64,000 bases of DNA, taken from positions 5,100 through 69,099 of the forward strand of contig CALWKO010000004.1 in assembly GCA_944381275.1 (NCBI GenBank). Reading direction: 5' to 3'. The notes under the pieces were generated by a model, which saw only the letters and a program-made list of their open reading frames with translations, searched no databases and had not been told where the DNA came from. The stretch is from an uncultured Clostridia bacterium (GTDB lineage: Bacteria > Bacillota > Clostridia > Christensenellales > UBA3700). The translations under genes were made by a program, and so were the position numbers. Shown piece by piece: positions 1-64,000 of this stretch. How positions within the stretch are numbered: the stretch's first letter is position 1; each line of letters starts with the position of its first letter.

Positions 1-1
1 T

Positions 2-382
2 TACTTCGGGCAGGAGTGGCTGGAAGGTCTTATCTCGGGCAACCTGGCGTTTATAGTGGTGTTCGTAGCGGCCTTTATCATCCTTTCTATAATCAAGGCT
101 ATCATCATGCACTTTGTAAACAAGAGGGGCGGCAAGATCAAGGGCGCGTTTAACGTGGTCAACCACGTGCTCGGCGCAGTCTTGGGCGCGGGCTTCGGCT
201 TTTTGGCGTTCGGCTTTGTGCTCTACTGCTATGTATCCGTCGTGGCTGTGGTCAAATACGAAGGCGACATTCAGCAAGTCGTCGCCGGGCTGGACAGCGT
301 TTCCGCTTGGATGATGAACAACAACGTGTTCCAGAAGATAGTGGAGGCTATTACGGGGTTAAAGGAGTCGATTGGGGGATAA
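2..382 (+). CDS. CvpA-like small polytopic membrane protein, 5'-truncated by the window edge
   Basis: The frame is open from nt 2, with no stop before the GTG at 56. It has Gly/Ala/Phe-rich TM helices (GAVLGAGFGFLAFGFVLYCYVSVVAVV). The family call rests on resemblance only. Confidence 0.4.
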   Translation, partial: YFGQEWLEGLISGNLAFIVVFVAAFIILSIIKAIIMHFVNKRGGKIKGAFNVVNHVLGAVLGAGFGFLAFGFVLYCYVSVVAVVKYEGDIQQVVAGLDSVSAWMMNNNVFQKIVEAITGLKESIGG

Positions 383-384
383 GG

Positions 385-570
385 ATATGATTTTTTGGGG
401 ATAAAAATCAAAATATAAGCACGCCTTACCTACCCCAAAAAAGTGATATTTTTGGCTAGTGAAATAATAAAGCCTTGATGTGAAGTGATGAGCATTAAGG
501 CTTTTTCTCTTCGCAGAAGAATATCACACGCCAAAAGTGGAAATTTGCCTGTTAAATTTCTTTGCGCGGC
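385..570 (+). repeat. composite multi-hairpin extragenic element, copy 1 (short)
   Basis: ATGATTTTTT begins 5 nt after the TAA at 380-382. It contains hairpin a (TTTTTTGGGG...CCCCAAAAAA), the linker GTGATATTTTT, and module c (GGC...GCC), which embeds a terminator. Confidence 0.8.
470..510 (+). terminator. intrinsic terminator inside element module c
   Basis: Stem AAGCCTT/AAGGCTT followed by TTTTTCTCTT, downstream of the cvpA-like gene. Confidence 0.6.
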
Positions 571-630
571 AATAGATATGGCGGCGTGTGTTGCCCCTTA
601 TACTTCCTTTCGGCAGGTTGCAAGCGCTTA

Positions 631-891
631 TTAAAGCCGGGCGCTTTCCGCGCTATCTTTCTTGCCTTCTATCTTTTTATAGAGGGGATAAGCGCATGCC
701 AGCGTGCCCAAGCCTACGATTGCGGCGATGGCTCCGCATACGCTCATTATTGCGCTGCCGCCGATTACGGCGAGGGCTATGCCCATGCCTCCCGCGAGTG
801 CGCCCACCGCGCCCACGGTTATAGATGTGGCTATTGCCGCCGCCTTTTGCTTGCGCTCCAATTGCTCGTATGCCGTAATGTTCTTTTTCAT
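631..891 (-). CDS. small glycine-zipper membrane protein (hypothetical)
   Basis: GGAG lies 9 nt upstream of the second ATG (891). The central hydrophobic stretch is a Gly/Ala zipper (GAVGALAGGMGIALAVIGGSAIMSVCGAIAAIVGLG). The overlapping + strand ORF 562..939 is Cys/Arg/His-rich and looks non-coding. Confidence 0.45.
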   Translation of the reverse strand: MKKNITAYEQLERKQKAAAIATSITVGAVGALAGGMGIALAVIGGSAIMSVCGAIAAIVGLGTLACAYPLYKKIEGKKDSAESARL

Positions 892-1125
892 TTTTTTCAT
901 CTCCTTTCCTTTCTTTCTGTCATTAGTTTACCCTTTTAATGTTAAATTATCGTTGCGCGGCGGTTAAATTGAGGTAACGCGGCAGTAAAACAATTGTAAA
1001 TTTGTCCTTTTCTATCTCTTCACTTTTAAATACTCAGATTTGCAAGATACATATTTTCGTGTCCGCCCTTCCTCTTGCCTCATTTGATGTGTTTGATCGA
1101 CGTTTGGTAAAGGTGCTATTAAGAC

Positions 1126-1154
1126 TTGCTTTTTTTTGTAAAAAAGTGTATAGT
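1126..1154 (+). promoter_or_regulatory. candidate promoter for the TIR-methyltransferase gene
   Basis: TTGCTT, a 17-nt spacer, then TATAGT, about 65 nt upstream of ATG 1220. Confidence 0.35.
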
Positions 1155-1219
1155 ATTTTTAGTAAATATAATTACACAAAAGAATTACTCTTTGATACAT
1201 GCTGATGGAGGGGGTACAG

Positions 1220-2518
1220 ATGGCAACTCAAGTATTTATAAGTTACAGGCGTGCCGATGGGTTTTATCCTGCGCTTTTACTTTATAGGGAACTTATCGCT
1301 GCCAATTATAGCGTATTTTTTGATATAAAAAGTATTCGCATGGGCAAATTTCCCGACATTATCAAGCAGAATATCGAAGAGTGCACGGATTTTATTTTGA
1401 TAGTCAGCCCGTCCACATTCAGCGAAAGAATTTTTGACGATAACGATTGGGTTCGCAAAGAGATACGCCTGGCGCTTTCTCTCAACAAAAATATTATAAC
1501 GGTTTTTATCAACACCACTATTCCGGAAACGCTCCCGGAAGATATAGATAAGATTCGTTATTTCAACGGGATACAGCAATTGGATCCCAACTTGATAAGC
1601 GAAAATTACAAGCGATTGTTTAAAGATTTTATGATTTCGCACCCACAGATCAAACCCTCTCCTTTTGTAAATAGGCGTTGTTCTGCATACGACGTAAATT
1701 TCGGTGACGAATTCGGCAGGCTGCAAATACAGTCAAGAAATTCACTTAACAGCGACCTTAGCGTGTTGAAAAAAGTGAATGCCGGCGGTGTTGTTTTGGA
1801 CGTAGGGTGTGCTTTCGGCGTAGTAACGCTGTCACGATTCGATTCTGATAATTATACTCGCGTTATAGGGATAGACAAAGATAACGATAGCGTCGCTTAT
1901 GCGTGTGAACACACTCCCGAAAAATTTGATTTTGCCGTTATGGATGTTGAAGCTAGCGATTTCCGTGACCAATTAAGCGCTTTAATGCAAAGCAAAAATA
2001 TCGAGAGTTTTGACGTGATATTTATATCTCTCGTGCTGCATCATTTGCGAGATCCTTATGCCGCATTGCGCAAATTGCGCAGATTTCTATCCCACGACGG
2101 GGTAATTATCGTCCGCGGATCGGACGACGGCACAAAAATAGCCTACCCTGATGAACAAGCGTTATTGCCGACTATAATTTCAAAAACGTTACAGGCTCAC
2201 AATGTTTCAGACAGATTACACGGAAGAAAGATTTACGATTGGCTCAAACAGTCGGGCTTTGCAAATGTCAAAATGTACAGTTTTATGAGAGACACCTCTT
2301 CCTTGGATTTAGACGAAAGAGAAGATCTATTCCGCGAGAGTTTTTCTTACCGCATAAACTATTTTCATAAACAGTTAAAGTTAGAACCCTACACTGAAGA
2401 GAACTTCCACGCATTTGAAGAGATGGAGACATTGCTTGCACTTTTCGAAAACGAATTTATGAAAGAAACATTTTGGTACGCCGAATATGATTACATAGGA
2501 GTAGGCTATAAAAAATAA
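1220..2518 (+). CDS. TIR domain / class I SAM-dependent methyltransferase fusion protein
   Basis: RBS GGAGGGGG sits 7 nt before ATG 1220. The N-terminus (VFISYRRADG...ILIVSPS...DWVRKEIRLAL) is TIR_2-like. The C-terminus carries methyltransferase motifs (VLDVGCAFG, DVIFISLVLHHL, DGVIIVRG). Confidence 0.85.
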   Translation: MATQVFISYRRADGFYPALLLYRELIAANYSVFFDIKSIRMGKFPDIIKQNIEECTDFILIVSPSTFSERIFDDNDWVRKEIRLALSLNKNIITVFINTTIPETLPEDIDKIRYFNGIQQLDPNLISENYKRLFKDFMISHPQIKPSPFVNRRCSAYDVNFGDEFGRLQIQSRNSLNSDLSVLKKVNAGGVVLDVGCAFGVVTLSRFDSDNYTRVIGIDKDNDSVAYACEHTPEKFDFAVMDVEASDFRDQLSALMQSKNIESFDVIFISLVLHHLRDPYAALRKLRRFLSHDGVIIVRGSDDGTKIAYPDEQALLPTIISKTLQAHNVSDRLHGRKIYDWLKQSGFANVKMYSFMRDTSSLDLDEREDLFRESFSYRINYFHKQLKLEPYTEENFHAFEEMETLLALFENEFMKETFWYAEYDYIGVGYKK

Positions 2519-2601
2519 CTGCGTAAACCCGCCTTTTTTACCGATAAAAAGCGGCTGTGCGGGCACTTTTCTTTTTTCCCGTTTTCTGCTATAATGGGGA
2601 T

Positions 2602-3795
2602 ATGGACGAAAAAGAAAAACAGCAAATACGCGAACAAGTCACCTTGCGGGCGCGAGAGGCGGAAGACAGGCTCTCCCCTTTTGCCGCGCGTGAAAAGGAC
2701 TGCTTGCGAAGAAGCGACTATTCCTACAACTTCTACCGCCGCGGATATGTGCGCGATTGCGAAGCGGTGATAAATTTGGCGCAATACAACCGTTACGGCG
2801 GCAAGACGCAGGTGTTTTCCCTGCACGCGAACAACGATATATCCACGCGCGCCTCGCACGTGGGACTCGTTTCGCGCATAGCCCGCACGATAGGCAGAGC
2901 GCTCAATTTGAACTGCGACCTCATCGAAGCCATCGCCTGCGCCCACGATTTGGGGCACGCGCCCTTTGGTCACAAGGGCGAAGTGTGGCTGAACGCCGCC
3001 GCGCGCAAGTACGGCTATACCTTTGCCCACCATGTGCAATCGGCGCGCTACCTCGACCACATCACCCGCTCCAATATCTCCCTGCCCGTGATAGACGGCG
3101 TATTGTGCCATAACGGCGAACACGTCCTGCGCGAATATGCGCCCAACGAGCTCGCAACTCGCACTTTTGACGACTTGGAAAAAAAGCTGGAGCGCGCATA
3201 CCGCGGGGAGATAACCCAAGCCGAGCTCATGCCCGCCACCTTGGAAGGCTGCCTGGTGCGCATATGCGACGTGATAGCCTACCTGGGCAAGGACAGGCAG
3301 GACGCGGACAGGCTGGGCGTGCATCCCCTGAACGATTACACCGACTACGGCGCGGGAGTGCTCAACCACAAGATAATACGCGCGGCGGGCGAGGACATCA
3401 TCTTCAACAGTTACGGCAAGAACGCGATAGTGCTTTCCGACAATATATACGCCGCCCTGGTAAACGGCATGCGCGAAAACTACGCCTTTATATACAAAAC
3501 GGAGAGCACGGGCATAACCGCAGAGCAGTCACAGCGCATGGAAAAGGCGGTGGAAGAGGCTTTCGAGTTTGTTTTGAGCGATCTTAGGGCGGGCGGCAAG
3601 CTGCTGGACGAGATATACTTCCCCTATATCTACGCCAATCCTTCTTCCGTGCAGGCATACAAAAAAGCGGACGAAAACGCGCCCGAACGGGTGGCGGCGG
3701 ACTTCATTGCGAGCATGTGCGACGACTACTTCCTCTCCTTCTACAACAGGTATTTGGGCAGGCTGGAGCTCAAGCGGACGGATTATTTTGATTAA
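2602..3795 (+). CDS. HD-domain dGTPase-like triphosphohydrolase
   Basis: SHVGLVSRIARTIG...IACAHDLGHAPFGHKGE is the classical dGTPase-family HD signature. The start is set at ATG 2602 (MDEKEKQQ) because the upstream ORF extension is Phe-rich junk. Confidence 0.8.
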   Translation: MDEKEKQQIREQVTLRAREAEDRLSPFAAREKDCLRRSDYSYNFYRRGYVRDCEAVINLAQYNRYGGKTQVFSLHANNDISTRASHVGLVSRIARTIGRALNLNCDLIEAIACAHDLGHAPFGHKGEVWLNAAARKYGYTFAHHVQSARYLDHITRSNISLPVIDGVLCHNGEHVLREYAPNELATRTFDDLEKKLERAYRGEITQAELMPATLEGCLVRICDVIAYLGKDRQDADRLGVHPLNDYTDYGAGVLNHKIIRAAGEDIIFNSYGKNAIVLSDNIYAALVNGMRENYAFIYKTESTGITAEQSQRMEKAVEEAFEFVLSDLRAGGKLLDEIYFPYIYANPSSVQAYKKADENAPERVAADFIASMCDDYFLSFYNRYLGRLELKRTDYFD

Positions 3796-3931
3796 ATTTG
3801 CATAAATATTACCCTGTATATGCGTATGCGCGCAAAAAGTTGCGCGTATGTGGTTTACACGGCGCGATATTTATGATAAATTATATATGATACACTACTC
3901 GGCTATACACCTGCCGAACCAAGGAGCTATT

Positions 3932-6900
3932 ATGGGTAAAGACAAAAATTTCGTGAACAAGGCTTTGGCAAACGGTTCTCACGCCTTGAATTTGATGTCC
4001 TTAAAGGGGAAGATCTATAAGAAGATAGGATCGCTCAAACCCCAAGGCATCCTCTCCGACGAACCCATCAAGTGGGAGGATTTGGACAAGAGCAAGTTCA
4101 AGAATATGCGCTTTATGCAAAAGTGGGCGGATAAGTTCGGCTGCGCCTGGTTCCGCTTCACCGGCACCGTGCCCGCGGAAGCCAAGGGCAAAAAGGTGGT
4201 GGCGCGCATAAAGCTGCAGGGCGAAGGGCTCGTCTACGACAAGGACGGCAACATCTTGCAGGGCATAACTCAAGTGCTCTCCAAGGGCGACTTGTTCCAC
4301 TCCTCTATCGGCAAGCAGATAGTGGACATCTCCGACTGCGCCGAGGGCGGCGAACAGATAGAACTTTATGTGGACGCCGGCTTCAACGGCAAACTGCGCT
4401 TTGAAAACATGGCGGCGCACCTGCGCAGGTACGACATCGCCGCAATGGACGACGAGGCGAACGGCTATTATTACGACTATATCGAAGCCTACTTCCTCAT
4501 GTGCAAACTGCTGGGCGACGCGGAGGATTTGAAGGAAAAACAGCAAGACAAGGCGGAAAAATACGTCTCCCGCGCCAAGGCTTTGGACGAAGGCATGAAA
4601 GCGGCGTGGAAGGTATATAAGGAAAAGGGCGCAAAGGCGGCGCGCGAAGCGCTCGCACCCGTCCTCTTCACCCCCATCGACTACCCCGCCGTTACGCACT
4701 ATGCCGTGGGTCACGCACACATCGATTTGGCATGGCTGTGGCCGATACGCGAAACTCACCGCAAGGTGGGCAGGACGTTCGCCAACCAACTGCGCAACAT
4801 CAAAAAGTACGACAAGTTCATATTTGCCGAGTCCCAGCCGCAGATGTTTGAGTGGCTGAAGGAAGATTATCCGCAGCTTTTTGAAGAGGTTAAAAAGCAG
4901 GTGGAAGCGGGCAGAATAGAGCTGCAAGGCGGCATGTGGGTGGAGAGCGACTGCAACCTGCCCCAGGGCGAAAGCTGGATAAGGCAGTTCCTTTACGGCA
5001 AGCGTTACTTCAAGGAAGAGTTCGGCAAGGACATGAAGATGTGCTGGCTGCCCGACTGCTTCGGCTTCCCCGCCACCCTGCCCCAAGTGATCAAGGGCTG
5101 CGGCATGGACTACTTTATGACGATAAAGATAATGTCCAACACGGTGAACGAATTCCCCCACTCCACCTTCAAGTGGAAGGGCTTGGACGGCAGCGAAGTG
5201 CTCGCGCATATGGAGCCCGCCGGCGATTACAACTCCGGCGCTTCCCCTCTTGCCATATTCAAATCCAACAAGCGCAATAAGGAAAAAGAGATAGTGCCGC
5301 AATGCCTGCTCCTCTACGGCGACGGCGACGGCGGCGGCGGTCCCGGCGAAGGGCACATCGAATACGTTTCCCGCATGGAAAAGGGAATAAACGGACTTGC
5401 GCCCGTGAAGTTCTCCTCCGCGATAGACTTCTTTGAGGATTTAGAATCTTTTAACGACGTCATCCCCGAATACGACGGCGAGCTGTATTACGAGCGCCAT
5501 CAGGGCACATACACCTCTCAGGCGGCAAACAAGCTGTGGAACAGGCGCATGGAAAACATGCTTCACTTGGTGGAGCTGCTGGGCGCGGAAGGCAAGCTGC
5601 GCGGAGTGACCTACGACCGCGCTCTTGTGGAAAAGATCTGGAAGGAAGTGCTCCTCTACCAATTCCACGACGTGCTCCCCGGCTCCTGCATCAAGCGCGT
5701 CTACGACGAGAGCAAGGAACGCTATAAGGAGCTGTATAAGCAGATCCAGGCGGTGGCGGCAACGCTCATCGACGATATGTCTAAGGGCGATTCCGAAGAA
5801 TACTCCGCAATAAACCCCGTGGACTTTGCCCGCAAGGAATATATCCGCGTGGAAGACAAGTGGTACTCCGTAGACCTCGCCCCCATGAGCGCGGGCAAGG
5901 TAGTACCTGTGGAAAACCCCGACATATCTTCCCTCACATTCGGCGAAAACACCATATCCAACGGGCTTGTCACGATAACCTTCGGCAAGGGCGGCGAGAT
6001 AACTTCCTTGAAGGATGAAAAGAACAACAAAGAATTGGTGGCGGAAGGCGGCTCCTTCAACAAGCTGACCATCTACCAAGACCCCTTCATGTACTACAAC
6101 GCCTGGGACATCCGCATGGATTACGACAAGCTGAGGAGCCACACCCTCAAACTCGAGGGCACCGATACCTATATCGAGGGCGTGCGCGTGGTTAGGCGCA
6201 ACCGCTACCGCTATATGGATTCGCAATTCGAACAGACCGTGGCGCTCACCTTGGGCGATACGCTCGTGCAGTTCGACATGGACGCGGATTGGCACGAAGA
6301 GCTCAAGATGCTGCGCGCGGACTTCACCCCTTCCGTATTTGCGGACAAGGTGAAGTGCGACATTCAGTTCGGTCAGATAGACCGCTCCACCAAAAACGAC
6401 ACCTCTATCGAGAGGGCGCAGTTTGAAGTGTGCGCGCATAAGTTCGTCAACCTGGACGGCGAAGATTACTCTCTCGCCCTGTTCAACCGCTGCAAGTACG
6501 GGCACAAGGTGAAGGAGGGAATGCTCTCCCTCGCGCTCCTGCGCGCGCCCCGCTTCCCCGACCCCGAATGCGACCGCGGCACGCACCACATCAGCTACGC
6601 GCTCTATCCTCATAAAGAAAAATTTGAAGAAAGCGACGTAAAAGCGCGCGCCTACTGCTACAACAACGTGGTCATGCTGCGCAAAGCGGACTTCGAGATG
6701 ACCTCTCCCGTCACCTGCCAGGCGGACGGCGTTATAGTGGAAACGGTGAAAGTCGCCGAGGACGAGAAGGGCATAGTGGTTCGCCTTTACGAATACAAGG
6801 GCAAGGAAACCGTGGCAAACGTATCCTTGAAGGGCGGCACTTCCGCATACGTCTGCGACATGCTGGAAAACAAGGGTGAAAAAGCGGATACTTCCGCCCT

Positions 6901-6946
6901 CGCCTTTAAGCCTTTCGAGATAAAGACGCTTTATTTCGAAGTATAA
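3932..6946 (+). CDS. GH38 alpha-mannosidase
   Basis: AAGGAG RBS precedes ATG 3932. It carries the GH38 N-terminal metal-site motif AVGHAHIDLAWLWP, is about 1000 aa long and has QFHDVLPGS downstream. Confidence 0.9.
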   Translation: MGKDKNFVNKALANGSHALNLMSLKGKIYKKIGSLKPQGILSDEPIKWEDLDKSKFKNMRFMQKWADKFGCAWFRFTGTVPAEAKGKKVVARIKLQGEGLVYDKDGNILQGITQVLSKGDLFHSSIGKQIVDISDCAEGGEQIELYVDAGFNGKLRFENMAAHLRRYDIAAMDDEANGYYYDYIEAYFLMCKLLGDAEDLKEKQQDKAEKYVSRAKALDEGMKAAWKVYKEKGAKAAREALAPVLFTPIDYPAVTHYAVGHAHIDLAWLWPIRETHRKVGRTFANQLRNIKKYDKFIFAESQPQMFEWLKEDYPQLFEEVKKQVEAGRIELQGGMWVESDCNLPQGESWIRQFLYGKRYFKEEFGKDMKMCWLPDCFGFPATLPQVIKGCGMDYFMTIKIMSNTVNEFPHSTFKWKGLDGSEVLAHMEPAGDYNSGASPLAIFKSNKRNKEKEIVPQCLLLYGDGDGGGGPGEGHIEYVSRMEKGINGLAPVKFSSAIDFFEDLESFNDVIPEYDGELYYERHQGTYTSQAANKLWNRRMENMLHLVELLGAEGKLRGVTYDRALVEKIWKEVLLYQFHDVLPGSCIKRVYDESKERYKELYKQIQAVAATLIDDMSKGDSEEYSAINPVDFARKEYIRVEDKWYSVDLAPMSAGKVVPVENPDISSLTFGENTISNGLVTITFGKGGEITSLKDEKNNKELVAEGGSFNKLTIYQDPFMYYNAWDIRMDYDKLRSHTLKLEGTDTYIEGVRVVRRNRYRYMDSQFEQTVALTLGDTLVQFDMDADWHEELKMLRADFTPSVFADKVKCDIQFGQIDRSTKNDTSIERAQFEVCAHKFVNLDGEDYSLALFNRCKYGHKVKEGMLSLALLRAPRFPDPECDRGTHHISYALYPHKEKFEESDVKARAYCYNNVVMLRKADFEMTSPVTCQADGVIVETVKVAEDEKGIVVRLYEYKGKETVANVSLKGGTSAYVCDMLENKGEKADTSALAFKPFEIKTLYFEV

Positions 6947-6961
6947 CAAAAAATACAAAAG

Positions 6962-6987
6962 ACGGGGCGCCGCGGCGCCCCGTTTTT
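6962..6987. terminator. bidirectional intrinsic terminator between the mannosidase and GIY-YIG genes
   Basis: A perfect 22-nt GC palindrome (ACGGGGCGCCGCGGCGCCCCGT) is flanked by an A-rich run upstream and TTTTT downstream. It lies between convergent gene ends. Confidence 0.75.
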
Positions 6988-7009
6988 ATGCCCGTTATTC
7001 CTCTTCCTT

Positions 7010-7861
7010 TCAATTATCGTTCAATCCGAACCGCCGTGACATGAGTATGTTCTTCCAATGCGTTTCACGCTCGATGATGTAATCGTTACCCAAATTCATA
7101 TTGCACACTTCCAATATGGAAAACCGAAAGTTTTCCGCATACTCCTTGCCGCGCTCGCTGAGCAGCCGCTTTAACTCAACGTTGCCGCCGTGTCCGCTCT
7201 CCGCGTACGCCGCCCATCTCTGCCATATGCACTCTTCGCCGTACGCGCTGCCCACATACTGCCTGCCCGTATGCGCGTCCGTTATCAAATATACTCCCTT
7301 CACATTGGAAAGCGCCGTCTTCCATGAGCTTATCCCCTCTTTCACGATCGTACGCAACAGCTCGTAATCTAATTCTACTTTGTCAAAGCCGGGGAAATCA
7401 CGCACCGACACTTTGTTTTCCAAAAGGCTAGCCAAATACATATCGCGCGGAGGCATGCCTCCGTCGGAAGGCATCATCTCTAAATTCAAATACGAATGGC
7501 GGAAGTTGCGATGAAAATATATCACCGCCCTGCCTATCAAGTCCTTCTGCACGTCCGCAAGGCGCGTTTCGTACTTCCAGCCCGTCCAGCCGCCCCTCTC
7601 GATTTGCTTGGGCGGCACGGATAAAACTTTATACACGCCCGCGAACATCCACTTATCCCTGTCCATATATGCGAGCGAGATCACATATTTGCGCCCGAAA
7701 TTCTTATTCGTCTGACACTCCTGCCACTCGGTGAACTCCTCCTGACCCAGAAGCAATTTTTTATACGGACGCATCTTATCGCTTCCGCCCGTGGCAAGGT
7801 GCACTTTGTAATCCCCGTACTCTTCGGCGGTAATGCCCAAAATTTGCGTGAGTTTAATCAT
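7010..7861 (-). CDS. GIY-YIG nuclease family protein with an unassigned N-terminal domain
   Basis: The C-terminal module is KGVYLITD..GRQYVGSAYG...RW..YA.SGHGGNVEL...ERETHWKN. The ATG overlaps the upstream ADH stop by 4 nt. Confidence 0.8.
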   Translation of the reverse strand: MIKLTQILGITAEEYGDYKVHLATGGSDKMRPYKKLLLGQEEFTEWQECQTNKNFGRKYVISLAYMDRDKWMFAGVYKVLSVPPKQIERGGWTGWKYETRLADVQKDLIGRAVIYFHRNFRHSYLNLEMMPSDGGMPPRDMYLASLLENKVSVRDFPGFDKVELDYELLRTIVKEGISSWKTALSNVKGVYLITDAHTGRQYVGSAYGEECIWQRWAAYAESGHGGNVELKRLLSERGKEYAENFRFSILEVCNMNLGNDYIIERETHWKNILMSRRFGLNDN

Positions 7862-8898
7862 TTTTCCTCCCCGTAAGTTATCGCTACTTTCATAACCCCG
7901 TCCCGCCTTTCGGCAAATAGCGCGTATGCCTTATCCAGCTCCTTGAACGGGAAGGTGTGGGTGATGAGCGGTGTGGTATCCAGCCTTCCCTCTGCGATGA
8001 GGGCGAGTATCTCCGCGCATTTGTTCCCGTCCACGCCGCCCGTTTTGAAGGTGAGGTTTTTGCCGTACATATCGGGCAAAGGCAGGCTTTGCGCCTTGTC
8101 GTACATCGCCACCACGGTTACTATCGCGTTGGGGCGAGCGGCTTTCCACGCCGCTTGAAAGGTGTCCTCTCCGCCCGCGGCTTCTATCACCCTGTCCGCT
8201 CCGCCGCGCGGCATGGCGGCGCAAAGGCGCTCCGCCTCCTTTGGCTCAACCACCTTTATCGTGGGGAAGTTTTTGCGCAAAAATTCACCCCTGCCCTCGT
8301 TTTTCTCGCACAAGAGGACCTCTCCGCCCGCTATCTGCGCACACAAAGCGCAGCACACGCCGGCAGGACCTCCGCCCAAAACGAGCACGTTATCCCCCTT
8401 TTCTATCTCCGATATATCCGCCGCCCAATAGCCCGTGGCGAGGATGTCGCCCACAAAGAGCGCCTGCCTGTCCGTCACATTTGCGGGTATCTTCGTAAGT
8501 CCCGTATCTGCGTGCGGCACGCGCACGAGCGGAGCCTGCATGCCGTCTATCCTGCACCCAAGCGCCCAGCCGCCGTCCTTGTCCGTGCAGTTGTTCACCC
8601 AGCCGTGCTTGCAAAAATAGCACTCGCCGCAAAACGTTTCCACATTGATTGCGACCCTGTCCCCGGACGCAACGCTCTTAACGCCGCCGCCTACGCGCTC
8701 CACGATTCCCACCGCTTCGTGCCCCAAAGTCACGCCTTTCACCGCGCGCGGCACGCTGCCGCGGATTATGTGCAAATCGCTCGTGCAAATGCTGGAAAGC
8801 GTCACCCGCACGATCGCGTCCTTTTCGCCGACAATGCTCGGTTCTGCCTTTTCGCAAAAACCCGCTTCCCCGCGGGATAAATAACAATAACTCTGCAT
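7858..8898 (-). CDS. zinc-dependent alcohol dehydrogenase (MDR family)
   Basis: It has GHEAVGIVERVG, the structural Zn loop CGECYFCKHGWVNNC and the Rossmann motif LGGGPAGV. RBS GGAGAGGTG precedes ATG 8898. Confidence 0.85.
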   Translation of the reverse strand: MQSYCYLSRGEAGFCEKAEPSIVGEKDAIVRVTLSSICTSDLHIIRGSVPRAVKGVTLGHEAVGIVERVGGGVKSVASGDRVAINVETFCGECYFCKHGWVNNCTDKDGGWALGCRIDGMQAPLVRVPHADTGLTKIPANVTDRQALFVGDILATGYWAADISEIEKGDNVLVLGGGPAGVCCALCAQIAGGEVLLCEKNEGRGEFLRKNFPTIKVVEPKEAERLCAAMPRGGADRVIEAAGGEDTFQAAWKAARPNAIVTVVAMYDKAQSLPLPDMYGKNLTFKTGGVDGNKCAEILALIAEGRLDTTPLITHTFPFKELDKAYALFAERRDGVMKVAITYGEEK

Positions 8899-8981
8899 AA
8901 TCTTCACCTCTCCTCTATTATCCCACCAAAAACACTCACTGTCAAGGCAACGCGAAGCGCACAAAAAGTTTACGACAAGTG

Positions 8982-9010
8982 TTGAATTTCGGTCAGGGAT
9001 GTGTTATCAT
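8982..9010 (+). promoter_or_regulatory. candidate sigma-A promoter for the permease gene
   Basis: TTGAAT, a 17-nt spacer, then an extended -10 (TGtTATCAT). It lies about 58 nt upstream of ATG 9068. Confidence 0.4.
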
Positions 9011-9067
9011 GGAAGAGCAAGGGAAATATTTTATTTCACCGCCATTAAAATTTTCGGAGGTACATGC

Positions 9068-10684
9068 ATGGAAGAAAAGGACAAGCAAGAAGAGCTTGCC
9101 GCAGCCGAAGCGGGCTCGTCCGTTTTGGATGAAACCGAGGGCGCGGCAAAGGACGAGCCCGCGGCGGAAGTGACTGCGGAAGGACAGGACGGAGCGGCGG
9201 CAGCCGCGGCGCCTTCACCCAAAAAGGGCTTTTGGGGCAAGGTGGACAACTGGTTTGGGATCACAAGGAGCGGTTCCAACTTTAAAACGGAGACGCTCGC
9301 CGGCATCACCACATTTATGGCGATGGTGTATATCCTCATGGTAAATGCGGGCATGTTCCAAGGAGTCATCGGCGGCGAAGATCCTTACGGAGCGGCTTAC
9401 ATTGCCACTTCCGTGGGCGCAATCGTGGGTACGTTTTTGATGGCGTTCCTGGCAAGAATGCCCCTGGCGCAGGCTTCCGGCATGGGCATTAACGCCTTTA
9501 TCGTGTACACCCTGCTCAACGGCACGGGTCTTACTTACGCAAACAGCATGGTATTTGTGCTGATAGACGGCGTTATCTTCCTCATCCTCACCGTGACGGG
9601 CTTGAGGCGCAAGATATTCGAAGCCATCCCCGCTGGCGTAAGGCACGCCATCCCCGTGGGTATAGGTCTTTTCATCGCGTTCATCGGCTTGCAGCAGGCG
9701 GGCGTCATCGTGAACGAAGATTCCACCCTCACCACGTTTGTATCCTTCAATCTGCTCAATTCCCCCGAGTTCGTAACATATGGCAATGGTACGGTGGGCG
9801 GCATTCTCCCCGCGATCGTCGCCCTCATCGGCGTGGTTGTGATAGCGGTGCTCTCTAAAAAGAACGTGAAGGGCGCGATACTGTGGGGACTTTTGGGCTC
9901 CGCCGTGCTGTATTATGTGTTCGCGGGTATCGCCGTGGGCGCGGGCAGCCAAGGCGCAATAGATATGTTCAACAACATAAGCCTCTCCAATCCGCTCAGC
10001 GCATTCGAAGCATGGGGCAAGGATTCCGTGGGCGTGGTTTTCTACGAAGGTTTCAACTTCGATACCTTCCTTTCCACGGGCACGAATAACGGCGGCTCGC
10101 TTGCCGTGGTATTGATCACCTCCGCCCTTTCGCTCTGCATGATAGATATGTTCGACACCATCGGCACACTCTACGGCGCTTGCTCCAAGGGCAACTTGAT
10201 CGACAAGGACGGTACCCCCATCCGCATGGAAAAGATGATGCTCGCCGACGCCATAGCCACCTGCACGGGCGCGATAGCGGGCACTTCCACCGTCACCACC
10301 TTTGTGGAATCTTCTTCCGGCGTGGTAGCGGGCGGCAGAACGGGCTTTACTTCCCTCATCACGGGCGTGTGCTTCATCATCGCCATGTTCTTGAGCCCCA
10401 TCGCCCAGCTCATCCCCCGCAGCGCAACCGCCACCGCCCTCATCTGGGTGGGCGTGCTCATGATGAGCTCGGTCACCAAGGTGGATTGGAACGACGCTTC
10501 CGAAGCCATCGTGGCGTTTATGACCTTTATCACGATGCTGCTCGGCTACTCCATCTCTAAGGGTATAGGAATGGGCATAATCACCTATATCGTAATTCAA
10601 ATTTGCACGGGCAAGATCAAGAAGATCTCCATCCCCACCTGGGTCATAGGCGCGATCTTCCTTGCAACCTTCCTGTTGACCTAA
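9068..10684 (+). CDS. NCS2/AzgA-family purine (adenine/guanine/hypoxanthine) permease
   Basis: The N-terminal FKTETLAGITTFMAMVYILMVNAGMF motif is typical of AzgA/PbuG-type permeases. It has more than 10 TM segments. GGAGG RBS is present. Confidence 0.88.
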   Translation: MEEKDKQEELAAAEAGSSVLDETEGAAKDEPAAEVTAEGQDGAAAAAAPSPKKGFWGKVDNWFGITRSGSNFKTETLAGITTFMAMVYILMVNAGMFQGVIGGEDPYGAAYIATSVGAIVGTFLMAFLARMPLAQASGMGINAFIVYTLLNGTGLTYANSMVFVLIDGVIFLILTVTGLRRKIFEAIPAGVRHAIPVGIGLFIAFIGLQQAGVIVNEDSTLTTFVSFNLLNSPEFVTYGNGTVGGILPAIVALIGVVVIAVLSKKNVKGAILWGLLGSAVLYYVFAGIAVGAGSQGAIDMFNNISLSNPLSAFEAWGKDSVGVVFYEGFNFDTFLSTGTNNGGSLAVVLITSALSLCMIDMFDTIGTLYGACSKGNLIDKDGTPIRMEKMMLADAIATCTGAIAGTSTVTTFVESSSGVVAGGRTGFTSLITGVCFIIAMFLSPIAQLIPRSATATALIWVGVLMMSSVTKVDWNDASEAIVAFMTFITMLLGYSISKGIGMGIITYIVIQICTGKIKKISIPTWVIGAIFLATFLLT

Positions 10685-10704
10685 GCGCAAACAAGAACAA
10701 ATTC

Positions 10705-10734
10705 GGGTAGCGGATTATCCGCTACCCTTTTTTT
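10705..10734 (+). terminator. intrinsic terminator of the permease gene
   Basis: Stem GGGTAGCGG / CCGCTACCC with a 4-5 nt loop, followed by T7. Confidence 0.8.
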
Positions 10735-10912
10735 CTGCAAAGGTATATCAATAATGCGACGTATTCCGCTAATGTACACATCTGATTCTAGGTGTGCGCG
10801 GATATTTCGATAAGGTCTTGTATTGATAATAGATAAAATGTATTATCGAGTATCGATAGATTTTAAGAGGAAGCCTCATTACTTTGTCGGGCATCCGGGC
10901 ATATCCACTCTC

Positions 10913-12070
10913 CTACCTGAAATTCTCGTACTCATCGAGCAGCTCCTGCGAGATGCTGGGCGGGATCTTATCGAACGCTTTTTCGAACATGTCGCGGGTG
11001 AGGGGGATGGGGTTGGTGGAGCCGGCGGCTTGCAGTTTTTCCAGGGCGAGGCGGCAGGCTTCTTCTATTATGCCGCACAAATCGGCGGCGGAATAGTAGG
11101 CGGTCTGCGGCACTTTTGTGCCCATAGCCGTTTCCTTATATATAACGCCCTTGCTCATTGCGAGCACGTCCGCGAGGGTGACGCCGTCCAAAGCGATGCC
11201 CTTGAGCTTGCTTTCGATGATGGCGCGCTTTGCCTCTTCGTCGGGCGGGGTGACGTGGATGAGGTGGGAAAAACGCTTGTAGCGCAGATATGCCGGGTCG
11301 ATGACGTCGGGGCGGTTGGTGGCGGCTATCATGATGCGCTTGCTGCCGTCCACGCCAAAGCCGTTTATACGCTGCAAAAGCTCTGTGGTGACGGCGGCTT
11401 TGTAGTCCTTGGTGTCCTTGTCGCGGCGGGAGAAGATGGATTCGCACTCGTCAACGAACAGGATGGCGCCGTCCGGGCAGGCGTCCAGCTCCTGGAATAT
11501 CTGCTTTACCGCCTGCTCCGATTCGCCCACATACGATTTGAAGATATCCGCGGGGGTGACGATGAACAGGGGCAGATTCATGGCGTTTGCTATGGCTTCG
11601 GCAAACATGGTCTTGCCCGTGCCGGGCGCGCCGTACATGAGCATGCCCAAGCCGCCCTCCAGCTTGTAATACTTCAAGATTTCGGGATTTTGCGCCATGA
11701 ACATAAAGCTCTTGACCAGCTTTTTCACGTTGTCTAAGCCCTTGACGTCGTCGAAGGTGGTATCGGGCACGCGGCTCTTTATGACCGAGCCGTAACTTGC
11801 CGCCATGTCGCTGAGGCGCCTGAAGTAGTCCTTGTACTTCTTCACCTCGTCCTCGTCCGTGACGCGCTGGGAGAGGGTGTTGGCGATTTGAGCCGCACGC
11901 GAATATTCCGAGCGCAGCTTTGCCTTCACCTCGTCGGCTATCTTATTCCTGTCCTTCTTGCCCGCGAGCAGCTGACGAATCCTGTCAGTAGTGGCGTTGA
12001 AATCGCGCTCCAAAACCTCTACGGAATCTTCTTTGTCTTCTGACTTTTTTATTTTACCTATTCCTGCCAT
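10913..12070 (-). CDS. classic-clade AAA ATPase, Vps4/katanin/spastin-like, with a helical N-terminal (MIT-like?) region
   Basis: Walker A is MYGAPGTGKT and Walker B is ILFVDECE. The second region of homology is AATNRPDVIDPAYLRYKRFSHLIHVTPPD. The pre-ATPase motif F(D)DVKGLDNVKKL is present. The N-terminal ~100 aa are predicted helical. This is the last gene of the operon. Confidence 0.9.
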   Translation of the reverse strand: MAGIGKIKKSEDKEDSVEVLERDFNATTDRIRQLLAGKKDRNKIADEVKAKLRSEYSRAAQIANTLSQRVTDEDEVKKYKDYFRRLSDMAASYGSVIKSRVPDTTFDDVKGLDNVKKLVKSFMFMAQNPEILKYYKLEGGLGMLMYGAPGTGKTMFAEAIANAMNLPLFIVTPADIFKSYVGESEQAVKQIFQELDACPDGAILFVDECESIFSRRDKDTKDYKAAVTTELLQRINGFGVDGSKRIMIAATNRPDVIDPAYLRYKRFSHLIHVTPPDEEAKRAIIESKLKGIALDGVTLADVLAMSKGVIYKETAMGTKVPQTAYYSAADLCGIIEEACRLALEKLQAAGSTNPIPLTRDMFEKAFDKIPPSISQELLDEYENFR

Positions 12071-12084
12071 AATGCTTTCTCCGA

Positions 12085-12846
12085 TCAGGCGATGTCATCT
12101 ATGCCGCTTACGCCGCCCGACGTACCTGCGGTGCTTGCCGCGGCGGAAGCGGTCGCTGCGGGAGCGGAGCCCCCTCCTCTCTTCGCCTTTAATTCTGCCA
12201 CGGCTTGATCGATGAGCGCCTGCACGGGGCTGGGCGCGGCGGGAGCGCCGCTTGCCGCCGCCTTGCCGCTCATCTTGGCTTGGCGCTTCATCTGGCGCTT
12301 TCTCGCCCTGGCGGTGGAACGCTGCATGGATTCGGATACAGAACGCATTGCCTCAGCCATGTTCTGCGCCATCTTGGAGTAGTTCATGACCTCCTTGAAC
12401 ACGGTGATGATGGAGTTTACCGTATTCCTGTTCGCCTTCCTCATCTTTCTGCTGCGGCGCAGACGCGCGAAAAAGCCCATGGGCTGTTCGGTGAGGAATT
12501 CCGCGACCTGCATATTGAAGTTGAGCGCACTCTTCACCACACCCATCGCCTTTTGAATGGTGAGGATGGCTTCCTGCGAGGCGGTCATGACCTTGATGGT
12601 CTCCTGCATTTGCACTGCCATCTCTAAAAACATGACCATCATATGAGTAAGGTAGTGGTCCTCGCCGTAATCCAGAGTGGTCTCCGCCACCTGCATGGCG
12701 AGCGTTTTCACCTGCTCGTCGTAAGCCTCCCTCTGCTCTTGACAGAGCTTTTTTTGCCTGTCTATCTTTATGTTGCTTGCAATGGCGGCGGCCTGACTGT
12801 TTTCTTCTTCCGTCAGCCTTTCCTCTTCACTATGAAAACGTGACAT
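12085..12846 (-). CDS. helical protein, candidate ESCRT-III/Snf7/PspA-superfamily member
   Basis: The sequence is all-helical and Met/Ala/Gln-rich (NYSKMAQNMAEAMRSVSESMQRS), followed by a basic patch and an Ala/Ser/Gly linker. The terminal amphipathic helix is VQALIDQAVAELKAKR, with an acidic end GIDDIA. It lies 14 nt upstream of the AAA gene. Confidence 0.7.
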   Translation of the reverse strand: MSRFHSEEERLTEEENSQAAAIASNIKIDRQKKLCQEQREAYDEQVKTLAMQVAETTLDYGEDHYLTHMMVMFLEMAVQMQETIKVMTASQEAILTIQKAMGVVKSALNFNMQVAEFLTEQPMGFFARLRRSRKMRKANRNTVNSIITVFKEVMNYSKMAQNMAEAMRSVSESMQRSTARARKRQMKRQAKMSGKAAASGAPAAPSPVQALIDQAVAELKAKRGGGSAPAATASAAASTAGTSGGVSGIDDIA

Positions 12847-12858
12847 TGTTTTCCTCCT

Positions 12859-15800
12859 TTATTTGGTTACATATTTTTTCACGGCTTCGGCGAGGTTATC
12901 CCTCTCCGCCTCCGCATTGTTTACCCACTCGTGAGCGTACACGGCGTGCATGTTCCAGCCGCGCTCCTTTAAGATGTTGAAATACCTCATGTTGTAATCG
13001 AGGTAATTATAGTTTTTCTTGGTGGCGGTTTCGCACCAAATTCCCAGCTGCGCCCTCTTTAAATCGGGCGAGAGCACGGCGACGGGGATCCTGATCGACC
13101 CCTTGGTAACGCCGTAACCCACCACTATCCTGTCCTTGCTTATCCCCAGCGACTGCACGTAATCGGCGACGCTCGTGATAAAGCCCCTGCCGGGATTTGA
13201 GGACACGAATTGCGCCGCGCCGTCCTTGTTGAACAGTTCCGCCTTTACCATGTAATCGTGGATATACGCCACGTTTGCGCCGGTTATCTCGTAAGCGTGA
13301 ACGGAGTGCACGAGCGTGACGCTCGATTGTGCGCGCGTGACCGCCACGTTGAAGATGCACTTGCCCAGCTTGTCGCGGTTGAGCTGACCGAAGGCGTTCG
13401 TCACCCTGCCCTCCGGCGTTCTGCCGTAGGTGAGGGAGAGGATGAGATGCGCCGTTTCCTGCCCCTGGACGGTTTCGATCGTCTTGAAGAATATGAGTTT
13501 TTCGGGGACGTCGTCGAACTTGGAAAGCGCCGTATTTATCTTTGCATACAGTTCCTTGTTGGCGGAAACGAGCCGCTTTATCCGCTCTATCTGTTTTTCA
13601 CCGAAGGCAACCACGCCCGCCGATTGCGAGAGCGTGCCCGCTTTTTCATCGTAATAGCGGTCAAAATGCTCTTCCAGCAGTTCGACGACCGCCCTTGCCT
13701 CCTTCTCGTTCACGCCGCCGTCGCAATACCCGTCGACGTATACGTCCTTAAATCCCAGCCCTTCGTCCTTGGGCAAGGGCGCGGGGAAGGTGCGCATATG
13801 CGGATAGAACTGCTCTTGCGAAAATGCGATGAGCGATTCCGTCTTGCTCCTGTAATGGCAGAGCAGCTCCTCGGCGTGGAACGCCTGGTTGCGCAGGGCG
13901 AGAGTAAGGGCGGAGAGCTCGGGTTCGAGCACCATGGTTTCGGTGCCGTCGTCGGCTACAACGCGCCTTTCGTACTGTGCAACAAGGTGCTTGATGGGCG
14001 GCATCTGCCACTCGTCGCCCACTATCACGCACTGCTTGGACCTGAACAATACGGGCAGCAGACAGACGGGTTCCAGCTGGCTGGCTTCGTCCACTATCAC
14101 CACGTCGAAGTTTTCGTACTCTTCCGGCCGGAAGAGCACGGCGGCGGTGGAGGGGGTGATGATAAAGCACTTTTTCAGCTTTAATATGGCGCGGGCGTAC
14201 TTTTTGAATATCGAGCGCAGGGTGGCGGAAGGGTCGCGCTCTGCGTGCACAAAGGCAAAGTCGGGATCGTCGGGATCTATTTGCTCCATGCACTTGCGCT
14301 CGATGACGGCGGCGTTTGCCCTGAACAATTTCTCCTCCGCCCCGGCGAGCGCGTTCAGCTTGCTCTCCACCTTTTTGCCCAAGCCGTTTCGCCTTGCTCC
14401 CATGCCGCGCATCACCCCTTCCAGCGCAAGTCCGTAGAAGGAGTGCTCGAATATGTCGGGGATATTTCCCGCGGCAGACCCTTCCTCAATTTCTTTGAAG
14501 AAGGCGCGCAGCGGCTCCGCGCCCGCTATCTTCCCGTAACCGAGAGCGGCGGAGATCAAGTCCCTGTTCTTAGCTTCACGCATAAAGATGTCCATATCCC
14601 CCATGGTGACGGTGAATACGCGGGAATAGTGATTTTCGTAATAATTCTTGCCGAAGGCGCGCAGGCGGACGAGCAGCTCCTTGAGCTCGTCTTTTATGCG
14701 GGAGGGGGCTTGCTGCAGGGCGCAGAACCTGTTGTGCTTTTCCTCTAAACTCATCACCTTGACAGAGGGCAGGGAGAACATCCTGCGCACGGCGAGCAGA
14801 GAGCGGGCGAAATTCACCTCTCCGCCGCTGCCCTCAATGTTCAGCTTGCGGCGCGCCTTTTCCGCCTCGAATTTGAGCTTGGCAAAGGCGAACTCCGCCT
14901 CGCAGGAGAGCCTTAGCTCGCGCACGGTCAGCTTTGCGCGCTCTTCTTCATCTATGTGCGCGGCTTCTGCCAGGGCGAGGACGGCGGAGCCGTACAGCTT
15001 GGCATCCTCCGCCAAAGCGGCGAACGGTACGCCCCTGTCCGTCATCTTCTTTACTGTGGCAAGGCATTGCGCGTCCTTATCTTCCGCCTGCTTGCCCAGC
15101 AGTCTGCTCAGCAGGCTCATATTCTTTTTAACTCTCTCCCCGCACTCGTGGGCGGCGAGCACCTTGCCCGCTGCCAGCACCAGCTCGCGGAAGGAGACGT
15201 CCGTCAAAAAGCTGAATTTGCGAATATCTTCGGCGGCTTTTTTGCCCTTGAAGTCGAAAAGACTCGGCTTTTCTCCGCCTTCTATGTATTTTGCCAGCAC
15301 CCTGCCCGCCTGCACTATCTCCTCGTAATTTTCCTTGCACGCTTCCTTTTTAAACACCTTGCATGCGGAATAGAGGAGCTCGCCGCGCTTTTCTTCGTTT
15401 TCCTCTATCTGCGCAACGAGCGCGAGCCTGTCGTCCAGCTCCTTCTCCCTAATGGGTTTGCCGTCCGCGCCGAACAATATATCGCCGCATTCGGCGAGCG
15501 TTTTTACCCTGCCTACGGTAATATCGTCCAAAAGTGAGGGCGGGCAGAGCGTTGCCGCCCCTTTCATCTCGTCCAAATCCGCGCCATTTATCTCGCGCCT
15601 GTGACGGGAGAGCGCGTAATAATCGTCAAGGGCTCTTTCCGGGTCGGAAAAATCCATATTTGCGGCGACTATCTTTTCGAACTCGTACTTGCTCAAATCA
15701 GAACGCATTAGCTCGAAGACGTCGTAGAGGGCAAAGCCGCCTTCCGCCTCCTCCGCGCCCCTGAAGTAGAGGCTTATTTTGGGCATGAGCTCTTCCGCTT

Positions 15801-17367
15801 TTGCCGCCAAGCCGGAGTACTCCTTATACGCTCCTTCCCAATCCGTCCCCCTGCCTATGCCCAGCCACGGGCTTTTTGCCAAAGGGTGCGCTCCGCCGTC
15901 GGTGAGGCGGAGGAAGTATTCCGCCGCCTGCCTGACCGCGTTATACATAAGGCGGTATTGCTCTGCGCCGAGCGCGGCAGCCTGCTCCGGAAGGAGGAAT
16001 TTCACAAGCGGCAGATCTTCCTTGAGGAAGACGTTGAGCGCGTCGTAATAAGTGCCGCCAACTATCCCCTCGCCCGTAAACGTCTTTTCGTAATAGTCGG
16101 CGAGGAAGGCGGTGGCGGAGGTTATCTCCGCAAAGGCGGCCTCGCGGGAGCGCTCATGCTTTTTGTCGAAAGTGTAACTCTTGCGCGCCTTGACCAGCTC
16201 GCCCAAGTGCTTTTTTACGGCGGAGGGGTTCATCTTTGCCGTCTGCGCCTCTGTTTCAAAGTCCATGAGCATGGCGAACTTGCGCAGCTCCTCGGGCAGT
16301 TTTGCGTTCACTTCGCTCAAAGCCGAGAGCTTTTTTGAAGCGAGAATGACCTTCTTCCCCTGCGCCATGAGGGTGGCTATCATGTTGGCTATGGTGAGCG
16401 TTTTGCCCGTGCCGGGCGGACCCTTGATGATGAGCGATTCGCCGTTCACGGCGCGGCGGATCATGTTCTCCTGCGCGCTGTCGTAAGGGAGCACGAAGTC
16501 GGGCACGATGTCCCCGTCCGTCCCCTCTTGTGGCGCTCCCTCGGTAAATATCTTCTTTACCAGGGGGTGAGCGTATATCTTGTCACGATTGCGCTTGATG
16601 TCGTAATACATGCATATGTCGTTGTGATTGTATTGCGCAATGGCGATGACGTCCTTGTCTAAGCTGAACACGGTATCTGCCTCTATGTCCCCTCTGCGGC
16701 AGCTTTCCGCATACTTTTCCGCCGCCGCAAAGTAAGCCGTGCCGTCCCCCAGCGCCTGCATATCGATGGGGTCGTCGAAAGCGCCCGTCCCGTTAGGATG
16801 GGGAAAGCCGTCTGTCGTTTCCGGCGCGAGCACTTGGCGCATTTTGTGGATGAGGCAAGGGTTGAAGTATGCCTCGTCGTCCACAAACTCGATATACACG
16901 GGCTTGGTGGCGGTACTGCCTATCAGTCTGATGGGGAAGATGAGCAGGGGCGAAGTCACTTCCTTCACCTCGTCGCGCGTGACGTTCACCTTCCACCTTA
17001 GCGCGCCTATGCTCAAAAACAGGGGGTTGTTGCCCTTTAAGTTGAGCTCCTTGTAGGCGGCGGTGATAAAGGCGTTCAGCTTTGCCGCGTCCTTGGCGCC
17101 GCCGCCGTCTGCCCAGTCGAAGTCGTTTATCTTCCTGCCCACCATCTGGTCGCCGGAGAGGGAGCTGCCGCGCAGTACCGTATTGCCCGGCTTGCCAATC
17201 CTTTCCCTGATTATATCCAGCGCGTACTTTGCAAGGTCGGAGTGGAGATAGTGCGAAAGATAGTAGGTGTCCCCCGCGTCACCCGCATTCAAGTCTATCA
17301 GCTTGTTCTTCGTACCTTCGTTTATATGAAGAAGTTCTTCTATAAACGGTTCCAAATAGTCCTGCAT
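12859..17367 (-). CDS. SF1 Upf1-like helicase (DUF4011-type N-terminus, AAA_11/AAA_12 core) with a C-terminal restriction-endonuclease-like/DUF3320-like region
   Basis: It has NPLFLSIGALRW...SPLLIFPIRL, Walker A IIKGPPGTGKT and Walker B VVIVDEASQ. Further helicase motifs are VGDEWQMPP, CHYRSKTESLIAFS, TVQGQETAHLILSL and NVAVTRAQ. The tail is LGIWCET...ILKERGWNMHAVYAHEW. Confidence 0.9.
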   Translation of the reverse strand: MQDYLEPFIEELLHINEGTKNKLIDLNAGDAGDTYYLSHYLHSDLAKYALDIIRERIGKPGNTVLRGSSLSGDQMVGRKINDFDWADGGGAKDAAKLNAFITAAYKELNLKGNNPLFLSIGALRWKVNVTRDEVKEVTSPLLIFPIRLIGSTATKPVYIEFVDDEAYFNPCLIHKMRQVLAPETTDGFPHPNGTGAFDDPIDMQALGDGTAYFAAAEKYAESCRRGDIEADTVFSLDKDVIAIAQYNHNDICMYYDIKRNRDKIYAHPLVKKIFTEGAPQEGTDGDIVPDFVLPYDSAQENMIRRAVNGESLIIKGPPGTGKTLTIANMIATLMAQGKKVILASKKLSALSEVNAKLPEELRKFAMLMDFETEAQTAKMNPSAVKKHLGELVKARKSYTFDKKHERSREAAFAEITSATAFLADYYEKTFTGEGIVGGTYYDALNVFLKEDLPLVKFLLPEQAAALGAEQYRLMYNAVRQAAEYFLRLTDGGAHPLAKSPWLGIGRGTDWEGAYKEYSGLAAKAEELMPKISLYFRGAEEAEGGFALYDVFELMRSDLSKYEFEKIVAANMDFSDPERALDDYYALSRHRREINGADLDEMKGAATLCPPSLLDDITVGRVKTLAECGDILFGADGKPIREKELDDRLALVAQIEENEEKRGELLYSACKVFKKEACKENYEEIVQAGRVLAKYIEGGEKPSLFDFKGKKAAEDIRKFSFLTDVSFRELVLAAGKVLAAHECGERVKKNMSLLSRLLGKQAEDKDAQCLATVKKMTDRGVPFAALAEDAKLYGSAVLALAEAAHIDEEERAKLTVRELRLSCEAEFAFAKLKFEAEKARRKLNIEGSGGEVNFARSLLAVRRMFSLPSVKVMSLEEKHNRFCALQQAPSRIKDELKELLVRLRAFGKNYYENHYSRVFTVTMGDMDIFMREAKNRDLISAALGYGKIAGAEPLRAFFKEIEEGSAAGNIPDIFEHSFYGLALEGVMRGMGARRNGLGKKVESKLNALAGAEEKLFRANAAVIERKCMEQIDPDDPDFAFVHAERDPSATLRSIFKKYARAILKLKKCFIITPSTAAVLFRPEEYENFDVVIVDEASQLEPVCLLPVLFRSKQCVIVGDEWQMPPIKHLVAQYERRVVADDGTETMVLEPELSALTLALRNQAFHAEELLCHYRSKTESLIAFSQEQFYPHMRTFPAPLPKDEGLGFKDVYVDGYCDGGVNEKEARAVVELLEEHFDRYYDEKAGTLSQSAGVVAFGEKQIERIKRLVSANKELYAKINTALSKFDDVPEKLIFFKTIETVQGQETAHLILSLTYGRTPEGRVTNAFGQLNRDKLGKCIFNVAVTRAQSSVTLVHSVHAYEITGANVAYIHDYMVKAELFNKDGAAQFVSSNPGRGFITSVADYVQSLGISKDRIVVGYGVTKGSIRIPVAVLSPDLKRAQLGIWCETATKKNYNYLDYNMRYFNILKERGWNMHAVYAHEWVNNAEAERDNLAEAVKKYVTK

Positions 17368-17376
17368 ATCTCCTCC

Positions 17377-19278
17377 TTACTCGGATATATTCAAATATTT
17401 TTTGCAATCATTTGCAAAGCCGCATGCGTCCGTCTCCATTATCTGCACGCGGTAAGCCCAATAATCGCCGATGTTCGTATAGCTGCCCCTGTTGTAAGTC
17501 CAGCTCTCCACCCTGCCGGCGGTGACGCCCAGCTCTTCCCACATCCACGGCTGCCAGCCGTTTTTGGACGCGTGCGCCTGAAGGGCGTGCATGCTCTCGT
17601 GAACGGTGATGTCGGCAGCTTCGTCCAGCAGCTCCGCCGCGCTGTTTTTAAAGAGTATCTCCCTGCCGTCCTTGCAGCATACGCCGATTGCCCTATCGTA
17701 CTCCTTTCCCAAAAAGCAAAAGTCGTCGTGAAACTGCACGTCGGGCACGATCCCCGTGCCCATCAGCTGCATTACGGCGCGAGTGGCGGCGGTGATCGCC
17801 TCCCTCTTTTCGCTCACGTCCTTTTTCTCCCACAGCGTCCTTCTGTTTTGGCAGTTGTAGAAGTACTCTATTATCTTAGCGCACTTTTCCCACAGGGAGA
17901 TCCTCTTTTCGACTATCTCCCTTATCGCCTCGCGGCTGTCTTGAGGCAGGCAGCCGTAATCGAAGGGCAGCTTGCCGCCCAGCTTTTGCTCCGCCTGAGA
18001 GATGAAGTCGCCCCAATCGCACGGGAGCAGATATTCCTGCTTTTCCGCCTTGCGCAAAAAGACGAACGCGCTCCTGCTCCTGCCCTCGTCGCACAGCCAG
18101 TCTAGAGCGCTCTTCCAGCCCCTTCCTCTCCTGTGCTCCCTAAGCGCTAAGTTTATGCCGACATAGCCCATAAAGGCGTATTTTTCGGGCAGGCTCTCCC
18201 CTTCGCCGAGCATTCCTTCCTGCCTGAAAATATCCTCGGCAAACTCGCGCGAAGGCAGGGGCAGGCGCCTTAATTGCGCGGCTCCGCCGCCGGTGCGGTA
18301 TATCTCCGCGTCGCCGCTTTCGTCCAATATTATCGCCGCTCTGCCGCCGGCGGCGTAAGAGGACGCCGCCTTAATCACGCCAAGCTTGTTTGCGCCCGTG
18401 TATCTGCCGAAGTCGGTGATGAACACGTGGGCGCCCGCCTGCGCAAAGCGGGCGAATATGCCGCTTAAATCGAGCTCGTCCTTGCCCGTGAACTTGTCCG
18501 CTCCCACTTCAAGTATAGTCCCCTTCAAGCAGTGCACGGCGGCCAGCTCCGCTTCGTCTATAAACGGGGTGTTGAGCACTATCGCCGCGCAGACGGACGA
18601 TAAGTCCGCTTCCGGGAAGAGGGGAAAGCTCTCCCACTCGGTGACGCCGCGCAGACTGCGCGCTTCCTTGATGAGCTCTTCTTCTTCCCTTCTCCTGATC
18701 CCTTCGGCGCACTTGCGGGCAAAGTCCGCCGCGCCGTTTAATTCCGCGATCACCGCGCCCTTTACGTCGATAAACTCCACTCCCTTGTTGAACAGCGGAT
18801 CGGGGACGCTCATATCGGCTATGGCTTGCGCCTTTTCTTCGAATATCCGCTCCACCTCCGCGCACTCCGCCTTAGACGAGGTCATGGGGGAGCCGTCGGA
18901 CGAGCGCACGCGCGCGGCTTGCATGGGGGCGTCGCTTATTATCTCTCCTATGCTCTCCGCCAGCTTGGCAACGCTTAAAATTATCCTCTCGGTGTTGGCA
19001 AAGCCCTTGGCGCGGGCGGCGGGAGCGGCGCTTTCCGCAAAGTCCTGTATCTCCTCTTCCTTTTGAAGGCTGCACTTTTCCTGCAGATATTCCAAAAGCA
19101 GGCGCTTTGCCCTTATGCGCCAAAGCAGGGATAGCGCCCTGTCCTTGTTCTTTTCGTAGACGTACTCGTCCTCCGCCGCGGCGGCGAGCGCGCTTTCCTG
19201 CCGCTTGAGCTCACAAACGTCGATGAGGCGGAAGTACGCCTTGTTTGCTTCGTCCAATATGTCCGTTACGCTGCGCAT
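17377..19278 (-). CDS. HExxH metallopeptidase-like protein with a helical N-domain and a degenerate AAA-like middle (paralog 2)
   Basis: HESMH is encoded at 17587-17601, with a downstream QIMETDA. The protein is clearly paralogous to the upstream gene along its full length. AGGAGGGG RBS is present. Confidence 0.85.
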   Translation of the reverse strand: MRSVTDILDEANKAYFRLIDVCELKRQESALAAAAEDEYVYEKNKDRALSLLWRIRAKRLLLEYLQEKCSLQKEEEIQDFAESAAPAARAKGFANTERIILSVAKLAESIGEIISDAPMQAARVRSSDGSPMTSSKAECAEVERIFEEKAQAIADMSVPDPLFNKGVEFIDVKGAVIAELNGAADFARKCAEGIRRREEEELIKEARSLRGVTEWESFPLFPEADLSSVCAAIVLNTPFIDEAELAAVHCLKGTILEVGADKFTGKDELDLSGIFARFAQAGAHVFITDFGRYTGANKLGVIKAASSYAAGGRAAIILDESGDAEIYRTGGGAAQLRRLPLPSREFAEDIFRQEGMLGEGESLPEKYAFMGYVGINLALREHRRGRGWKSALDWLCDEGRSRSAFVFLRKAEKQEYLLPCDWGDFISQAEQKLGGKLPFDYGCLPQDSREAIREIVEKRISLWEKCAKIIEYFYNCQNRRTLWEKKDVSEKREAITAATRAVMQLMGTGIVPDVQFHDDFCFLGKEYDRAIGVCCKDGREILFKNSAAELLDEAADITVHESMHALQAHASKNGWQPWMWEELGVTAGRVESWTYNRGSYTNIGDYWAYRVQIMETDACGFANDCKKYLNISE

Positions 19279-19287
19279 CTTCCCCTC

Positions 19288-21213
19288 CTAATCCAAGTCG
19301 ATCGTGTGCCAAACGTCCTTTACGCCGCGCGTGCAGTCGTAGGCAAACGCCTCCGCGTCCGCCTCCAGCACCTGATTGCGGTATTTGTTGTAAGGTTCGT
19401 CTATCTTGTGGCCGTAGTTGAGAGTCCACTCCTCCACCCTGGAAAAAGTCACACCCGCGTCGCGGTACATCCACTCGCTCCAGCCCTCGGTTTTGGCTTG
19501 ATATTGCAGCGCGTGCATGCACTCGTGGGCGATCACCCCGGCGACGTATTCCGGATCGCTTTTAAGCAAGCCGTTCCTGTACATTATCACCTGCCCGCCG
19601 TTGCAGCACATCCCTTCCGCCTTTTTTGCGCCGGGGATGGAATCGTAAAATTCCACCCGTCCCTTCACCTTTACGCCCATGGCGCTCATCAAAAGGCGGG
19701 TAGCGAGGCTCACCCTGTCCTGCTTTTCCTCTATGCTCAGCATTCCCCATACGGAGAAGTCCGCGCCCGCGCAGCAGCAATATGTCACCAGCATGCCGCA
19801 CCGCTGATAAAAGGTTACGGGGGCGTTCATTATCTTTTGTATATTCCCCTTGTCCACCTCCGCTATGCCGTCGTAGTTGAACTCGGATTTTGCCGCGGGA
19901 GCTTTGCCGGGGTCGGAATAATCCCCCCAGCCGCTGTCTAAAAGCTGACTCTGCGTGGGCAGCTCCTTTAAATATTTTTCCGCGCGCTCCGCCCTGCCGC
20001 GCACATGCGCGGTTACGACCTTTCTCCAATCAATGCCGCGCGCGCGGGCGCGCACCGCCATATTCAGCCCCGCATAGCCCATAAACGGCAGATATTCGCG
20101 CATAAAGCGCATATCCTCGGCGCTGTCTTCTATCATGCCGCGCGCGCGAAGGAACTCCTTTACGTCGATAAAGCCGGGCATGGTGAGGTAGGTAAAGCCT
20201 ATGTCCTCCGCGCCGACGGCGTGCGCCGCCCGCGTGTAGAGCTCGCGATTGCCGCTGCTATCCACGATAAACGCCCTATTGCCGCCCTTGCCGTATTCCG
20301 TGCACAGGCGGAAGATCTCCTCCTCGTTTTCGCCGCCGTAACCGTTCAGCCCGGTGACCATGACCGCGGCTTTTTCGCGCAGGAATATTTCAAAGGTCTT
20401 CTTCAAGCCCTCCTCGCTCCTGCCGGCGAGCAAATCGCCGCTCAGCTCGTATATCGGCCCCTTGCTGTTTTGCACGATAAACAGCTCCGCTTCGTCTTGG
20501 AAGGGGGTGCACAAAAACATCGTGTTTGCCTGTGAAGCGTCTATAAGCGCGGTATATTCGCAATACTTCCACTCGGTGGTTTCGCGGATGTCGCGCAAGC
20601 CGGTAATGATGTCCTTACCCCGCTTGCACTCCAGCTCGAAGGCGCACTTTTCCGCAAACACCCTCACCTTTTTCAGCTCGCGCAATATCTCCGCCTTTAC
20701 GTCGGGGAATTTCACGCCCTTGTTGAAGAGGGGGGAAGGAAAGGCGATTGCCTCTATCTGCTTTTCCTTTTGAGCAAACGCCCTCTCTGCCTCGCGGCAC
20801 ACTTCTTCACTTTCCGCAACCCTCTTCCACTCGCGGCTGCGCACCTTGCAGGCTATCTCGTCGGCGTCCTTCATGACGTCGTTCACCCGCGCGGCGCACT
20901 CCGCCAAGGCGGATAATATGAGGGCGGTTTTTTCGTAGCCCTTCCCCTTGGCAAGGGAGGCTTTTTCTTTGGCAAAGTCAATGAGCGCGGCGGCGTCCTC
21001 GCCGTCGTACCCCTCCTCGAAGTAGATCAAGGCGAGCCTTTTTGCGGTTATGCGCCACATGAGCGATTCCCCGCGCTCCCTGTTTTCGGACGAAAGCCAG
21101 CTCTGCTTTATGAGAGCCTTTACTTCCCTCTCCGCCCCGCCGAGCTCTTCGGCGTTTACGGAGAAGTAGTATACGGTGTTCGCCCGCTCGAGTATGTCCT
21201 TTGCCGTTTCCAT
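19288..21213 (-). CDS. HExxH metallopeptidase-like protein with a helical N-domain and a degenerate AAA-like middle (paralog 1)
   Basis: HECMH is encoded at 19513-19527, with a downstream QVLEADA. It shares N-terminal (DIL..AN..Y....L.WRI.AKRL), middle and C-terminal blocks with 17377..19278. Confidence 0.85.
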   Translation of the reverse strand: METAKDILERANTVYYFSVNAEELGGAEREVKALIKQSWLSSENRERGESLMWRITAKRLALIYFEEGYDGEDAAALIDFAKEKASLAKGKGYEKTALILSALAECAARVNDVMKDADEIACKVRSREWKRVAESEEVCREAERAFAQKEKQIEAIAFPSPLFNKGVKFPDVKAEILRELKKVRVFAEKCAFELECKRGKDIITGLRDIRETTEWKYCEYTALIDASQANTMFLCTPFQDEAELFIVQNSKGPIYELSGDLLAGRSEEGLKKTFEIFLREKAAVMVTGLNGYGGENEEEIFRLCTEYGKGGNRAFIVDSSGNRELYTRAAHAVGAEDIGFTYLTMPGFIDVKEFLRARGMIEDSAEDMRFMREYLPFMGYAGLNMAVRARARGIDWRKVVTAHVRGRAERAEKYLKELPTQSQLLDSGWGDYSDPGKAPAAKSEFNYDGIAEVDKGNIQKIMNAPVTFYQRCGMLVTYCCCAGADFSVWGMLSIEEKQDRVSLATRLLMSAMGVKVKGRVEFYDSIPGAKKAEGMCCNGGQVIMYRNGLLKSDPEYVAGVIAHECMHALQYQAKTEGWSEWMYRDAGVTFSRVEEWTLNYGHKIDEPYNKYRNQVLEADAEAFAYDCTRGVKDVWHTIDLD

Positions 21214-21216
21214 GCC

Positions 21217-22725
21217 TTACATGTCGTCGTCGGAGAAGGGCTTGGCGCCGCGGCGCAGCTTCTCTTCTTCCTCTTCTTCCGCTTCAAGCGCCGTATCGGC
21301 GTCCCCGGTGAGGGCGGCGGTCTCCCTGTCGAACTCGTCTTCTTGCAGCTTCAAGTCCTCTGCCGACACGGTTTCCTTTTCCTCCACGCGGTAGCCGTCC
21401 ATCGCCTCGTACAGCTTGTCGACGTTGATGACGAACTCCTTGCTTATATTCTCTTCCGCCACTATCTCCGCCTGCGCGCTGATAAATCCGTCGATGAACC
21501 TCTCCATCTCCGCATTGGTCAAACTGCCGGTGACGAGCTGCTGCAAGCTGTCTACGCCGATCCTCTCCATTATCTTGGCGAACAGGACGACGTTGATGCT
21601 GCACGAATTTATAAATGCCACTATGCCCTTTACCGTACGCAGCTTTTTCCTCGTCGCCTGAGATTGGTTCCTCATCCTGCGCAGCATTCTTTGCGCCTCG
21701 AGGCTGCTCTTTTGCAAGTCGGCGATCTCTTCCTTTATGCTGTTGTATCGCCTTATCGCCCTTTGCTTTTCCGCCGAGCCGGGCGCCAATTCGCCGTTCT
21801 TGTTCTTTAAAACTATATCCTGCTTTTCCTTTTCCAGTTCCGCCGTTTCTTCGTCGCAGCGCTTTATGTCCTGCTCGTATTCGAAGATATATTTGTTGAT
21901 GTTATCGTTAAGCATATTTTCCTGCGCCGCGATTATCGCCTGCGTGGAAGCCATGCTCTCGCGCAAATACGTTGCGCCCTTGACTATCCACGTCACATTG
22001 GTCATGGTGACGGACTTCATTGCCTCTTCAAAGGAGATGTTGTAGGTATTCAAATCGTCTTTTGAGGGCTTTTTGCCTATCTTGGTGATGGAACGCCACT
22101 GCCTTGCCTGCCTGAGAGCCTCTTCCAGGACGGCTATGTGCCTGCTTTCGCACGAGCTCGTCTTGCAGCACTGCACCCAATCGTAAATGGCGTTCACCAC
22201 GTCGTTAGCTTTCTTGAGCGCGTCCGCGGAGGTGTTATCCCACACTTCCTCTATCGTGCCGCGGAGTTCGCCGAGCAGCTCCTGCGACCTTTGAAAGTTG
22301 GCTATGCTTGCGGGCGTGAGCGCAACTTTTGCGGCGGCGTCGGCAGCCTTGTCGCAGAAATCCAAATATTTGATCACTTCACCTTTAAAGTCCATTTTGC
22401 CCTCCTTTATCTTGGGATTTTTTACTTCAGACAAGAGTTTTTCCCGTTTTTCCTTGTAAGTATTTAGCTTTTTTGCCGCTTTGGGCTCGCTTAATTTCAC
22501 CGCCAGGGAGATAAGGTCCTGTATGGCGTCCTTCTCCAGCTTGAAATCGTCGTTCATTCCCCTGCCGGCGAGCGCGTAGACGTCGTCCACCAGCACGTCG
22601 GAAAGCTCCTGACAGCCGTCGCTGCCGTAGCCGTTTGCGATGAGGTCGCAAAAGTCGTCGTCAAAGGACACTTCGTTGGCTTGAAGCACCTCGGCTATCC
22701 TGCGGATTTTTTCCTTTTTATCCAT
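21217..22725 (-). CDS. coiled-coil protein with a Snf7-like C-terminal half and an acidic tail
   Basis: GGAGG RBS is present and the start overlaps the upstream stop (TAATG). It has long heptad-like helices. The C-terminus reads ...MERFIDGFISAQAEIVAEENISKEF...EDEFDRE...EEEEEEKLRRGAKPFSDDDM. Confidence 0.8.
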   Translation of the reverse strand: MDKKEKIRRIAEVLQANEVSFDDDFCDLIANGYGSDGCQELSDVLVDDVYALAGRGMNDDFKLEKDAIQDLISLAVKLSEPKAAKKLNTYKEKREKLLSEVKNPKIKEGKMDFKGEVIKYLDFCDKAADAAAKVALTPASIANFQRSQELLGELRGTIEEVWDNTSADALKKANDVVNAIYDWVQCCKTSSCESRHIAVLEEALRQARQWRSITKIGKKPSKDDLNTYNISFEEAMKSVTMTNVTWIVKGATYLRESMASTQAIIAAQENMLNDNINKYIFEYEQDIKRCDEETAELEKEKQDIVLKNKNGELAPGSAEKQRAIRRYNSIKEEIADLQKSSLEAQRMLRRMRNQSQATRKKLRTVKGIVAFINSCSINVVLFAKIMERIGVDSLQQLVTGSLTNAEMERFIDGFISAQAEIVAEENISKEFVINVDKLYEAMDGYRVEEKETVSAEDLKLQEDEFDRETAALTGDADTALEAEEEEEEKLRRGAKPFSDDDM

Positions 22726-23849
22726 TAAAATCCTCCGTTTTGCACATATTCTGCCAATTTCTTTACGGCATCATTCATGGTGCCTATTTTGGATTTGCAC
22801 ATATAAACGTCGTCGTCGAGGAAGGTGAGGTCTTCGCCCGCGCCGCCGTCGATTATCGTCTTTACCGCGTCGTAACGTGAGGAAGTGAGCGCCTTTTGTA
22901 TCCTGCCCAAGGCGAACTTGCCGAAAAAGCGGTGACCGCCCTTTTCGTTGAAGAAGAACAGCCAATAGTCCGCTCCGTCCATCACTTCACCGTCTATGTA
23001 TTCGTTGAATCCCCTCTCGTTTTTAAGGGCGGTGAAGGTTTCGTCCATGCTCACCTTGCCGCTGTCCTCCGCCGCCTGAGCCGCCGCGACGAAAAGCCCC
23101 CTTCTGATCAGCTTGATGACGGTGTAACTGCCCACTCTCTTTTCTTTAAGCTCCTTCAGCTCGCCGCCGCTCAGCCGCATCACGCCGAAAAGCGGTGCGT
23201 TTTGGCGGGCAAAGCAGGACATCAGCTTGGAAAAAGCCTGCTCTACCGCGCTCTGCTTTATGCCGCTCACGAGCGGACGGGGGAATTCCACGCCCAGCCT
23301 TTCCTTGATCATCGCCAGGTTGTTTTCGTAATTGAACTTATCGCTGCTTGTGAGCTCTTCCGGCGCGGAGGCGAGCATTTTGAGCAGATACCCAGCCGCC
23401 TTTATGCGAATGGCGCGGAAGTCGTACACTCCCTTCACCCCTTCCTTTGCCACCTTGAGCTCGGAGGAAGCGTAGCACACCGCGCTGTAATAGGCGTATG
23501 CCGCGCGGCAGCGCGCCGCCTCGCTCTTGTTTACCTCGGTATAGTCCTTGTCGTAATAATACCCCAGGCGGACGACCGCTTCCGGATTGCCCATGGCGGC
23601 GGCTTCGCGGGTGAACTCTATCGCCTTTTCCAGCTGCTCGCGCACCCTTTCCGCTTCGCCGCGGGACGCCCCTTCCAGCCAGTTGTGGTAGCAGCATTCC
23701 GCCAGCTTGAAGAGCTGTTCGTTATCCGCGGTAATCTCAAAGTCGGACATAACTCCGCCCAGCTTTGCCTTGCAGTCGGGACACGCCCATTCCCCGTTAT
23801 ACAGTTCAAGGGGCTGTTCTATCGTATGCTTACATTTTTCGCAAATCAT
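22725..23849 (-). CDS. zinc-ribbon plus Sel1/TPR-like repeat protein
   Basis: The N-terminus is CEKC...x17...CPDC. A Sel1-like repeat follows: AAMGNPEAVVRLGYYYDKDY...EAARCRAAYAYYSAV. Confidence 0.8.
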   Translation of the reverse strand: MICEKCKHTIEQPLELYNGEWACPDCKAKLGGVMSDFEITADNEQLFKLAECCYHNWLEGASRGEAERVREQLEKAIEFTREAAAMGNPEAVVRLGYYYDKDYTEVNKSEAARCRAAYAYYSAVCYASSELKVAKEGVKGVYDFRAIRIKAAGYLLKMLASAPEELTSSDKFNYENNLAMIKERLGVEFPRPLVSGIKQSAVEQAFSKLMSCFARQNAPLFGVMRLSGGELKELKEKRVGSYTVIKLIRRGLFVAAAQAAEDSGKVSMDETFTALKNERGFNEYIDGEVMDGADYWLFFFNEKGGHRFFGKFALGRIQKALTSSRYDAVKTIIDGGAGEDLTFLDDDVYMCKSKIGTMNDAVKKLAEYVQNGGF

Positions 23850-23861
23850 ATTGCCTCCTTA

Positions 23862-26800
23862 TCACGCCTGCTCTTCTTCCTGCGCGGCGGCTATGGTAAA
23901 GTCCTTTCTTGCGCTGCCCGCGTCCACGGCGTAGTTATCGCTCGCGGAGCTTGCTGTCACATAGTACTCGCCCGCCGCGGAGGGCATGCCCTCGAGCGCC
24001 TGTCCTTCCTTGTTATAATAGGTATAGACGATAAAGGCTTCCGCGCCCTCGTCGCTCACCTCGGCGGAGGGAGCCTGCGGCTCGCCCGATTCGATAAACT
24101 CCTCGCCCCGCCAAGTGACGGTGACGGTCTTTGCCGTGATGTCGTATTCGCACTCCGCTCCTATCGCCGTATAGTTGGCGCTGCCTATGTTCGCCGTTAC
24201 GGTGTAATGCCCTGCGTCGGCGCCGAAGCCGCCGTAAGTTATATCCAAATCGTCCATATCGTCGGCGCTTGCAAGATTGTTTACGCTTTCAACTTTGGGA
24301 TACTGCGCCTCGCCGCTGTATTCAAAGGACGTTTCGCCGTCCCAGACGAGGGTGACTTCGCGCTTTGCTATGGTGAAGGCTGCGCTCTCGCCGCTTGTTA
24401 TCGTGTAGTTATCGTTGCCCAAAATCGCGGTCGTGACGTAATCGCCCGCGTCCGAGGCGCCGCCGTTGACGCGGTAAGTCAGATCCAGGGAATTAAGGCT
24501 GTCCCCTTCCGCAAGATTTTCCGCGCTCTCCACGACTATGCTGTTTCTCGTGCCGTCGTAGGTGAAGGTGCGCTCCTCCTGCCACACGAGCGTTACGCCG
24601 CGCTTTTCTATGGTGAACGAGGCGCTTGCGCCGCTCGTTATCGTGTAGTTATCGCTGCCCAAAACCGCACTCGCCGTGTACTCGCCCGCGTCCGAGGCGG
24701 AGTTGTTGAGGCAGGATATGTTTAAATCGGCAAGCTCTTCTCCGCTTGCAAGATTTTCTGCACTCACAACGGTTATGCTCTTTTCAGTGCCGTCGTAGGT
24801 GAAGGTGCGCTCCTCCTGCCACACGAGCGTTACACCGCGCCTTTCTATGATGAAGAGCGCACTGCCGCCGCCCGCTATCATGTAGTTGACATTGTCTGAG
24901 CCCAACCTTGCGGTCATCGTGTAATTGCCCGCGTTCACGGCGGTGCCTTCGGCAACGCCGGTATATAAATGCAAATCGCTCATATCGTCGCCTTCGGCAA
25001 GATTTTCCGCACGGAGCACGCTCAAGCCCTTATCGGTGCCGTCATAGATGAAGTTGCACTCCTCCTGCCACACGAGCGTTACGCCGCGGCGGGAGATGGA
25101 GAAGGAGTATGTGTCGTAAGCGGCGTTGAGCTCGTAGTTTTCCGCATCCAGCGTGACGGTCACCGTGTAACCGCTGCCGGCGTTAACCTGCCCTCCGCCG
25201 TAGACAAGGCTGCCGAGCAGCATCTGCTCGTCCTCATCGTTCAGCGCGCCGGGTATCTGCGTGACCGCGGGGTGCTGCTCCCGCCCGTTGTATACAAAGC
25301 TGTTGGTATCCCAATATGTGGTCGCCACCGTGCGCTTGCTTATTTCGTAAGTATAGGTCTGCGCGTCGCTGAAGACGTAGTTGCCCTCGGGCAAGGTGAC
25401 TTCCACCGTGTGTTCGCCCGCATTTACGCCGCCGCCCGATATTATCGAGTAGGAGAGGGAGCGGATAATGCTCGTTTCCTCGCCCGTAACTTCCCCGTTT
25501 ATGCTCTGCACGGCGGGGTTTTGGACGGAGCCGTTATATGAATAACTAACCCCTTCGCGCCAATTGACCGTTATGGGGCGGGCGGTTATCGTCACCTGCG
25601 CGGTGGGATTGGTCAGGATATAATTGCCGCTTGCCAAAGTTGCGCGCACGGTGTACTGCCCCGCGTTTACGGGATTTCCGCTCAAGGTGTATTCAAGAGC
25701 TCCGTCTTCCCCTATGCCCTGTATCGTGACGGCGGGATATTGCGCCGAGCCGTTATATACGAAGGATAGGGTCGAATCCCACTGCGCGCTCACCTCGGCG
25801 CGAGCCACGGTAAAACTCACGCTCGCGGTGGCGGCGGATATTGAGTAGTAATCGCCCGAATCGCTCGTAAGATATACGGATGCGGTATAATTGCCCGCAT
25901 TCCTCACCGCAGCGCCCGACATGGCGTACTGTATCTCGTTGCCGTCCACTTCCGCGCCTTCCTCGGGGGCGCAGATCGCCGTTTGACTGAATCCCGTATA
26001 TTCGCTAGGCAAGGTCCACTCGAAATCCACCGTCTTTTTAGCCACGTTGACGTAGACCGCCGCCGTGGTTTCCCCTTGCAAGGAGGTTATCTCGGGAGCG
26101 GACGCGGTCACCGTGACAGAGTAGTTCCCGCTGTTGAACGGGGCGAGGAGGCCCAGGTCCACGCTCTGCCCGCTCTCCGCCGAAGTTATCGCCGCGCCCT
26201 GCCAATCGTAGGCAAGGCCGAAGCCCTCCGCGGGAGCGGTGACGTCGGCGCCGAGCACCACCTCATCGCCGTAGGTGAAGGAAGTGCCGCCCGTGATCGT
26301 TATCACGCTGTCGTTCACCTTCCACTGAGGGAATACGTATATCTCGTTAGAAGAGGTAGACGCCGAGCCGAGGAGCTGACTGAACGGCGTCCTCATGTTC
26401 AGCTGCGTTCCGCCCTCATACCAGGTATAATTCCAGCTCTCGACCGAAAGTCCCTCGCGCGCGGGAATGCTCTCGAGCAGCTCGTCGGCGGTGGAGGGCA
26501 CGGCGTAGCGATATTCCAGCGTCTGCCCTTCCAGCTCCGTATTCTTATATGTGAGCGCCGTTTCGTACACCTCGTCGTTGTCCTCGCCGATGTACACCCT
26601 GTACACCCTTTCAAACGACGCTTGCAGCGACATACCCTCGGTTATCCGCATATCGGTCATCGCCGCGCCGTAATCGTTCACGGGGCCGGAGAAGATGTAT
26701 CCGCCGAAGTTGACATCGCACCAATACAGGTCGGCAGCCGAGTTCTTATCCGAGTGCAGCATATAGGGGAAGTCCTCTTCGTACTCGCTTATGTCGAAGA

Positions 26801-27773
26801 TTTCCCCGCTCCTGCCGAACCAGGTGGGCAGTATCTCGCCCTCGACAATGCCGTACGATTCGCGGTCGTATTTGAAGGTGACGTAAACTTCCCCCTCGTC
26901 CAAATTGCAAGGCAGGATGTTCGCCGCCACGGAGAACAGTTCATCGCTGTTTTCCTCGTCTGCGGCGGCATAGAAGTTGGTGCGCAAATCGTCTATCTCC
27001 CCTTTATCCGCATAGATAACGGGGAAGAAGCCCGTGTAATTATTCAAAAGACTCACGTCCTCTACGGCTATATCCGCATCCGCTTGGATATATACGCTTT
27101 CTATGCCCTCCTGGGTGAACAGTCCCGCGCTGACCGCGCTCACCTTCTTGCCGTTGAAGGTTTGCGGAATGACGACGTTTTCGCCCTTGCCCTCGAGCGC
27201 GCTCTTTACCTCGTAACTGTCCGTTGCGCTGTGATAGGTATATGCCAAGGTGCGGTTTTGGTCGCCGAACTGCTGACCGAAGAAGCCGCGGTCGAACAAG
27301 AACGCGGAATACACCGCCGCCGCGCACACAATAACCGCCACGCATATTACGGCAAACACGGCGTTAAAGCCCTTGAGCTTTGCCGCATACAATGAGGTGA
27401 GGATGATGACCGCCGCCGAGACGAGGTGCATGACCATCCAAAGCGCCGTTGCCGCCGTGGTGAGGGCGGAGCCGGAGCCGGAATCTCCGCACACGGTTAT
27501 GCCCAGCACGCTTAAAATTATCGCCGCCAGCGCATAGCCCGCCGCCACTCCCGCGGAATAGCGGAAGCGGAAGTTGGTGAGCGCCGCCAAAATAATGAGC
27601 GCGATGTCGAAGGCGAGCAGCAGGCAGGGCATGATGAAGTAGAGCGGAGCAAAGCCGCCCACGCCCAGCACGGCGACGGCGAATATGTCCGCCGCCGCAG
27701 CCGCCGCTGCCGCCGTGAGGACGGGCCACTTGCGGCTTTTTATCATCTTTTCCGTTAAAGTCGCGCTTTTCAT
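23862..27773 (-). CDS. polytopic membrane-anchored giant surface protein with an LRR_5-like segment and many MBG-type repeats
   Basis: AAGGAGGG RBS is present and an ATGA overlap links it to the upstream gene. The N-terminal ~170 aa contain 5-6 hydrophobic helices. At least 10 repeats of the type ..F.YDG......V......NAG.YT.T..L...NY.I follow. Confidence 0.85.
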   Translation of the reverse strand: MKSATLTEKMIKSRKWPVLTAAAAAAAADIFAVAVLGVGGFAPLYFIMPCLLLAFDIALIILAALTNFRFRYSAGVAAGYALAAIILSVLGITVCGDSGSGSALTTAATALWMVMHLVSAAVIILTSLYAAKLKGFNAVFAVICVAVIVCAAAVYSAFLFDRGFFGQQFGDQNRTLAYTYHSATDSYEVKSALEGKGENVVIPQTFNGKKVSAVSAGLFTQEGIESVYIQADADIAVEDVSLLNNYTGFFPVIYADKGEIDDLRTNFYAAADEENSDELFSVAANILPCNLDEGEVYVTFKYDRESYGIVEGEILPTWFGRSGEIFDISEYEEDFPYMLHSDKNSAADLYWCDVNFGGYIFSGPVNDYGAAMTDMRITEGMSLQASFERVYRVYIGEDNDEVYETALTYKNTELEGQTLEYRYAVPSTADELLESIPAREGLSVESWNYTWYEGGTQLNMRTPFSQLLGSASTSSNEIYVFPQWKVNDSVITITGGTSFTYGDEVVLGADVTAPAEGFGLAYDWQGAAITSAESGQSVDLGLLAPFNSGNYSVTVTASAPEITSLQGETTAAVYVNVAKKTVDFEWTLPSEYTGFSQTAICAPEEGAEVDGNEIQYAMSGAAVRNAGNYTASVYLTSDSGDYYSISAATASVSFTVARAEVSAQWDSTLSFVYNGSAQYPAVTIQGIGEDGALEYTLSGNPVNAGQYTVRATLASGNYILTNPTAQVTITARPITVNWREGVSYSYNGSVQNPAVQSINGEVTGEETSIIRSLSYSIISGGGVNAGEHTVEVTLPEGNYVFSDAQTYTYEISKRTVATTYWDTNSFVYNGREQHPAVTQIPGALNDEDEQMLLGSLVYGGGQVNAGSGYTVTVTLDAENYELNAAYDTYSFSISRRGVTLVWQEECNFIYDGTDKGLSVLRAENLAEGDDMSDLHLYTGVAEGTAVNAGNYTMTARLGSDNVNYMIAGGGSALFIIERRGVTLVWQEERTFTYDGTEKSITVVSAENLASGEELADLNISCLNNSASDAGEYTASAVLGSDNYTITSGASASFTIEKRGVTLVWQEERTFTYDGTRNSIVVESAENLAEGDSLNSLDLTYRVNGGASDAGDYVTTAILGNDNYTITSGESAAFTIAKREVTLVWDGETSFEYSGEAQYPKVESVNNLASADDMDDLDITYGGFGADAGHYTVTANIGSANYTAIGAECEYDITAKTVTVTWRGEEFIESGEPQAPSAEVSDEGAEAFIVYTYYNKEGQALEGMPSAAGEYYVTASSASDNYAVDAGSARKDFTIAAAQEEEQA
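24132..25091 (-). repeat. intragenic tandem repeats (four units of about 234-249 bp) encoding MBG-type domains
   Basis: The units start (K/R)RGVTLVWQEE(R/C)(T/N)F(T/I)YDGT. The DNA string CCTCCTGCCACACGAGCGTTAC recurs near 24586, 24820 and 25066. Confidence 0.85.
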
Positions 27774-29473
27774 TTACGTCCCTCCTTTCCCCCGCTCAGC
27801 GCCTTTCGCCTGCGGCGCGCGGGAGTTATGGGCGCGGGTAGATACCCGTCTTTTTCCAAATCCTTTTTGTCCAAAATATACCTGTCCTGTCCCATAAAGA
27901 ATACCATCATATCTTCGTCTTCAAAGCACATCTTCCTTTTGCCGATATACCTTATGCGCGTTATCGGCGAGAATACGGAAGCATACTTGGAATATCTCTT
28001 TTTGCCCTCTTCTTCGTTTTTGGAGCGGGAAGAACACAGCGGGCAGGCGTTGGTGTTCTCCATGACCGCGGCGGAAAACTTCCTGCCGCAGTAAACGCAC
28101 TCTCTCACCTCTTCTTCCGTCATGGTCATCTTGTCGCGGGCAAAGCTCGTGTTGGGGGTGTAATGCAGTCCGCCCTCGCCGTCCTCGTAGACCATCTCCG
28201 GATAAGGGCAGTCCTTGCACGCCATAACGGGCTTTTCCGCCGTGCCCATGTTCTGCAGCTGTACGGCGCACACGCAGCGGGTGCAACCGCCCTGCACGCG
28301 CGGATTTTTCGCGCAGGTAATGCTCTGCAGGTGCTTGGATATTTCGCTGTACTTCAATATCTTATCCACCTGCTCTTGGGTAAGTCCCAGGTTGTATTCC
28401 GCGGGCTTGATGACTATCTCTTCCCTCACGGGGTTGCCGTACCTGTCGCGATAGCGGCAAACTATCTTGTCGTTGTCGATAAGCGCTCCGCCCGTGCCGC
28501 AGTTTTCGCACATTAGGGTGATGCTGCCGTTTATGCTCACCATGGCGCGCAGCACGCGCTTGTCGCCGCGATACACGAAGTAGGCGTTGCTCGTCCACCT
28601 CACGTGGGATATGCCCAGCACGGATATGTTGCGGCAGTCGAGGCACGCCTCGTCGTGCGAGAGTTTTTCCGCAAGTTCGTTCACCGTCTGCATGTCCCTT
28701 TCGCCGAACATTATGCACTCGTCGAAGGTGCGCTCCGACTTGCCCTTGAGCAGCTGATCGAGCGCGAATATGGCGGCGTCTATCAAGCTCGAGGAGCCGG
28801 ACGAATCCACCCGTGAGGAATTCCCCTCCGGGATGACGGAGTAAAGGCTCTTGTATATCTCCTCCGCCTCTTCCGCGGGGATGGGGACGAGCTTTCCGCC
28901 CGCCGCGCCGCCGCGCATGCGGAAGTAAACGCTGCCCAGCACGGGCACGGAAGCGCCCGTTCCGCCCGAGATCTCCGCCTTTAAGGATATGCCGTATATG
29001 TCGTCCGGCACGCTCTTTTCCCTGGCGCCGGAAATCTGCGCCCCGGGCAGGGAGGAGAAGAACAAGGCGAGCACGCTCTCCAGCACGTTGCGGCAGCGCC
29101 GCTCGTCCTCTTCGTCTATGGCGGAAGCGCTCTGCTTGAATTCGAGCAGGGAGTACTCCTTGTGGTACGCTTTTGCCACGCTCTCGATAAAGCTGAGCCA
29201 TTGAGCGGTGCCGTCGCCCGTCTCCTTCTCGCCGCTGCGCAGTCCCGCAAACCAGCTTGCGCCCGCGGGGGTGAAGCACATGGCGCTGCCCGAGGCGGCG
29301 GAAGACGAGGCTTCTTCCGAGTACTTGAAGACGTGCGTTTGAGTGACTATCTTCCTTTCCTTTTCGTCCACTTCCTTCACGTGTACGTCGGCGTAGGGCA
29401 CGCTGCCTTTAAGCAGTTTACACACGCTCTCGAAGGCGTTTTTATATTCCTTTCCTACCAATATCTCTTTCAT
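27770..29473 (-). CDS. multi-zinc-ribbon protein of unknown function
   Basis: GGAG RBS is present. It has several CxxC pairs (CENCGTGG...C, CTRCVCAV...CKDCPYPE, CVYCGRK...CPLC). No family is recognised. Confidence 0.8.
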   Translation of the reverse strand: MKEILVGKEYKNAFESVCKLLKGSVPYADVHVKEVDEKERKIVTQTHVFKYSEEASSSAASGSAMCFTPAGASWFAGLRSGEKETGDGTAQWLSFIESVAKAYHKEYSLLEFKQSASAIDEEDERRCRNVLESVLALFFSSLPGAQISGAREKSVPDDIYGISLKAEISGGTGASVPVLGSVYFRMRGGAAGGKLVPIPAEEAEEIYKSLYSVIPEGNSSRVDSSGSSSLIDAAIFALDQLLKGKSERTFDECIMFGERDMQTVNELAEKLSHDEACLDCRNISVLGISHVRWTSNAYFVYRGDKRVLRAMVSINGSITLMCENCGTGGALIDNDKIVCRYRDRYGNPVREEIVIKPAEYNLGLTQEQVDKILKYSEISKHLQSITCAKNPRVQGGCTRCVCAVQLQNMGTAEKPVMACKDCPYPEMVYEDGEGGLHYTPNTSFARDKMTMTEEEVRECVYCGRKFSAAVMENTNACPLCSSRSKNEEEGKKRYSKYASVFSPITRIRYIGKRKMCFEDEDMMVFFMGQDRYILDKKDLEKDGYLPAPITPARRRRKALSGGKEGRK

Positions 29474-29477
29474 AAGC

Positions 29478-32306
29478 TCACTCCGTCCTGTCGTTAGCCA
29501 AAACGGCCTTTATATCCGCGACCTTGTCCGCTTCCGCAAGCAGATTGCTGCAAAAAGCCCTGCCGCCGTCGTGCGTGTACTGCCATGCCGCGCGTATGTA
29601 AGTGGCGAAGGTGCGCGCCACGATGGGGCGCAGCACGCCCTCCTTGCACATGGGGCACTTTGCCTCCCACCTTTCGTTGAATTCCAGCACATGCGGCCTG
29701 GGGACGCACTCGGCGTATTCGCAAGTTGAGCACGCCTTTATGGCGTCCTTTCCGCTCACCACATTCCCGCCGCCGTCCTTTCTCCAGAATTTACAGTCGT
29801 CGGGGCATTCGTAACGATTGGCGCACTTGTAGCACAAAAGCGCGAGATCCGCGTCCTCTATATCGGGGGTCTTGCGGTAAGCGCTCAGCGCCTGGCACCA
29901 ATCTTCGCCGTTCTCCTTGCACTGCTTTTTAAAGAAGGAGCAGTGGGACATGGCGCATATCTTGCGGCAGTAAACGCTCCTGTCGCCCCTCTCCCCGCTG
30001 TTGCACATAATGCCCTTATCCGTATTGTTGGCGGCAAGGCACATATAGCCTTCGTCCGTGACCGAGCGGGCGAACACCTTGTCGCAGTCGCTGCACTTGA
30101 AGTCGTAAACGCTTATCTCCTCCATCTTGGTGCCCTTGGGGTCGTCCTGACGGCAGAGCTGAGTTTCGCGGCAGTAAAGCTCGTCCCTCTTCTTTTTAGC
30201 CTCGTAATCTTCCAGCGAGTAAAGCTTCACGCTCCTGCACACGGGGCAGCGCACGGTGACCATGCGCTCGCTGTTGCTGCCCGCGATTATGGTGGCGTCG
30301 CCGCTGCTGCTGTACATCAGCCCTATGCGCAAAAAGTACATGAGCACATAGCCTTCCAGCTTGTTCATCTGCGCGAGCGAGTATATATGCACCTGCTTTT
30401 CCGTTTGACCCAGGCGGAAGATCCTGCCTATCCTCTGGTCCATGGAGAGGGGATCGGGGGTCACCTCGAAGTTGATTATGATGGAAGAAGCCTGCAAGTT
30501 GACGCCCTCGGTGAAGGAAGGGTCCTCTATCACGAGTATGGCGTCCTCTTTTTTATTGAACTTTTCCACCGTCTTGTTCTTGTTCAGCGCGCCGCCTTCC
30601 AGCACTCTGCCGGCAAAGCGTTCGTCCTTGGCAAGCTCTTGGACAAAGCGTTTTGGTTCGGCGGCGGGATCCTTCACGTCGTAGTCGAAGAATACCAAAA
30701 TGCGCTTGCCCGCATGCTTTTGCAAAATCTGCTTGGCAACTTCCGTCTTCTGCGCAAAGCAGTCGTTTTTGCAGTTGTAGGGCACTATGCGGTAGCGCGC
30801 CTCGTCGGGGTCTATCTTCGCCATTTGGCTGCCGTAATAGGTGCCCGAATTGCTCTTTTCGAATATATCTTCCGGCATGCCCACGGCGTTTATTATGTTG
30901 ACGCTCACCATGTCCGCATACGCCTGGGCAAAGCTCTTGCTGCCCCTGTTGTCCTCGATATACTTACTTAAAGACATCACTTCCCCGTCCTGCGCGGTCA
31001 CGGCTTTTTCACCATAGAGGTTGGCGAGGTCCACCTTCACCCTGTCGCCCGCTATGCCGCCCGTTTCTATCACCCCGGGGGCGTTTTTCATGGGGAAGAA
31101 CAGGAAGTTGTGCAGCACCTTGCTCTTGTTTATGGTGTTGGGCTGGCGGATCATTATCGAGCGCAGCACGCCGTTGTGATAGGCGCTTGCAACGCGGTCG
31201 AGCACGTTCTTTTTTATATCCTTGCCGTCTTTTTTATATCCCTTGTCCAAAAAGCTCTGCACGTACAGGAACTTTTCCCCTTCGGTGAGCCCGTTGAAGT
31301 CCTTCACGCCTTCACCCTTAAGGTAGACGGCAAATTCCTCGGGATATTCCTCGCACACCGCCTTTATCTTCACCTTTTTGATGAACTCCATTACGGTGGC
31401 GGCGCCGTAGCAGATGTGGTTTTTATAATACTCCTTTTCCTTGCGGTACTGCTCGGTGCGGTTCATGTCGTCCTTCTCGTCGAAGTCGGAGGGGTTGCCG
31501 CCGCTGCAGCGGATGAAGTACCACAGGCGGAACATGTGCTCCAAATTGCCCGTGTGAGGGGTGGCGGAGAGGAGAAGGCAGTAGGTGGAATCCGCCTGCT
31601 TTTTGGTTTGAATCATGAGCGAAAGCAGCTTCATCGCCCTGGCATACTTGCCCTCTTCCGCGCACAGGTGGTGCGCTTCATCCACCACTATCACGTCGAA
31701 GAGCAGCCTGCTGGTGTCCTCCGGCCAGGAGACGAAGTCCTCTGTTTTGACTATCATGGGGCGCTTGGGGCGCAGGATGTTTTCTCCCACGTGCTCGCAT
31801 TCGATGCTCGATATATCCAAGTTGCCGCCCTCTTCTTCAAGCACGCCCTTGCCCAAACCGAACTGAACTTCCAGCACCTCCTTCCACGTGCCGTAAACTT
31901 GGTCGGGCACGATGAGGAGCATGGAGTGCAGCTTGCCCCTTGCTGCAAGCTCGCTTAACACCACGCACGCTTCGTACGTCTTGCCGCTGCCCACCACGTC
32001 CGCGAGCAGTCCGAAGCCGCGCAAATCCCTTAAAAAGGAGAGCGCAGCCACCTTTTGATGACCCAAGATGACGCTGTCGTTAAAGCCCGTCTTTACGGGT
32101 ATGCCGTACTCGCCGCCCTTTTTGGCGTAGGAGGCGGGATCTATTTTGAAAAAGCCGAAGTCGTCGTATCTGTCCAGCTCTTCCACCGCCTTATTGGTTT
32201 CGTAAACGCCCTTGTTGAACGCCTTCTTATTCGTGGATATGCCCGCCCTTTGCATATCCCCGTCGAATGCCGAGTCCTCTACCTTGATTTTAAAATTCCT
32301 CTTCAT
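29478..32306 (-). CDS. SNF2-family helicase with a Cys-rich C-terminal extension
   Basis: It has LLADVVGSGKTYEA, VIVVDEAHHL, LLLSATPHTG and GVNLQASSIIINFEVTPDPLSMDQRIGRIFRLGQ. The last ~280 aa contain more than 25 Cys. The start is set at ATG 32306, preceded by GAGGTGG. An alternative ATG at 32318 overlaps the upstream stop. Confidence 0.88.
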   Translation of the reverse strand: MKRNFKIKVEDSAFDGDMQRAGISTNKKAFNKGVYETNKAVEELDRYDDFGFFKIDPASYAKKGGEYGIPVKTGFNDSVILGHQKVAALSFLRDLRGFGLLADVVGSGKTYEACVVLSELAARGKLHSMLLIVPDQVYGTWKEVLEVQFGLGKGVLEEEGGNLDISSIECEHVGENILRPKRPMIVKTEDFVSWPEDTSRLLFDVIVVDEAHHLCAEEGKYARAMKLLSLMIQTKKQADSTYCLLLSATPHTGNLEHMFRLWYFIRCSGGNPSDFDEKDDMNRTEQYRKEKEYYKNHICYGAATVMEFIKKVKIKAVCEEYPEEFAVYLKGEGVKDFNGLTEGEKFLYVQSFLDKGYKKDGKDIKKNVLDRVASAYHNGVLRSIMIRQPNTINKSKVLHNFLFFPMKNAPGVIETGGIAGDRVKVDLANLYGEKAVTAQDGEVMSLSKYIEDNRGSKSFAQAYADMVSVNIINAVGMPEDIFEKSNSGTYYGSQMAKIDPDEARYRIVPYNCKNDCFAQKTEVAKQILQKHAGKRILVFFDYDVKDPAAEPKRFVQELAKDERFAGRVLEGGALNKNKTVEKFNKKEDAILVIEDPSFTEGVNLQASSIIINFEVTPDPLSMDQRIGRIFRLGQTEKQVHIYSLAQMNKLEGYVLMYFLRIGLMYSSSGDATIIAGSNSERMVTVRCPVCRSVKLYSLEDYEAKKKRDELYCRETQLCRQDDPKGTKMEEISVYDFKCSDCDKVFARSVTDEGYMCLAANNTDKGIMCNSGERGDRSVYCRKICAMSHCSFFKKQCKENGEDWCQALSAYRKTPDIEDADLALLCYKCANRYECPDDCKFWRKDGGGNVVSGKDAIKACSTCEYAECVPRPHVLEFNERWEAKCPMCKEGVLRPIVARTFATYIRAAWQYTHDGGRAFCSNLLAEADKVADIKAVLANDRTE

Positions 32307-32314
32307 AATCCACC

Positions 32315-34468
32315 TCATTCGCTCATTGCGTCAAATTCTTCCATGCCTTCGAACCTGAGCTCTATTTCGTCGGCGGGGACGACGGTTTCGTTTTTCGTCC
32401 AAATATCCCTGTCTTCGTCGAGCAAGTAATGCACCCTTGCCATTCTTCCGAAATTGTCCACTTTGTTATTTAAGATGATGGGCGTTGCCACGCCGTCGGC
32501 GTCTATCCTAACCCCTTCGCGGTAGTAGATGAAGGTGTTGATAAGGCTCACCCTTATCCCCTTGTGGTAGTAGAATATGCGCGAATCCCTGCCGCCGGAA
32601 ACCACCCTGAGCCCCAAGTACTTTTCCAGATTGGAGCGCCACTTTTTTTCGCTTTCGCTGACCGTCGTGCCCGACTTTTCCACATACACGTATCTTTTGC
32701 CGCCGCCGCCGTAAGTCTGCCCGCGCATTTCCGGATGCGACCGCGCCGTTTCGTATACTTTCTCTCTCCTTACGGTGAGGGAATATATCTCGTCCCCTTC
32801 CGTGCACTTGACTTCGCCCTCCTTCAGCCCCAGCCTGCAGGGGAAGGTGAAGACGTTCAAGCCGTCGCTGCGCAAGACCTGCCCTTTGCCGGCTATCATG
32901 GCGAGCATCTTGTGTCCGTGGAGGACCTGCTCTGCTTCGGTGGGGAATTGAGGATAAGACCAGGAGGCGTAGGTGAGCGAGAGGCACACCTTTATTTGAA
33001 TATCCTCCAGCGCGACTATCGCCGCACCCACGGCGGCGGCGTAGGTGGAATCCTCGTAAGTGCCGATGGAAAACCCGTCCTGCCCGTCCTTTTCTTCGTC
33101 GAAGGTGATTATCTCCGCGTCGGCGTTTGCCTTGTGCACCCGCTGCTTTATGTAATCGAGCAAACCGTACGTTTCGGCAAGTCCGCCCGATATTATCATC
33201 TTCTTCACGTCCTTGTTTATTTCAAGCGCAAGTTCGTTAATGATGTAGGCGGCTATCTCCTTGGCAACCCCGACCTTGCCCGAGCCGAGCCCTATGCATG
33301 CCACGAACGCTTCGCGCGTCAAGCTGCGCTGAATGTGCACGTCCCTGACCAAGTTGACGGGCACTCCGCCGGGGAATATCTCCTTGCTTTGAGGCACGCT
33401 GAGCAATATCTTCGCCTTTTTTATGTTCTTCATAAAGAGGTATTGCTCTTCCCTAAGGCCCCTTTCCACGATGTGCCCTTCCTCGCCGTAGGAGGGGGTG
33501 CCCATCGTTTCCCTGTCCTTTATCTCCTCTTCTATGTGCTCGGCGACCGCCCTGTCCACGTCGTTGCCGCCTATTTCGCAGGGCGCGCTGTGGCCGTCCG
33601 CGCCGTCGATGATCAGTTCGCCCATGCCGTCCACATTGGCGCGCGTGACGGAGATATCCGTTTCGCCCAAATCGAACACGAGCGCGGAATCGTTCCTGCC
33701 TATCATCCCGCGGTGCATGGCGTAAATGCTGAGCGCCTTGGTGGAGCTGAGCGATTTTTCCGGCGCACGGCCGAAGGCTTTCTCGATAAGGCGCTCCAGC
33801 TCCTGCTGATACTCCTTGCACGCGCCGGAGGGATAGATGGCGGCTATCTTTATCTGCCCGGCGAAGGCAAGGGATTCCGTTTTGAATCCGCGCAGCGCGC
33901 CGCGCAAAATCTCATCGCCCTGCCTGCCGTTCTTTATCTCCTCCACGTCCTTTTTTACCTTGGCTTCAAGGGCGGGAATGCGCGCAGTGATCAGCTTTGC
34001 CACGTATTCAAAGAACTTTTCGCACACGCTCTGTGGCGAAATGCCCCCGTCGAAGGTCATCTTCATGCTGACCATCTCGTTGAAGTCGGAGAGCACTTTC
34101 CTGCTCACGGGAAAATAAAACTTGGGGAACATCGTCCCCTCGCGATAAAACTTGGCGTTGCGCGCGCGTATTTCCGTTGCCTGCTTCCTGCCGCCCTTCC
34201 CCGCGGGCACATGGGAGAGCATGCCCAGCAACGTCTTTATCTTGACAACGGTGGTGAAAGAAGAAGATTTTTCCCTGCTCACATCATAGCCGAAGCTCCA
34301 TTTGCCCTCCTGCTCGTCGTAGTAAGCGATGGCGGGTACGGCAACTTCGGTAGGCAGACTTTCTTTGGAGATCTTTCCGTAAAAAACCTTTCCTGCCAAA
34401 TCAAAGGCATACGCCGCCTTTAAGGTGTCGCTGCCCAGATCCAAGCCGATGTTTAAGGTAATACTCAC
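32315..34468 (-). CDS. Hsp70/actin-fold ATPase (DnaK/HscA-like NBD) with a divergent C-terminal domain
   Basis: It uses a GTG start with GGGGG 8 nt upstream. Phosphate-1 is IGLDLGSDT, phosphate-2 is LVFDLGETDISVT, and the adenosine motif is IISGGLAETYGL. No canonical DnaK substrate-binding or EEVD region is evident. Confidence 0.88.
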   Translation of the reverse strand: MSITLNIGLDLGSDTLKAAYAFDLAGKVFYGKISKESLPTEVAVPAIAYYDEQEGKWSFGYDVSREKSSSFTTVVKIKTLLGMLSHVPAGKGGRKQATEIRARNAKFYREGTMFPKFYFPVSRKVLSDFNEMVSMKMTFDGGISPQSVCEKFFEYVAKLITARIPALEAKVKKDVEEIKNGRQGDEILRGALRGFKTESLAFAGQIKIAAIYPSGACKEYQQELERLIEKAFGRAPEKSLSSTKALSIYAMHRGMIGRNDSALVFDLGETDISVTRANVDGMGELIIDGADGHSAPCEIGGNDVDRAVAEHIEEEIKDRETMGTPSYGEEGHIVERGLREEQYLFMKNIKKAKILLSVPQSKEIFPGGVPVNLVRDVHIQRSLTREAFVACIGLGSGKVGVAKEIAAYIINELALEINKDVKKMIISGGLAETYGLLDYIKQRVHKANADAEIITFDEEKDGQDGFSIGTYEDSTYAAAVGAAIVALEDIQIKVCLSLTYASWSYPQFPTEAEQVLHGHKMLAMIAGKGQVLRSDGLNVFTFPCRLGLKEGEVKCTEGDEIYSLTVRREKVYETARSHPEMRGQTYGGGGKRYVYVEKSGTTVSESEKKWRSNLEKYLGLRVVSGGRDSRIFYYHKGIRVSLINTFIYYREGVRIDADGVATPIILNNKVDNFGRMARVHYLLDEDRDIWTKNETVVPADEIELRFEGMEEFDAMSE

Positions 34469-34499
34469 TTTTATTCCCCCTATTATTTATACAATATAC

Positions 34500-34528
34500 A
34501 TTCTATCACACTTCGACAATAAACGCAA
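34500..34528 (-). promoter_or_regulatory. candidate promoter of the 11-gene operon
   Basis: On the minus strand it reads TTGCGT, a 17-nt spacer, then an extended -10 (TGaTAGAAT). It lies about 30 nt upstream of GTG 34468. The -35 is weak. Confidence 0.35.
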
Positions 34529-34607
34529 CAATTTTCTACAAATTAAACTTAATCTAAAAAAGAAGTTGTAATAGTTACAACTTTTTAATACTTGACATAC
34601 GTAGGCA

Positions 34608-34637
34608 AAAAAAGTCCGCAAGACACGCTTGCGGACT
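34608..34637 (-). terminator. intrinsic terminator downstream of carB-dapF
   Basis: A 9-bp stem (GTCCGCAAG/CTTGCGGAC) with a 5-nt loop is followed on the minus strand by T7. It probably insulates the carAB transcript from the operon promoter. Confidence 0.75.
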
Positions 34638-34656
34638 CGATCTTTGCTTTTTTCGG

Positions 34657-34704
34657 CGGGTTACCCGCACACGAGCGCGGCGGGTTACCCGCACACGAGC
34701 GCGA
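34657..34704. repeat. perfect 24-bp tandem duplication in the carB-dapF 3' region
   Basis: GCGGGTTACCCGCACACGAGCGCG occurs twice, back to back. Confidence 0.9.
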
Positions 34705-34847
34705 CGGAGCGGTTTTAGCGAGGTAGGTTTCGTTCGATTTTGCACGAGATGACGCGAAGTTGTAGCAGCGCTACTACGAGTCGGCATATCGTGTAAAAGC
34801 GGGCGGAAGGTGCCCGCTTAAACCGCTCCGCCGCGGTCGGGGGCGGG

Positions 34848-37800
34848 TTATATCTCTACGCTTCCCTCGAATACCTTTACCGCGTTGCCGGTCATATATA
34901 CGGCGTCGTCGGTGTAGTTTACGGTGAGGTCGCCGCCCAGCAGGCGCACGGTGATGTCCTCGCCCTTCTTGCAATAGCCGTTGAGGCAAGCCGCCACCGC
35001 CGTGGCGCAGGCGCCCGTGCCGCAGGCGAAAGTTTCGCCGCTGCCGCGCTCCCACACGCGCATTTTAAGGGTGTGTTCGTCCAGCACCTTTACGAATTCC
35101 ACGTTCACTCCCTCGGGGAAGAGTTCGCTCTCTTCAAAGGCGGGGCCAATTTTGGCTATATCCAGGTTGTCCACGGCGGGCAGGAAGACCACGCAGTGGG
35201 GGTTGCCCATGGAAACGCACGTGACGTTGTAGTCCTTGCCGTCCACGCTCACGGTGCGGTCGATCACGCTCTCTCCGCTAAGATTGACGGGCACGGACGC
35301 GGGCGCGAGCTCCGCCTTGCCCATATCCACGCGCACTTGAATGACTTCGCCCGCGCGGGTTATCACCTTTACGTTCTTTATGCCGGAGAGCGTTTCTATC
35401 GTGAATTCCTTCTTGTTCACCACATGGGTGTCGTAGATGTACTTTGCCACGCAGCGAATACCGTTGCCGCACATCTTGCCCTCGGAGCCGTCCAGGTTGA
35501 ACATGCGCATCTTGGCGTCTGCTACCTTGGAATCGCAGATGAGGATGACGCCGTCGCCGCCTATGCCGAAGTGCCTGTCCGAAAGCCTGACCGCGAGTCC
35601 TTCCGGATTGTCGAGGTCGTTGCCGTTCATGCAGTCGAAGTAGATGTAGTCGTTGCCGCAGCCTTCCATCTTCACAAAGTTCCTCTTCACCTTGCCCGTG
35701 CGCAGTTTGTTGATGTCCACAAGCTCGGTGTTGTATTCGGAATAGCGGCTCATAAGGCTGTTCACCACCGCCTCTGCGGTATCGATGGAGGTGAGGCAGG
35801 GGATGGCACGCTCTATCGCCTTGCGGCGTATCTTCACGCTGTCACGCGTGGGCAGCTTGCCCTTGGCGGAAGTGGAGATGATGTAATTCACCTTGCCGCT
35901 TTCGATGAGCGTCAAGTTGTTGTCGAACTGGTTTTGGTGTATTTTCGCCACGACGTGCACGTCGATTCCCGCCTTTTTGAGCACGTTTGCGGTGCCCTCG
36001 GTGGCGTAGATGGTGTAGCCGAGGTCGTCGAACTTCTGCGCTATTTCGCCTATTTCACCCTTGTCCTGGTCGCGGACGGTGATGAACACGCCGCCCTTCT
36101 TGCGCATCTTGTAGCCCGCCGCCACAAGACCCTTGAAGAGCGCTTCTTCCAGGGTGGAGGCGATGCCGAGCACTTCGCCGGTGGACTTCATCTCCGGTCC
36201 CAGCTGGGTATCCACGTTGCTCAGCTTTTCAAAGCTGAACACGGGCACCTTGACCGCCACATAGGGGGAGTTGCGGTAAAGCCCCGTCCCAAAGCCCATA
36301 TCCTTGAGCTTTTCGCCCAAGATGGCGCGGGTGGCAAGGTCCACCATGGGTATGCCCGTAACCTTGCTGATGTAGGGCACGGTGCGGGAAGAGCGGGGAT
36401 TGACCTCGATGACGTAGAGCTCGCCGTGATAGATGAGGTACTGTATATTCACAAGTCCTATCGTGTGCAAGGAGAGCGCCAGTCTGCGCGAGCAGTCCAC
36501 TATCCTATCTATCATCTCGTCGCTTATGTTCCAGGAAGGATATACGGCTATCGAGTCGCCCGAGTGGATGCCCGTCCTTTCTATGTGTTCCATAACGCCG
36601 GGGATGAGGATGTCCTCTCCGTCGCAGATGGCGTCCACTTCTATCTCCGTACCCATGAGGTACTTATCCACGAGCACGGGGTTTTCTATCTTCTGCGCCA
36701 AGATGACGTCCATGTATTGCGAAACGTCCGCTTCGGAATAGCATATCTCCATGTTCTGCCCGCCCAGCACGTACGAGGGGCGCAGCAGTGCGGGATAGCC
36801 TATCTCGCCCGCCACCTTGATGGCTTCTTCCTTGGTCATGACGGTGTAGCCGCGGGGGCGCTTGATCTCCAGCTCTTCCAGCAGCTCGTCGAAGCGTTCC
36901 CTGTCCTCCGCCATGTCGATGTACTCCGCCTGGGTGCCGAGTATGGGGATGTTCTTCTTGCGCAGCATCTTGGTCAGCTTGATAGCCGTTTGACCGCCGA
37001 ATGCCACCACCACGCCGTCCGGCTTTTCCGTGTTGATTATCGAGAGCACGTCCTCGTTTGAGAGGGGCTCAAAGTAAAGCCTGTCGGCGGTGTCGAAGTC
37101 GGTGGAGACGGTTTCCGGGTTGTTGTTCACGATGACCACTTCATATCCCTTGGCTTTGAGCGCCCACACGCAGTGCACGGAGGCGTAGTCGAATTCTATG
37201 CCCTGACCTATCCTGATGGGTCCGGAACCGAAGACTATCACCTTCTTTTTCTTGCTCTTCAAGTTGTCGATGAACTCGCGCGCTTCGTTCTCGTCGTCGT
37301 AGGTGGAGTAGAAGTAGGGCGTTTGCGCGGCGAATTCCGCGGCGCAGGTGTCCACCATCTTATAGGAAGCGTACCTGGGATGTTCCACCTTCTGCCCGCT
37401 TATGTTCTCGATGGTGGAATCGAGGTAGCCCATCTTCTTGGCGCGCAGGTAGAGCTCGTCGGTGAGCTTGCTTGACTTGAGCTCCCTGTCCATCTCCACC
37501 AGCTTTTTCAGCTTGGCGATGAACCAGGGGTCTATCTTGGTTATCATGTTGATCGCGGAGATCTCCACTCCCCTCTTGAGCGCTTCGTAGATGACGAAGA
37601 TGCGCTCGTCGTCGCAGTCGTGCAGTTTGTCCCACACCTGCGAATCCGTCCAGGAAGCGTACTTTTTGTCCGTAAGGCAGTCCTTTGAAATCTCCGCGCC
37701 GCGCACCGCCTTCATGATGGCTTGTTCGAAGGTGGTGCCTATCGCCATCACCTCGCCCGTGGCTTTCATCTGCGTGCCCAGCTTGCGGTTTGCGTAGTAG

Positions 37801-38894
37801 AATTTGTCGAACGGCCACTTGGGGAACTTGACCACCACATAGTCGATGGCGGGCTCGAAGCAGGCGTACGTCTTGCCCGTGACCTTGTTCAAGATTTCGT
37901 CCAGAGTATAGCCGATTGCTATCTTGGTAGCCACCTTAGCAATGGGATATCCCGTAGCCTTACTTGCCAACGCGGAAGAGCGGCTCACGCGGGGATTGAC
38001 CTCGATGACCGCGTATTCAAAGGAGTCGGGCTTGAGCGCGAACTGCACGTTGCACCCGCCGTTCACCTTCAATTTATCCACTATCCTCAGCGCGGAGGAA
38101 CGCAGCATTTGATATTCCTTGTCCGCAAGCGTGACCGCGGGGGCGATGACTATACTGTCGCCCGTGTGCACGCCGACGGGGTCGAAGTTTTCCATGGAGC
38201 AGATGGTGATCACGTTGCCCTTGGAATCGCGCATCACCTCGAACTCTATCTCCTTCCAGCCGCTTATGCACTTTTCCACCAGAATTTGATGTATGGGGGA
38301 AACGCGCAAGCCGCCGGAGGCAATCTCGATGAACTGCGCTTCGTCTTCCGCAATGCCGCCGCCGCTGCCGCCCAGGGTGAAGGCGGGGCGCACGATAACG
38401 GGGTAGCCTATCCGCCTTGCCACGGCGATTGCCGTGTCGATATCCTCGGCGATGTCGGAGGGGATGACGGGCTCGTTTATCTCCGCGAGCGTTTCCTTAA
38501 AGCGTTCCCTGTCCTCCGCCCTGTCGATCGTTTCGGGGTCGGCGCCAAGCAGGGTGACGTTCATCTTGTCCAAAAATCCTTCCTTGGCAAGCTGCATCGA
38601 AAGGGTAAGACCCGTCTGCCCGCCCAGCGTGGAAAGAAGGCTGTCCGGCCGTTCTTTTTCTATTATCCTCTTTACGGTGGTGAGGGTGAGCGGTTCGATG
38701 TATATCCTGTCCGCCACCGCGTTATCCGTCATTATCGTAGCGGGGTTGGAGTTGACGAGCACCACTTCCAGCCCGTCTTCTTTCAGCGCGCGGCAAGCCT
38801 GAGTGCCCGCGTAGTCGAATTCCGCTGCCTGACCTATTACGATAGGACCGGAGCCTATCACCATTACTTTGTGCAAATTCTTATTGAGCGGCAT
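34848..38894 (-). CDS. carB: carbamoyl-phosphate synthase large subunit fused in frame to diaminopimelate epimerase (CarB-DapF)
   Basis: Residues 1-1068 are full-length CarB, with two ATP-grasp halves and an MGS-like domain. Residues 1069-1348 (VKRNFVKMEGCGNDYIYFD...MCGNGIRC...ACGTGACA) carry DapF signatures, including both catalytic Cys motifs. There is no stop codon at the junction (about nt 35690). Confidence 0.9.
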   Translation of the reverse strand: MPLNKNLHKVMVIGSGPIVIGQAAEFDYAGTQACRALKEDGLEVVLVNSNPATIMTDNAVADRIYIEPLTLTTVKRIIEKERPDSLLSTLGGQTGLTLSMQLAKEGFLDKMNVTLLGADPETIDRAEDRERFKETLAEINEPVIPSDIAEDIDTAIAVARRIGYPVIVRPAFTLGGSGGGIAEDEAQFIEIASGGLRVSPIHQILVEKCISGWKEIEFEVMRDSKGNVITICSMENFDPVGVHTGDSIVIAPAVTLADKEYQMLRSSALRIVDKLKVNGGCNVQFALKPDSFEYAVIEVNPRVSRSSALASKATGYPIAKVATKIAIGYTLDEILNKVTGKTYACFEPAIDYVVVKFPKWPFDKFYYANRKLGTQMKATGEVMAIGTTFEQAIMKAVRGAEISKDCLTDKKYASWTDSQVWDKLHDCDDERIFVIYEALKRGVEISAINMITKIDPWFIAKLKKLVEMDRELKSSKLTDELYLRAKKMGYLDSTIENISGQKVEHPRYASYKMVDTCAAEFAAQTPYFYSTYDDENEAREFIDNLKSKKKKVIVFGSGPIRIGQGIEFDYASVHCVWALKAKGYEVVIVNNNPETVSTDFDTADRLYFEPLSNEDVLSIINTEKPDGVVVAFGGQTAIKLTKMLRKKNIPILGTQAEYIDMAEDRERFDELLEELEIKRPRGYTVMTKEEAIKVAGEIGYPALLRPSYVLGGQNMEICYSEADVSQYMDVILAQKIENPVLVDKYLMGTEIEVDAICDGEDILIPGVMEHIERTGIHSGDSIAVYPSWNISDEMIDRIVDCSRRLALSLHTIGLVNIQYLIYHGELYVIEVNPRSSRTVPYISKVTGIPMVDLATRAILGEKLKDMGFGTGLYRNSPYVAVKVPVFSFEKLSNVDTQLGPEMKSTGEVLGIASTLEEALFKGLVAAGYKMRKKGGVFITVRDQDKGEIGEIAQKFDDLGYTIYATEGTANVLKKAGIDVHVVAKIHQNQFDNNLTLIESGKVNYIISTSAKGKLPTRDSVKIRRKAIERAIPCLTSIDTAEAVVNSLMSRYSEYNTELVDINKLRTGKVKRNFVKMEGCGNDYIYFDCMNGNDLDNPEGLAVRLSDRHFGIGGDGVILICDSKVADAKMRMFNLDGSEGKMCGNGIRCVAKYIYDTHVVNKKEFTIETLSGIKNVKVITRAGEVIQVRVDMGKAELAPASVPVNLSGESVIDRTVSVDGKDYNVTCVSMGNPHCVVFLPAVDNLDIAKIGPAFEESELFPEGVNVEFVKVLDEHTLKMRVWERGSGETFACGTGACATAVAACLNGYCKKGEDITVRLLGGDLTVNYTDDAVYMTGNAVKVFEGSVEI

Positions 38895-39974
38895 TTATTT
38901 CACCTCCATCCTGCTTATAAATCTATCGAATAAAAATTGCGTATCGAGCGGGCCCGCGCACGCTTCCGGATGGAACTGCACGGAGAAGGCGTTCGCCTTG
39001 GTATAGTTCACGCCCTCGCAAGTGCCGTCGTTCACGTTGACAAAAGACGCGTAGCCCTTGTCCGCGGGAATGGAGGCGCTGTCCACCGCGTAGCCGTGGT
39101 TTTGCGAAGTGACGTATATCCTGCCCGTATCCGCTTCCATCGCGGGCTGATTGCCGCCGCGGTGACCGTACTTGAGCTTGACCGTCTTTGCGCCCTGGGA
39201 GAGCGCCATGAGCTGATGTCCCAGGCATATGCCGAACACGGGCGTGCCGCTTTGCATTATCTTACCCACCTGCTCTATTTCGAAGGTGTTATCCGCGGGG
39301 TCGCCGGGGCCGTTGGAGAGCATGACTCCGTCGAACTTACCGTTCAAGATCTCCTCTGCGGGGGCGGAGCAAGGGAACACGCTCACTTCGCAGCCGCGCT
39401 TGACCAGCTCGCGCTCGATATTGGACTTGCTGCCGTAATCGATGAGCGCTACGCGGCGCTTTTGCTCGCCCATGGCGGGGATGACGTATTTTTCCTTGCA
39501 GGAAGTTTCCTGCACCGCGCCCTTGATGGAATATTCCTTCAACATCTTCTTCTGCGCGCTCGTGAGCTTGGGGGAAGAGGTGATGATACCGTTCATAACG
39601 CCGCGCTCGCGCACTATCTTGGTGAGGTGGCGGGTATCGATGCCCTGAATGCCTATTATGCCCTGCTCCTTCAAAAAGTCGCCCAGCTTGCCCTTGCAGC
39701 GGAAGTTGGAGGGATAGTCGCAAAGATCGCGCACGATATAGCCTTTCAGCCTTATGCCGCTGCTTTCAAAATCCTCCGGTATAACGCCCACGTTGCCGAT
39801 GAGGGGGAATGTCTGCACCACTATCTGCCCGTAATAGCTGGGGTCGGTGATGGTTTCCAAATAGCCGGTCATGGCGGTGGTAAACACCACTTCGCCCACG
39901 GCTTCTCCCTTAGCGCCGATAGACGTTCCTTCAAAAACGTCGCCGCTTGCCAAAATAAGATAAACCTTTTCCAT
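38895..39974 (-). CDS. carA: carbamoyl-phosphate synthase small (glutaminase) subunit
   Basis: It has the class I GATase motif PVFGICLGHQL and the HGYAV...QFHPE triad region. It abuts the carB start with no gap. Confidence 0.92.
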   Translation of the reverse strand: MEKVYLILASGDVFEGTSIGAKGEAVGEVVFTTAMTGYLETITDPSYYGQIVVQTFPLIGNVGVIPEDFESSGIRLKGYIVRDLCDYPSNFRCKGKLGDFLKEQGIIGIQGIDTRHLTKIVRERGVMNGIITSSPKLTSAQKKMLKEYSIKGAVQETSCKEKYVIPAMGEQKRRVALIDYGSKSNIERELVKRGCEVSVFPCSAPAEEILNGKFDGVMLSNGPGDPADNTFEIEQVGKIMQSGTPVFGICLGHQLMALSQGAKTVKLKYGHRGGNQPAMEADTGRIYVTSQNHGYAVDSASIPADKGYASFVNVNDGTCEGVNYTKANAFSVQFHPEACAGPLDTQFLFDRFISRMEVK

Positions 39975-40128
39975 AAGCCCGTCCTTGTTCTTTTATTTCT
40001 TCGTAAGAAGTTGTAGCCTTTTTATTGTCTGTCGTTTTATGCGAAGACGCCTTCCTCGGCTCCCTCACATCGGGGCGCAGCAGCCGCGCCCGCCATTGGG
40101 GATGCAACGTCCCACGCTGCCGCGTTGC

Positions 40129-40162
40129 AAAAAGCCTCGGCGGGAATACCGAGGCTTTTTTT
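40129..40162. terminator. A5-stem-loop-T7 hairpin in the carA/glnN divergent intergenic region (possible carA leader attenuator)
   Basis: Stem AGCCTCGG/CCGAGGCT with an 8-nt loop. T7 follows on the + strand and T5 on the minus strand. It lies about 160 nt upstream of the carA start, and no upstream gene on either strand needs it. Confidence 0.45.
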
Positions 40163-40391
40163 AAATGCAAACAGTTATTTTGGGAAAAATGCCGCAAAGT
40201 TCCGAATAAATTTCGGAACGGGTGAAAACTTTGCCGACTGCGATATACTGCAAACCTTTCCTTCTCACGGCCTTCTCCTCAAGGTATTTTATATAGTATA
40301 GCACAACGAAAATTTTTCTTCAATTATTTTTGCCTTTTCTTCCCCAAAAATTTTTCGCGCAAAGATTTTTCCGCTCAAAGGCGCAATTTTC

Positions 40392-40420
40392 TTTACTTTT
40401 TTGCGTAAAAATTTTATACT
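40392..40420 (+). promoter_or_regulatory. candidate promoter for glnN
   Basis: TTTACT, a 17-nt spacer, then TATACT, about 45 nt upstream of ATG 40466. Confidence 0.3.
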
Positions 40421-40465
40421 GATTCTGTATTTATTTTTTATGCGCGCACAAAGGAGAGCACAATT

Positions 40466-42559
<2,094 letters not shown>

Positions 42560-42560
42560 G

Positions 42561-42891
42561 AATATGATTTTTATGGGGCGCAAAGTAATTGTTTGCGCAG
42601 CGTTAGCGCCCCATAAAAATCGTGATATTTTTTACCTTCATATACAATAATTTAATACGCCGCTTTTATCAGAAGGTAAAAAGTGATATTTTTTGGCAGA
42701 TAGACAATTCTCCGTGAACAACTCTTCGTGTGCCAAAAAGTGATATGCGCCCTCAAACCGCGGAGCGACGAGAGGGCGCGTGATATTTTTGGAGATACTG
42801 TTTGCCGCAAGCGTCAAACGCTCTCCAAAAGTTGCGGCTCCGCAAAGCGGATTTGCAACTACTTTTTCTTATTGCGAAAGTTATCATTCTA
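42561..42891 (+). repeat. composite multi-hairpin extragenic element, copy 2 (left arm of an inverted pair)
   Basis: It starts with ATGATTTTT 5 nt after the glnN stop. Five hairpins (a-e) follow, separated by GTGATAT linkers. The tail is AAAAGTTGCGGCTCCGCAA...CTTATTGCGAAAGTTATCATTCTA. Confidence 0.85.
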
Positions 42892-43283
42892 TCATTCTTA
42901 GATTTAATAGTAAAGCAACGTTATTTATCTAAAAAAAATTCCAAATGCGCCTGCGGCACCTTAACTTACTTCGCGGAAAAGAGTTGCGGTAAGCGCTGCT
43001 ATTTAATAAGGAAAGCTGACTGCTTGGGAAGAATGCAAGCATAATAATGTTGTCCGCGAAAGCCGATTACGCTATAAATAGCACAATCGGCGTCCGGCGT
43101 TGCTCGCAACAGTACGCGCTTCAAATAGTTGCGCTTGCCCTGCTTTGCCGAGTATCGATAGTTTATATGCGGAAAGATTAGTGACGTATCGGGTATCGTT
43201 TCTATATCTGTCGCCGCGCAAAGAGATTTGCGGGCAAATCTCCACGCGCCCTTATATCTCCCCAAACAAATAGTTTATTGTGC

Positions 43284-43602
43284 TAGAATGATAACTTTCG
43301 CAATAAGACCAACCAAGTGTAAATGCGCCTGCGGCACCTTAACTTTTGGACAGCGCCGCTTGCGGCTGTATGTCCAAAAATATCACGCGCCCTCTCGTCG
43401 CCTTGGCGGTTTGAGGGCGCATTTCACTTTTTGGCACACGAAGAGTTGTTCACGGAGAATTGTTTATCTGCCAAAAAATATCACTTTTTACCTTCTGACA
43501 AAAGCGGCGTATTAAATTATTGTATATGAAGGTAAAAAATATCACGATTTTTATGGGGCGCTAACGCTCGCAAATATTCTTTTTGCGCCCCATAAAAATC
43601 AT
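43284..43602 (-). repeat. composite multi-hairpin extragenic element, copy 3 (right arm, inverted)
   Basis: It is the reverse complement of the same module order. Its ATGATTTTT contains the TGA stop (43599-43601) of the 291-aa gene. Confidence 0.85.
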
Positions 43603-44474
43603 TTACTTACGATTTCCCCCGTCCTCACGTCCTGGTACATCACCCAATACCCCGCGCCTTCTTCTTCCACGGGCAGCCAGCCGCGGCATTCGGGGCGAAC
43701 GGAAGGTGGAGTTGTGTTGTCCTTATCGGGCACGCCGTAGCACAGGTAGCGCGCCTGCCCTTCTTCGTCGGCGATTATGCCCACGACATAGCTGCCTCCG
43801 CCGTCGGTGGGTACGCTGACCCACGCGGAGTTGGGCACGGCGGCGGCGAGCGCTTTCTGCTTGGGATAGGTAGAGAAAAGTTCGTCCAAATTCCCTTTTA
43901 TCTCCTCTAAAAAGTCAACTTTTTCGCCCCTGCTCCCGTTTTTTGTTCTTTTTGGCTTTGGCTGTTTCTTTTCTTCTTGCCCTGATTGCGCAGCCGAGGC
44001 GGGCTCTTCTTTTTTATTTGCACCCTCTTCTTGTGCGGCGAGCGCTTCTTCCGCTTTGACCGCCTCTTCCGCCTTTATTTCTTGCTCGGCGGGCTCTTTT
44101 ATTGCAGGCTCTTCCGCCTTTGCCGCGCTCTCTGCTTCGGCTAAATCGCCCTCTTTCTCTTGCTCGGCGGCTTCCTTGGCAAGCTCCTCGCACTCAAAGA
44201 CGGGCGCGGGAGAGGACAGCGCGATTATCGCCCCGCCCTTTACTATGCGCGCCGCCACCTTGCTTTCGCGCGTAAGCGGATAAGGCAGGTTGAACTTACT
44301 CAACGCGGGCGCGGAGAAGTATCTGCCGTCTATCATGAACTCGGCGATAGCCCCGTCCGGGCAGTGCGTCTTAACCTCGCCCACCGTGTTTCCGCCGAAA
44401 TATTCCAATTTGATCAGTCCCGGCGCGCCGCCGTCGGTGCGCACGAGCACGATATTCTTTTTTACCACGAACAT
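43599..44474 (-). CDS. hypothetical protein with a central Glu/Ala/Lys-rich linker
   Basis: This is the last gene of the metG-rsmA operon, with globular ends flanking a low-complexity acidic linker. No family is recognised. Confidence 0.65.
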   Translation of the reverse strand: MFVVKKNIVLVRTDGGAPGLIKLEYFGGNTVGEVKTHCPDGAIAEFMIDGRYFSAPALSKFNLPYPLTRESKVAARIVKGGAIIALSSPAPVFECEELAKEAAEQEKEGDLAEAESAAKAEEPAIKEPAEQEIKAEEAVKAEEALAAQEEGANKKEEPASAAQSGQEEKKQPKPKRTKNGSRGEKVDFLEEIKGNLDELFSTYPKQKALAAAVPNSAWVSVPTDGGGSYVVGIIADEEGQARYLCYGVPDKDNTTPPSVRPECRGWLPVEEEGAGYWVMYQDVRTGEIVSK

Positions 44475-44552
44475 GAAAAAACCTCCCGAGGTTGCTATTC
44501 AAGCATATTCCCGAGAGGTGAAAAATATTACCGTTTTGCGCAAGCGGAATAA

Positions 44553-45386
44553 CTAGACCGAGCGTTGAGCGCGCAGGGCTTCCGCCAGGCGGATGAAGTC
44601 CTCAATCCCCAGCTTTTCGCCGCGAATGCGCACGTCGTAGCCGCAAGAAGCGAGCAGCTGCTCCGCCGCAGCGCGGGAGAGATTGAGGGAAGAACAGAGG
44701 TTGTTCACAAGCGTCTTTCTGCGCATGGCGAAAGCCGCCTTTATCAGCTTTTTTACGAGCGGTTTATCCGCGCCCGCGTACTTGTCGTGCATATCTATGC
44801 GCACCACGCAGCTGTCCACGTTGGGGCGGGGGGTGAACATCGTGCGCGGCACTATGCGCGTTATGCTCGCGCTCCCTTCCAGCGCGACGGCGGCGGTTAT
44901 CGCGCCGTAATCGGCGGTGCCGGGAGAGGCGGCGAGCCGTTCTCCCACTTCCTTTTGCACCATAACGGATATGCTGAGCGGGCGGTTTTGCCTCTCGATA
45001 AAGCGCATTATTATGGGGGTGGTGATGTAATAGGGCAAGTTGGCGACCAGCTTATATTCGCCGCCCAGCGATTTATCCAGCTCTTCGTCGCTCTCCTTCA
45101 TTATGTCGCGAAAGATGACTTCCACCCTCTCATCCAGCCCGGCGAGAGTCTGTGAGAGGACGGGAGCTAGGTTTTTATCTATCTCGTAGCTTATCACCCT
45201 GTCCGCCTTGGCGGCGAGAGCGCGGGTGAGCGTGCCGGCGCCGACGCCTATTTCCAGCACCGTGCCGCCCGTTATGCCCGCCTCGTCCACGATGGCGGCA
45301 AGCAGGTTCTTATCCGTGATGAAATTTTGACCGAACTTTTTTTCAAAGGAAAAATTCGCCCCCGCAAGGATGTCCGCAAGGCTCAT
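44553..45386 (-). CDS. rsmA: 16S rRNA (adenine1518/1519-N6)-dimethyltransferase
   Basis: It has FGQNFITD and the SAM motif VLEIGVGAGTLT, then NLPYYITTPI. The start is set at ATG 45386 (ATGA overlap with the upstream gene). The 80-aa ORF extension is His/Arg-rich junk. Confidence 0.9.
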   Translation of the reverse strand: MSLADILAGANFSFEKKFGQNFITDKNLLAAIVDEAGITGGTVLEIGVGAGTLTRALAAKADRVISYEIDKNLAPVLSQTLAGLDERVEVIFRDIMKESDEELDKSLGGEYKLVANLPYYITTPIIMRFIERQNRPLSISVMVQKEVGERLAASPGTADYGAITAAVALEGSASITRIVPRTMFTPRPNVDSCVVRIDMHDKYAGADKPLVKKLIKAAFAMRRKTLVNNLCSSLNLSRAAAEQLLASCGYDVRIRGEKLGIEDFIRLAEALRAQRSV

Positions 45387-46009
45387 ATCAGCTTCCTCAC
45401 CCTGAGTTTCGCGCCTATCTCGCGCGCTATCTCCGCCGCCTTTTGCAGCTGTTCGGGGGGAACGCAGTCCACTATGCTCAAAACCACGTTGCCGCCGCAC
45501 TTCACGCACTCCTTGGCAAAGTCGAGCATGATGTCGAAAGCCTTCAAGCCGAAGCGGCTGTGGCAGAGTTTGTCGTAAGATACGGGATCGGTGGCGTTGA
45601 GGGATACGTTGATGGTGTCGATGCACTTTGCCATGCGCGGAGCGATGTCCTTGCCCAAAATCGCGCTGCCCTGCCCGTTGGTGTTTATCCTCGTCTTAAT
45701 GCCCCTGTCGTGGGCGTAATTTGCGAGCATCTCCACCAGGTCGAAGCGGGCGGAAGGCTCGCCGTAGCCGCAAAAGACCATCTCCTTATAGCGGCTGAAA
45801 TCCATTTTATCCAAAATCTCCGTCACGTCCACATAGGAGGGTTCCTTGTCCAGCCAAAGGTCGTAATCGCCCTCGCCCTTATGGCTGCCGAACTCCCTGC
45901 CGTCCATGACGGATTCGTGATTGCGCAGGCAAAATTCGCAGGCGTTAGAACAGTAATTGGTCAAATTGATATAGATGTTGCCGTAAATGGTATATACATA
46001 GGTATTCAT
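45383..46009 (-). CDS. TatD-associated radical SAM protein
   Basis: It has the CxxxCxxC cluster motif NYCSNACEFC near the N-terminus, is small (208 aa) and lies immediately downstream of tatD. Confidence 0.8.
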   Translation of the reverse strand: MNTYVYTIYGNIYINLTNYCSNACEFCLRNHESVMDGREFGSHKGEGDYDLWLDKEPSYVDVTEILDKMDFSRYKEMVFCGYGEPSARFDLVEMLANYAHDRGIKTRINTNGQGSAILGKDIAPRMAKCIDTINVSLNATDPVSYDKLCHSRFGLKAFDIMLDFAKECVKCGGNVVLSIVDCVPPEQLQKAAEIAREIGAKLRVRKLI

Positions 46010-46021
46010 TTCCTTCTCCCG

Positions 46022-46783
46022 TTAAAACCCGTAATACCGCCGCGTGTTCTCCACGGTCAGCTTTTCCGCCTCATCCATAGTCATGTTTAAAATTTGCGCC
46101 GCCTTCTCCGCCACATACTTCACATATGCCGGGCGGTTCACCTGCCCGCGGAAGGGTACGGGGGTCATGTAAGGGCAGTCCGTTTCAAGCAACAGTCTGT
46201 CCTTGGGTACGGCGCGGACGACGTCGTCCTTTTTCGCATTTTTGAAGGTTATCACGCCGCCAAAGGCAAAGTAGGGGTCGCACAGGTCGGTGAACCTCTC
46301 CGCCATCTCGCGGCTGCCCGAATAACAATGCAGCAGCACTCCGCTGCCCAGCAGCTCTTTGCACTCCTTCATTATGTCAAAGGCGTCCCCGTAGGCGTCG
46401 CGTATGTGCAGATTTACGGGCTTTTTCGCCTTATGCGCCATCTCCAGCTGGGCGATGAACACCTTCTTCTGCACCTTGCGCGGAGCTATCTCGTAATAGT
46501 AATCGAGTCCTATCTCGCCCACCGCCACCGTCTTGGGCAGCGCGCACAGGCGGAGATATTCTTCTATATGCCCCCTTTCAAAGCCGCCCGCCTCTTCCGG
46601 ATGGCAGCCCACGGCGCAATACACGCGCTCGTGCCCCTCCGCAAGCGCGGAAGCGCGGTAAGAAGAACTCAGGTCAAAGCCGTTTTCCACCACGGCGAGC
46701 AAGCCGTCTTCCGGCATGCGCGCTATCTCTTCTTCCGCATTCAGCCGCTCGTCGAGCAAGTGGCAATGACTGTCTATCAGCAT
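46022..46783 (-). CDS. tatD: TatD-family metal-dependent hydrolase/DNase
   Basis: The N-terminus is LIDSHCHL. It also has GEIGLDYYY, NLHIRDA and LLETDCPY. Confidence 0.9.
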   Translation of the reverse strand: MLIDSHCHLLDERLNAEEEIARMPEDGLLAVVENGFDLSSSYRASALAEGHERVYCAVGCHPEEAGGFERGHIEEYLRLCALPKTVAVGEIGLDYYYEIAPRKVQKKVFIAQLEMAHKAKKPVNLHIRDAYGDAFDIMKECKELLGSGVLLHCYSGSREMAERFTDLCDPYFAFGGVITFKNAKKDDVVRAVPKDRLLLETDCPYMTPVPFRGQVNRPAYVKYVAEKAAQILNMTMDEAEKLTVENTRRYYGF

Positions 46784-46784
46784 A

Positions 46785-48746
46785 TTAGGAAATATCGCTG
46801 CCGGCGGGCATGTCCCCCTCCGGTTTGAGCAGGGTCAAATTGCCGTCCTTATCCTGCGCGCACAGCAGCATGCCCTGCGAGAGGATGCCGCGCAGCTTTA
46901 CCGGCTTTAAGTTGGCAACGACCACCACTTTTTTGCCCACCATCTGTTCGGGGGTGTAATACTTGGCTATGCCGCTCACTATCGTGCGCGGTTTTTCCTC
47001 GCCCAAATCCACGGTGGAGCAGAGCAATTTATCCGCCTTTTCCACCTTTTTGCAATCGAGGATGACGCCCACTTTAAGCTGCACTTTGCCAAAGTCTTCT
47101 ATGCCTATTTCGGGGGTTTCTTCCTGCTTTTGAGCGGGTTTTTCCGCCCCTGCCCCTTCTTTTTTCTCCTTTTCCTTGGCGAGCTCTTCGGCTATCTTCT
47201 CCAGCTCCTTGAGCTCCTTTTCCACGTCCAATCTGTTAAAAAGGTGCGCGCCCTTGTCCACCTTTCCTCCGCTGCTCATGGGGCAAGAGAGGGACTTAAA
47301 GGTGCGCTCGCTCTCCTTCACGCCCAGCTTTTGCAAGATCTTTTCCGCCGTTTCGGGCAAGAAAGCCTGCAGCACCACCGCGCAGGTGCGGATGGCGTTT
47401 GCCAGGTTGAAGAGCACGCTTGAAAGGCGCACTTTGCCCTCCTCGCTCGCGCCCAGCGTCCAGGGCGCGGTTTCGTCGATATACTTGTTCGCGCGGTGAA
47501 GCACTTCCCACACGGCGTCCATGGCGGTGGTGACGTTGGGCTTTTTCAGCTCCGCCCTCACCTTGGCAAGCAGACCCGCGGTGAGCGATTTAAGCTCGCC
47601 GTCCTCGCCCTCATTGTCGCCCGCGGGCGCGGGGACTTGACCAAAGTACTTATCTATCATCGCCGTGGTGCGTGATACCAAGTTGCCCAGCGTGTTTGCA
47701 AGGTCGGAGTTATAAGAGCGCACGAGCATCTCGTTGCTGTATTCGCCGTCCTCGCCGAAGGGCACGATGTGCAGGATATAATAGCGCAGAGTGTCCACCC
47801 CGTATCTGTCGCTGAGGATGAAGGGGTCCACCACATTGCCCTTGGATTTGCTCATCTTGCCACCGTCGAACATTATCCAGCCGTGCCCGAACACCTTTTT
47901 AGGCAGGGGCAGATCGAGCGCGGTCAAGAACGCCGGCCATATGACGGAGTGGAACCTGACTATCTCCTTTGCCATCATATGCACGTCCGCGGGCCAATAC
48001 TTTTTGAACAGTTCGTCGTCCTCGCCCATATATCCCAGGGCGGTGACGTAGTTAAAGAGCGCGTCCAGCCACACATATATGACGTGCTTGGGGTCGAAGG
48101 GTACCTTTACGCCCCAGTCGAAGGACGTGCGCGAAACGCACAGATCTTGAAGTCCCGGCTTTACGAAGTTGTTGAGCATCTCCTTGCGGCGGGACACGGG
48201 CATGAGGAAGTCGCCCTCGGTGAGCAGTTTTTCTATCACGTCTTGATACTTGCTCAGGCGGAAGAAGTAACTTTCCTCGCGCGCGGTCTGCACTTCCCTG
48301 CCGCAGTCGGGGCACTTGCCGTCCACAAGCTGGCTCTTGGTCCAGAAGGATTCGCAGGGCACGCAGTACATACCCTCGTACTCGCTCTTGTAGATGTCGC
48401 CCTTGTCGTATAATTTTTTGAATATCTTCTGAATCGCCTTTTCGTGATATTCGTCCGTGGTGCGGATGAACTTGTCGTAGGTGATGTCAAGGCGCTTCCA
48501 CAGCCTTTTCAGGTCGTCCACCAGCTTGTCCACATACTGCTTGGGCGTGACCCCCGCCGCCGCCGCCGCGCGCTGGATCTTCTGCCCGTGTTCGTCCGTA
48601 CCCGTGAGGAAGAACACGTCCTTCCCGTCCAGGCGGTTGAACCGCGCCAAAGCGTCGCACACAACGGTGGTATAGCAGGTGCCGATGTGCCACTTGCCGC
48701 TGGGGTAATATATGGGTGTGGTGATATAATACTTTTCTCTTTCCAT
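46785..48746 (-). CDS. metG: methionyl-tRNA synthetase with a C-terminal tRNA-binding (EMAP/Trbp111-like) domain
   Basis: It has TTPIYYPSGKWHIGT (HIGH region), the Zn knuckle CPDCG and KMSKSKGN. The C-terminal OB-fold is VGVILDCKKVEKADKLL. Confidence 0.93.
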   Translation of the reverse strand: MEREKYYITTPIYYPSGKWHIGTCYTTVVCDALARFNRLDGKDVFFLTGTDEHGQKIQRAAAAAGVTPKQYVDKLVDDLKRLWKRLDITYDKFIRTTDEYHEKAIQKIFKKLYDKGDIYKSEYEGMYCVPCESFWTKSQLVDGKCPDCGREVQTAREESYFFRLSKYQDVIEKLLTEGDFLMPVSRRKEMLNNFVKPGLQDLCVSRTSFDWGVKVPFDPKHVIYVWLDALFNYVTALGYMGEDDELFKKYWPADVHMMAKEIVRFHSVIWPAFLTALDLPLPKKVFGHGWIMFDGGKMSKSKGNVVDPFILSDRYGVDTLRYYILHIVPFGEDGEYSNEMLVRSYNSDLANTLGNLVSRTTAMIDKYFGQVPAPAGDNEGEDGELKSLTAGLLAKVRAELKKPNVTTAMDAVWEVLHRANKYIDETAPWTLGASEEGKVRLSSVLFNLANAIRTCAVVLQAFLPETAEKILQKLGVKESERTFKSLSCPMSSGGKVDKGAHLFNRLDVEKELKELEKIAEELAKEKEKKEGAGAEKPAQKQEETPEIGIEDFGKVQLKVGVILDCKKVEKADKLLCSTVDLGEEKPRTIVSGIAKYYTPEQMVGKKVVVVANLKPVKLRGILSQGMLLCAQDKDGNLTLLKPEGDMPAGSDIS

Positions 48747-48749
48747 TTC

Positions 48750-50441
48750 TTATGCCGTGTAGGCGGTTATATATGTCGAAAGTCCGCCCGATTCCATGAA
48801 CTTGGGCAGGGGCTTGGTTATGGTCACCGTCTTGGTGTTGTCGGAAGGATCGGTGACGGTATACGTCTTTTCCTCTTCGTTGTAGGCGTAATTTGCGTCC
48901 GTGCAGCCCTCATCGCCCGGGGTCCAATAGCCGGAAGCCACCGTACCGGAGAGCATCCACTCGCCGCCCTCCTGCGCATAGTTGAGGGAGCTGAGCGCCG
49001 CCACGGAGGTGTAGTCGCCCGTGATGCCGTTCATATAGAAGAAGTAGGTCACGCTCGCCCCGTCCACCGTGCGGGTGATGAGGGACGCGGAGATGTAGTC
49101 CACATACACGGTATCGGTGGTGTTGTCGATCACCTTGCCCAGCGCCTGCTCGGTATCTAAGTTGAACTTGTAAAGGGCGTTGGATACGGTGTAGTACATA
49201 TACTTGCCCGCAACGTTGTTGTTGGTGGCGTTGGCCTCTTCGTCCCTCACCGCGATGATGGTGGGAGAGCCCTCGAGCGCCTGCTGGGTGCCGTCCTCAT
49301 CCGTGCCTATCTTGACGGTAGCGGGAGCACCGTTATTGTTGTAGTAGCGGTTGATGTTGGAACTGCTCACGTTGAGCGCGCCGTATTCGTAGCTGACCGC
49401 CTCCAGGGAAGAGAGGGCGGAAGAAGCGATTATCTTCTCGTTTGCCGCATTCAAGATTGCGCCCTCGCCGCTTGCTATCATATCGGGAGTTACGAGATAC
49501 GAAGCGGTTACCGCCTTGGCGTTGGAAGCGGAAGACGAGCCGGGAGTGCGCGAGTAGAAGAGCGCCACGCCCGTTTCCTCTATCGAATAGTCGAGCAGAG
49601 ATACGGTGAACTGATATTGCGCAGCCACGCTCGCGCCCTCGGGCACGAAGGTGGTGTTATCTATGAGCAATACGGAAGTGCCCGCATAGTTGCACGCGTA
49701 CACCCTGTTGCCGTAGAGCACTGCGGAGTTTTCCGAATCGGCGGCTTTGGTATAGAAGAACATATCGCTCACCCTGTCCTTGCCGTAGGAATATTCGCCG
49801 TCCTTTACGAAAGTGACGCCGGTGACTTCCTCCGCTACCACCGTCTTTTCGCCGATGGCGCTGTCGTTATAAGCTACCTTGACTATCTGCGAATTTGCGG
49901 TGTCGTAGTAGAAGAGCGCTTCATCGGTGTAGATATACTGATAGGTGTTCGCCGCCAGCTTGGTGATGAGCTGGGTTTGAGTGCCGTCCGTCCTCGTGCG
50001 GTAGAAGTCCTGCTGCGAGGTGAGAATGGTGCCGTCCGACTGAGTATCGGTGGACGGGGACGTATAGTATATCCAATTGCCGAAGACGTAAAGTCCGCCG
50101 TTAGACTGACCGTTGTAGAACATTTTGGGCACGACCACCGCCGCGTCCTTCACGCTGCCGTCGGCGGCAAGGGTGCCCTTCATTATGCTGCCCTTGTAAC
50201 CCGCCTGACCGAACCAGTTGATCTCCGCTTCGGTGATGGTGGTGAGGTCGCCTTCGCCGTTGACGAAGTACACGGTGTTGCCCTGAGCGACAGCCACGCT
50301 GCCGTTGCCGGACACCTGAGCTTCGGGGTCGGCGGAACCGACGGGTCCCCAGGTATAATCCTGACCGCATGCCGCGAGCACGCCGACGGCGGCTATTGCC
50401 ACAACCAGAACGATAAGCGCAAGTTTTGCAATTCTTTTCAT
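48750..50441 (-). CDS. lipoprotein, DUF5050-like beta-propeller (hypothetical)
   Basis: It has a signal peptide with lipobox LAAC and repeated YFVNG/WIYYT/LFYY-type blades. AGGAG RBS is present. Confidence 0.75.
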   Translation of the reverse strand: MKRIAKLALIVLVVAIAAVGVLAACGQDYTWGPVGSADPEAQVSGNGSVAVAQGNTVYFVNGEGDLTTITEAEINWFGQAGYKGSIMKGTLAADGSVKDAAVVVPKMFYNGQSNGGLYVFGNWIYYTSPSTDTQSDGTILTSQQDFYRTRTDGTQTQLITKLAANTYQYIYTDEALFYYDTANSQIVKVAYNDSAIGEKTVVAEEVTGVTFVKDGEYSYGKDRVSDMFFYTKAADSENSAVLYGNRVYACNYAGTSVLLIDNTTFVPEGASVAAQYQFTVSLLDYSIEETGVALFYSRTPGSSSASNAKAVTASYLVTPDMIASGEGAILNAANEKIIASSALSSLEAVSYEYGALNVSSSNINRYYNNNGAPATVKIGTDEDGTQQALEGSPTIIAVRDEEANATNNNVAGKYMYYTVSNALYKFNLDTEQALGKVIDNTTDTVYVDYISASLITRTVDGASVTYFFYMNGITGDYTSVAALSSLNYAQEGGEWMLSGTVASGYWTPGDEGCTDANYAYNEEEKTYTVTDPSDNTKTVTITKPLPKFMESGGLSTYITAYTA

Positions 50442-50484
50442 ATCTGACTCCTATATTAGGTCGTTTTGCTTTAACGCACATAAT

Positions 50485-50513
50485 ATTATAATATAAATGC
50501 GCGCATATTGCAA
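50485..50513 (-). promoter_or_regulatory. candidate sigma-A promoter of the lipoprotein-metG-tatD-rsmA operon
   Basis: On the minus strand it reads TTGCAA, a 17-nt spacer, then TATAAT. It lies about 45 nt upstream of ATG 50441. Confidence 0.55.
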
Positions 50514-50704
50514 ATACTTTTTAATACTTGACTTACGCGCGCCTTTTTATCAAAGCGCGCATTTTATAAAAAATTGCCGTGAAAACGCGTGAAAAAACTG
50601 TTTTATACCCGCCCTAGCAATTCAATTTTCTCTTTTAATCTGTTTATGTGAAAAGTTTGTAAACGCCTTTGCGCAGGCATGTTTTTAATGCCGCAGCCGC
50701 TTTT

Positions 50705-51208
50705 TTATTGCAAAACGCCCAATTTTGAGGGGACGTGGAAGGTTTCGCACAGGGTGGGGAACGCCGCGTAGAGCAGGCAGGGGGCGTGCTCTCCTGCCCT
50801 TTCTATCCTGAACGCGTTGAAGCGGGATATGCCTAAGGCGTATTCGGTGGGGATAAAGGCGTGCACGAAGTAATCCTTACCCTCTTTTTTCACCGTATGG
50901 GGGATATTGGGGTCGAGCATTTGGGTGAGGCGCTGCCCGTCCTTATGGGTTATTCTGCCCGCCCACACGAGCCCGTTGGGGGAAAATTCGTATTCCAGGT
51001 ATTCGTTTACGTCACCCGTAGGGGAAAAGAATATCTCCACTACGCAGCCGTCGTAGAGGGGGTCGTTGTCCTTTTTAAAGGGGGAATAAAAGCAGCTGTC
51101 ATAGGCGGAATAATCCAGGCTTATGCCGCCCTTTTCAAGCGTTATTTCAAGGGCAGTCTTTCTGTCCGCCTTTTCGCCGCTGTTGGCATATAGAGTATAT
51201 TTCATCAC
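50705..51208 (-). CDS. carbohydrate-binding family 9 (CBM9/DOMON)-like protein
   Basis: DGCVVEIFFSPTGDVNEYLEYEFSPNG matches the D.VEvF..P......YyEfe.nP.G pattern of CBM9-like domains. The start overlaps the capD-like stop by 4 nt. Confidence 0.55.
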   Translation of the reverse strand: MMKYTLYANSGEKADRKTALEITLEKGGISLDYSAYDSCFYSPFKKDNDPLYDGCVVEIFFSPTGDVNEYLEYEFSPNGLVWAGRITHKDGQRLTQMLDPNIPHTVKKEGKDYFVHAFIPTEYALGISRFNAFRIERAGEHAPCLLYAAFPTLCETFHVPSKLGVLQ

Positions 51209-53346
51209 TTGCCGCCCTTTTCTTCCTTCTTTTTTGAAGCGGATTTTTCCGCCTTTTTATCCGTCTTTTTCTCCGCTTTTTTATCCGCTTTTTTCTCGCC
51301 CTTCTTCTCTTCTTTTTTCGCCTTGGGCTTCTTCTTTTCCCCTTCTTCGGGTGCGGTTACGGGCTTGCTGCCTATCACGCCCTGCGTAGCCTTTTCACCG
51401 GAGGCGACCACCTTGCCCGTGCCGCTTATCGCGCGCAGGTAGGACTTGTCGTGATTGAAGGTGGGCACGAGCACTTTGAGCTGTTCCACCACCGCTTCCT
51501 TGTCGTTGGTGGCACAAATCTGCCTCATCTTCTCCAACTGAGTCATGAGCCACGGCTTGTCGATGGTCACCTGCTTGCCGATGAAGATCTTTTCGTTGGG
51601 CGTCTTTTGCAAGCCCTCTTCCTTCATGAGCAGCTCTTCAAAGAGCTTTTCGCCAGGGCGCAGACCGGTGAACTTTATCTCGATGTCCTTATAGGGGGTG
51701 TAGCCCATCATGGTGATGAGGTTTTCCGCAAGCGTGAGTATCTTGACCGGTTCGCCCATGTTGAGGATGAAGATCTCGCCGCCCTTGGCGAAAGTGCCCG
51801 CTTGAAGCACCAAACTCACCGCCTCCGGTATGGTCATGAAGTAACGGATGATATCGGGGTGGGTGACGGTGACGGGTCCGCCGTTCTTGATCTGCTCCTT
51901 AAAGAGCGGAATGACCGAACCGTTGGAGCCGAGCACGTTGCCGAAGCGCACCGCGGCGAACTCCGTCTTGCTGCCCGACTGCGCCATCATCTGCACTATC
52001 TCTTCACAGCAGCGCTTGGTGGCGCCCATCACGTTGGTGGGATTAACGGCTTTATCGGTGGAGATCATGACGAACTTCTCCACGCCGTGCTTGTCCGCCA
52101 TCTGCGCCACGTTCAAAGTGCCGAAGATGTTGTTCTTGCACGCTTCTTCCGGGTTGGTTTCCATGAGCGGGACGTGCTTGTGCGCCGCCGCGTGGAAGAC
52201 TATCTTGGGCTGATGTTCGGTGAACAGCTCGTCCATCTTGTCCCTGTCCGTGATAGAGGCTATCTCCACCCTAATGGGGTAATCCGCGCCGTATGTGCGC
52301 AGTATCTCCTGCTGAATTTCGTAGGCGGTGTTCTCGTAGACGTCCACGATAACCACCTTGGCGGAGTTGTACTTGACTATCTGCCTTACGAGCTCGGAAC
52401 CGATCGAGCCGCCGCCGCCCGTTATCATGCACACCTTGCCCTCGATGTAGGCGGCAACGCCCTTGTCGGTAAAGGCTATCTGAGGGCGGCCGAGCAGGTC
52501 GCCTATGTTGATGTCACGGATTTGGCTGACCATATCCGCCGTGCCCACCAGCTCGCTGATGTAAGGCAGCACCTTCACCTGGCAGCCCGTGGACATACAG
52601 GTGGCGAGCATGCTCTTGCGCGCCTGCGCGCTTATAGAAGGTATGGCGAAGATTATCGTGGATATGGAATATTTGGTGACCAGGCGGGGAATTTCCTGCG
52701 TGGTGCCGACTATGGGCACACTGTCGATGACTCTGCCCTGCTTTTCGATATCGTCGTCCACCAGGCAGACGGGGATGTATATACTGTTTTTACGGCTGAG
52801 TTCTTCCACCACCGTGCTGCCCGTACTGCCCGCGCCCACTATCATGGTGCGCTTGCGGTCGGACATCTTAATCTTGGGGGTCCAATAGGAATAGAGCATC
52901 TCGTAAATGAGGTGCATCACCGCCACGGACATAGAGGTGGAAAACGCCATTACTATATACACGGGGAAGCCGCGGTAGACGTCGCCCACGATAAATTCCT
53001 TGGACGAAATAAAGTGCGCCAGCTGATCCACGCCCGTAAAGAGCAGTGTGCCGCATAGGCAGGCGAGCACTATGCGCATATATTCCTTCACGCGCGCAAA
53101 GCGCCACACCACCTTGAATACCTTGAAGAGTACGAAGAATAAGAAAAAGCATACCACCACTACGGGGGTGCTTATGAGGACGGACAGCACATATTCGCTG
53201 CCGTGCATATCCACCACATAGGACTGCGTGAGCAGAGCGGTGGCGAAGAACACCGCCGCTACCATAAACATATCCGCCGCCGCGAGCACCCACTCGCGCA
53301 GCGTACGCATGGAATAAGACTTTAAGTCTATCTTCTTTTTACCCAT
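51205..53346 (-). CDS. membrane-bound polysaccharide biosynthesis dehydratase (CapD/PglF/WbpM-like) with a Lys-rich C-terminal tail
   Basis: It has 4 N-terminal TM helices, a first Rossmann domain IVGAGSTG and an SDR core ITGGGGSIGSEL...ISTDKAV...YGATK-like MGATKR. The tail is EKKKPKAKKEEKKGEKKADKK... Confidence 0.88.
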   Translation of the reverse strand: MGKKKIDLKSYSMRTLREWVLAAADMFMVAAVFFATALLTQSYVVDMHGSEYVLSVLISTPVVVVCFFLFFVLFKVFKVVWRFARVKEYMRIVLACLCGTLLFTGVDQLAHFISSKEFIVGDVYRGFPVYIVMAFSTSMSVAVMHLIYEMLYSYWTPKIKMSDRKRTMIVGAGSTGSTVVEELSRKNSIYIPVCLVDDDIEKQGRVIDSVPIVGTTQEIPRLVTKYSISTIIFAIPSISAQARKSMLATCMSTGCQVKVLPYISELVGTADMVSQIRDINIGDLLGRPQIAFTDKGVAAYIEGKVCMITGGGGSIGSELVRQIVKYNSAKVVIVDVYENTAYEIQQEILRTYGADYPIRVEIASITDRDKMDELFTEHQPKIVFHAAAHKHVPLMETNPEEACKNNIFGTLNVAQMADKHGVEKFVMISTDKAVNPTNVMGATKRCCEEIVQMMAQSGSKTEFAAVRFGNVLGSNGSVIPLFKEQIKNGGPVTVTHPDIIRYFMTIPEAVSLVLQAGTFAKGGEIFILNMGEPVKILTLAENLITMMGYTPYKDIEIKFTGLRPGEKLFEELLMKEEGLQKTPNEKIFIGKQVTIDKPWLMTQLEKMRQICATNDKEAVVEQLKVLVPTFNHDKSYLRAISGTGKVVASGEKATQGVIGSKPVTAPEEGEKKKPKAKKEEKKGEKKADKKAEKKTDKKAEKSASKKKEEKGGK

Positions 53347-53367
53347 TACTCCCTGACTTGCTCTGTA

Positions 53368-54624
53368 TTATTTTTTGCGGGCGTTTTTCTTGCGCAAGAT
53401 GACCCCCTCTATATTGCGCCCTTGTCCTTTGTATTTTTCTTCAGATGCGGTGAGCTTTTTCACGGAATATCCCTCGTCCACCACCAGCGCGGTGTCATCC
53501 GCAAAGGAAGCGAGCAGTTCGCTGCGCGCGTCCGCCGCGGAATATCCCGAAACGATCACCCTCGCGTATTTTTCCTTCAGCTTTGCAAAGAGCTCGGCTA
53601 TCTGTTCGCGCTTGCCGTAAAGGTCCAAACCCCTGCCCGCGCAAAGAACGCCGTCCTTTATCACGTCCTCAAGTTCCTCTCCTTCAAGAACTTCCGCTAT
53701 GCCCTTTTCGTTTTCCTCGTCGAAATTCACATATACGGCGCTGCCCGACTGCATTTCGCGCGCCGCCCAGGCGGAGGCTATATCCCCCGCGCTCCTCATT
53801 ACGCCCATGACGTAAGTGACGCTGTCGTCCTTGCCCCTGACGATGGCGCTGTTGATGACCGCCTCGCCCAAGTTATTCTCGCCATCGTACACGGTGGCGA
53901 GCACGGGGTATTCCGTCTGCATGGTGATGTCCTCGGCATAGGTCACGCGCATAAACACCGCGCTCCAGATGAGCAGTATCACCACCGCGATCACAAAGCC
54001 GATGACTATGCCCAGCGCCGCGGACATGAGGATGGTTACCGCGCCGCCCGCTTCCATGTCGTACATCGCCTTTAAGTCTTCTTCCGAATTCTTATAGGTG
54101 AGCCGGACGGTATATCCCTCCGTTTCGCCGCTGCCGATAGCTTCGTTTATCTGCGTTTCCAAGCTGCTGAGCATGAGCACCGCGTCCTTGGCGCTGTCCG
54201 CGGATACGGTCACGGTCAAGGTGGTGTTGCTGTTGGTGAGCTCGAGCTTGATATTCTCCTTGAGCGCGCTCATGGTATATTCGTTATCCGCGCCCTCGAG
54301 CGAGTTATATACGTTGATATACGCCGTATTGGTCAAGGTATCCACCGCGCGGGCGACCGCCCTCTGCTGCTCGGCGAGCATGTAATTGAGCACTTCTTCC
54401 GCGCCCGCGGAGGAAGAATCTGCGCCGGGGTCATAAGAAAGCTGCGGATAGGAGATCGAAAAGCCCTCCTTTGCCTCATATTTGGCGGAGGTGCTGCCCG
54501 TAATCGAAACCACGCAGAATATCACCGCCGCAACGAGGGTGATGACGATGAGCGCCTTCCACTTCCTGAACACTTCAAGCGTCAGCTTTTTGGCGTCGTA
54601 TCTTACGCCCTTTTCTTCTTCCAT
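53368..54624 (-). CDS. Wzz-like chain-length determinant fused to a degenerate BY-kinase-like domain
   Basis: AAGGAG sits 6 nt before ATG 54624. The topology is TM, periplasmic coiled region, then TM. The C-terminal ~190 aa are colinear with CpsD-type kinases, but no GK[ST] motif occurs anywhere in the protein. Confidence 0.7.
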   Translation of the reverse strand: MEEEKGVRYDAKKLTLEVFRKWKALIVITLVAAVIFCVVSITGSTSAKYEAKEGFSISYPQLSYDPGADSSSAGAEEVLNYMLAEQQRAVARAVDTLTNTAYINVYNSLEGADNEYTMSALKENIKLELTNSNTTLTVTVSADSAKDAVLMLSSLETQINEAIGSGETEGYTVRLTYKNSEEDLKAMYDMEAGGAVTILMSAALGIVIGFVIAVVILLIWSAVFMRVTYAEDITMQTEYPVLATVYDGENNLGEAVINSAIVRGKDDSVTYVMGVMRSAGDIASAWAAREMQSGSAVYVNFDEENEKGIAEVLEGEELEDVIKDGVLCAGRGLDLYGKREQIAELFAKLKEKYARVIVSGYSAADARSELLASFADDTALVVDEGYSVKKLTASEEKYKGQGRNIEGVILRKKNARKK

Positions 54625-56033
54625 ACTTGTCTCCTTCTGCACAGCAATTGTTTGAGCGTTTCGCCCAAAGGTATCTCCCCTTTATCGTGCGCCCTATCCA
54701 ACTCGAAAAGCGCAAGCATCATATATATCACCGTCATGCAAGGCAGCCCGGTGAAAGTACTCGTGTTGATAAGCGAATATCCTTCAAACCCTATCATTGC
54801 GATAAAGAAGAATATCTTGGCGCGCTTTGCGCCGCAAAACACGGTGTAATAGCGCATGACATACACATATATCATAACGGCGAGCCCCGCCAGCCCCATG
54901 CTCCCCAACGTCTGAAAAACGGTGGAGTGGAATTGGTAGAAGCCCGATTCCGTGTGCAAGTGCTCCACAAGCCCCACATAGCCGAAGCCCGCCCCGAACA
55001 GAGGATTTTCCAAAAACTTGTCCATCGCCTCGATATAGAGGTAATCCCTGCCGGAAGACTGCAATTTATCGGAAAAGGTGTTGCCCATGATGAGCGAAAG
55101 CCTCTCCCAATAAAAGGTGAGCAGCAGCGCAACCGCGGTGAGCGCCGCGATGAGCACCGCCCAATAGAGCGGATTTTTCCTGTTATATACGGTGACGGCT
55201 ATCACCCCCGCCGCGAGCACGATTATCGTGAAGATGAGCGCTCCGCGCGAGTGGGCGTACAGCACGCACATAAATTGCACGCCGGTGAGCAGCGCATAGG
55301 GCAGTAAAAACTTCCACGATTTGCACATAAAGTAGAAGTTGAACGCCATGCACATCATGAGCACGGTGGGATAGACGTTGCTGTTGCCCCAACCGAGCCC
55401 GGGCACATAGCTGTTTGAAGCTATGTCTATTCCTTCCGCCCTCGCTCCGCCTATTACCGTTACGGCTTGCACGGCGGTGAGTATGCCCCAAATCACCATT
55501 ACGGAGGCGGCATAATCGCCCGGCCTGCACTTTACTTCCCCGTAAAGTTTGACGAAGATATACAGCGCAACGGGCATGACTCCCACATAGAGCACATTTA
55601 CAAGCGCGACAGTGCCGTCCTTTACCGCCGGGGAGAACAGCCCGCCCAGCGCCATTGCCGCCACAAGCAGGACGGAGGGCAGCAGATTGGTCTTTCTCCA
55701 CTCAAGTTTATTGCGCTTGTAACACGCCAGATGTATTATCAATCCCGCCACGATGGGCAGCGTTGCCAAGGCGTACTGCCACAATTCCCCCGGCATCTTG
55801 TTGATGTGCACCACGCAGGGCGCCATGGTCACAAAGGGGATCATGGGCACTATGTCGCGCACCAGGGCGAGGACGAGCCCGCCTATCACGCCCAAAACGG
55901 CTATGGCGGCGAGCAGATTTTCGCTCCACCAAAGCACATACGCCACTGCGGCGATCAAAATTATATACGGCTTGGAGTGCACAAAGTCGTCGAACTCTTC
56001 CCGTGCCCTCCTCACCGCGAGGGATGCGGTCAC
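54603..56033 (-). CDS. O-antigen ligase/polymerase (Wzy_C) family membrane protein
   Basis: It has about 11-12 TM helices and the loop motif YAHSRGALIF typical of the O-antigen ligase family. It uses a GTG start. Confidence 0.72.
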   Translation of the reverse strand: MTASLAVRRAREEFDDFVHSKPYIILIAAVAYVLWWSENLLAAIAVLGVIGGLVLALVRDIVPMIPFVTMAPCVVHINKMPGELWQYALATLPIVAGLIIHLACYKRNKLEWRKTNLLPSVLLVAAMALGGLFSPAVKDGTVALVNVLYVGVMPVALYIFVKLYGEVKCRPGDYAASVMVIWGILTAVQAVTVIGGARAEGIDIASNSYVPGLGWGNSNVYPTVLMMCMAFNFYFMCKSWKFLLPYALLTGVQFMCVLYAHSRGALIFTIIVLAAGVIAVTVYNRKNPLYWAVLIAALTAVALLLTFYWERLSLIMGNTFSDKLQSSGRDYLYIEAMDKFLENPLFGAGFGYVGLVEHLHTESGFYQFHSTVFQTLGSMGLAGLAVMIYVYVMRYYTVFCGAKRAKIFFFIAMIGFEGYSLINTSTFTGLPCMTVIYMMLALFELDRAHDKGEIPLGETLKQLLCRRRQVWKKKRA

Positions 56034-56036
56034 TTT

Positions 56037-57050
56037 TTATTCCCCGTACCCGTTGGGATTCATGCTCTGCCAGCGCCAGCTGTCCTCGCACATATCCTCG
56101 AGGTCATACTTGCACTTGAAGCCCATCTCTTTTTCCGCCAGGGAAGAGTCGGCATAGCATTCCGCTATATCGCCCGCCCTGCGGGGAGCTATCACGTAGG
56201 GGATCTTCTTTCCGCTGGCTTTTTCGAACGCCTTGACTATGTCAAGCACGCTGTAACCGTGACCGGTGCCCAGGTTGTAGGTGACGAGCCCCGGCTTTTC
56301 TTCCAGCTTCTTGACGGCGAGCGAGTGCGCGTGCGCCAAATCGAGCACGTGGATATAGTCCCTCACACCCGTGCCGTCGTGGGTGGGATAGTCGTTGCCG
56401 AACACGCTGAGCTGCTTTAATTTGCCTATGGCGACCTGCGTGATGTAGGGCATAAGATTATTGGGGATGCCGTGAGGATCTTCGCCTATCATGCCGCTCT
56501 TGTGCGCGCCGATGGGGTTGAAGTAGCGCAAAAGCGCGATGTTCAGGCTGCTGTCCGCCTTAAAGATGTAGCGGAGCATATCCTCTATCATCAGCTTGGT
56601 ATGCCCGTAAGGGTTGGTGACGGAGAGGGGGAAATCCTCCTTTATCGGTACGCTCTTGGGCTGGCCGTACACGGTGGCGGAGGACGAGAACACAAAGTTC
56701 TTGCAGCCGAACTCCCTCATCACTTTGAGCAGATTCAAAGTGTTGGTGAGGTTGTTGATGTAATATTCCAGCGGCTTTTGGCAGGATTCGCCCACCGCCT
56801 TCAATCCCGCAAAGTGGATTACGCAGTCTATCTTTTCTTTTTTAAAGATGTCGCGCACCTTGTCGATGTCGCACAGGTCGTATTCGTAAAATTTGACGTC
56901 CTTGCCGCACAGCTTGCGCACGCGCTTTACAGCCTCGAACTTGCTGTTGCACAGATTGTCCGCAATGATGGGGTCGTATTCGTTCTCCACCAAATCTATC
57001 ACGGTATGACTGCCGATATATCCGGCTCCGCCGGTAACCAAAACGCTCAT
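56037..57050 (-). CDS. galE: UDP-glucose 4-epimerase
   Basis: It has VLVTGGAGYIGSHT, SSSATVYG and YGHTK (YxxxK). GGAGG RBS is present. Confidence 0.92.
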   Translation of the reverse strand: MSVLVTGGAGYIGSHTVIDLVENEYDPIIADNLCNSKFEAVKRVRKLCGKDVKFYEYDLCDIDKVRDIFKKEKIDCVIHFAGLKAVGESCQKPLEYYINNLTNTLNLLKVMREFGCKNFVFSSSATVYGQPKSVPIKEDFPLSVTNPYGHTKLMIEDMLRYIFKADSSLNIALLRYFNPIGAHKSGMIGEDPHGIPNNLMPYITQVAIGKLKQLSVFGNDYPTHDGTGVRDYIHVLDLAHAHSLAVKKLEEKPGLVTYNLGTGHGYSVLDIVKAFEKASGKKIPYVIAPRRAGDIAECYADSSLAEKEMGFKCKYDLEDMCEDSWRWQSMNPNGYGE

Positions 57051-57079
57051 TTTGCCGCCTCCTTCCGCTTATTTTATTA

Positions 57080-58192
57080 TTATTCGTCTTGGTGCAGCTC
57101 GGCATACACCTTCTGCACCGTTTCGCGCATAAACGCGATATTTTCTTCCAACTCCTCAACCAGCTTGAACTGCGTGCGGCACCTCACCAAATTGTGCTCG
57201 GGGTAGGCCACCTTGAAGTAGACGTCCCCTTCCAAATAGTCGGTGAGAAAGCGCATCCCGCACTCGAACGTCATGAGTATCGCCCCCACGGGGAGCAGTT
57301 CGCGCTCCTTTTGAGTTATGCTGCCGCCTATTCCGCGCATAAATCCGCGCGTGAAATAAACGAAATTTTCCTTGTCGAAGTGCACCTTGCTCAAATCCTT
57401 TTCGTCCTCTTGCGCCGTGGAACAGCCCACCCTTATCGCGTCGCCGAAGTCATAAAGCAAACTGCCGGGCATGACGGTGTCCAGATCTATCACGCATACG
57501 GCATTTTTTGTGGCGGTATCTATGAGTACGTTATTCAGCTTGGTGTCGTTGTGCGTCACGCGCAGAGGGATCTCGCCCTTTTCAAGGGCATTTACGATTA
57601 TTCCCGTCTTGTCCTTGCGCGCGCGGGCGAAAGCTATAAGATCCTGCACCCCTTTCGCCCTGCCCATCTTGTCCTCGGCGATGGCCTTTTCCAGGTTTTG
57701 ATACCTTATAACCGTATTGTGAAAATTGGGAATTACTTCGATGAGCGTGGAGGCGTCAAACCCCTCCAGCCTCTTGATAAAAAGTCCGAATGCCCTGCCT
57801 GCGTCCTCGAACATATCCCTGTTTTCCGCGATGAGGTAAGCTTCGGTGTTATCGATGAGCTGAGTCATCCTCCACACCTCGCCCTGCTTATCCACATAAT
57901 AAGCGGCTCCGTTCACGGTGGGGATAAGGCAGAGGCACTCCCTGTCCGCGTCGCCGGCGTCCTTTTTCACGATAGAGCGCAAATAAACGCTTACCGCCGC
58001 GAAATTGTTCATAAGCGCGGTGGGATGGGGAAATACGCGGGAATTAAGCCTTTGCAAAATATACCTGCGCACGCCGCCCTCGCTTGCGCAAGTGACGGCG
58101 TATGTGTCGTTGATGTGCCCGTTGCCGAACGGCTGCACATCAAGGCAATTCCCCAAAGTGGAGAATTGCCCTGCGATGTCAAATAAATTCAT
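57080..58192 (-). CDS. N-acetylhexosamine 1-kinase-like phosphotransferase (APH fold)
   Basis: It has FGNGHINDTY, the catalytic loop VTHNDTKLNNVLID and VIDLDTVMPG. It lies next to galE, as in GNB/LNB pathways. Confidence 0.65.
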   Translation of the reverse strand: MNLFDIAGQFSTLGNCLDVQPFGNGHINDTYAVTCASEGGVRRYILQRLNSRVFPHPTALMNNFAAVSVYLRSIVKKDAGDADRECLCLIPTVNGAAYYVDKQGEVWRMTQLIDNTEAYLIAENRDMFEDAGRAFGLFIKRLEGFDASTLIEVIPNFHNTVIRYQNLEKAIAEDKMGRAKGVQDLIAFARARKDKTGIIVNALEKGEIPLRVTHNDTKLNNVLIDTATKNAVCVIDLDTVMPGSLLYDFGDAIRVGCSTAQEDEKDLSKVHFDKENFVYFTRGFMRGIGGSITQKERELLPVGAILMTFECGMRFLTDYLEGDVYFKVAYPEHNLVRCRTQFKLVEELEENIAFMRETVQKVYAELHQDE

Positions 58193-58238
58193 TTGTTACC
58201 TTTTTTCGGAAGGCTGCCCTTCCTTGCCTAGTTATTGC

Positions 58239-59870
58239 TTAGTCTTTGGACTCTTCGCCGCCTTCGGTTTCCTGAGCCTTCTTATTCTTCTTTTTCTTGC
58301 CGATAACGCCCTTCTTGGCGAGCACTACCAGGGTGACGATGAGAATGATGAGTACGGCAACGCCCAAGCCTACGCCGAGGCCGACCTTGCCCCACTTACC
58401 GAGCAGGATGCCTTGGGTGAAGGCGTACATATCTTCATCCATATCGACAGCCGCGCCGCTGTAAGCGAATTCCTGAATCTGGCTGTTGGTTGCCGAACCG
58501 TAAGCGGTAGCTGCACCTAAAACCAAAATTTGGTTTTCAATAGGACCGCTGCCGTCCTGATCTTCGGTGGCTATGGAGTACTGCCTGATAACGCGGCGGA
58601 TAACGCCGGTATCCCATACTTCATAGGTGAGGGTCAAATCCTTGCTGAAGGTGTAGTGGCCGGTATCGAAAGCGACGAAGTCGACGATGCTGCCCTGCAG
58701 GGAGCCGAGCTCACCGGAGGTGATCAGCTTCCAATCATAAACGGCGTCGGTCAGCTTTACATCGATGGTGTAAAGGGTGTGGCCGTCAACCTGGCTGGAA
58801 GTGATCTGGCTGCCGCTCATATCGAAGGTATCTTTGTTCACGATGTAGTTGGAAACGGCGTCGCCCCTGTTGGGAAGAGCCCTGTAATATCTGTCACGGT
58901 CGAAGCCGACATAGTGTTCAACGAGCACTTCGCCGTCCGCCTGACCATCATAATCATCCCACACATACCAAGTGCCGTTGCCCCAGCTGCCGTCGGTGCC
59001 CTTGAACTCTACGTAGATGACCTTGTTGTGGCCTTCTTCGTCGTTGTTGTAGGTATTTGCTTCAAAAGTTTTACCGTTATAAGTGCCGCCGTCATTATCA
59101 TACACCTCGAGCCTGTCGTTACCTTCGGCGTATACTTTATAATGTTCGGTTTCCGTGGATTCGAACACCCTTTTGTAAAGGTCGAAAGCTTCCATGCTCT
59201 CGGCATAGGAAACGCCGCTGTCCGGAGTTTCGATGGGTTCGCCCTTCCAGGTAGCGGTTACGCCGGCGGGAGCGTTTTCATCGAAAGTCATGCTGCCCAC
59301 GTCGCCGTCCTGAGAGTAGCTCATCTTGGCGTCTGCGTCATAGCCTTTCTTGTTCCATGCGCCGAAGTTGGAAGTGAGGAACTCCAGCCAGGAAATACCT
59401 ATCTCCTGCATCTCGCTTATCGTCTGGCTGTAAGAGCTGCCCAAGCCGTCGTTTGCGGAAAGCCAGCTTGCATACTGCCTGATGTTGAGCGACCTTTCAC
59501 CCACAACGCCGAGAATGCCGCTTGCCGAAGTCGTATGAACGGCGATTTCGCTGGCAGTCGTGGTCACTTGAGCCATTCTTGCGATGTTGGAATAGTTTGC
59601 CGCCATCGCCTGATAAGCTTCCCACGCGCTCATATCGCTAGTGATGGGGGTAAGCGTGGTGCCTTCCTTCATCATAACGTCCTCTGCGGAAGCATAGCCT
59701 CCAAAGCCGGGGGAAGTAGCGTCGGTAGCGGGCTTGGGATAAGGGAAATCACTATAGGCGTCCCATGCGCTTTCCCCTTCCGCAGCGGCAGTGAAGCCGC
59801 AAGCGGAGAATGCGATGACGCTTATGAGCGCAATGGCTATTACAAGCGTCAGCGTAAACTTTTTGTTCAT
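58239..59870 (-). CDS. surface protein with an N-terminal lipobox signal and a C-terminal TM anchor (hypothetical)
   Basis: The signal is MNKKFTLTLVIAIALISVIAFSAC. The C-terminus is GLGVGLGVAVLIILIVTLVVLA followed by a KKKKNKK tail. GAGGTGG RBS is present. Confidence 0.75.
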   Translation of the reverse strand: MNKKFTLTLVIAIALISVIAFSACGFTAAAEGESAWDAYSDFPYPKPATDATSPGFGGYASAEDVMMKEGTTLTPITSDMSAWEAYQAMAANYSNIARMAQVTTTASEIAVHTTSASGILGVVGERSLNIRQYASWLSANDGLGSSYSQTISEMQEIGISWLEFLTSNFGAWNKKGYDADAKMSYSQDGDVGSMTFDENAPAGVTATWKGEPIETPDSGVSYAESMEAFDLYKRVFESTETEHYKVYAEGNDRLEVYDNDGGTYNGKTFEANTYNNDEEGHNKVIYVEFKGTDGSWGNGTWYVWDDYDGQADGEVLVEHYVGFDRDRYYRALPNRGDAVSNYIVNKDTFDMSGSQITSSQVDGHTLYTIDVKLTDAVYDWKLITSGELGSLQGSIVDFVAFDTGHYTFSKDLTLTYEVWDTGVIRRVIRQYSIATEDQDGSGPIENQILVLGAATAYGSATNSQIQEFAYSGAAVDMDEDMYAFTQGILLGKWGKVGLGVGLGVAVLIILIVTLVVLAKKGVIGKKKKNKKAQETEGGEESKD

Positions 59871-60093
59871 AATCCACCTCTTAATATTCTTTTACGTCCT
59901 AATGGGCCGCATAGTAATTTTACTATATTTATCCGCGCTTGTAAAGCATTAATTATTAAAATCTGCCTTATTATGCCCACTTTTTAACCGTGCTATATAT
60001 CGTGGGTTATAAAAATGACGCAAAAACGCCCCGCAATGTCAAGAGCATGTAAAAAAACGATGCACAGAATACCGCGCTTTTCCAAATAAAGCC

Positions 60094-60122
60094 TTGCAAT
60101 TATCCTTATTAAGATATATAAT
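60094..60122 (+). promoter_or_regulatory. candidate sigma-A promoter for the GH20-like/nagA pair
   Basis: TTGCAA, a 17-nt spacer, then TATAAT, about 32 nt upstream of ATG 60155. Confidence 0.55.
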
Positions 60123-60154
60123 AATACCGAGCAATAAAATGACGGGGCTGAACT

Positions 60155-61729
60155 ATGCTGAATGTAATACCGTATCCCAATAAAGTGCGCGTGCGCGAAG
60201 GCGAGCTGGAGATGAAGGGCACGATAACCGTGCGTTGCCCCGAACGCTACTCCGTTATAGCGGAAAAGTTCACGGCGGATCTGCACAAAAGTCTGCCCTC
60301 TTTGCACGTGGAAGACGAAGGGAACATATTGATAGACTTTAATCTCGTTGCCGATTACGGGCAGGAGGAGTACTCGCTGGACATCTCCGGCAAGGGGATA
60401 GACATACGCGCTTCAAAGGCGTCCGGCTTCATCTACGCCTGCCAAACGCTCTACCAAATGCTCGAGCTGCACAAGTTCCACGGAGCGAGCGTAAAGATCC
60501 CCTATTGTTACATCTCCGACAAACCGCGCTTCCGCTGGCGCGGCATGCTCCTGGACGAAGCGCGCCACTTCTTCGGCAAGCAGGAAGTGCTGCGGCTTTT
60601 GGAGATAATGGCGATGCACAAGCTCAACGCGCTGTGCTGGCATCTGGCGGACGACCAAGGCTGGAGGATAGAGAGCAAGCGCTACCCCCTCCTCCACGAG
60701 ATAGGCTCCCGCCGTTCGGATACGCAGATAGGCGGCACCCGTTCGGAAAAGTTCTGCGGGCAGGGACACGAAGGCTTCTACACACAAGAAGATATACGCG
60801 AGATAGTGGAAAAAGCCCACTCCATGAGCATACTTGTCATGCCGGAGATCTCCATGCCCACGCACGTGGGGGCGATGGCGGCGGCTTATCCGCAGATAAC
60901 CTGCTCGGATAAGTGCATGCCCGTGGCTACATCTTTCGGCGACCGCGGCACCCTTCTTTGCGCGAGCAGCAGCGAAACGCGCGAATTTATCCGCGGCGTG
61001 CTGGACGAGATATGCGAGCTTTTCCCCTCCCCCTACATCTCGCTCAGGGCGGCGAATCTGCACGCGGAAAAATGGCTCTCCTGCGAGGGGTGCCGCAAAT
61101 ATATGCAAGAGCACTTTATGCACGACCCCAAGCAGCTGCAGGCGGCGTTTTTGAACGACATCTCCGAATACTTAAAGAAGAAGGGGCGGCGCATGCTGTG
61201 TGAAAACACCGCGATGGCGGACGGCATGGACCGCGACATAATAGGCATCTACTCCACCGGGGAAAGGGACAAGACCCTGCCCGATCAGCTGCGCTGGGGC
61301 AGGAGCTACATCATCTCAAAGCCCAACTATTTGGACTTCGATCTCCCCTACTGCACGCTGCCGCTGACCAAGACGTACTCCTTCGATCCGGACAAGGAGC
61401 TGAAGGGCTGCCGCTTCCTTCACGGCAAGGTGATGGGCATGCAGGCGAACTTGTGGACGGAGTGGATATACGACAGAGAAAAGCTGGATATGTGCCTGTT
61501 CCCGCGCATGGCGGCGCTGGCGGAGGCGGCGTGGACGGAGCCGAGCGAAAAGAGCAAGTCGAGCTTTATAAAGCGCCTCACCCCCTACCGCGAACTGCTG
61601 GACGGCAGCGACATAAACTACGCCAAGGACAAAATTTGCATGCCGCGCAACCCCATTTCGCGGTTTAGAAAAAGATACTACTACAACTTAATGGACCAAT
61701 ACTTAGAGGTCCGGGAGAACAGAAAATGA
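60155..61729 (+). CDS. GH20 beta-N-acetylhexosaminidase homolog lacking the catalytic Asp-Glu pair
   Basis: The GH20 core motifs RWRGMLLDEARHFF, CWHLADDQGWRIE and ANLWTEW are present. The HxGGDE position reads SLRAAN (61037-61057) and EIDxPGH reads EISMPTH. Confidence 0.82.
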   Translation: MLNVIPYPNKVRVREGELEMKGTITVRCPERYSVIAEKFTADLHKSLPSLHVEDEGNILIDFNLVADYGQEEYSLDISGKGIDIRASKASGFIYACQTLYQMLELHKFHGASVKIPYCYISDKPRFRWRGMLLDEARHFFGKQEVLRLLEIMAMHKLNALCWHLADDQGWRIESKRYPLLHEIGSRRSDTQIGGTRSEKFCGQGHEGFYTQEDIREIVEKAHSMSILVMPEISMPTHVGAMAAAYPQITCSDKCMPVATSFGDRGTLLCASSSETREFIRGVLDEICELFPSPYISLRAANLHAEKWLSCEGCRKYMQEHFMHDPKQLQAAFLNDISEYLKKKGRRMLCENTAMADGMDRDIIGIYSTGERDKTLPDQLRWGRSYIISKPNYLDFDLPYCTLPLTKTYSFDPDKELKGCRFLHGKVMGMQANLWTEWIYDREKLDMCLFPRMAALAEAAWTEPSEKSKSSFIKRLTPYRELLDGSDINYAKDKICMPRNPISRFRKRYYYNLMDQYLEVRENRK

Positions 61730-62865
61730 AAAAAACTCTGGTAAACGTCCGCCCTTTTTCCGAGGGCAAAATAAAACCCATGTGCAGCATAGTCATCGAG
61801 GACGGCAAGATCTCCTCTATGGGCAACATGATAGCCGGCGACGTGATAGACGGCGGCGGCATGATCGCCTGCGCCGGATATATCGACATCCACACCCACG
61901 GCGGCTGGGGCAAGGACTGCATGGAGCCCACCTACGAGGCGATAGACACCGTGGCAAGATATCACCTGTCCACGGGCATAACCTCCTTCTGCCCCACCAC
62001 CATGACGGCGGATATAGCGGACATAGAAGCCGCCCTTGCCAACATGCGCTCTTATAAGACGAACGGCGCGCGCCTTGCCGGGGCGCACCTGGAAGGACCC
62101 TTCCTCTCTTCTAAGGCGGCGGGAGCGCACCCCCTGGACAAGCTGCAAAATCCCGACAAGAACAACACCGCCTTCATCACCCGCAACCGCGACATGGTCC
62201 GCCGCATAACCGTGGCTCCCGACCTTCCCGGCGCGCCCTTCGTGACCGCGCTGTGCGCGAGCATGGGCATTCAGGTTTCGATAGGCCACGACGGCAGCAT
62301 AGACGACGAGATCCTCGCCTGCATAGAAGCGGGCGCAAGCAGCGTTACGCATATGGGCAACTGCACTTCGCACGCTTCACGCCGTTACCCCTCCCCCAAA
62401 AAACACCTGGGACTTTTTGAAATGGGCCTTGCCGACGACCGCCTGGTTTGCGAAGTCATCGCCGACGACCGCCACGTCCCCGACGCGCTCTTTAAAATCT
62501 TCTACCGCTTGAAGGGCAAGGACGGCATATGCTTTGTCTCCGACTCCCTCTCCGTTGCCGGTATGAGCGAGGGCGACTACTTCCTGGGCAGCGGCGAAAG
62601 CGCGCAAGCCATCCGCATAGAAGACGGCGTGGCGGTGCTCCCCGATAAGCACACCTATGCCGGCTCCGTGACCCCTATATCCAAGATGGTGTCCCGCCTG
62701 TACGCGCAGGGCTACCCCGCGGAAGACGTGCTCACCATGGCTACCCTCACCCCCGCAAGGCTCGTAAACCTCACCGACCGCGGCGACCTCCGCCCCGGAC
62801 TTTTGGCGGACATCAATTTGCTGAATGACAAGCTGGAAGTGGTGAGGACGATGATGGGGGAATGA
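61726..62865 (+). CDS. nagA: N-acetylglucosamine-6-phosphate deacetylase
   Basis: It has GYIDIHTHGG, GAHLEGPF and the HDGS.../SVTHMGN region. An ATGA overlap links it to the upstream gene. Confidence 0.9.
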   Translation: MKKTLVNVRPFSEGKIKPMCSIVIEDGKISSMGNMIAGDVIDGGGMIACAGYIDIHTHGGWGKDCMEPTYEAIDTVARYHLSTGITSFCPTTMTADIADIEAALANMRSYKTNGARLAGAHLEGPFLSSKAAGAHPLDKLQNPDKNNTAFITRNRDMVRRITVAPDLPGAPFVTALCASMGIQVSIGHDGSIDDEILACIEAGASSVTHMGNCTSHASRRYPSPKKHLGLFEMGLADDRLVCEVIADDRHVPDALFKIFYRLKGKDGICFVSDSLSVAGMSEGDYFLGSGESAQAIRIEDGVAVLPDKHTYAGSVTPISKMVSRLYAQGYPAEDVLTMATLTPARLVNLTDRGDLRPGLLADINLLNDKLEVVRTMMGE

Positions 62866-63180
62866 TTTTTGAGGGACGCAATTGTCTAATTGCGAGCGTT
62901 AGCGTCCCCCAAAAATCGTGATATTTTTCGGAAGATAAAGGTTATGAATTAAGCGAAAGTTGCGTTTCTTCCGAAAAGTGATATTTTTGGCTAGCGAAAT
63001 AATAAAGCCTTGATGTGACCGTGAGGGAACACAAGGCTTTTTCTCTTCGCAGAAGCTATTCACACGCCAAAAGTGATATGCGCCCTCAAACCGCAGAGCG
63101 ACGAGAGGGCGCGTGATATTTTTGCGCGTACTGTTGCGAGCAACGCCGCGCAAAAGTTGCGGCTCCGCAAGCGCATTAGA
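62862..63180 (+). repeat. composite multi-hairpin extragenic element, copy 4 (GTGATAT linkers)
   Basis: Its ATGATTTTT contains the nagA TGA stop (62863-62865). Hairpins a-e are in the same order as in copy 2. Confidence 0.85.
63006..63047 (+). terminator. intrinsic terminator inside element module c (downstream of nagA)
   Basis: Stem AGCCTTG/CAAGGCT followed by TTTTTCTCTT. It is near-identical to the module at 454-532. Confidence 0.6.
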
Positions 63181-63468
63181 ATATGATTTTTTCAGGGCAC
63201 TATTATTGGAAACACAAACACAAGCGCCCTGAAAAAATCGCGAAATCTTTTCGGGGATATAGTTTATTCATAATCAACACTATTCTTTCCCCGAAAAGGC
63301 GAAATCCATTCTCATTCGAGAATGGACGAAATCCGCCCTCAAACCGCAGAGCGACGAGAGGGCGGGCGAAATCCTTGCGCGTACAGTTGCGAGCAACGCC
63401 GCGCAAGGGCGAAGGTGCCACAGGCGCATTTACACTTGTTTTGTCTTATTGCGAAAGTATTCTTTCTA
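63181..63468 (+). repeat. composite multi-hairpin extragenic element, copy 5 (GCGAAAT linkers)
   Basis: It starts ATATGATTTTTT and keeps the a-e module order. Modules d and e are nearly identical to copy 4, but every linker reads GCGAAAT(C) instead of GTGATAT. The tail is GAAGGTGCCACAGGCGCATTTACACTTG...CTTATTGCGAAAGTATTC. Confidence 0.85.
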
Positions 63469-63534
63469 CCCCGTAAGATTACGAAGAAAACAGCTTGCGC
63501 TTTAATGTTAAAAGTAATTGCGAAGATATAAAGA

Positions 63535-63725
63535 AGTGCAATAAAGCGCGGCAAATGCCAAGCGTTACCATTAGAGAGGCTTGCCCTCTCGCGGAGCCGT
63601 GCGTGAGCAAGGCGGAGCTTGCGCAAGTGCGAAGAAATAAGGTTACACTTTAATTAAAAACTGCTGCAAAGTGATAAAGTAGTGCAATAAAGCGCGGCAA
63701 AATCGCACTTTTGCCAAGCGTTACC
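63535..63725 (+). repeat. direct repeat pair in a non-coding tail
   Basis: AGTGCAATAAAGCGCGGCAAA..GCCAAGCGTTACC occurs at 63535-63569 and 63681-63725. The second copy carries a ~10-nt insertion. Confidence 0.8.
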
Positions 63726-64000
63726 TTGAGCGGTGCGACTGCGCCGCGCCCAAGTGCCGACTTGCGGCACGATTGGACGGAAAGGGTGAATTTTTGCGGC
63801 TAAGGTTTGCGCGCTACGAGATTCAGTGTGCCGCAAAAAGAGGGGAAAACCGCGGCTCAAGCAAGCAATCTTGCGGAGCAACGGAGTGGCACCGCAACGT
63901 GATTAAGCTGCTTCATCGAGTAGTGTTGCTTGCGAATGGTGGGGTGTCCCCTCAGGCAAGCGGAAAAGGAAAAAGCAACTTACGAAGTAAACGAAAAAAC

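What the first reader, a model, noticed from the sequence alone, without database searches (positions are those of the whole stretch)
10913..34528. Eleven-gene, translationally coupled operon with a gene combination I cannot match to a described system
Seen in sequence:
- Eleven minus-strand ORFs (34468 down to 10913) are separated by -4 to +14 nt, with ATGA overlap at 27770-27773 and TAATG at 22725. Nearly every start has a GGAGG-like RBS.
- The block follows a 380-bp AT-rich intergenic region that holds the carB terminator and a candidate promoter.
- It ends 178 bp from the convergent permease terminator.
- No integrase, transposase or tRNA flanks it.

Order of products: Hsp70/actin-fold ATPase; SNF2 helicase with Cys-rich tail; multi-Zn-ribbon protein; polytopic membrane/MBG-repeat giant protein; Zn-ribbon-Sel1 protein; coiled-coil protein; two HExxH paralogs; Upf1-like helicase with REase-like tail; small ESCRT-III-like helical protein; Vps4-like AAA ATPase.

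Inference: two helicases plus a nuclease-like domain resemble anti-phage systems (SNF2 in DISARM, COG1112 helicase in Mokosh). However, there is no methyltransferase, PLD or DUF1998. The membrane-remodelling-type module (ESCRT-III-like plus Vps4-like) and the Hsp70-like ATPase are not parts of those systems. This could be a new multi-component conflict or membrane-remodelling system.
Basis: partly seen in the sequence, partly recalled or inferred. Interest (0 to 1): 0.92.

Follow-up and report, generated by a model that had tools for sequence, protein, structure and literature searches.

The report
Undescribed multi-ATPase membrane operon, Christensenellales
A tightly packed eleven-gene operon in a chicken-gut Clostridia genome is the extended form of an eight-gene, three-ATPase, membrane-anchored system found in about 190 related gut species; it matches no described system, is most likely a new anti-phage or anti-plasmid machine, and is not an ESCRT-like one.

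Summary
Eleven minus-strand genes (10913-34468) are separated by -4 to +14 nt, behind one promoter-like site and between two terminator-like hairpins.

The same gene order recurs in more than 80 species-level genomes of Christensenellales-like gut Clostridia. Comparison shows an eight-gene core:
- Hsp70-like ATPase
- SNF2 ATPase with a Cys-rich tail
- a Zn-ribbon protein with an orphan fold
- a 4-TM protein with a long extracellular MBG-repeat region
- a Zn-ribbon/Sel1-like protein
- a coiled-coil protein
- a 250-aa helical protein
- a classic AAA ATPase

An optional insert holds one or two HExxH peptidases and an Hhe/ProA-like helicase-nuclease.

No component passes a curated cut-off for any named defence system. 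Six proteins match no family in Pfam, NCBIfam, PADLOC or PHROGs. The "ESCRT-III-like" and "Vps4-like" labels fail every test run: the AAA is closest to Cdc48/p97 D2, it has no MIT domain, and the helical protein has no ESCRT-III or PspA signal.

The system proteins diverge much faster than the flanking genes, yet they are under purifying selection within the species. My best reading is a new conflict system (confidence 0.4). A lineage-specific housekeeping machine is not excluded.

The parts
34482..34509 (-). Promoter-like site (GTGATA-16-AATAAT) upstream of g1. An extended -10-like TGTGATAGAAT is also visible nearby.
   Evidence: Consensus scan and sequence. It is a consensus match only and has not been shown to be functional.
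34612..34638 (-). Terminator-like hairpin of the upstream carB-type gene. It marks the 5' boundary of the operon.
32315..34468 (-). g1 (core): very divergent Hsp70/actin-fold ATPase, 717 aa. Phosphate-1 (DLGSDT), phosphate-2 (FDLGE) and adenosine (SGGL) motifs are recognisable. A C-terminal region of about 220 aa has no match.
   Evidence: Pfam HSP70 E=0.0014, below cut-off. The family profile hits only Hsp70/DnaK nucleotide-binding domains in PDB, weakly (E 0.06-0.6). Motifs. g1 is present at the head of every locus where the upstream half is visible (L096, L098, L099, L100, L102).
29478..32318 (-). g2 (core): SNF2-family ATPase, 946 aa. Motif I is at 31971-31994 and DEAH at 31668-31688. The C-terminal tail (about 29550-30248) carries 22 Cys.
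   Evidence: Pfam SNF2-rel_dom, ResIII and Helicase_C. Best PADLOC and NCBIfam matches are DrmD, BrxH and DpdE, far below cut-offs (107 bits against 610). Cys positions.
27770..29473 (-). g3 (core): 567-aa protein with an N-terminal alpha/beta region and several C-terminal Cys4 Zn-ribbons. The fold is orphan.
   Evidence: AlphaFold2 with 84 homologs gives pLDDT 90.2 and pTM 0.76. No Foldseek match reaches E <= 0.001 in PDB or BFVD. Eight Cys are invariant and three more nearly so. The family has only 187 representatives among 1.84 billion proteins.
23862..27773 (-). g4 (core): membrane protein, 1303 aa. Four TM helices lie at aa 47-154 (27312-27635). They are followed by about 1150 aa of predicted extracellular MBG / Ig-like repeats.
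   Evidence: Hydropathy scan. Pfam MBG_3 E=2.5e-9 and MBG_2. Length varies from about 1000 to 1670 aa between species. It has the highest within-species diversity.
22725..23849 (-). [quoted passage not shown]
   Evidence: Alignment A8. The profile hits Sel1-repeat proteins in PDB at E=0.0026-0.07. There is no Pfam, PADLOC, NCBIfam or PHROG hit. There is no homolog in the phage or plasmid collections.
An acidic disordered tail ends in a conserved short motif (PFSDDDM here; PL[SG]DDDK, I(N/T)DIV or IISTITKK elsewhere).
   Evidence: No family hits. Alignment A10. C-terminal motifs. Only 27-32% identical even to the closest species.
19288..21213 (-). g7 (accessory): 641-aa protein with a C-terminal HExxHxxQ zincin-like motif (19504-19527).
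   Evidence: H, E, H and Q are invariant in 59 of 59 homologs. Only 6 clusters were found in a 5.8-billion-protein index. No PDB or Pfam relatives. Absent from 20 of 77 typed loci.
17377..19278 (-). g8 (accessory): paralog of g7, 633 aa, HESMHALQ at 17578-17601. The duplication occurs only in the window's own clade.
   Evidence: Two copies occur only in the window, L011, L016 and L017.
12859..17367 (-). g9 (accessory): DUF4011 + SF1 (Upf1-like) helicase + C-terminal MTES_1575 PD-(D/E)xK-type REase domain (12883-13122). Walker A is at 16399-16422. About 700 aa are inserted between Walker A and Walker B.
   Evidence: Pfam. PADLOC PDC-S37 E=3e-111 and Hhe E=7e-53. NCBIfam ProA 365 bits (cut-off 1500) and Hhe 252 bits (cut-off 2000). 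Walker A and B are conserved in 56-57 of 57 homologs. Present only where g7 is present.
12085..12846 (-). g10 (core): 253-aa helical protein. The model shows three long helices, a short helix, and a disordered G/S/A-rich tail ending in a conserved DI[DS]DI-type motif (GIDDIA at 12088-12105). There are two conserved basic patches.
   Evidence: AlphaFold2 pLDDT 68. Alignments. C-termini. There is no ESCRT-III or PspA similarity. It is always adjacent to g11, also when the pair is relocated (L098) or duplicated (L032, L069).
10913..12070 (-). g11 (core): classic-clade AAA ATPase, 385 aa. It has a helical N-domain with no match in Pfam or PDB (11756-12070) and Walker A at 11609-11632. It is the most conserved protein of the system.
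   Evidence: Pfam AAA E=3e-32. Best solved relatives are VAT/Cdc48/p97 D2 (E about 1e-64 to 1e-58). NCBIfam CDC48 152.9 bits, CdvC 122 and IteA 103, all below cut-offs. No MIT signal. 61-89% identical across 80 species.
10705..10727 (.). GC-rich hairpin that scores as a terminator on both strands, lying between the operon end and the convergent permease gene.
   Evidence: The T-tract is good on the + strand and poor on the - strand.

Best explanation
This is the extended form of a previously undescribed, membrane-anchored, three-ATPase conflict system, directed against phages or other mobile DNA. It is restricted to Christensenellales-like gut Clostridia.

**Shown**
- The conserved unit is eight genes: g1 (Hsp70-like ATPase), g2 (SNF2 ATPase with a Cys-rich tail), g3 (Zn-ribbon protein with an orphan fold), g4 (4 TM plus long extracellular MBG repeats), g5 (Zn-ribbon / Sel1-like), g6 (coiled-coil protein with a terminal motif), g10 (helical protein with a terminal motif) and g11 (classic AAA).
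- An optional cassette always sits between g6 and g10. It holds a zincin-type peptidase (g7, duplicated here as g8) and, only where g7 is present, an Hhe/ProA-like helicase-nuclease (g9).

**Inferred mechanism**
- g4 fixes the complex at the membrane and exposes a repeat stalk that reports events at the cell surface, or is itself the contact point.
- The Zn-ribbon, Sel1-like and coiled-coil proteins g3, g5 and g6 scaffold the cytoplasmic assembly.
- The SNF2 motor engages double-stranded DNA near the membrane.
- In the extended forms the helicase-nuclease degrades that DNA, and the peptidase acts as a second effector or as an activator.
- The Hsp70-like ATPase and the AAA ATPase control assembly and reset.
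- The AAA N-domain probably docks the conserved C-terminal motifs that g10, and perhaps g6, carry on disordered tails, and then unfolds or disassembles those proteins. That would be a functional analogy to adaptor-driven AAA unfoldases. It is not homology to ESCRT-III/Vps4.
For: 1. Synteny: the same order occurs in more than 80 species-level genomes and in metagenome contigs. A complete eight-gene form is seen in L100, and extended forms in L011 and L096.
2. Modularity typical of conflict systems:
   - The g7/g9 cassette is present in 57 and absent in 20 of 77 typed loci.
   - The absences fall in at least four places on the AAA tree.
   - g9 never occurs without g7.
   - g7 is duplicated only in the window's clade.
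   - One locus carries extra inserted genes (L098).
3. The catalytic components are closest to defence proteins:
   - g9 to PDC-S37, Hhe and ProA.
   - g2 to DrmD, BrxH and DpdE.
   - g11 hits IetA models.
   - An AAA + protease + SNF2 combination (ietHAS) is an experimentally validated defence system (PMC13069673).
4. All catalytic motifs are conserved.
5. Accelerated divergence:
   - Between the window and L011/L017, which share the same flanks, the flanking genes are 80-93% identical.
   - The system proteins are less conserved: 83% (AAA), 70, 64, 64, 58, 56, 52, 52, 45 and 27-32%.
   - Across the order the AAA stays at about 69% while its partners fall to 24-31%.
6. The genes are functional. 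Within-species pN/pS is 0.05-0.20 for every gene with scorable differences.
7. g10 and g11 behave as a pair. They are always adjacent, they are relocated together in L098, and paralogs occur in L032, L069, L092 and L093.
Against: - There is no experimental evidence.
- The operon is not in a defence island. The flanks of the window are metabolic or housekeeping genes. Of 129 distinct families just downstream in other genomes, only about five match PADLOC models.
- There is no integrase, transposase or tRNA nearby.
- No homologs were found in the phage, plasmid or IMG/VR collections.
- The distribution looks largely vertical and clade-specific. Both that and the high conservation of the AAA also fit a housekeeping role.
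- The minimal eight-gene form has no recognisable nuclease or other toxic effector.
- Fast divergence of coiled-coil and repeat proteins can occur without any arms race.
- The proposed docking of the C-terminal motifs on the AAA N-domain is untested.
Confidence: 0.4

Rival explanations
1. It is a lineage-specific housekeeping machine working at the membrane-DNA interface, for example in chromosome or envelope organisation, cell-surface or aggregate formation, or protein quality control. It would be inherited vertically in Christensenellales-like Clostridia, with the nuclease/peptidase cassette a secondary acquisition.
For: - The flanks are housekeeping genes: carB and a permease here, gltX/rpsF/ssb in L100, dnaK-dnaJ in L096.
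- Downstream neighbours are mostly metabolic genes.
- Flanks are conserved within subclades, even between forms with and without the helicase.
- The architecture pattern on the AAA tree is clade-specific.
- The AAA is 61-89% conserved.
- Selection is purifying.
- The system is absent from phages, plasmids and IMG/VR.
- The minimal form carries no obvious toxic effector.
Against: - The system proteins diverge far faster than neighbouring genes in the same pair of genomes.
- The catalytic subunits resemble defence helicases and nucleases rather than any housekeeping orthologs.
- Repeated gain or loss of a nuclease/peptidase cassette is unusual for a housekeeping complex.
- Only about 190 species-level hits were found. 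That may be only part of the order, but the fraction was not measured.
Confidence: 0.27
2. The array is a composite rather than one system. An autonomous Hhe/ProA-like single-gene defence module, with its zincin partner(s), has nested inside an unrelated eight-gene operon. On this view the eleven genes do not act together.
For: - g9 has the architecture of stand-alone defence proteins (DUF4011, SF1 helicase, REase).
- The cassette is dispensable in 20 of 77 loci.
Against: - The cassette is always inserted at the same place, between g6 and g10, on the same strand, with 3-12 nt spacers and no terminator or promoter of its own.
- g9 never occurs without g7.
- The g7 family is seen only inside this system. 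Six clusters were found in 5.8 billion proteins, and all those looked up lie in this context.
- g9 scores far below the Hhe and ProA cut-offs.
Confidence: 0.15
3. This is the first reader's reading: a bacterial ESCRT-III/Vps4-type membrane-remodelling module coupled to helicases.
For: - g10 is a small all-helical protein with a disordered tail and a conserved C-terminal motif, sitting next to an AAA ATPase that has a helical N-domain.
- There is a weak, sub-threshold Vps4_C hit (E=0.0039).
- g10 and g11 paralog duplications occur.
Against: - g10 does not match the Snf7 or PspA_IM30 families.
- The g10 profile finds nothing in PDB.
- Foldseek gives no ESCRT-III or PspA match. The best hits, all non-significant, are BAR and eisosome proteins.
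- hhalign probability is below 1% against CHMP4B and PspA.
- The AAA is closest to Cdc48/p97 D2 and scores higher on CDC48 and PAN models than on CdvC.
- The AAA N-domain has no MIT signal.
- g10 has an acidic N-terminus, not an amphipathic one.
Confidence: 0.05

Closest known systems
IetAS / ietHAS (AAA ATPase IetA + protease IetS, with an SNF2 helicase IetH in the three-gene variant)
   Same: - Both combine a classic AAA ATPase, a protease and a DrmD-like SNF2 helicase in one operon.
- g11 matches PADLOC IetA models at E=3e-32.
- ietHAS is experimentally anti-phage and needs all three activities (PMC13069673).
   Different: - The protease here is an HExxH zincin, not a subtilase, and it is optional.
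- g11 scores 103 bits against the NCBIfam IteA cut-off of 510, and scores higher on CDC48 and PAN models.
- Seven further conserved genes have no counterpart in Iet.
Hhe / ProA / PADLOC PDC-S37 (single-protein DUF4011 helicase-nuclease defence genes)
   Same: - g9 has the same architecture: DUF4011, an SF1 helicase with a large insert, and a C-terminal REase.
- It gives strong partial matches: PDC-S37 E=3e-111, ProA 365 bits, Hhe 252 bits.
   Different: - g9 scores far below the equivalog cut-offs of 1500 and 2000 bits.
- It is never free-standing here. It is embedded between g7/g8 and g10 of a larger operon, and it is absent from a quarter of the systems.
DISARM (DrmD), Dpd (DpdE) and BREX type 2/3 helicases (BrxHI/BrxHII)
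   Same: The g2 SNF2 core is most similar to these defence-associated SNF2 helicases.
   Different: - g2 scores 107 bits against the DrmD cut-off of 610.
- The operon has no DrmA/B/C, methyltransferase, PglZ, BrxC or Dpd genes.
- g2 carries a unique tail with 22 Cys.
Zorya (ZorAB membrane complex with the ZorD SNF2 nuclease)
   Same: The logic is similar: a membrane-embedded component coupled to a cytoplasmic SNF2 ATPase and a nuclease activity. g2 gives a weak ZorD hit.
   Different: - There are no MotAB-like ZorA or ZorB.
- The membrane protein here is a 4-TM anchor with extracellular MBG repeats.
- Hsp70-like and AAA ATPases are added.
- The resemblance is functional only, and it is inferred.
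CoCoNuT type III systems (McrBC-derived, with the Hsp70-like CnuD, the SF1 helicase CnuH, coiled coils and accessory AAA ATPases)
   Same: Both combine a degenerate Hsp70-like ATPase, an Upf1-like SF1 helicase, coiled-coil proteins, Zn-ribbons and AAA-type ATPases in one defence-type operon (PMC11090510).
   Different: There is no McrB GTPase, no McrC/DUF2357 and no HEPN domain in any of the eleven proteins.
ESCRT-III/Vps4 (CdvB/CdvC) and PspA/Vipp1
   Same: A small helical protein with a terminal motif sits next to an AAA ATPase. Adaptor-type coupling between the two is possible.
   Different: No homology is detectable by sequence, profile or fold. There is no MIT domain, and the AAA is nearer to Cdc48 D2.

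Membership tests
ESCRT-III (Snf7/CdvB) / PspA-Vipp1 superfamily | Sequence or profile membership (Pfam Snf7 PF03357 or PspA_IM30 PF04012) | tested here: not met
   None of 13 g10 homologs matched the Snf7 or PspA_IM30 families even at E<=1. The g10 profile found nothing in PDB at E<=10.
ESCRT-III (Snf7/CdvB) / PspA-Vipp1 superfamily | ESCRT-III fold (alpha1-alpha2 hairpin with alpha3-alpha5 packing) | tested here: not met
   The AlphaFold2 model (pLDDT 68) has three long helices plus one short helix. Foldseek against PDB gives no hit below E=0.7 and no ESCRT-III or PspA entry in the top 50. The model is only of moderate confidence.
Vps4 / CdvC (meiotic-clade AAA) | N-terminal MIT domain | tested here: not met
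   The profile of 27 N-domains gives no MIT hit in PDB or Pfam at E<=10.
Vps4 / CdvC (meiotic-clade AAA) | AAA domain closest to Vps4, katanin or spastin; equivalog score | tested here: not met
   All 60 best PDB matches listed are two-domain AAA proteins of the Cdc48 type (VAT, Cdc48, p97, NVL, AFG2, Rix7), mostly through their second domain. NCBIfam CdvC gives 122 bits against a cut-off of 650, below the scores for CDC48 (153) and PAN (132). Vps4_C reaches only E=0.0039, below cut-off.
DISARM | DrmD equivalog, plus DrmA/DrmB (DUF1998), DrmC (PLD) or a methyltransferase in the operon | tested here: not met
   DrmD scores 107 bits against a cut-off of 610. None of the other ten proteins matches a DISARM component.
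Mokosh | MkoA/MkoC helicase with a PLD nuclease (MkoB, or fused) | tested here: not met
   g9 gives only partial MkoA and MkoC hits (80-85 bits). No PLD domain is present in any protein.
Hhe / ProA single-gene defence helicase-nucleases | Domain architecture: DUF4011 + SF1 helicase + C-terminal nuclease | tested here: met
   Pfam DUF4011, AAA_11, AAA_12 and MTES_1575 are present in that order in g9.
Hhe / ProA single-gene defence helicase-nucleases | Equivalog-level score, and a stand-alone gene | tested here: not met
   Hhe scores 252 of 2000 bits and ProA 365 of 1500 bits. In all 55 loci where it is present, g9 is embedded in the operon.
IetAS / ietHAS | IetA equivalog AAA together with an IetS subtilase-type protease | tested here: not met
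   IteA scores 103 bits against a cut-off of 510. There is no subtilase; the protease here is an HExxH zincin with no family match.
Zorya | ZorA/ZorB MotAB-like membrane proteins and a ZorD equivalog | tested here: not met
   g4 has no PADLOC hit. ZorD scores 14 bits against a cut-off of 1500.
CoCoNuT / McrBC-derived systems | McrB-type GTPase and McrC (DUF2357) | tested here: not met
   No such domains occur in any of the eleven proteins. The defining features are taken from PMC11090510.
Anti-phage defence systems in general | Protection against phage or plasmid on expression | not testable with these tools
   This needs an experiment.
Anti-phage defence systems in general | Enrichment next to known defence genes (defence islands), or carriage on mobile elements | tested here: not met
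   Only about 5 of 129 distinct downstream-neighbour families hit PADLOC at E<=1e-10; most neighbours are metabolic. The system is absent from the phage, plasmid and IMG/VR collections.

The most novel reading that the evidence does not exclude
This is a new class of bacterial immune machine, built from three unrelated ATPase motors (Hsp70-like, SNF2 and Cdc48-like AAA), several orphan-fold Zn-ribbon scaffolds, and a membrane anchor with a long surface-exposed repeat stalk. Events at the cell surface would be transmitted to a DNA-translocating and, optionally, DNA-degrading cytoplasmic complex. The state of that complex would be set by an AAA unfoldase that recognises short C-terminal motifs on dedicated helical partners.
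Probability: 0.3. Interest if true: 0.85.

Novelty: categorically new. Interest (0 to 1): 0.74.

Why it matters
- **A new kind of defence system.** If it is a defence system, it adds a kind that current tools (PADLOC, NCBIfam and Pfam-based annotation) miss completely. It sits in Christensenellales, a poorly studied gut lineage that is heritable and associated with host health.
- **An unprecedented combination.** An Hsp70-like ATPase, an SNF2 motor and a Cdc48-like AAA are tied to a surface-exposed membrane protein.
- **New protein families.** At least six families have no annotation, and one (g3) is a confidently predicted orphan fold. These are direct targets for structural and mechanistic work.
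- **A natural experiment.** The optional peptidase plus helicase-nuclease cassette separates the sensing/scaffold functions from the effector functions.
- **If it is housekeeping instead.** It would then point to an unknown cell-biological process specific to this lineage.
- **A caution on labelling.** The result shows that "ESCRT-III/Vps4-like" should not be inferred from a helical protein lying next to an AAA ATPase.

Tried and rejected
- **Named-system assignment.** Pfam, PADLOC, NCBIfam and PHROGs were run on the proteins. Only generic SNF2, SF1 and AAA matches appeared, all below curated cut-offs. g5, g6, g7, g8 and g10 gave nothing of substance, and g3 gave only a chance-level hit.
- **ESCRT-III/Vps4 hypothesis.** Rejected on the tests.
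- **Mobile-element origin.**
  - No tRNA or Rfam element, and no GC step.
  - No integrase among the ten flanking ORFs scanned with Pfam; three of these had no match.
  - No homologs in phages, plasmids or IMG/VR. The single IMG/VR hit, L103, is a generic AAA at 26% identity.
- **Defence-island context.** Not found.
- **Presence/absence polymorphism in the species.**
  - The first look-up of the permease failed because the ORF start was too far upstream.
  - With the corrected start, all four contigs showed the same context, so the result is uninformative.
- **Structural neighbours.** A search for g3 in PDB and BFVD found none.
- **PDB profile searches.**
  - g7 gave only chance hits to designed coiled coils.
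  - g1 as a single sequence gave nothing.
  - The g1 family profile gave only weak Hsp70 nucleotide-binding-domain hits.
- **L098 extra gene.** A 206-aa gene with a KLDG motif looked like a possible ligase. It has no PDB relative, so this is unverified.
- **Literature.** No paper describing this gene combination was found in seven full-text searches and three papers read.

Full report
**1. The observation**

The ORF list and a junction script confirm eleven consecutive minus-strand ORFs from 34468 down to 10913. The spacers are -4, +4, -4, +12, -1, +3, +9, +9, +12 and +14 nt. The ATGA overlap at 27770-27773 and the shared base at 22725 are as reported, and a second 4-nt overlap lies at 32315-32318. 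Most starts follow a GGAGG-like sequence.

The 379-bp upstream spacer carries a terminator-like hairpin (34638-34612) and a promoter-like site (34509-34482). Downstream, a hairpin at 10705-10727 scores on both strands and lies between the operon and the convergent permease gene.

The window has no tRNA gene, no Rfam match and no GC step at the borders. Its flanking genes are a GH38 mannosidase, an alcohol dehydrogenase and a xanthine/uracil-type permease on one side, and a carB-type gene, glutamine synthetase III, KsgA and TatD on the other.

**2. What the eleven proteins are**

- g2 is an SNF2 ATPase. Its best defence-library matches are DrmD, BrxH and DpdE, far below curated cut-offs (107 bits against 610). 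Its last 250 residues or so hold 22 cysteines.
- g9 has DUF4011, a split SF1 helicase core and an MTES_1575 REase tail. It resembles the single-gene defence proteins Hhe and ProA and the PADLOC candidate PDC-S37 (E=3e-111). It still scores far below the equivalog cut-offs (252 of 2000 and 365 of 1500 bits).
- g4 has four N-terminal TM helices followed by about 1150 residues of MBG-type repeats.
- g1 is a very divergent Hsp70/actin-fold ATPase. The Pfam HSP70 match is E=0.0014, and a family profile finds only Hsp70 nucleotide-binding domains in PDB, weakly.
- g5 has a Zn-ribbon and a weak Sel1-like repeat signal.
- g7 and g8 share an HExxHxxQ motif that is invariant in 59 of 59 homologs.
- g3, g5, g6, g7, g8 and g10 match no substantive family in Pfam, NCBIfam, PADLOC or PHROGs.

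**3. The ESCRT-III/Vps4 idea fails**

- The best solved relatives of g11 are the D2 domains of VAT, Cdc48 and p97.
- NCBIfam scores are higher for CDC48 and PAN than for CdvC, and all are below cut-off.
- A profile of 27 N-domains finds no MIT domain in PDB or Pfam.
- The g10 family finds nothing in PDB or Pfam.
- The AlphaFold2 model of g10 (pLDDT 68) has three long helices, one short helix and a disordered tail. It has no significant Foldseek neighbour. The top hits, all non-significant, are BAR and eisosome proteins.
- hhalign against CHMP4B and PspA gives probabilities below 1%.

What is real is this. g10 ends in a conserved DI[DS]DI-type motif after a G/S/A-rich linker. g6 also ends in a conserved short motif after an acidic linker. 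g10 is always adjacent to g11.

**4. Distribution and the true unit**

The g7 family is extremely rare, with six clusters in a 5.8-billion-protein index. Its members lie in the same gene order elsewhere.

A scan of one genome per GTDB species with the AAA alignment found 191 relatives. The best 80 are 61-89% identical. Almost all are labelled Clostridia (Christensenella, Borkfalkia, Coproplasma and relatives; a few Bacilli or Anaeroplasma), and nearly all are MAGs. The closest is Candidatus Alloclostridium intestinigallinarum.

Mapping the window's proteins onto these loci and onto metagenome loci centred on g3 gives these forms among 77 typed loci:

| Form | Gene content | Loci |
|---|---|---|
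| Minimal | g1-g2-g3-g4-g5-g6-g10-g11 (complete in L100) | 20 |
| One peptidase plus helicase-nuclease | core with g7 and g9 between g6 and g10 | 51 |
| Peptidase only | core with g7 | 2 |
| Two peptidases plus helicase-nuclease | core with g7, g8 and g9 | 4 (the window's clade only) |

g9 never occurs without g7. On an AAA neighbour-joining tree the minimal form makes one large clade plus three separate occurrences, so the cassette was gained or lost repeatedly. In L098 the g10-g11 pair sits upstream of g1 and extra genes are inserted. L032 and L069 have two g10 copies, and L092 and L093 have an extra truncated AAA-like gene.

The g3 family has only 187 representatives among 1.84 billion proteins. 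No homologs were found in the phage or plasmid collections (g5) or in IMG/VR (AAA).

**5. g3 is an orphan fold**

With 84 homologs, AlphaFold2 gives pLDDT 90.2 and pTM 0.76. Foldseek finds nothing at E<=0.001 in PDB or BFVD, and TM-scores stay below 0.13. Eight cysteines are invariant and three more nearly so, consistent with several Zn-ribbons.

**6. Evolutionary behaviour**

Within the species, every gene with scorable differences has pN/pS of 0.05-0.20, so these are functional genes. g1 could not be scored and g11 had no differences. g6 shows no nonsynonymous change, which follows from picking the contigs by exact g6 sequence.

The window and L011/L017 share the same flanking genes. Between them the flanks are 80-93% identical in protein. 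The system proteins are much less conserved:

| Protein | Identity |
|---|---|
| g11 (AAA) | 83% |
| g2 | 70% |
| g9 | 64% |
| g7 | 64% |
| g5 | 58% |
| g3 | 56% |
| g8 | 52% |
| g4 | 52% |
| g10 | 45% |
| g6 | 27-32% |

Across the order the AAA stays near 69% while its partners drop to 24-31%.

Downstream flanks differ between subclades but are conserved within them, including between forms with and without the helicase. Of 129 distinct downstream-neighbour families, most are metabolic or housekeeping, and only about five match PADLOC models. In L100 the upstream genes look like gltX, rpsF and ssb, and in L096 like dnaK and dnaJ; these are judged from their N-terminal sequences only.

**7. 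Interpretation**

Several features point to a conflict system with a conserved sensing/scaffold core and swappable effectors:
- repeated gain and loss of a peptidase plus helicase-nuclease cassette at a fixed position
- catalytic subunits whose nearest relatives are defence proteins
- divergence much faster than that of neighbouring genes, yet purifying selection within the species
- a membrane protein with a variable surface-exposed repeat region

The nearest validated analogue in logic is ietHAS, which combines an AAA ATPase, a protease and a DrmD-like SNF2 helicase (PMC13069673). Zorya is a looser analogue in coupling a membrane component to an SNF2 nuclease. CoCoNuT type III systems share the Hsp70-like, SF1 helicase and coiled-coil themes but need McrBC, which is absent here (PMC11090510).

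Four features argue against a classical mobile defence system and keep a lineage-specific housekeeping role alive:
- the non-island, housekeeping neighbourhood
- the largely vertical pattern of inheritance
- the absence from mobile-element collections
- the lack of an obvious effector in the minimal form

The proposed roles are all inference:
- g4 as anchor and surface reporter
- g3, g5 and g6 as scaffolds
- g2 as a DNA motor
- g9 and g7 as effectors
- g1, g11 and g10 as assembly or reset control, through the C-terminal motifs

**8. Verdict**

The feature is real, conserved, functional and undescribed as far as these libraries and the searchable literature show. The eleven-gene description should be corrected to an eight-gene core plus a three-gene accessory cassette. 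The ESCRT-type label should be dropped.

I rate it categorically new at the system level. Confidence is 0.4 that it is a conflict system and 0.27 that it is a housekeeping machine. Two smaller alternatives are a nested composite (0.15) and an ESCRT-like module (0.05).

Noticed in passing
window 34848-38894 (- strand): The ORF upstream of the operon is 1348 aa. It combines a complete carbamoyl-phosphate synthase large chain with a C-terminal diaminopimelate epimerase domain (Pfam DAP_epimerase, best stretch aa 1226-1341, E=3e-63). This is either a real CarB-DapF fusion or a lost stop codon or sequencing error.
   Followed up: no
L098:6151-6771 and L098:3373-4200: In one metagenome variant the g10-g11 pair lies upstream of g1, and two extra genes are inserted. 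One is a 206-aa protein with a KLDG motif that recalls nucleotidyltransferases or ligases; it has no PDB relative. The other is a 275-aa hydrophobic protein.
   Followed up: partly
L032:8466-9976, L069:8597-9987, L092:9070-9936, L093:7053-7919: Some species carry two tandem g10 paralogs, or an extra truncated (288-aa) AAA-like gene between g10 and g11. The g10/g11 module therefore undergoes paralog expansion.
   Followed up: partly
L096:1584-4822: In this metagenome contig, genes that look like the housekeeping dnaK and dnaJ (judged from their N-terminal sequences) lie immediately upstream of the Hsp70-like g1. The arrangement is not conserved in other loci and is probably coincidental.
   Followed up: no
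window 10705-10727: A perfect 10-bp GC-rich hairpin scores as a terminator on both strands. It probably serves the convergent permease gene and perhaps the operon as well.
   Followed up: no
window 1-2000 and 42001-44000: Two stretches have clearly lower GC (0.436 and 0.488) than the window average of about 0.55. The second includes the ORF-poor stretch of about 1 kb between 42559 and 43599.
   Followed up: no
window 7010-7861, 38937-40016, 43599-44474: Three flanking ORFs (283, 359 and 291 aa) have no Pfam match at E<=1e-5.
   Followed up: no
window 23862-27773 compared with L001-L010: The membrane/MBG-repeat gene g4 has the highest within-species diversity of the operon (pS 0.048, pN 0.008). 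Its length differs by several hundred residues between species.
   Followed up: partly

Follow-up and report, generated by a model that had tools for sequence, protein, structure and literature searches.

The window analyzed here is a stretch of 64,000 nucleotides from an uncultured Clostridia bacterium. Two of its genes, g10 and g11, form the 3' end of a tightly packed 11-gene operon, which occupies 23.5 kb of the minus strand (10913..34468) and in which all neighbouring genes overlap or lie at most 14 nt apart. The genes and the sites bordering them are listed below in the direction of transcription.

34612-34638: terminator-like hairpin ending the preceding carB gene (consensus match only)
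34482..34509, minus strand: promoter-like site just 5' of g01 (consensus match only)
32315..34468, minus strand: g01, 717 aa, Hsp70/actin-like, with the phosphate-1 motif IGLDLGSDTLK
29478..32318, minus strand: g02, SNF2 helicase resembling DrmD/BrxH/DpdE
27770..29473, minus strand: g03, 567 aa
23862..27773, minus strand: g04, 1303 aa, acidic (pI 4.1), with ~5 N-terminal TM-like segments and MBG_3/MBG_2 domains
22725..23849, minus strand: g05, 374 aa, with an N-terminal CxxC...CxxC zinc ribbon
21217..22725, minus strand: g06, 502 aa
19288..21213, minus strand: g07, ~640 aa, paralogue of g08, putative minimal zinc metalloprotease (C-terminal HExxHxxQ...ExD)
17377..19278, minus strand: g08, ~640 aa, paralogue of g07, putative minimal zinc metalloprotease (C-terminal HExxHxxQ...ExD)
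12859..17367, minus strand: g09, 1502 aa, DUF4011, UPF1-like SF1 helicase (AAA_11/AAA_12) and C-terminal MTES_1575 REase-like domain (Pfam)
12085..12846, minus strand: g10, 253-aa basic (pI 9.5) all-helical protein, ATG start (ORF)
10913..12070, minus strand: g11, 385-aa single-domain classic AAA+ ATPase, ATG start (ORF; Pfam AAA 3.2e-32)
10705..10727, no strand assigned: terminator-like GC-rich hairpin with T-runs, common to the operon and a convergent permease gene

The first-pass annotation had described g10 and g11 as closely spaced minus-strand genes, and both reading frames were present as described. The g10 stop codon (TGA, 12085-12087) and the g11 ATG (12070) are separated by 14 nt, and each gene is preceded by a Shine-Dalgarno sequence (AGGAGG at 12853-12858 for g10, GGAG at 12079-12082 for g11). 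Rather than standing alone as a two-gene system, the pair lies in an operon in which genes for helicases, a nuclease and putative proteases are prominent. For example, g09 scored 3e-111 with the PADLOC profile PDC-S37 and 7e-53 with Hhe, and its NCBIfam scores for ProA (6e-109; 365 bits, cut-off 1500) and Hhe (1e-74) were both below cut-off. In a seven-sequence alignment for g07/g08 (A8), residues H563, E564, H567, Q570, E617 and D619 were invariant, and Pfam returned weak, sub-threshold M48 and SprT matches. Orthologues of g05 and g06 keep their order in L005-L019. No subtilase domain was found by Pfam in any of the 11 genes. The GC content of the operon island equals that of its surroundings, housekeeping genes flank it, and no copy was found in viral, phage or plasmid collections. 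The operon seems to have been handed down inside one lineage, a pattern less often seen in mobile defence islands. We recognized no complete known system in it. The operon is most likely an undescribed nucleic-acid-targeting defence/conflict system of gut Christensenellales, a role that rests on sub-threshold similarities (ProA, 365 bits versus 1500; IteA, 103 versus 510).

The pairing of g10 and g11 is not due to chance, because it recurs with conserved synteny across 21 related loci. The partner g10 was present in all 21, and the ATPase gene lay directly 3' of it in 20 (the L021 copy being split by a frameshift); L016 ends within g10 and cannot show an ATPase gene. Directly 5' of g10, the DUF4011 helicase was found in 19 of the 21 loci, L021 beginning too near g10 to show it. 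All of the loci that reach all three genes (18 of 21) had the helicase–g10–AAA order intact; one locus carries the frameshifted ATPase, and none breaks the order. This synteny extends to an organism with a GC content of 34% whose g10 is just 22% identical, and in L001 the g10 and ATPase genes overlap by 1 nt. Identity to the window proteins across loci was 66–89% for the AAA protein, 22–48% for g10 and 25–82% for g05/g07. Conflict systems often pair an engine that is conserved with partners that diversify.

Two regions of g11 are distinguished in what follows.

11252..11644, minus strand: AAA core of g11, aa 143-273 (Pfam PF00004 match)
11792..12022, minus strand: three-helix bundle of g11, aa 17-93 (helices 17-35, 46-69 and 73-93; ~77 aa; AF2)

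Most columns of the AAA core are invariant or near-invariant in 28 homologues, and the motifs picked out in the first-pass annotation (FDDVKGLDNVK, GAPGTGKT, ILFVDECE and ATNRPDVIDPAYLRYKRF) all occur in the g11 translation. Classic AAA motifs are intact (GAPGTGKT, FVDE, ATNRP, R263/R266 and K-S-Y-V-G). The catalytic residues are Walker A K153, Walker B D207/E208, sensor-1 N252 and the SRH arginines R263/R266, and pore loop 1 is Y180-V181-G182 within K-S-Y-V-G. With Walker A and B, sensor-1, arginine fingers and an aromatic pore loop all intact, g11 is an active-looking enzyme. Its earlier assignment as a “classic (meiotic/Vps4-like)” protein was sound as to the classic AAA family, with agreement among Pfam (3.2e-32), VAT D2 and NCBIfam, but was not supported as to the meiotic clade. 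The 2-residue SRH deletion of that clade (RR--RF for RPGRF), a gap present in Vps4, spastin, katanin and Msp1, is absent from the g11 family, which has LRYKRF and the same SRH length as p97, PAN, FtsH and VAT; the alignment of g11 with VAT D2 runs without gaps through the SRH. Pairwise scores were 127 bits for VAT D2 versus 96 bits for Vps4, and the NCBIfam scores for CDC48 (1e-44), PAN (2.5e-38), CdvC (2.5e-35) and IteA (1.8e-29) were all far under the family cut-offs. Residues 338-384 scored 17.6 bits with Vps4_C (PF09336; cut-off 21.3), and three homologues (P0101, P0111 and P0122) carry a precomputed PF09336 match. The first-pass annotation had named grouping with Cdc48-type proteins in a tree as evidence against its proposal. 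Such grouping almost never occurred: in NJ trees built on a small taxon sample with long branches (10 Pfam-checked references), bootstrap frequencies were 49–97% for g11 as sister to Vps4/spastin/katanin/Msp1, no more than 15% for a place within that clade and no more than 4% for grouping with Cdc48 D2. The sequence comparisons and these small-sample trees suggest that g11 probably lies outside the meiotic clade and beside the Vps4/katanin clade.

The N-terminal region of g11 (EVKAKLRSEYSRAAQIANTL...KKYKDYFRRLSDMAASY) had been noted as helical and located where Vps4 has its MIT domain. The AF2 model (mean pLDDT 81.5; 10-residue blocks over aa 21-90 averaging 90–95) predicted a three-helix bundle of MIT-like size, which immediately precedes the AAA domain, the arrangement seen in Vps4, and is joined to it by a ~12-aa linker, but an MIT sequence signal was lacking. 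Pfam MIT (PF04212) gave no match on g11 at E ≤ 1, and hhalign of the N-domain against four MIT sequences gave a probability of 0.9%, in a comparison where the spastin-versus-Vps4 control reached only 13.5%. Foldseek returned only generic three-helix bundles, all with E > 0.4, and MIT structures ranked 15–41 amid BAG and designed bundles; the MIT domain of CdvC (2w2u) was among these matches (TM 0.43/0.59). I31, D40, L52, R53, Y56, A60 and R69 are invariant in this domain across 29 homologues. It could also have another partner, given that Hsp70 is a ligand of BAG-like bundles and that one product of the operon (g01) is Hsp70-like.

The partner g10 is the founding member of an orphan family that comprises 204 clusters at 50% identity, with members all of ~225–265 aa, and had no match in Pfam, NCBIfam, PADLOC or PDB. 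Its AF2 model (pLDDT 65, pTM 0.41) agreed with the earlier description of an all-helical protein, with helices at 7-60, 65-119, 125-192 and 207-223 followed by a disordered tail. Four parts of g10 are relevant here.

12271..12828, minus strand: helical core of three long helices, aa 7-60, 65-119 and 125-192 (54, 55 and 68 aa; AF2, helix pLDDT 70–84)
12424..12474, minus strand: basic patch opening helix 3, aa 125-141, the top-conserved family motif, FFAR-(W/L)-(K/R)-R-x-R-K-M-R-K-A-x-R-N-N
12178..12228, minus strand: short amphipathic helix, aa 207-223, ALIDQAVAELKAKRG, between low-complexity linkers (AF2)
12088..12111, minus strand: acidic-hydrophobic tail at the very C-terminus, aa 246-253, VSGIDDIA

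The turns between the core helices are conserved (YGEDHYLT and QxxYG-FFAR). At the basic patch, G124, R128 and N141 are invariant in the family and adjoining positions nearly so. The N-terminal ~30 residues are acidic (MSRFHSEEERLTEEENSQ...), and the family alignment shows less conservation here than anywhere else; an amphipathic or basic N-terminal membrane-binding segment (alpha0 / ANCHR) was not found. Two stretches of the protein are Lys/Arg-rich, and the basic helices could equally be nucleic acid or membrane binders. The short helix is moderately conserved (PSxAxxxIxEIxKxRG). The low-complexity tail has pLDDT below 50 and ends in a family consensus, G-G-V-x-D-I-(D/S)-D-I-(L/V)-COOH, in which I249 and D251 are invariant (alignment A3). 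Essentially all 49 family members have Φ-(D/S/E)-(D/G/N)-Φ in the last ~5 residues (strict form in 35 of 49). Of the features pointed out earlier, the basic patch, Ala/Ser/Gly linker and C-terminal helix ALIDQAVAELKAKR are all conserved in the family, but the MIM1 reading of that helix was not supported: the strict pattern (D/E)xxLxxRLxxL(K/R) occurred in the last 90 residues of 0 of 49 members, while recovering CHMP2A, Vps2 and CHMP1A as controls. A disordered tail with an acidic-hydrophobic end, as predicted here, is a typical layout for a tethered docking or initiation signal.

Our preferred interpretation, in which we have moderate confidence, is that g10 and g11 are a dedicated substrate-or-adaptor and unfoldase module ending an operon that is most likely an undescribed nucleic-acid-targeting defence/conflict system. 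In this proposal, g11 would assemble into a hexameric classic AAA+ translocase whose three-helix N-domain docks the short amphipathic helix and the terminal Φ-D-D-Φ-COOH of g10, both carried on long flexible linkers. The Y-V-G pore loops would then thread g10, so that g10 assemblies are dismantled or g10 is pulled off its partners, and the operon effectors (DUF4011 helicase-nuclease, HExxH proteins and SNF2 helicase) may thereby be switched or reset. We infer the physical binding, the threading and the defence role; the gene structure, operon packing, synteny, catalytic motifs, N-domain fold class and g10 architecture with its conserved tail are as observed above. By analogy, the working logic would be that of Vps4/ESCRT-III, TRIP13/HORMA and the IetA antitoxin, with no demonstrable ESCRT-III ancestry. 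The defence reading draws on the PDC-S37/Hhe/ProA likeness of g09, the DrmD-like g02 and the IetA-like score of g11, with the published ietHAS system as a precedent. A bolder version, which we regard as unlikely, is an undescribed immune operon in which a Vps4-sister unfoldase reads the Φ-D-D-Φ tail of a polymer- or scaffold-forming g10 through an MIT-like domain, either by convergence or after divergence beyond detection.

The first-pass annotation took the two genes for a bacterial ESCRT-III/Vps4-like pair. Stated fully, g10 would be a diverged ESCRT-III/PspA member and g11 a Vps4-type disassemblase active in membrane remodelling, perhaps together with g04, which we consider highly improbable. 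The ATPase and the fold class of its N-domain suit this idea, given a family that NJ trees make sister to the meiotic clade and an MIT-sized, MIT-placed domain with CdvC 2w2u among its Foldseek matches, but g11 has neither the meiotic SRH deletion nor a Pfam MIT match, and its partner has no detectable Snf7/PspA relation. The size and layout of g10 (a basic core of helices, then a linker, a short helix and an acidic tail) resemble those of ESCRT-III, and the operon encodes a membrane protein; yet the N-terminus of g10 is acidic and variable rather than an amphipathic membrane anchor, MIM1 is missing from all 49 tails, and the neighbouring genes encode helicases, a nuclease and proteases instead of membrane-stress functions. 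With shallow profiles, hhalign placed the g10 basic patch and helix 3 on the start of Snf7 alpha2 with a score of 24.6, equalled by 0 of 100 block shuffles. Likewise, the segment NYSKMAQNMAEAMRSVSESMQRS, which is present in g10 and had been compared with alpha2-alpha3 of CHMP2A, showed this likeness only with shallow profiles. The weak match vanished on deepening the profiles: 49 g10 sequences against 13 Snf7 sequences scored 21.0 (P 0.025), a value matched by 8 of 60 shuffles, and against 6 PspA sequences 17.2, while the PspA-Snf7 control in the identical set-up scored 63.5 (95.8% probability, P 6.6e-9, 182 columns; Snf7/PspA references checked with Pfam or HMM). Pfam gave no Snf7 or PspA match at E ≤ 1 for g10 or 21 relatives, and neither family appeared in the PDB sequence/profile search or among the 204 proteins (all ~225–265 aa) collected by an exhaustive HMM search. 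The profile comparison with Snf7 (PF03357) and PspA_IM30 (PF04012) that had been suggested as a check hence returned no significant match with either Pfam or hhalign. In the Foldseek comparison with PDB, PspA 7abk ranked first for the g10 model (E 1.4, TM 0.29/0.37), but no match had E < 1 and BAR, ABC-transporter and gp41 helices ranked beside it. By these sequence and model comparisons, g10 has no detectable kinship to ESCRT-III/PspA, and the finding as it stands gives no bacterial ESCRT-III/Vps4 system.

Two further explanations keep the operon context and change the role of g10. One is that g10 is not threaded at all but serves as an adaptor or regulator by which g11 is recruited or gated towards g09 or g07/g08, in the manner of SspB, Vta1 and the p97 cofactors. 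Strict adjacency and a conserved docking-type tail fit this equally well, g10 always lies between g09 and g11, and its long helical rod, conserved along with its turns, has the appearance of a stable scaffold. Long disordered tails with a free terminus are classic translocation-initiation sites too, however, and sequence alone cannot separate adaptor from substrate; we judge a purely non-threaded g10 to be rather doubtful. The other explanation is that g11 acts mainly with g07/g08, as a split FtsH-like machine of AAA protein and metalloprotease or as an IetA-type antitoxin against a protease toxin, g10 being a nucleic-acid- or membrane-binding protein that is merely co-expressed. The invariant HExxHxxQ...ExD motif of g07/g08, the IetAS/ietHAS precedent of an AAA antitoxin with a protease toxin and a DrmD-like SNF2 helicase, the PADLOC IetA score of g11 (3e-32, part of the N-domain included) and the pI of 9.5 and two Lys/Arg-rich stretches of g10 are consistent with this. 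But the IetA score is no better than those of generic Cdc48, PAN and FtsH models, an IetS-type subtilase is lacking, and the protease call rests on the motif and sub-threshold Pfam matches. Besides, it would not account for the g10 tail motif and the adjacency to g11 being conserved above all other features of the family, and we consider this explanation improbable.

If the proposed docking and threading of g10 by g11 is correct, an AAA+ remodeller-and-partner switch would join TRIP13-HORMA and IetA-IetS in bacterial conflict systems. It would also add a new classic-AAA lineage beside Vps4/katanin, bearing on the origin of MIT-type ATPases from Cdc48-like ancestors, and would flag an uncharacterised 11-gene operon in the abundant, poorly studied gut Christensenellales. 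The bolder immune-operon version would give bacteria a counterpart of the Vps4/ESCRT-III relationship that is linked to immunity.

Comparison with known systems showed partial likeness to several of them. Vps4/CdvC with ESCRT-III (CHMP, Snf7, CdvB) resembles the present pair in having next to the ATPase an all-helical protein of ~250 aa that has a basic core and flexible linkers, carries a short helix in its C-terminal part and ends in acidic residues, in an ATPase family to which that of g11 is sister in NJ trees, and in a plausible logic of docking a tail and then threading. In contrast, the g10/g11 pair lacks detectable Snf7/PspA homology, MIM1, Pfam MIT, the SRH deletion and the beta-domain, g10 is built of three long helices and begins with an acidic stretch, and the setting is a helicase/nuclease/protease operon, not a locus for division or membrane stress. 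The Cdc48/VAT/p97 D2 domains gave the top g11 scores (VAT D2 127 bits, NCBIfam CDC48 1e-44) at ~30–35% identity, with identical SRH length and RxxRF. However, g11 has one AAA domain and a helical N-domain instead of a double-psi-barrel, scored 153 bits with TIGR01243 (cut-off 803) over the D2 part of the model only, and grouped with D2 in at most 4% of bootstraps. An orphan coiled-coil/helical-hairpin protein, with no similarity to known families, is also found directly 5' of a Vps4-type ATPase in archaea, but there in a Cdv division locus beside a bona fide CdvB. TRIP13/Pch2-HORMA (CBASS) likewise places a dedicated AAA+ remodeller beside a small non-enzymatic partner, whose state it resets, in an immune operon; its ATPase belongs to another AAA+ lineage (g11 PADLOC TRIP13 score only 9e-15), and g10 is helical, not HORMA. 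The architecture of g09 (DUF4011, UPF1-like SF1 and Vsr/REase-like) is that of Hhe/ProA/PDC-S37, which are described as single-gene or small systems, whereas g09 is one of 11 co-oriented genes and scores below the equivalog cut-offs. Finally, ietHAS has been described as an AAA antitoxin with a protease toxin and a DrmD-like SNF2 helicase (PMC13069673). The IetAS ATPase, like g11, has ~375–385 aa and a helical N-region (g11 PADLOC IetA 3e-32), and g02 with the putative HExxH proteases g07/g08 would match the other components; the present operon differs in its NCBIfam IteA score (103 versus a cut-off of 510), in having no subtilisin-type IetS, in its eight further genes, and in that the gene adjoining the ATPase is the orphan helical g10 rather than a protease.

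The g10-g11 gene pair is real and strongly conserved, and represents an orphan partner family together with a new AAA lineage within an undescribed candidate conflict operon. Both genes stand at the end of a run of eleven co-oriented genes (10913..34468, 23.5 kb), in which every gap between neighbors is 14 nt or less or is replaced by an overlap. The first-pass annotation had described the pair only; the adjacency of the two genes was confirmed, and what that picture missed was the eleven-gene context. The genes, from first to last, are as follows.

g01, 32315..34468, minus strand, 717 aa: Hsp70/actin-like, N-terminal IGLDLGSDTLK, Pfam HSP70 17.4 bits
g02, minus strand, 946 aa: SNF2 helicase resembling DrmD/BrxH/DpdE
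g03, minus strand, 567 aa: unknown
g04, 23862..27773, minus strand, 1303 aa: pI 4.1, about 5 N-terminal TM-like segments, MBG_3/MBG_2 domains
g05, minus strand, 374 aa: zinc ribbon
g06, minus strand, 502 aa: unknown
g07, 19288..21213, minus strand, about 640 aa: adjacent paralogue of g08, 32% identical to it
g08, 17377..19278, minus strand, about 640 aa: adjacent paralogue of g07
g09, minus strand, 1502 aa: DUF4011, UPF1-like SF1 helicase and MTES_1575 REase-like regions
g10, 12085..12846, minus strand, 253 aa: orphan helical protein
g11, 10913..12070, minus strand, 385 aa: classic AAA ATPase

Several of these proteins carried recognizable signatures. The N-terminus of g01, NIGLDLGSDTLK, is the Hsp70/actin phosphate-1 signature; its HSP70/DnaK matches were sub-threshold only, and no match was found against PDB sequences. 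g04 is probably a membrane-anchored, surface-exposed component in an otherwise cytoplasmic enzyme operon. g07 and g08 share an invariant C-terminal HExxHxxQ...ExD motif, which by its residue pattern looks like a minimal zinc metalloprotease; two copies of this gene were present in the window and in loci of the L001 type (the related loci in other genomes and metagenomes are numbered L001–L021), and one in more distant loci. For g09, the scores were 3e-111 (PADLOC PDC-S37), 6e-109 (NCBIfam ProA) and 1e-74 (NCBIfam Hhe), all below cut-off. The operon was flanked by housekeeping genes, with carAB upstream and a convergent xanthine/uracil permease downstream, and its GC content did not differ from that of its surroundings. 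A terminator-like hairpin followed carB and a promoter-like site lay ahead of g01. Between g11 and the convergent permease gene, a perfect 10-bp GC-rich hairpin with T-runs on either side (10705..10727) resembles a bidirectional terminator common to both. Three further features were observed outside the operon. A 1348-aa ORF (34848..38894, minus strand) contained the full carbamoyl-phosphate synthase large chain, with CPSase domains and MGS, followed by a C-terminal diaminopimelate epimerase (Pfam DAP_epimerase 3.4e-63), and looks like a CarB-DapF fusion. Past the permease and an alcohol dehydrogenase-like gene, a 283-aa ORF (7010..7861, minus strand) had a C-terminal GIY-YIG nuclease domain, and the ORF list included a second long stretch of co-oriented ORFs at 43599..59870 (minus strand).

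We found that g10 and g11 are translationally coupled and strictly syntenic. Only 14 nt separate the g10 stop codon (TGA, 12085-12087) from the g11 ATG (12070), and each gene is preceded by a Shine-Dalgarno sequence (AGGAGG at 12853-12858 for g10 and GGAG at 12079-12082 for g11). Both ORFs reported at first pass were present, and all peptides quoted from them occurred in the translations. The gene order g04-g05-g06-g07-g09-g10-g11 was kept, as far as the loci extend, in 18 other loci with an intact ATPase, which derived from Candidatus Borkfalkia, Christensenella, Christensenellaceae and other Clostridia MAGs and had different flanking genes. The operon order was also found in a metagenomic organism with a GC content of 34% (L019/L020, JGI metagenome contigs). 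Two loci were fragments: L016 (2.7 kb) stopped within g10, and L021 consisted of g10 followed by a frameshifted g11. A genome scan with the g10-family alignment, which used a narrow search pattern, returned only 8 loci. Searches of IMG/VR, INPHARED phages and PLSDB plasmids gave no g10 relative, and IMG/VR gave no close relative of g11 either; the best plasmid AAA matches to g11 were Cdc48 or FtsH at 26-33% identity. On these grounds, namely the lack of any g10 relative in the viral, phage and plasmid sets and the distance of the plasmid AAA matches, a mobile-element origin was rejected.

The ATPase g11 is the constrained engine of the operon, and its neighboring genes diversify. Across loci, identity to the window copy was 66-89% for g11, 40-66% for g09, 25-66% for g07, 27-82% for g05 and 22-48% for g10. 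For example, when the GC 34% homologue was compared with the window copy, the AAA protein was 66% identical, g10 22%, and g05 and g07 about 25-27%; by part, g11 was 73% identical in its AAA region and 45% in its N-domain. The spread of rates within one operon in this comparison was unusually large.

g11 looks like an active translocase and has an N-domain of the docking type. Its assignment as an AAA ATPase held (Pfam AAA match 3.2e-32), and its catalytic features (Walker A K153, Walker B D207/E208, sensor-1 N252, R263/R266) and pore loop (Y180-V181-G182) were intact. The best matches were Cdc48/VAT D2 domains (VAT D2, 127 bits); NCBIfam scores for CDC48 (1e-44), PAN (2.5e-38), CdvC (2.5e-35), FtsH (4e-34) and IteA (1.8e-29) were all far below cut-offs. 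In neighbor-joining trees with ten Pfam-checked references, bootstrap support for a sister position of the g11 family to the Vps4/spastin/katanin/Msp1 clade was 49-97% across all settings; placement within the clade reached no more than 15%, and a grouping with Cdc48 D2 no more than 4%. g11 lacked the two-residue SRH deletion of the meiotic clade (LRYKRF versus RR--RF), and scored 17.6 bits for Vps4_C against a cut-off of 21.3. Residues 17-93 were confidently predicted as a three-helix bundle, which Foldseek matched to generic bundles only, MIT domains ranking 15-41 among BAG and designed proteins; a low-power test with Pfam and hhalign gave no MIT sequence signal in this domain. An MIT identity was not adopted, as Foldseek and hhalign did not distinguish an MIT domain from BAG domains or designed bundles of three helices. 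The claimed Vps4 character of g11 is only partly supported: the sister position in the trees and the three-helix N-domain speak for it, the missing SRH deletion and the lack of an MIT sequence signal against it. Match, tree, SRH and N-domain evidence together make g11 a new lineage of classic AAA proteins that lies beside the Vps4/katanin clade and is not demonstrably part of it. Besides, the first six residues, MAGIG(K/R), were almost invariant in 29 homologues, despite lying in a low-confidence, otherwise variable segment before the bundle.

g10 is the founder of an orphan family. A word-indexed search gave 3 clusters and a profile search 22, and when 1.84 billion representatives were searched exhaustively with an HMM, 204 proteins were found, all of about 225-265 aa. 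The protein was predicted to be all-helical, as first proposed; the AF2 model (pLDDT 65) placed helices at 7-60, 65-119, 125-192 and 207-223 and left the tail disordered. An acidic, variable N-terminus was accompanied by conserved turn motifs (YGEDxYLT and QxYG-FFAR), a conserved basic patch (FFARWKRKRxMRKAxRNN) with a second Lys/Arg-rich stretch, and a conserved short helix (PSxAxxxIxEIxKxRG). The most universal feature is the tethered acidic-hydrophobic C-terminal end: Ala/Ser/Gly/Pro linkers lead to an extreme C-terminal Φ-(D/S)-D-Φ motif (Φ, hydrophobic residue; GGVxDIDDIL-COOH), found in essentially all of the 49 members aligned, 35 of which carry its strict form.

The proposal that g10 is the ESCRT-III half of an ESCRT-III/Vps4 pair received no Snf7 or PspA support from Pfam, PDB or deep-profile hhalign. 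Neither the single protein nor the family matched Pfam, NCBIfam, PADLOC or PDB sequences, and nothing in PDB had a Foldseek E < 1 to the model. The top Foldseek entry was PspA 7abk (E 1.4), with BAR domains, ABC transporters and gp41 mimics ranking alongside; all were long-helix matches, none of them significant. For hhalign, Snf7 and PspA references were validated by Pfam or by HMMs built from validated sequences. With shallow profiles (5 Snf7, 3 PspA), g10 scored 24.6 against Snf7 (P 0.006; reached by none of 100 block shuffles), and the match was exactly the segment that had been flagged as CHMP2A-like. This test was underpowered, because PspA-Snf7, a known relationship, scored only 26.0 in it. 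Once the profiles had been extended by 8 Snf7 sequences and 2 validated ones of Vipp1 (13 Snf7, 6 PspA), the control climbed to 63.5 (95.8% probability, P 6.6e-9, 182 columns), but g10 fell to 21.0 against Snf7 (reached by 8 of 60 shuffles), 17.2 against PspA and 22.8 against a combined profile, each match in a different short region. Since the deeper profiles lifted the true control from 7% to 96% while g10 sank to noise level, homology based on the shallow signal was rejected. Nor did the C-terminal helix fit MIM1: the strict pattern, which finds CHMP2A, Vps2 and CHMP1A, occurred in 0 of 49 family tails. Membership of g10 in ESCRT-III/PspA is therefore not supported, and we consider it very unlikely that g10 is a relative whose kinship lies beyond the reach of sequence methods.

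Sub-threshold similarities and gene content suggest that the operon, with its orphan g10 and new AAA lineage, may serve in defense. PADLOC and NCBIfam recognized isolated components only, so that a known multi-gene defense system was rejected, and full-text literature searches yielded no description of this gene set or operon. [quoted passage not shown] IetA membership of g11 was likewise rejected, since it scored no better than for generic AAA families and IetS was absent. We propose that the N-domain of g11 would bind the C-terminal tail or short helix of g10, that g11 would then thread or remodel the bound protein, and that this may switch or reset effectors of the operon. Such logic would be that of Vps4/ESCRT-III, TRIP13/HORMA and the IetA antitoxin. 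In the published ietHAS system (PMC13069673), an AAA antitoxin and a protease toxin are combined with a DrmD-like SNF2 helicase, and this combination offers a precedent for such an assembly.

Follow-up and report, generated by a model that had tools for sequence, protein, structure and literature searches.

A paralogous gene pair joining a degenerate AAA+ module to a predicted zinc protease domain in a conserved Clostridia operon

Two adjacent paralogs lie within an 11-gene operon

We analyzed a 64,000-nucleotide stretch of contig CALWKO010000004.1 from an uncultured Clostridia bacterium (hereafter, the window), which contains two adjacent paralogs, A and B. Both belong to an 11-gene unit with promoter-like and terminator-like sites at its flanks:

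27770..34468, minus strand: g1 (717 aa, weakly Hsp70/actin-fold-like), g2 (946-aa SNF2 helicase), and g3 (567 aa, Cys-rich) (Pfam)
23862..27773, minus strand: g4, a 1303-aa membrane protein with N-terminal TM helices and MBG repeats (Pfam MBG_3, 2.5e-9; hydropathy)
21217..23849, minus strand: g5 (374 aa) and g6 (502 aa), in conserved order upstream of the peptidase (sequences)
19288..21213, minus strand: paralog A (641 aa), with helical N-terminal domain, degenerate AAA+ module, disordered linker, and zincin domain (ORF and translation)
17377..19278, minus strand: paralog B (633 aa), with the same architecture as A (ORF and translation)
12859..17367, minus strand: g9, a 1502-aa SF1 (Upf1-like) helicase with DUF4011 and a C-terminal MTES_1575 restriction-endonuclease-like domain (Pfam)
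12085..12846, minus strand: g10, a 253-aa helical protein, always directly upstream of the AAA gene (alignment A6)
10913..12070, minus strand: g11, a single-domain AAA ATPase, the last gene of the operon (PF00004 at 3e-32)

The ORF coordinates agree with the original prediction of adjacent 641- and 633-aa genes separated by 9 nt (19279-19287), and the two proteins, which it described as alignable over their whole length, indeed align end to end by BLASTP with 32% identity and 50% positives (E = 8e-103). Neither protein matched a family model in Pfam, NCBIfam, PADLOC, or PHROGs, and neither has a transmembrane anchor. A and B represent an undescribed family of cytoplasmic proteins of ~640 aa, in which a helical N-terminal domain is followed by a classical-clade AAA+ module, a probably flexible linker, and a small zincin of the HExxH...E type. 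The AlphaFold model of full-length A, built from a shallow 7-sequence alignment, has a mean pLDDT of 81.

The operon comprises 10 to 11 genes in gut Clostridia, and the family is consistently located within it. In more than 30 Christensenellales-type genomes the gene order is fixed: SNF2 helicase, 567-aa protein, MBG membrane protein, 374-aa protein, 502-aa protein, peptidase, Upf1-like helicase-nuclease, 253-aa protein, and Cdc48/VAT-like AAA. The peptidase, g10, and g11 occur together in all complete loci, and two loci that are without the SF1 helicase g9 (L004 and L034) still keep all three. Within the unit, g1 overlaps g2 by 4 nt. Against PADLOC, g2 matched DrmD, BrxH, HmaA, and DpdE at around 1e-27, and g9 matched PDC-S37 (3e-111) and Hhe (7e-53); no PADLOC model covers the peptidase. 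The length of g4 differs among loci, from 918 to 1708 aa. An N-terminal CxxC...CxxC zinc ribbon is present in g5, and g6 is largely coiled-coil-like; no family match was found for either in Pfam, NCBIfam, PADLOC, or PHROGs. A basic patch, a long disordered low-complexity tail, and a conserved C-terminal DI(D/S)DI tip characterize g10, for which we found no family or PDB relatives. Matches of g11 include VAT and Cdc48/p97 (E of 5e-64 to 6e-60), and its motifs are intact (GAPGTGKT, ILFVDE, and a YVG pore loop); it is predicted to be an active AAA ATPase of the Cdc48/VAT D2 type and is a candidate partner unfoldase of A and B. The operon is chromosomal, flanked by housekeeping genes (permease, CarAB), and searches of phage and plasmid collections returned no match to the system.

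The middle domain is a degenerate AAA+ module

The N-terminal part of A, up to the zincin, contains the following features:

20539..21213, minus strand: all-helical N-terminal domain, A residues 1-225 (DSSP of the model)
19960..20538, minus strand: degenerate classical AAA+ module, A residues 226-418 (Foldseek and hhalign to g11)
20485..20508, minus strand: TPFQDEAE at the Walker A (GPPGTGKT) position, A residues 236-243 (beta1/alpha1 boundary in the model)
20350..20367, minus strand: Walker-B strand AVMVTG, A residues 283-288 (hhalign to ILFVDE of g11; model strand 283-287)
20062..20085, minus strand: lid motif FMGYAGLN, A residues 377-384 (conservation; model lid helices 365-391)
19891..19959, minus strand: linker between AAA module and zincin, A residues 419-441 (low model confidence)

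The only near-invariant residue of the N-terminal domain in our conservation table is K58, and the PDB profile matches of this domain, all non-significant, were to helical bundles and the VPS4B MIT domain (E = 0.04). At the other end of the AAA module, pLDDT falls to 36-40 at residues 420-439, and residues 419-441 are probably a flexible linker.

The modeled middle domain consists of five beta-alpha units and a helical lid (pLDDT 76-92), with a five-stranded alpha/beta core at residues 231-342 and the lid at 348-417. When it was compared with the PDB by Foldseek, nearly all of the top 50 matches were AAA+ proteins, mostly of the classical clade and with the lid included (Rpt subunits, PAN [TM 0.44 on target], p97, spastin, AFG3L2, and FtsH; probabilities of ~1.0, E of about 3e-3 to 5e-2), and a few low-ranked matches were unrelated folds. 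In hhalign, the domain ran in register with g11 from alpha-1 through the Walker-B and sensor-1 strands to the "lPd" proline (~100-170 columns, pairwise E of 0.007 to 0.05), and P346 of A sits at that position in both the alignment and hhalign. PF00004 gave no significant sequence match, touching 1 of 76 members (E = 0.037). The predicted fold and weak profile alignments support AAA+ ancestry for the middle domain, in keeping with the AAA-like middle proposed in the original prediction, rather than a non-AAA fold.

The middle-region strings quoted in that prediction are present as written. Its two observations of loss, that GxxGxGK[ST] is lacking and that the D-E of Walker B is replaced, were confirmed in A and B: the family consensus at the Walker A position is TPFxxE (P237 invariant, E241 91% conserved), and VMVTGL, where T-G replaces D-E, occupies the Walker-B position in A, as VFITDF does in B. 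Nor did any homolog retain a P-loop, as GxxxxGK[ST] (Walker A) is absent from A, B, and all 153 retrieved family members. Walker A, the Walker B acidic pair, the sensor-1 Asn, and the arginine fingers are all lost, and the A/B module therefore should not be able to bind or hydrolyse ATP. In the lid motif, conservation of the three residues G379, G382, and N384 is 93-99%; because hhalign left this motif unaligned with the lid segment of g11, its likeness to the GfSGADl helix of classical lids is one of position only.

The C-terminal domain is predicted to be an active zincin

The C-terminal domain and its motifs are located as follows:

19291..19890, minus strand: zincin domain, A residues 442-641 (separate domain model)
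19513..19527, minus strand: HECMH of A (H563, E564, H567), residues 563-567 (invariant in 94 of 94)
17587..17601, minus strand: HESMH of B (H560, E561, H564), residues 560-564 (sequence)
19363..19383, minus strand: YRNQVLE, Y611 to E617 of A (columns invariant in alignments A2, A4, and A5)
17434..17454, minus strand: YRVQIME, Y609 to E615 of B, the counterparts of Y611 and E617 (BLASTP alignment)

Modeled in isolation (pLDDT 92, pTM 0.89), the domain has helices, a three-stranded sheet, the HExxH helix, and then a long helix bearing E617. Both HExxH motifs lie where the original prediction had put them, and the conserved motif that it noted ~50 residues farther on is found in both proteins (QVLEADAEAFAYDC in A, QIMETDACGFANDC in B). 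H563 and H567 are predicted to be two zinc ligands and E564 the catalytic base, and E617 would be the third ligand. H563, E564, H567, Q570, Y611, and E617 (A numbering) are invariant in all 94 full-length aligned members, whose identity to A is as low as 17% and at most 66%, so the motif is not a product of chance. The prediction had also depended on HExxH being conserved in homologs, and the motif is kept in every retrieved member that spans the C-terminal region. Given the invariance of its catalytic residues, the zincin is most likely an active metallopeptidase.

Foldseek matches of the zincin were weak. They included ImmA/IrrE-type domains, M48, deuterolysin, anthrax LF, and minigluzincins, along with phage SprT-like proteins (probabilities of 0.99-1.0); every E value was at least 0.01, and TM scores were about 0.3-0.4 for most matches. 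In the Pfam scan of 76 members, 23 matched SprT-like (best, 6.8e-5) and 3 matched WLM (best, 2.8e-5), all below threshold. M41 was absent from the 25 most frequent Pfam families in these 76 members, and the isolated domain had no FtsH in its 50 best structural matches. The FtsH-reminiscent architecture originally proposed therefore stands in that an AAA module precedes HExxH in one chain, but homology to FtsH/M41 does not: the C-terminal domain is a small zincin whose nearest relatives, all sub-threshold matches, are SprT-like/WLM and ImmA/IrrE proteases, and "FtsH-like" applies only as an architectural analogy. The zincin also occurs alone behind a WXG100-like N terminus in two ~310-aa proteins (P0152 and P0153; DUF6782 at 4e-5), and one member had a weak Tox-MPTase2 match in the Pfam scan of 76 members.

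The family diverges rapidly, and A and B arose by duplication

An exhaustive HMM protein search recovered ~177 sequence clusters of the family. In a genome scan limited to two peptide patterns, the 30 species that carried it all belonged to Christensenellales-type Clostridia. Its sequences diverge very fast, with gene order still kept in a branch at ~20% identity. A neighbor-joining tree places the A and B clades as sisters. Identity among orthologs is 64-66% for A and 52-55% for B, and B is the faster-evolving copy of a lineage-specific duplication. Family-invariant residues have been lost from A (P518 and Y603) and from B (G473, D485, and R500) in a complementary manner that is consistent within each clade. 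Because the residues lost differ between the two, this pattern would fit an obligate A/B hetero-oligomer.

A candidate protease-unfoldase system and its alternatives

We judge it about an even call that A and B form a nucleotide-blind AAA scaffold whose live zincin partners the operon's active unfoldase in an accessory conflict or defence-type system. The dead AAA module would act as an oligomerisation or docking scaffold coupling the zincin protease to g11, and g11 would extract or unfold proteins that the zincin then cuts. Such an assembly would amount to an FtsH-type machine in split form, or to a fused counterpart of the eukaryotic pair in which Wss1/SPRTN is assisted by Cdc48/p97 (PMC10308373, PMC4559962). 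From their strict gene co-occurrence, A and B may co-assemble with g11. A mixed ring with g11 is disfavored, however, because a module that has no Arg finger is unable to complete the ATP site of a neighbour. The operon also encodes an SNF2 helicase and an Upf1-like helicase-nuclease, and the substrates are therefore plausibly nucleic acid bound. The weakest step is the role of the 11-gene unit; the defence-like neighbours g9 (PDC-S37, Hhe) and g2 (DrmD, BrxH, HmaA) point to a probable accessory system of the conflict or defence type.

The zincin could instead be a stand-alone effector or toxin of an abortive-infection-type system that, once released, cleaves an essential host or invader protein, with the dead AAA and N-terminal domains as autoinhibitory or sensor modules and the terminal AAA acting elsewhere. 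The disordered linker would permit protease release or occlusion, and the secreted-toxin-like context of P0152 and P0153, the weak Tox-MPTase2 match, and the presence of anthrax lethal factor among the structural matches all point this way. We nevertheless consider it unlikely, as peptidase, g10, and AAA remain adjacent in the helicase-less loci, no immunity-like small gene adjoins the peptidase, and the TPFxxE and GxxGxN surface motifs of the AAA module are under selection, which suggests more than a passive plug. A regulatory protease of the ImmA/IrrE type, making a single cut that switches the system on rather than degrading processively, would have as its target a system component or repressor, such as g10, g9, or a DNA-bound regulator. 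The disordered tail and conserved tip of g10 could be a recognition or cleavage element, and the zincin's best structural matches in the PDB include ImmA/IrrE-type domains (PprI, 8sln), together with the Mycobacterium tuberculosis regulator entries 6cyy, 6cyj, and 6d2s, which we take to be of this type. A phage protein that is IrrE N-terminal-like is a further match. Such a role seems quite doubtful, however, when sub-threshold Pfam matches are to SprT-like/WLM far more often than to M78, an HTH partner gene is absent, and a permanent unfoldase-type AAA better suits substrate unfolding than one regulatory cut.

The unit might also serve housekeeping genome maintenance as a bacterial SprT/Wss1 and Cdc48 counterpart that, aided by the two helicases, clears DNA or RNA of proteins covalently trapped on it or tightly bound to it. 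The recurrent SprT-like/WLM signal, a Cdc48-type AAA and SNF2 and Upf1-like helicases in one operon, the chromosomal site amid housekeeping genes with no mobile-element matches, and the eukaryotic precedent (PMC10308373, PMC4559962) favor such a function. What makes it improbable to us is the restriction to 30 Christensenellales-type species in the two-pattern genome scan (177 clusters by exhaustive protein search), the very fast divergence under conserved synteny, a third zinc ligand unlike that of SprT/Wss1, and two features more typical of conflict systems, a restriction-endonuclease-like domain and a membrane protein that is variable and bears extracellular MBG repeats. Finally, the resemblances might be superficial, with a generic Rossmann-like alpha/beta fold drawn to AAA+ by AlphaFold and Foldseek, a structural or inactive HExxH, and A and B serving as scaffolds. 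A significant AAA sequence match is absent, the Foldseek E values are modest (about 1e-2 to 1e-3), and the full-length model comes from few sequences; yet the nearly uniform AAA+ matches including the lid, the independent colinear alignment to g11, and the placement of P346 make this very improbable, and six catalytic-type residues invariant across very divergent sequences are hard to square with a dead site.

Comparison with known systems

A and B have features in common with several known systems. FtsH and the m-AAA and i-AAA proteases share with A and B the order of classical-clade AAA module and HExxH metalloprotease in a single chain, full-length A also matches AFG3L2 and FtsH in structure, and the A/B pair parallels the heteromeric paralog pairs known in m-AAA proteases. 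In contrast to that group, A and B have a dead ATPase (Walker A, Walker B, and Arg finger gone), no transmembrane anchor, a protease domain that is not M41, and a separate active AAA in their operon. Chloroplast FtsHi/Ycf2-type proteins offer a precedent for keeping one module, losing the activity of the other, and assembling with active relatives. The polarity is reversed, however: FtsHi proteins have lost the zinc site and kept the ATPase, whereas A and B are without an ATPase but keep the zinc site, and the protease domains are not homologous.

Among defence loci, the theme of ATPase plus protease is shared with IetAS, reportedly an anti-phage pair of the AAA ATPase IetA and the protease IetS described by Gao and colleagues in 2020. 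Although g11 matches IetA PADLOC models at 3e-32, this similarity is only at a generic AAA level; IetS is a serine protease, whereas A and B carry a zincin and match no PADLOC model, and the present system has 10 to 11 genes. ImmA/IrrE (M78) proteases are likewise of the HExxH...E gluzincin type and are among the best, albeit weak (E of 0.05 to 0.3), structural matches of the A/B zincin, but the family has no M78 Pfam match, no partner HTH repressor, and a much longer spacing from HExxH to Glu.

The closest recurrent sequence and structure signal of the C-terminal domain is to SprT-like/WLM proteases (Wss1, SPRTN), although all matches fall below Pfam thresholds. In SprT and Wss1 the third metal ligand is a nearby His, whereas in A and B it would be the invariant Glu ~50 residues downstream of HExxH. 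The theme of a small zincin, a Cdc48-type unfoldase, and DNA-acting factors is common to Wss1/SPRTN-Cdc48/p97 and the present operon (PMC10308373, PMC4559962), but here the genes sit in a bacterial operon and the link to the AAA is a fused pseudo-AAA rather than SHP/VIM motifs. In the undescribed A/B family, a burnt-out AAA+ module is thus fused to a SprT-like zinc protease that appears to be intact.

Results

A and B belong to a new protein family

The original prediction described two adjacent genes, A and B, as tandem paralogs in which an ATPase-like middle region lacking a P-loop is joined to a C-terminal HExxH metallopeptidase.

19288-21213, minus strand: A, open reading frame of 641 aa
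17377-19278, minus strand: B, open reading frame of 633 aa

The sequence features behind that description were all recovered. The genes are separated by nine nucleotides, and their products align over their full length by BLASTP (32% identity, 50% positives, E = 8e-103). HExxH lies near both C termini, as HECMH at residues 563 to 567 of A (19513-19527) and HESMH at residues 560 to 564 of B (17587-17601), and in each protein is followed about 50 residues later by Y-x5-E-x-DA..F..DC. A regular-expression search found no GxxxxGK[ST] in A or B, and every string quoted from the middle regions is found in the two proteins.

Scans of Pfam, NCBIfam, PADLOC, and PHROGs returned no significant match to A or B, and comparing 7-sequence and 94-sequence profiles with the PDB by sequence gave nothing or helical-bundle noise. 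Only six relatives were found by a word-indexed search of 5.8 billion proteins. Searching 1.84 billion cluster representatives exhaustively with an HMM yielded 177 proteins at an E value of ≤1e-3, 147 of them at ≤1e-10. Literature searches found no described equivalent of A/B or of their operon. A and B represent a new protein family, a variant of the AAA-protease theme with a non-M41 protease.

Conservation was assessed in 94 full-length members, 17 to 66% identical to A. Ten residues are invariant in this set (P237, P346, Y447, Y478, H563, E564, H567, Q570, Y611, and E617; A numbering here and below, unless B is named), and E241, G379, G382, N384, and W429 are among those conserved in at least 90% of members. 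The C-terminal zincin is the most conserved part, with a mean frequency of the commonest residue of 0.49, versus 0.36 to 0.39 for the AAA-like region and 0.30 for the N-domain. HExxH, whose absence from homologs would have undermined the predicted peptidase, occurs in all of the retrieved members whose sequence extends over the C-terminal region.

The operon matches no described system

The two paralogs sit within an operon of 11 minus-strand genes that spans 23.5 kb (34468 to 10913), with overlapping or closely packed reading frames. Numbered in the order of transcription, A and B are g7 and g8, and the remaining genes are as follows.

g1, minus strand: 717 aa, weak Hsp70/actin-fold similarity
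g2, minus strand: SNF2 helicase (DrmD, BrxH, HmaA, DpdE, ~1e-27)
g3, minus strand: 567 aa, Cys-rich
g4, 23862-27773, minus strand: 1303-aa membrane protein with MBG repeats
g5, minus strand: 374 aa, zinc ribbon
g6, minus strand: 502 aa, coiled-coil-like
g9, minus strand: 1502-aa Upf1-like SF1 helicase with DUF4011 and an MTES_1575 endonuclease-like domain (PADLOC: PDC-S37, 3e-111; Hhe, 7e-53)
g10, 12085-12846, minus strand: 253 aa, always between helicase and AAA genes
g11, minus strand: 385-aa AAA ATPase with GAPGTGKT, ILFVDE, and YVG pore loop intact

Upstream, a terminator-like hairpin following carB and a promoter-like site delimit the unit; downstream, a strong bidirectional hairpin separates it from a permease gene. 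This second hairpin (10705-10727) lies between the convergent permease and AAA genes, pairs perfectly over 10 GC-rich bp, has T-runs on both strands, and probably terminates transcription in both directions at the 3' end of the operon. The neighboring CarB large subunit of carbamoyl-phosphate synthase (34848-38894, minus strand, 1348 aa) carries a C-terminal diaminopimelate epimerase (DapF) domain, so that a pyrimidine/arginine enzyme is unusually joined to a lysine/peptidoglycan enzyme. Some 8 kb away from the operon, a TIR domain fused to a SAM-dependent methyltransferase (1199-2518, plus strand) adjoins an HD-domain protein (2557-3795, plus strand), and this pair may form a separate small conflict-type module.

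Seven of the 11 genes have no clear family: no significant assignment was obtained for A, B, g3, g5, g6, or g10, and g1 is only weakly Hsp70-like. In PADLOC-DB 2.0, A, B, g1, g3, g4, g5, g6, and g10 had no match, and the similarities of g9 (PDC-S37/Hhe), g11 (IetA/TRIP13), and g2 (DrmD/BrxH) were generic. The closest solved relatives of g11 are VAT and the D2 domain of Cdc48/p97 (E = 5e-64). As judged by searches of PADLOC and the literature, the operon is an uncharacterized multigene system matching no described one.

The g10 protein has a helical core, a basic patch (RxKxKRxxxKAIRNN), and a low-complexity tail rich in Ala, Gly, Ser, and Pro, whose acidic tip, DI(D/S)DI(L/A), is conserved in the g10 alignment (A6). 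This tail resembles a docking element or a degron. No relative of g10 was found in Pfam or the PDB, and an ESCRT-III/PspA-like identity gained no support from the family and PDB searches.

The middle domain is a predicted AAA+ module without a nucleotide site

The AlphaFold model of A (mean pLDDT 81, pTM 0.52) has four parts, all on the minus strand.

Residues 1-225 (20539-21213), minus strand: all-helical N-domain
Residues 231-235, 254-258, 283-287, 314-318, and 339-342, minus strand: strands of a beta-alpha-beta core
Residues 348-417, minus strand: four lid helices
Residues 420-439, minus strand: low-confidence linker
After the linker, minus strand: C-terminal domain

K58 is the sole near-invariant residue of the N-domain. 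Its profile matched the VPS4B MIT domain at an E value of about 0.04, a nonsignificant score among designed helical bundles, and an MIT-like peptide-binding role is conceivable but unsupported. Neither A nor B contains a hydrophobic window or N-terminal transmembrane anchor.

In the predicted structure, the middle region forms a five-stranded alpha/beta core with a C-terminal helical lid, as expected of an AAA+ fold. A Foldseek search of the PDB with the full model returned almost exclusively classical-clade AAA+ ATPases (proteasome Rpt subunits, a PAN-Rpt5C chimera, AFG3L2, p97, spastin, ClpA/ClpC, YjoB, and FtsH), at probabilities of ~1.0 and modest E values of 3e-3 to 5e-2; the TM score against PAN-Rpt5C was 0.44 on the target. 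Pairwise hhalign of the middle domain against g11 was statistically weak (E = 0.007 to 0.05) and was colinear and in correct register. It placed LAGRSEEGLKKTFEIF opposite YVGESEQAVKQIFQEL, which comprises pore loop 1 and helix alpha-2 of g11, AVMVTGLNG opposite the Walker B strand ILFVDECES, RAFIVDSS opposite the sensor-1 strand RIMIAATN, and FTYLTMPGF opposite HLIHVTPPD, where the proline of "lPd" is the invariant P346. Together, the model and this register favor the AAA-like middle domain that had been proposed. The motif order predicted for it held for Walker B, sensor-1, and lPd; the lid helix read as GfSGADl is a positional match only, and hhalign did not pair the conserved lid motif, PFMGFxGLN, with the corresponding segment of g11. 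PF00004 matched neither A nor B and only 1 of 76 members (E = 0.037). Because sequence HMMs miss the relationship, the AAA assignment rests on predicted fold and motif register.

The elements of a nucleotide site are replaced. At the Walker A position after beta-1, A reads TPFQDEAE, in which P237 is invariant and E241 is 91% conserved, and family-wide the position reads TPFxxE, with an acidic residue in place of lysine/threonine. A P-loop-retaining homolog was sought by regular expression among 153 family proteins, including a remote branch of 570 to 610 aa, and none carried a Walker A motif. The Walker B signature hhhhDE is not present at the end of beta-3 in either protein; as had been noted, its DE is replaced, with AVMVTG in A and HVFITD in B opposite ILFVDE of g11. 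At the arginine finger, A reads AHAVGAED opposite LRYKRF of g11 in a weak stretch of alignment, and the family consensus has no conserved Arg, a provisional result that would leave the pseudo-AAA unable to complete ATP sites in a mixed ring. Given the acidic TPFxxE, the middle module is best described as a putative AAA+ domain unable to bind nucleotide. Selection still acts on the P-loop remnant and on the lid motif.

The C-terminal domain is a small zincin outside M41

Modeled alone from 40 sequences (pLDDT 92, pTM 0.89), the zincin comprises N-terminal helices, a three-stranded sheet, the HExxH helix, and a long helix (residues 607 to 637 of the models) bearing Y611 and E617. Its Foldseek matches in the PDB were weak (all E ≥ 0.07) and nearly all zincins: the Mycobacterium tuberculosis regulator entries 6cyy, 6cyj, and 6d2s (ImmA/IrrE-like domain), PprI (8sln), deuterolysin, an M48-type peptidase (3c37), anthrax lethal factor, and the minigluzincins 4jix and 4jiu. 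Among predicted viral structures (BFVD), the top matches were SprT-like proteins and an IrrE-like protein (E = 0.011 to 0.3, probability 0.99 to 1.0, TM 0.3 to 0.66 on short targets). By sequence, 23 of 76 members had subthreshold similarity to SprT-like (PF10263; best E = 6.8e-5, A itself 0.12), three to WLM (PF08325; best E = 2.8e-5), and five to DUF3920, and remote members touched DUF6782. None of the 76 reached the SprT-like or WLM gathering score.

The likeness to FtsH drawn in the original prediction extends to the architecture and stops at the protease: M41 was absent from the Pfam results for A and B and from the 25 most frequent Pfam families of the 76 members, and FtsH was absent from the top 50 structural matches of the isolated C-domain, and FtsH/M41 homology of the protease was rejected. 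On these matches, all subthreshold, the domain is an unassigned small zincin whose closest groups are SprT/WLM and ImmA/IrrE.

In Wss1/SPRTN, the third zinc ligand is a His shortly past HExxH. No invariant His follows HExxH in the family; position 571, a His in the family consensus, is occupied by Tyr in A and by Ala in B. H563, E564, H567, and E617 are invariant, with the Glu on a later helix; E617 is the candidate third ligand, and by motif the domain is gluzincin-type. From these residues, the protease is apparently live.

The zincin also contains cysteines at C472, C536/C537, and C565 (~19519-19800), with C536 conserved in 97% and C472 in 81%, and the peptidase motif most often reads HECxH. 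Wss1 has been reported to use a cysteine switch (PMC4559962).

The locus is syntenic across gut Clostridia

The comparison covered thirty loci in species-representative genomes, plus further loci on metagenome contigs. Their common gene order is SNF2, g3, g4, g5, g6, peptidase, SF1 helicase, g10, and AAA, with the SF1 helicase missing in two. The genomes compared are without exception Christensenellales-type Clostridia of animal guts, among them "Ca. Borkfalkia," Christensenella, Pumilibacteraceae, and "Ca. Alloclostridium." Searches of phage and plasmid collections found no similar sequence, and the permease flank is common only to the closest relatives.

The ~1500-aa SF1 helicase-nuclease is absent from L004 (1-3058) and L034 (10001-13831), where peptidase, g10, and AAA genes are still adjacent, and is therefore dispensable for this trio. 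A remote branch represented by P0130, ~20% identical to A, keeps the layout, and the family HMM sees only its lid and zincin. Kept both without the helicase and in this branch, peptidase, g10, and AAA form the most stable trio.

In the remote branch, L036 and L037 have one extra gene (7371-8264; ~250 aa), which follows or precedes the g5-like gene on the side of the g6-like gene, and their peptidase is shorter (577 to 582 aa), with an N-terminal half unrecognized by the family HMM. The membrane protein g4 ranges from 918 to 1708 aa across L008 to L037 while its neighbors stay constant in size, which suggests that its extracellular part is fast evolving.

The duplication is lineage specific

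The window and the loci most closely related to it (L001, L002, L006, and L007) are the only ones with two peptidase copies; all other loci have one. Neighbor joining places the A and B clades as sisters, which makes the duplication specific to this lineage. B evolves faster (ortholog identity of 52 to 55%, versus 64 to 66% for A), and each protein keeps all ten family-invariant residues. Scoring losses at residues conserved in at least 85% of single-copy members, we found that the A clade lost P518 and Y603, and that the B clade lost G473 and D485, with R500 lost in two of three B orthologs. Homo-oligomers have become obligate hetero-oligomers in m-AAA, Pex1/6, and the Rpt ring. Complementary losses of this kind, with both copies retained over long times, are, we infer, what a homo-oligomer turned obligate A/B hetero-oligomer would show.

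Discussion

The simplest fit to these data, we infer, is a split protease. A flexible linker would connect a catalytically active zincin to an AAA module blind to nucleotide, and this module would oligomerize or dock on the active Cdc48/VAT-like unfoldase g11, in line with the co-assembly suggested in the original prediction. A/B and g11 would thus act as a split FtsH-like, ATP-dependent protease, and the two helicases and the endonuclease-like domain may steer it to nucleic-acid-bound substrates.

There are two main rivals. As a stand-alone effector or toxin, it would recall P0152 and P0153 (~310 aa), in which the same zincin stands alone behind a WXG100-like N terminus (DUF6782, 4e-5), resembling the context of type VII secretion toxins. 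As an ImmA/IrrE-like regulatory protease, it would make a single cut, and the ImmA/IrrE group is among its nearest relatives. In the family itself, the zincin accompanies a pseudo-AAA module under selection and is kept with g10 and the AAA gene as the most stable trio, and we prefer the split protease.

The strict synteny of its 10 to 11 genes across very divergent gut Clostridia and the lack of a described match make the operon a candidate new conflict or genome-maintenance system of the Christensenellales, which are abundant in the gut but little studied. A far more specific reading, which we consider unlikely, is a previously unrecognized machine combining a Cdc48/VAT-like unfoldase, a dead-AAA ring or scaffold with SprT-like proteases (A/B heteromers in this lineage), and two helicases that would bring it to nucleic acid, wired to a variable MBG membrane receptor. 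Its targets would be proteins that are attached, covalently or not, to DNA/RNA of invaders (or to damaged DNA/RNA), which it would strip off and destroy, as an immune or genome-guarding system and a fused prokaryotic counterpart of eukaryotic Wss1/SPRTN-p97. Should the partnership with g11 be true, the family would represent an independent bacterial invention of the unfoldase-assisted zincin, and a tractable model of pseudo-ATPase rings scaffolding proteolysis.

Among known systems, CoCoNuT has Hsp70-like, Upf1-like, and Cdc48-like themes in common with the operon but is built on McrBC, and the locus has no McrB or McrC gene, which argues against membership. Eukaryotic Wss1/SPRTN is partnered with Cdc48/p97 (PMC10308373, PMC4559962), an arrangement echoed by the SprT/WLM flavor of the zincin and the Cdc48 flavor of g11. 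AAA+ proteases are a textbook class, and FtsH resembles A/B in architecture only, the protease domain not being homologous. Known degenerate members of the class, such as the FtsHi proteins of chloroplasts, have lost the protease and kept the motor. A and B would represent the inverse degeneration, in which the motor is dead, the protease is apparently alive, and a separate Cdc48-type motor is always nearby.
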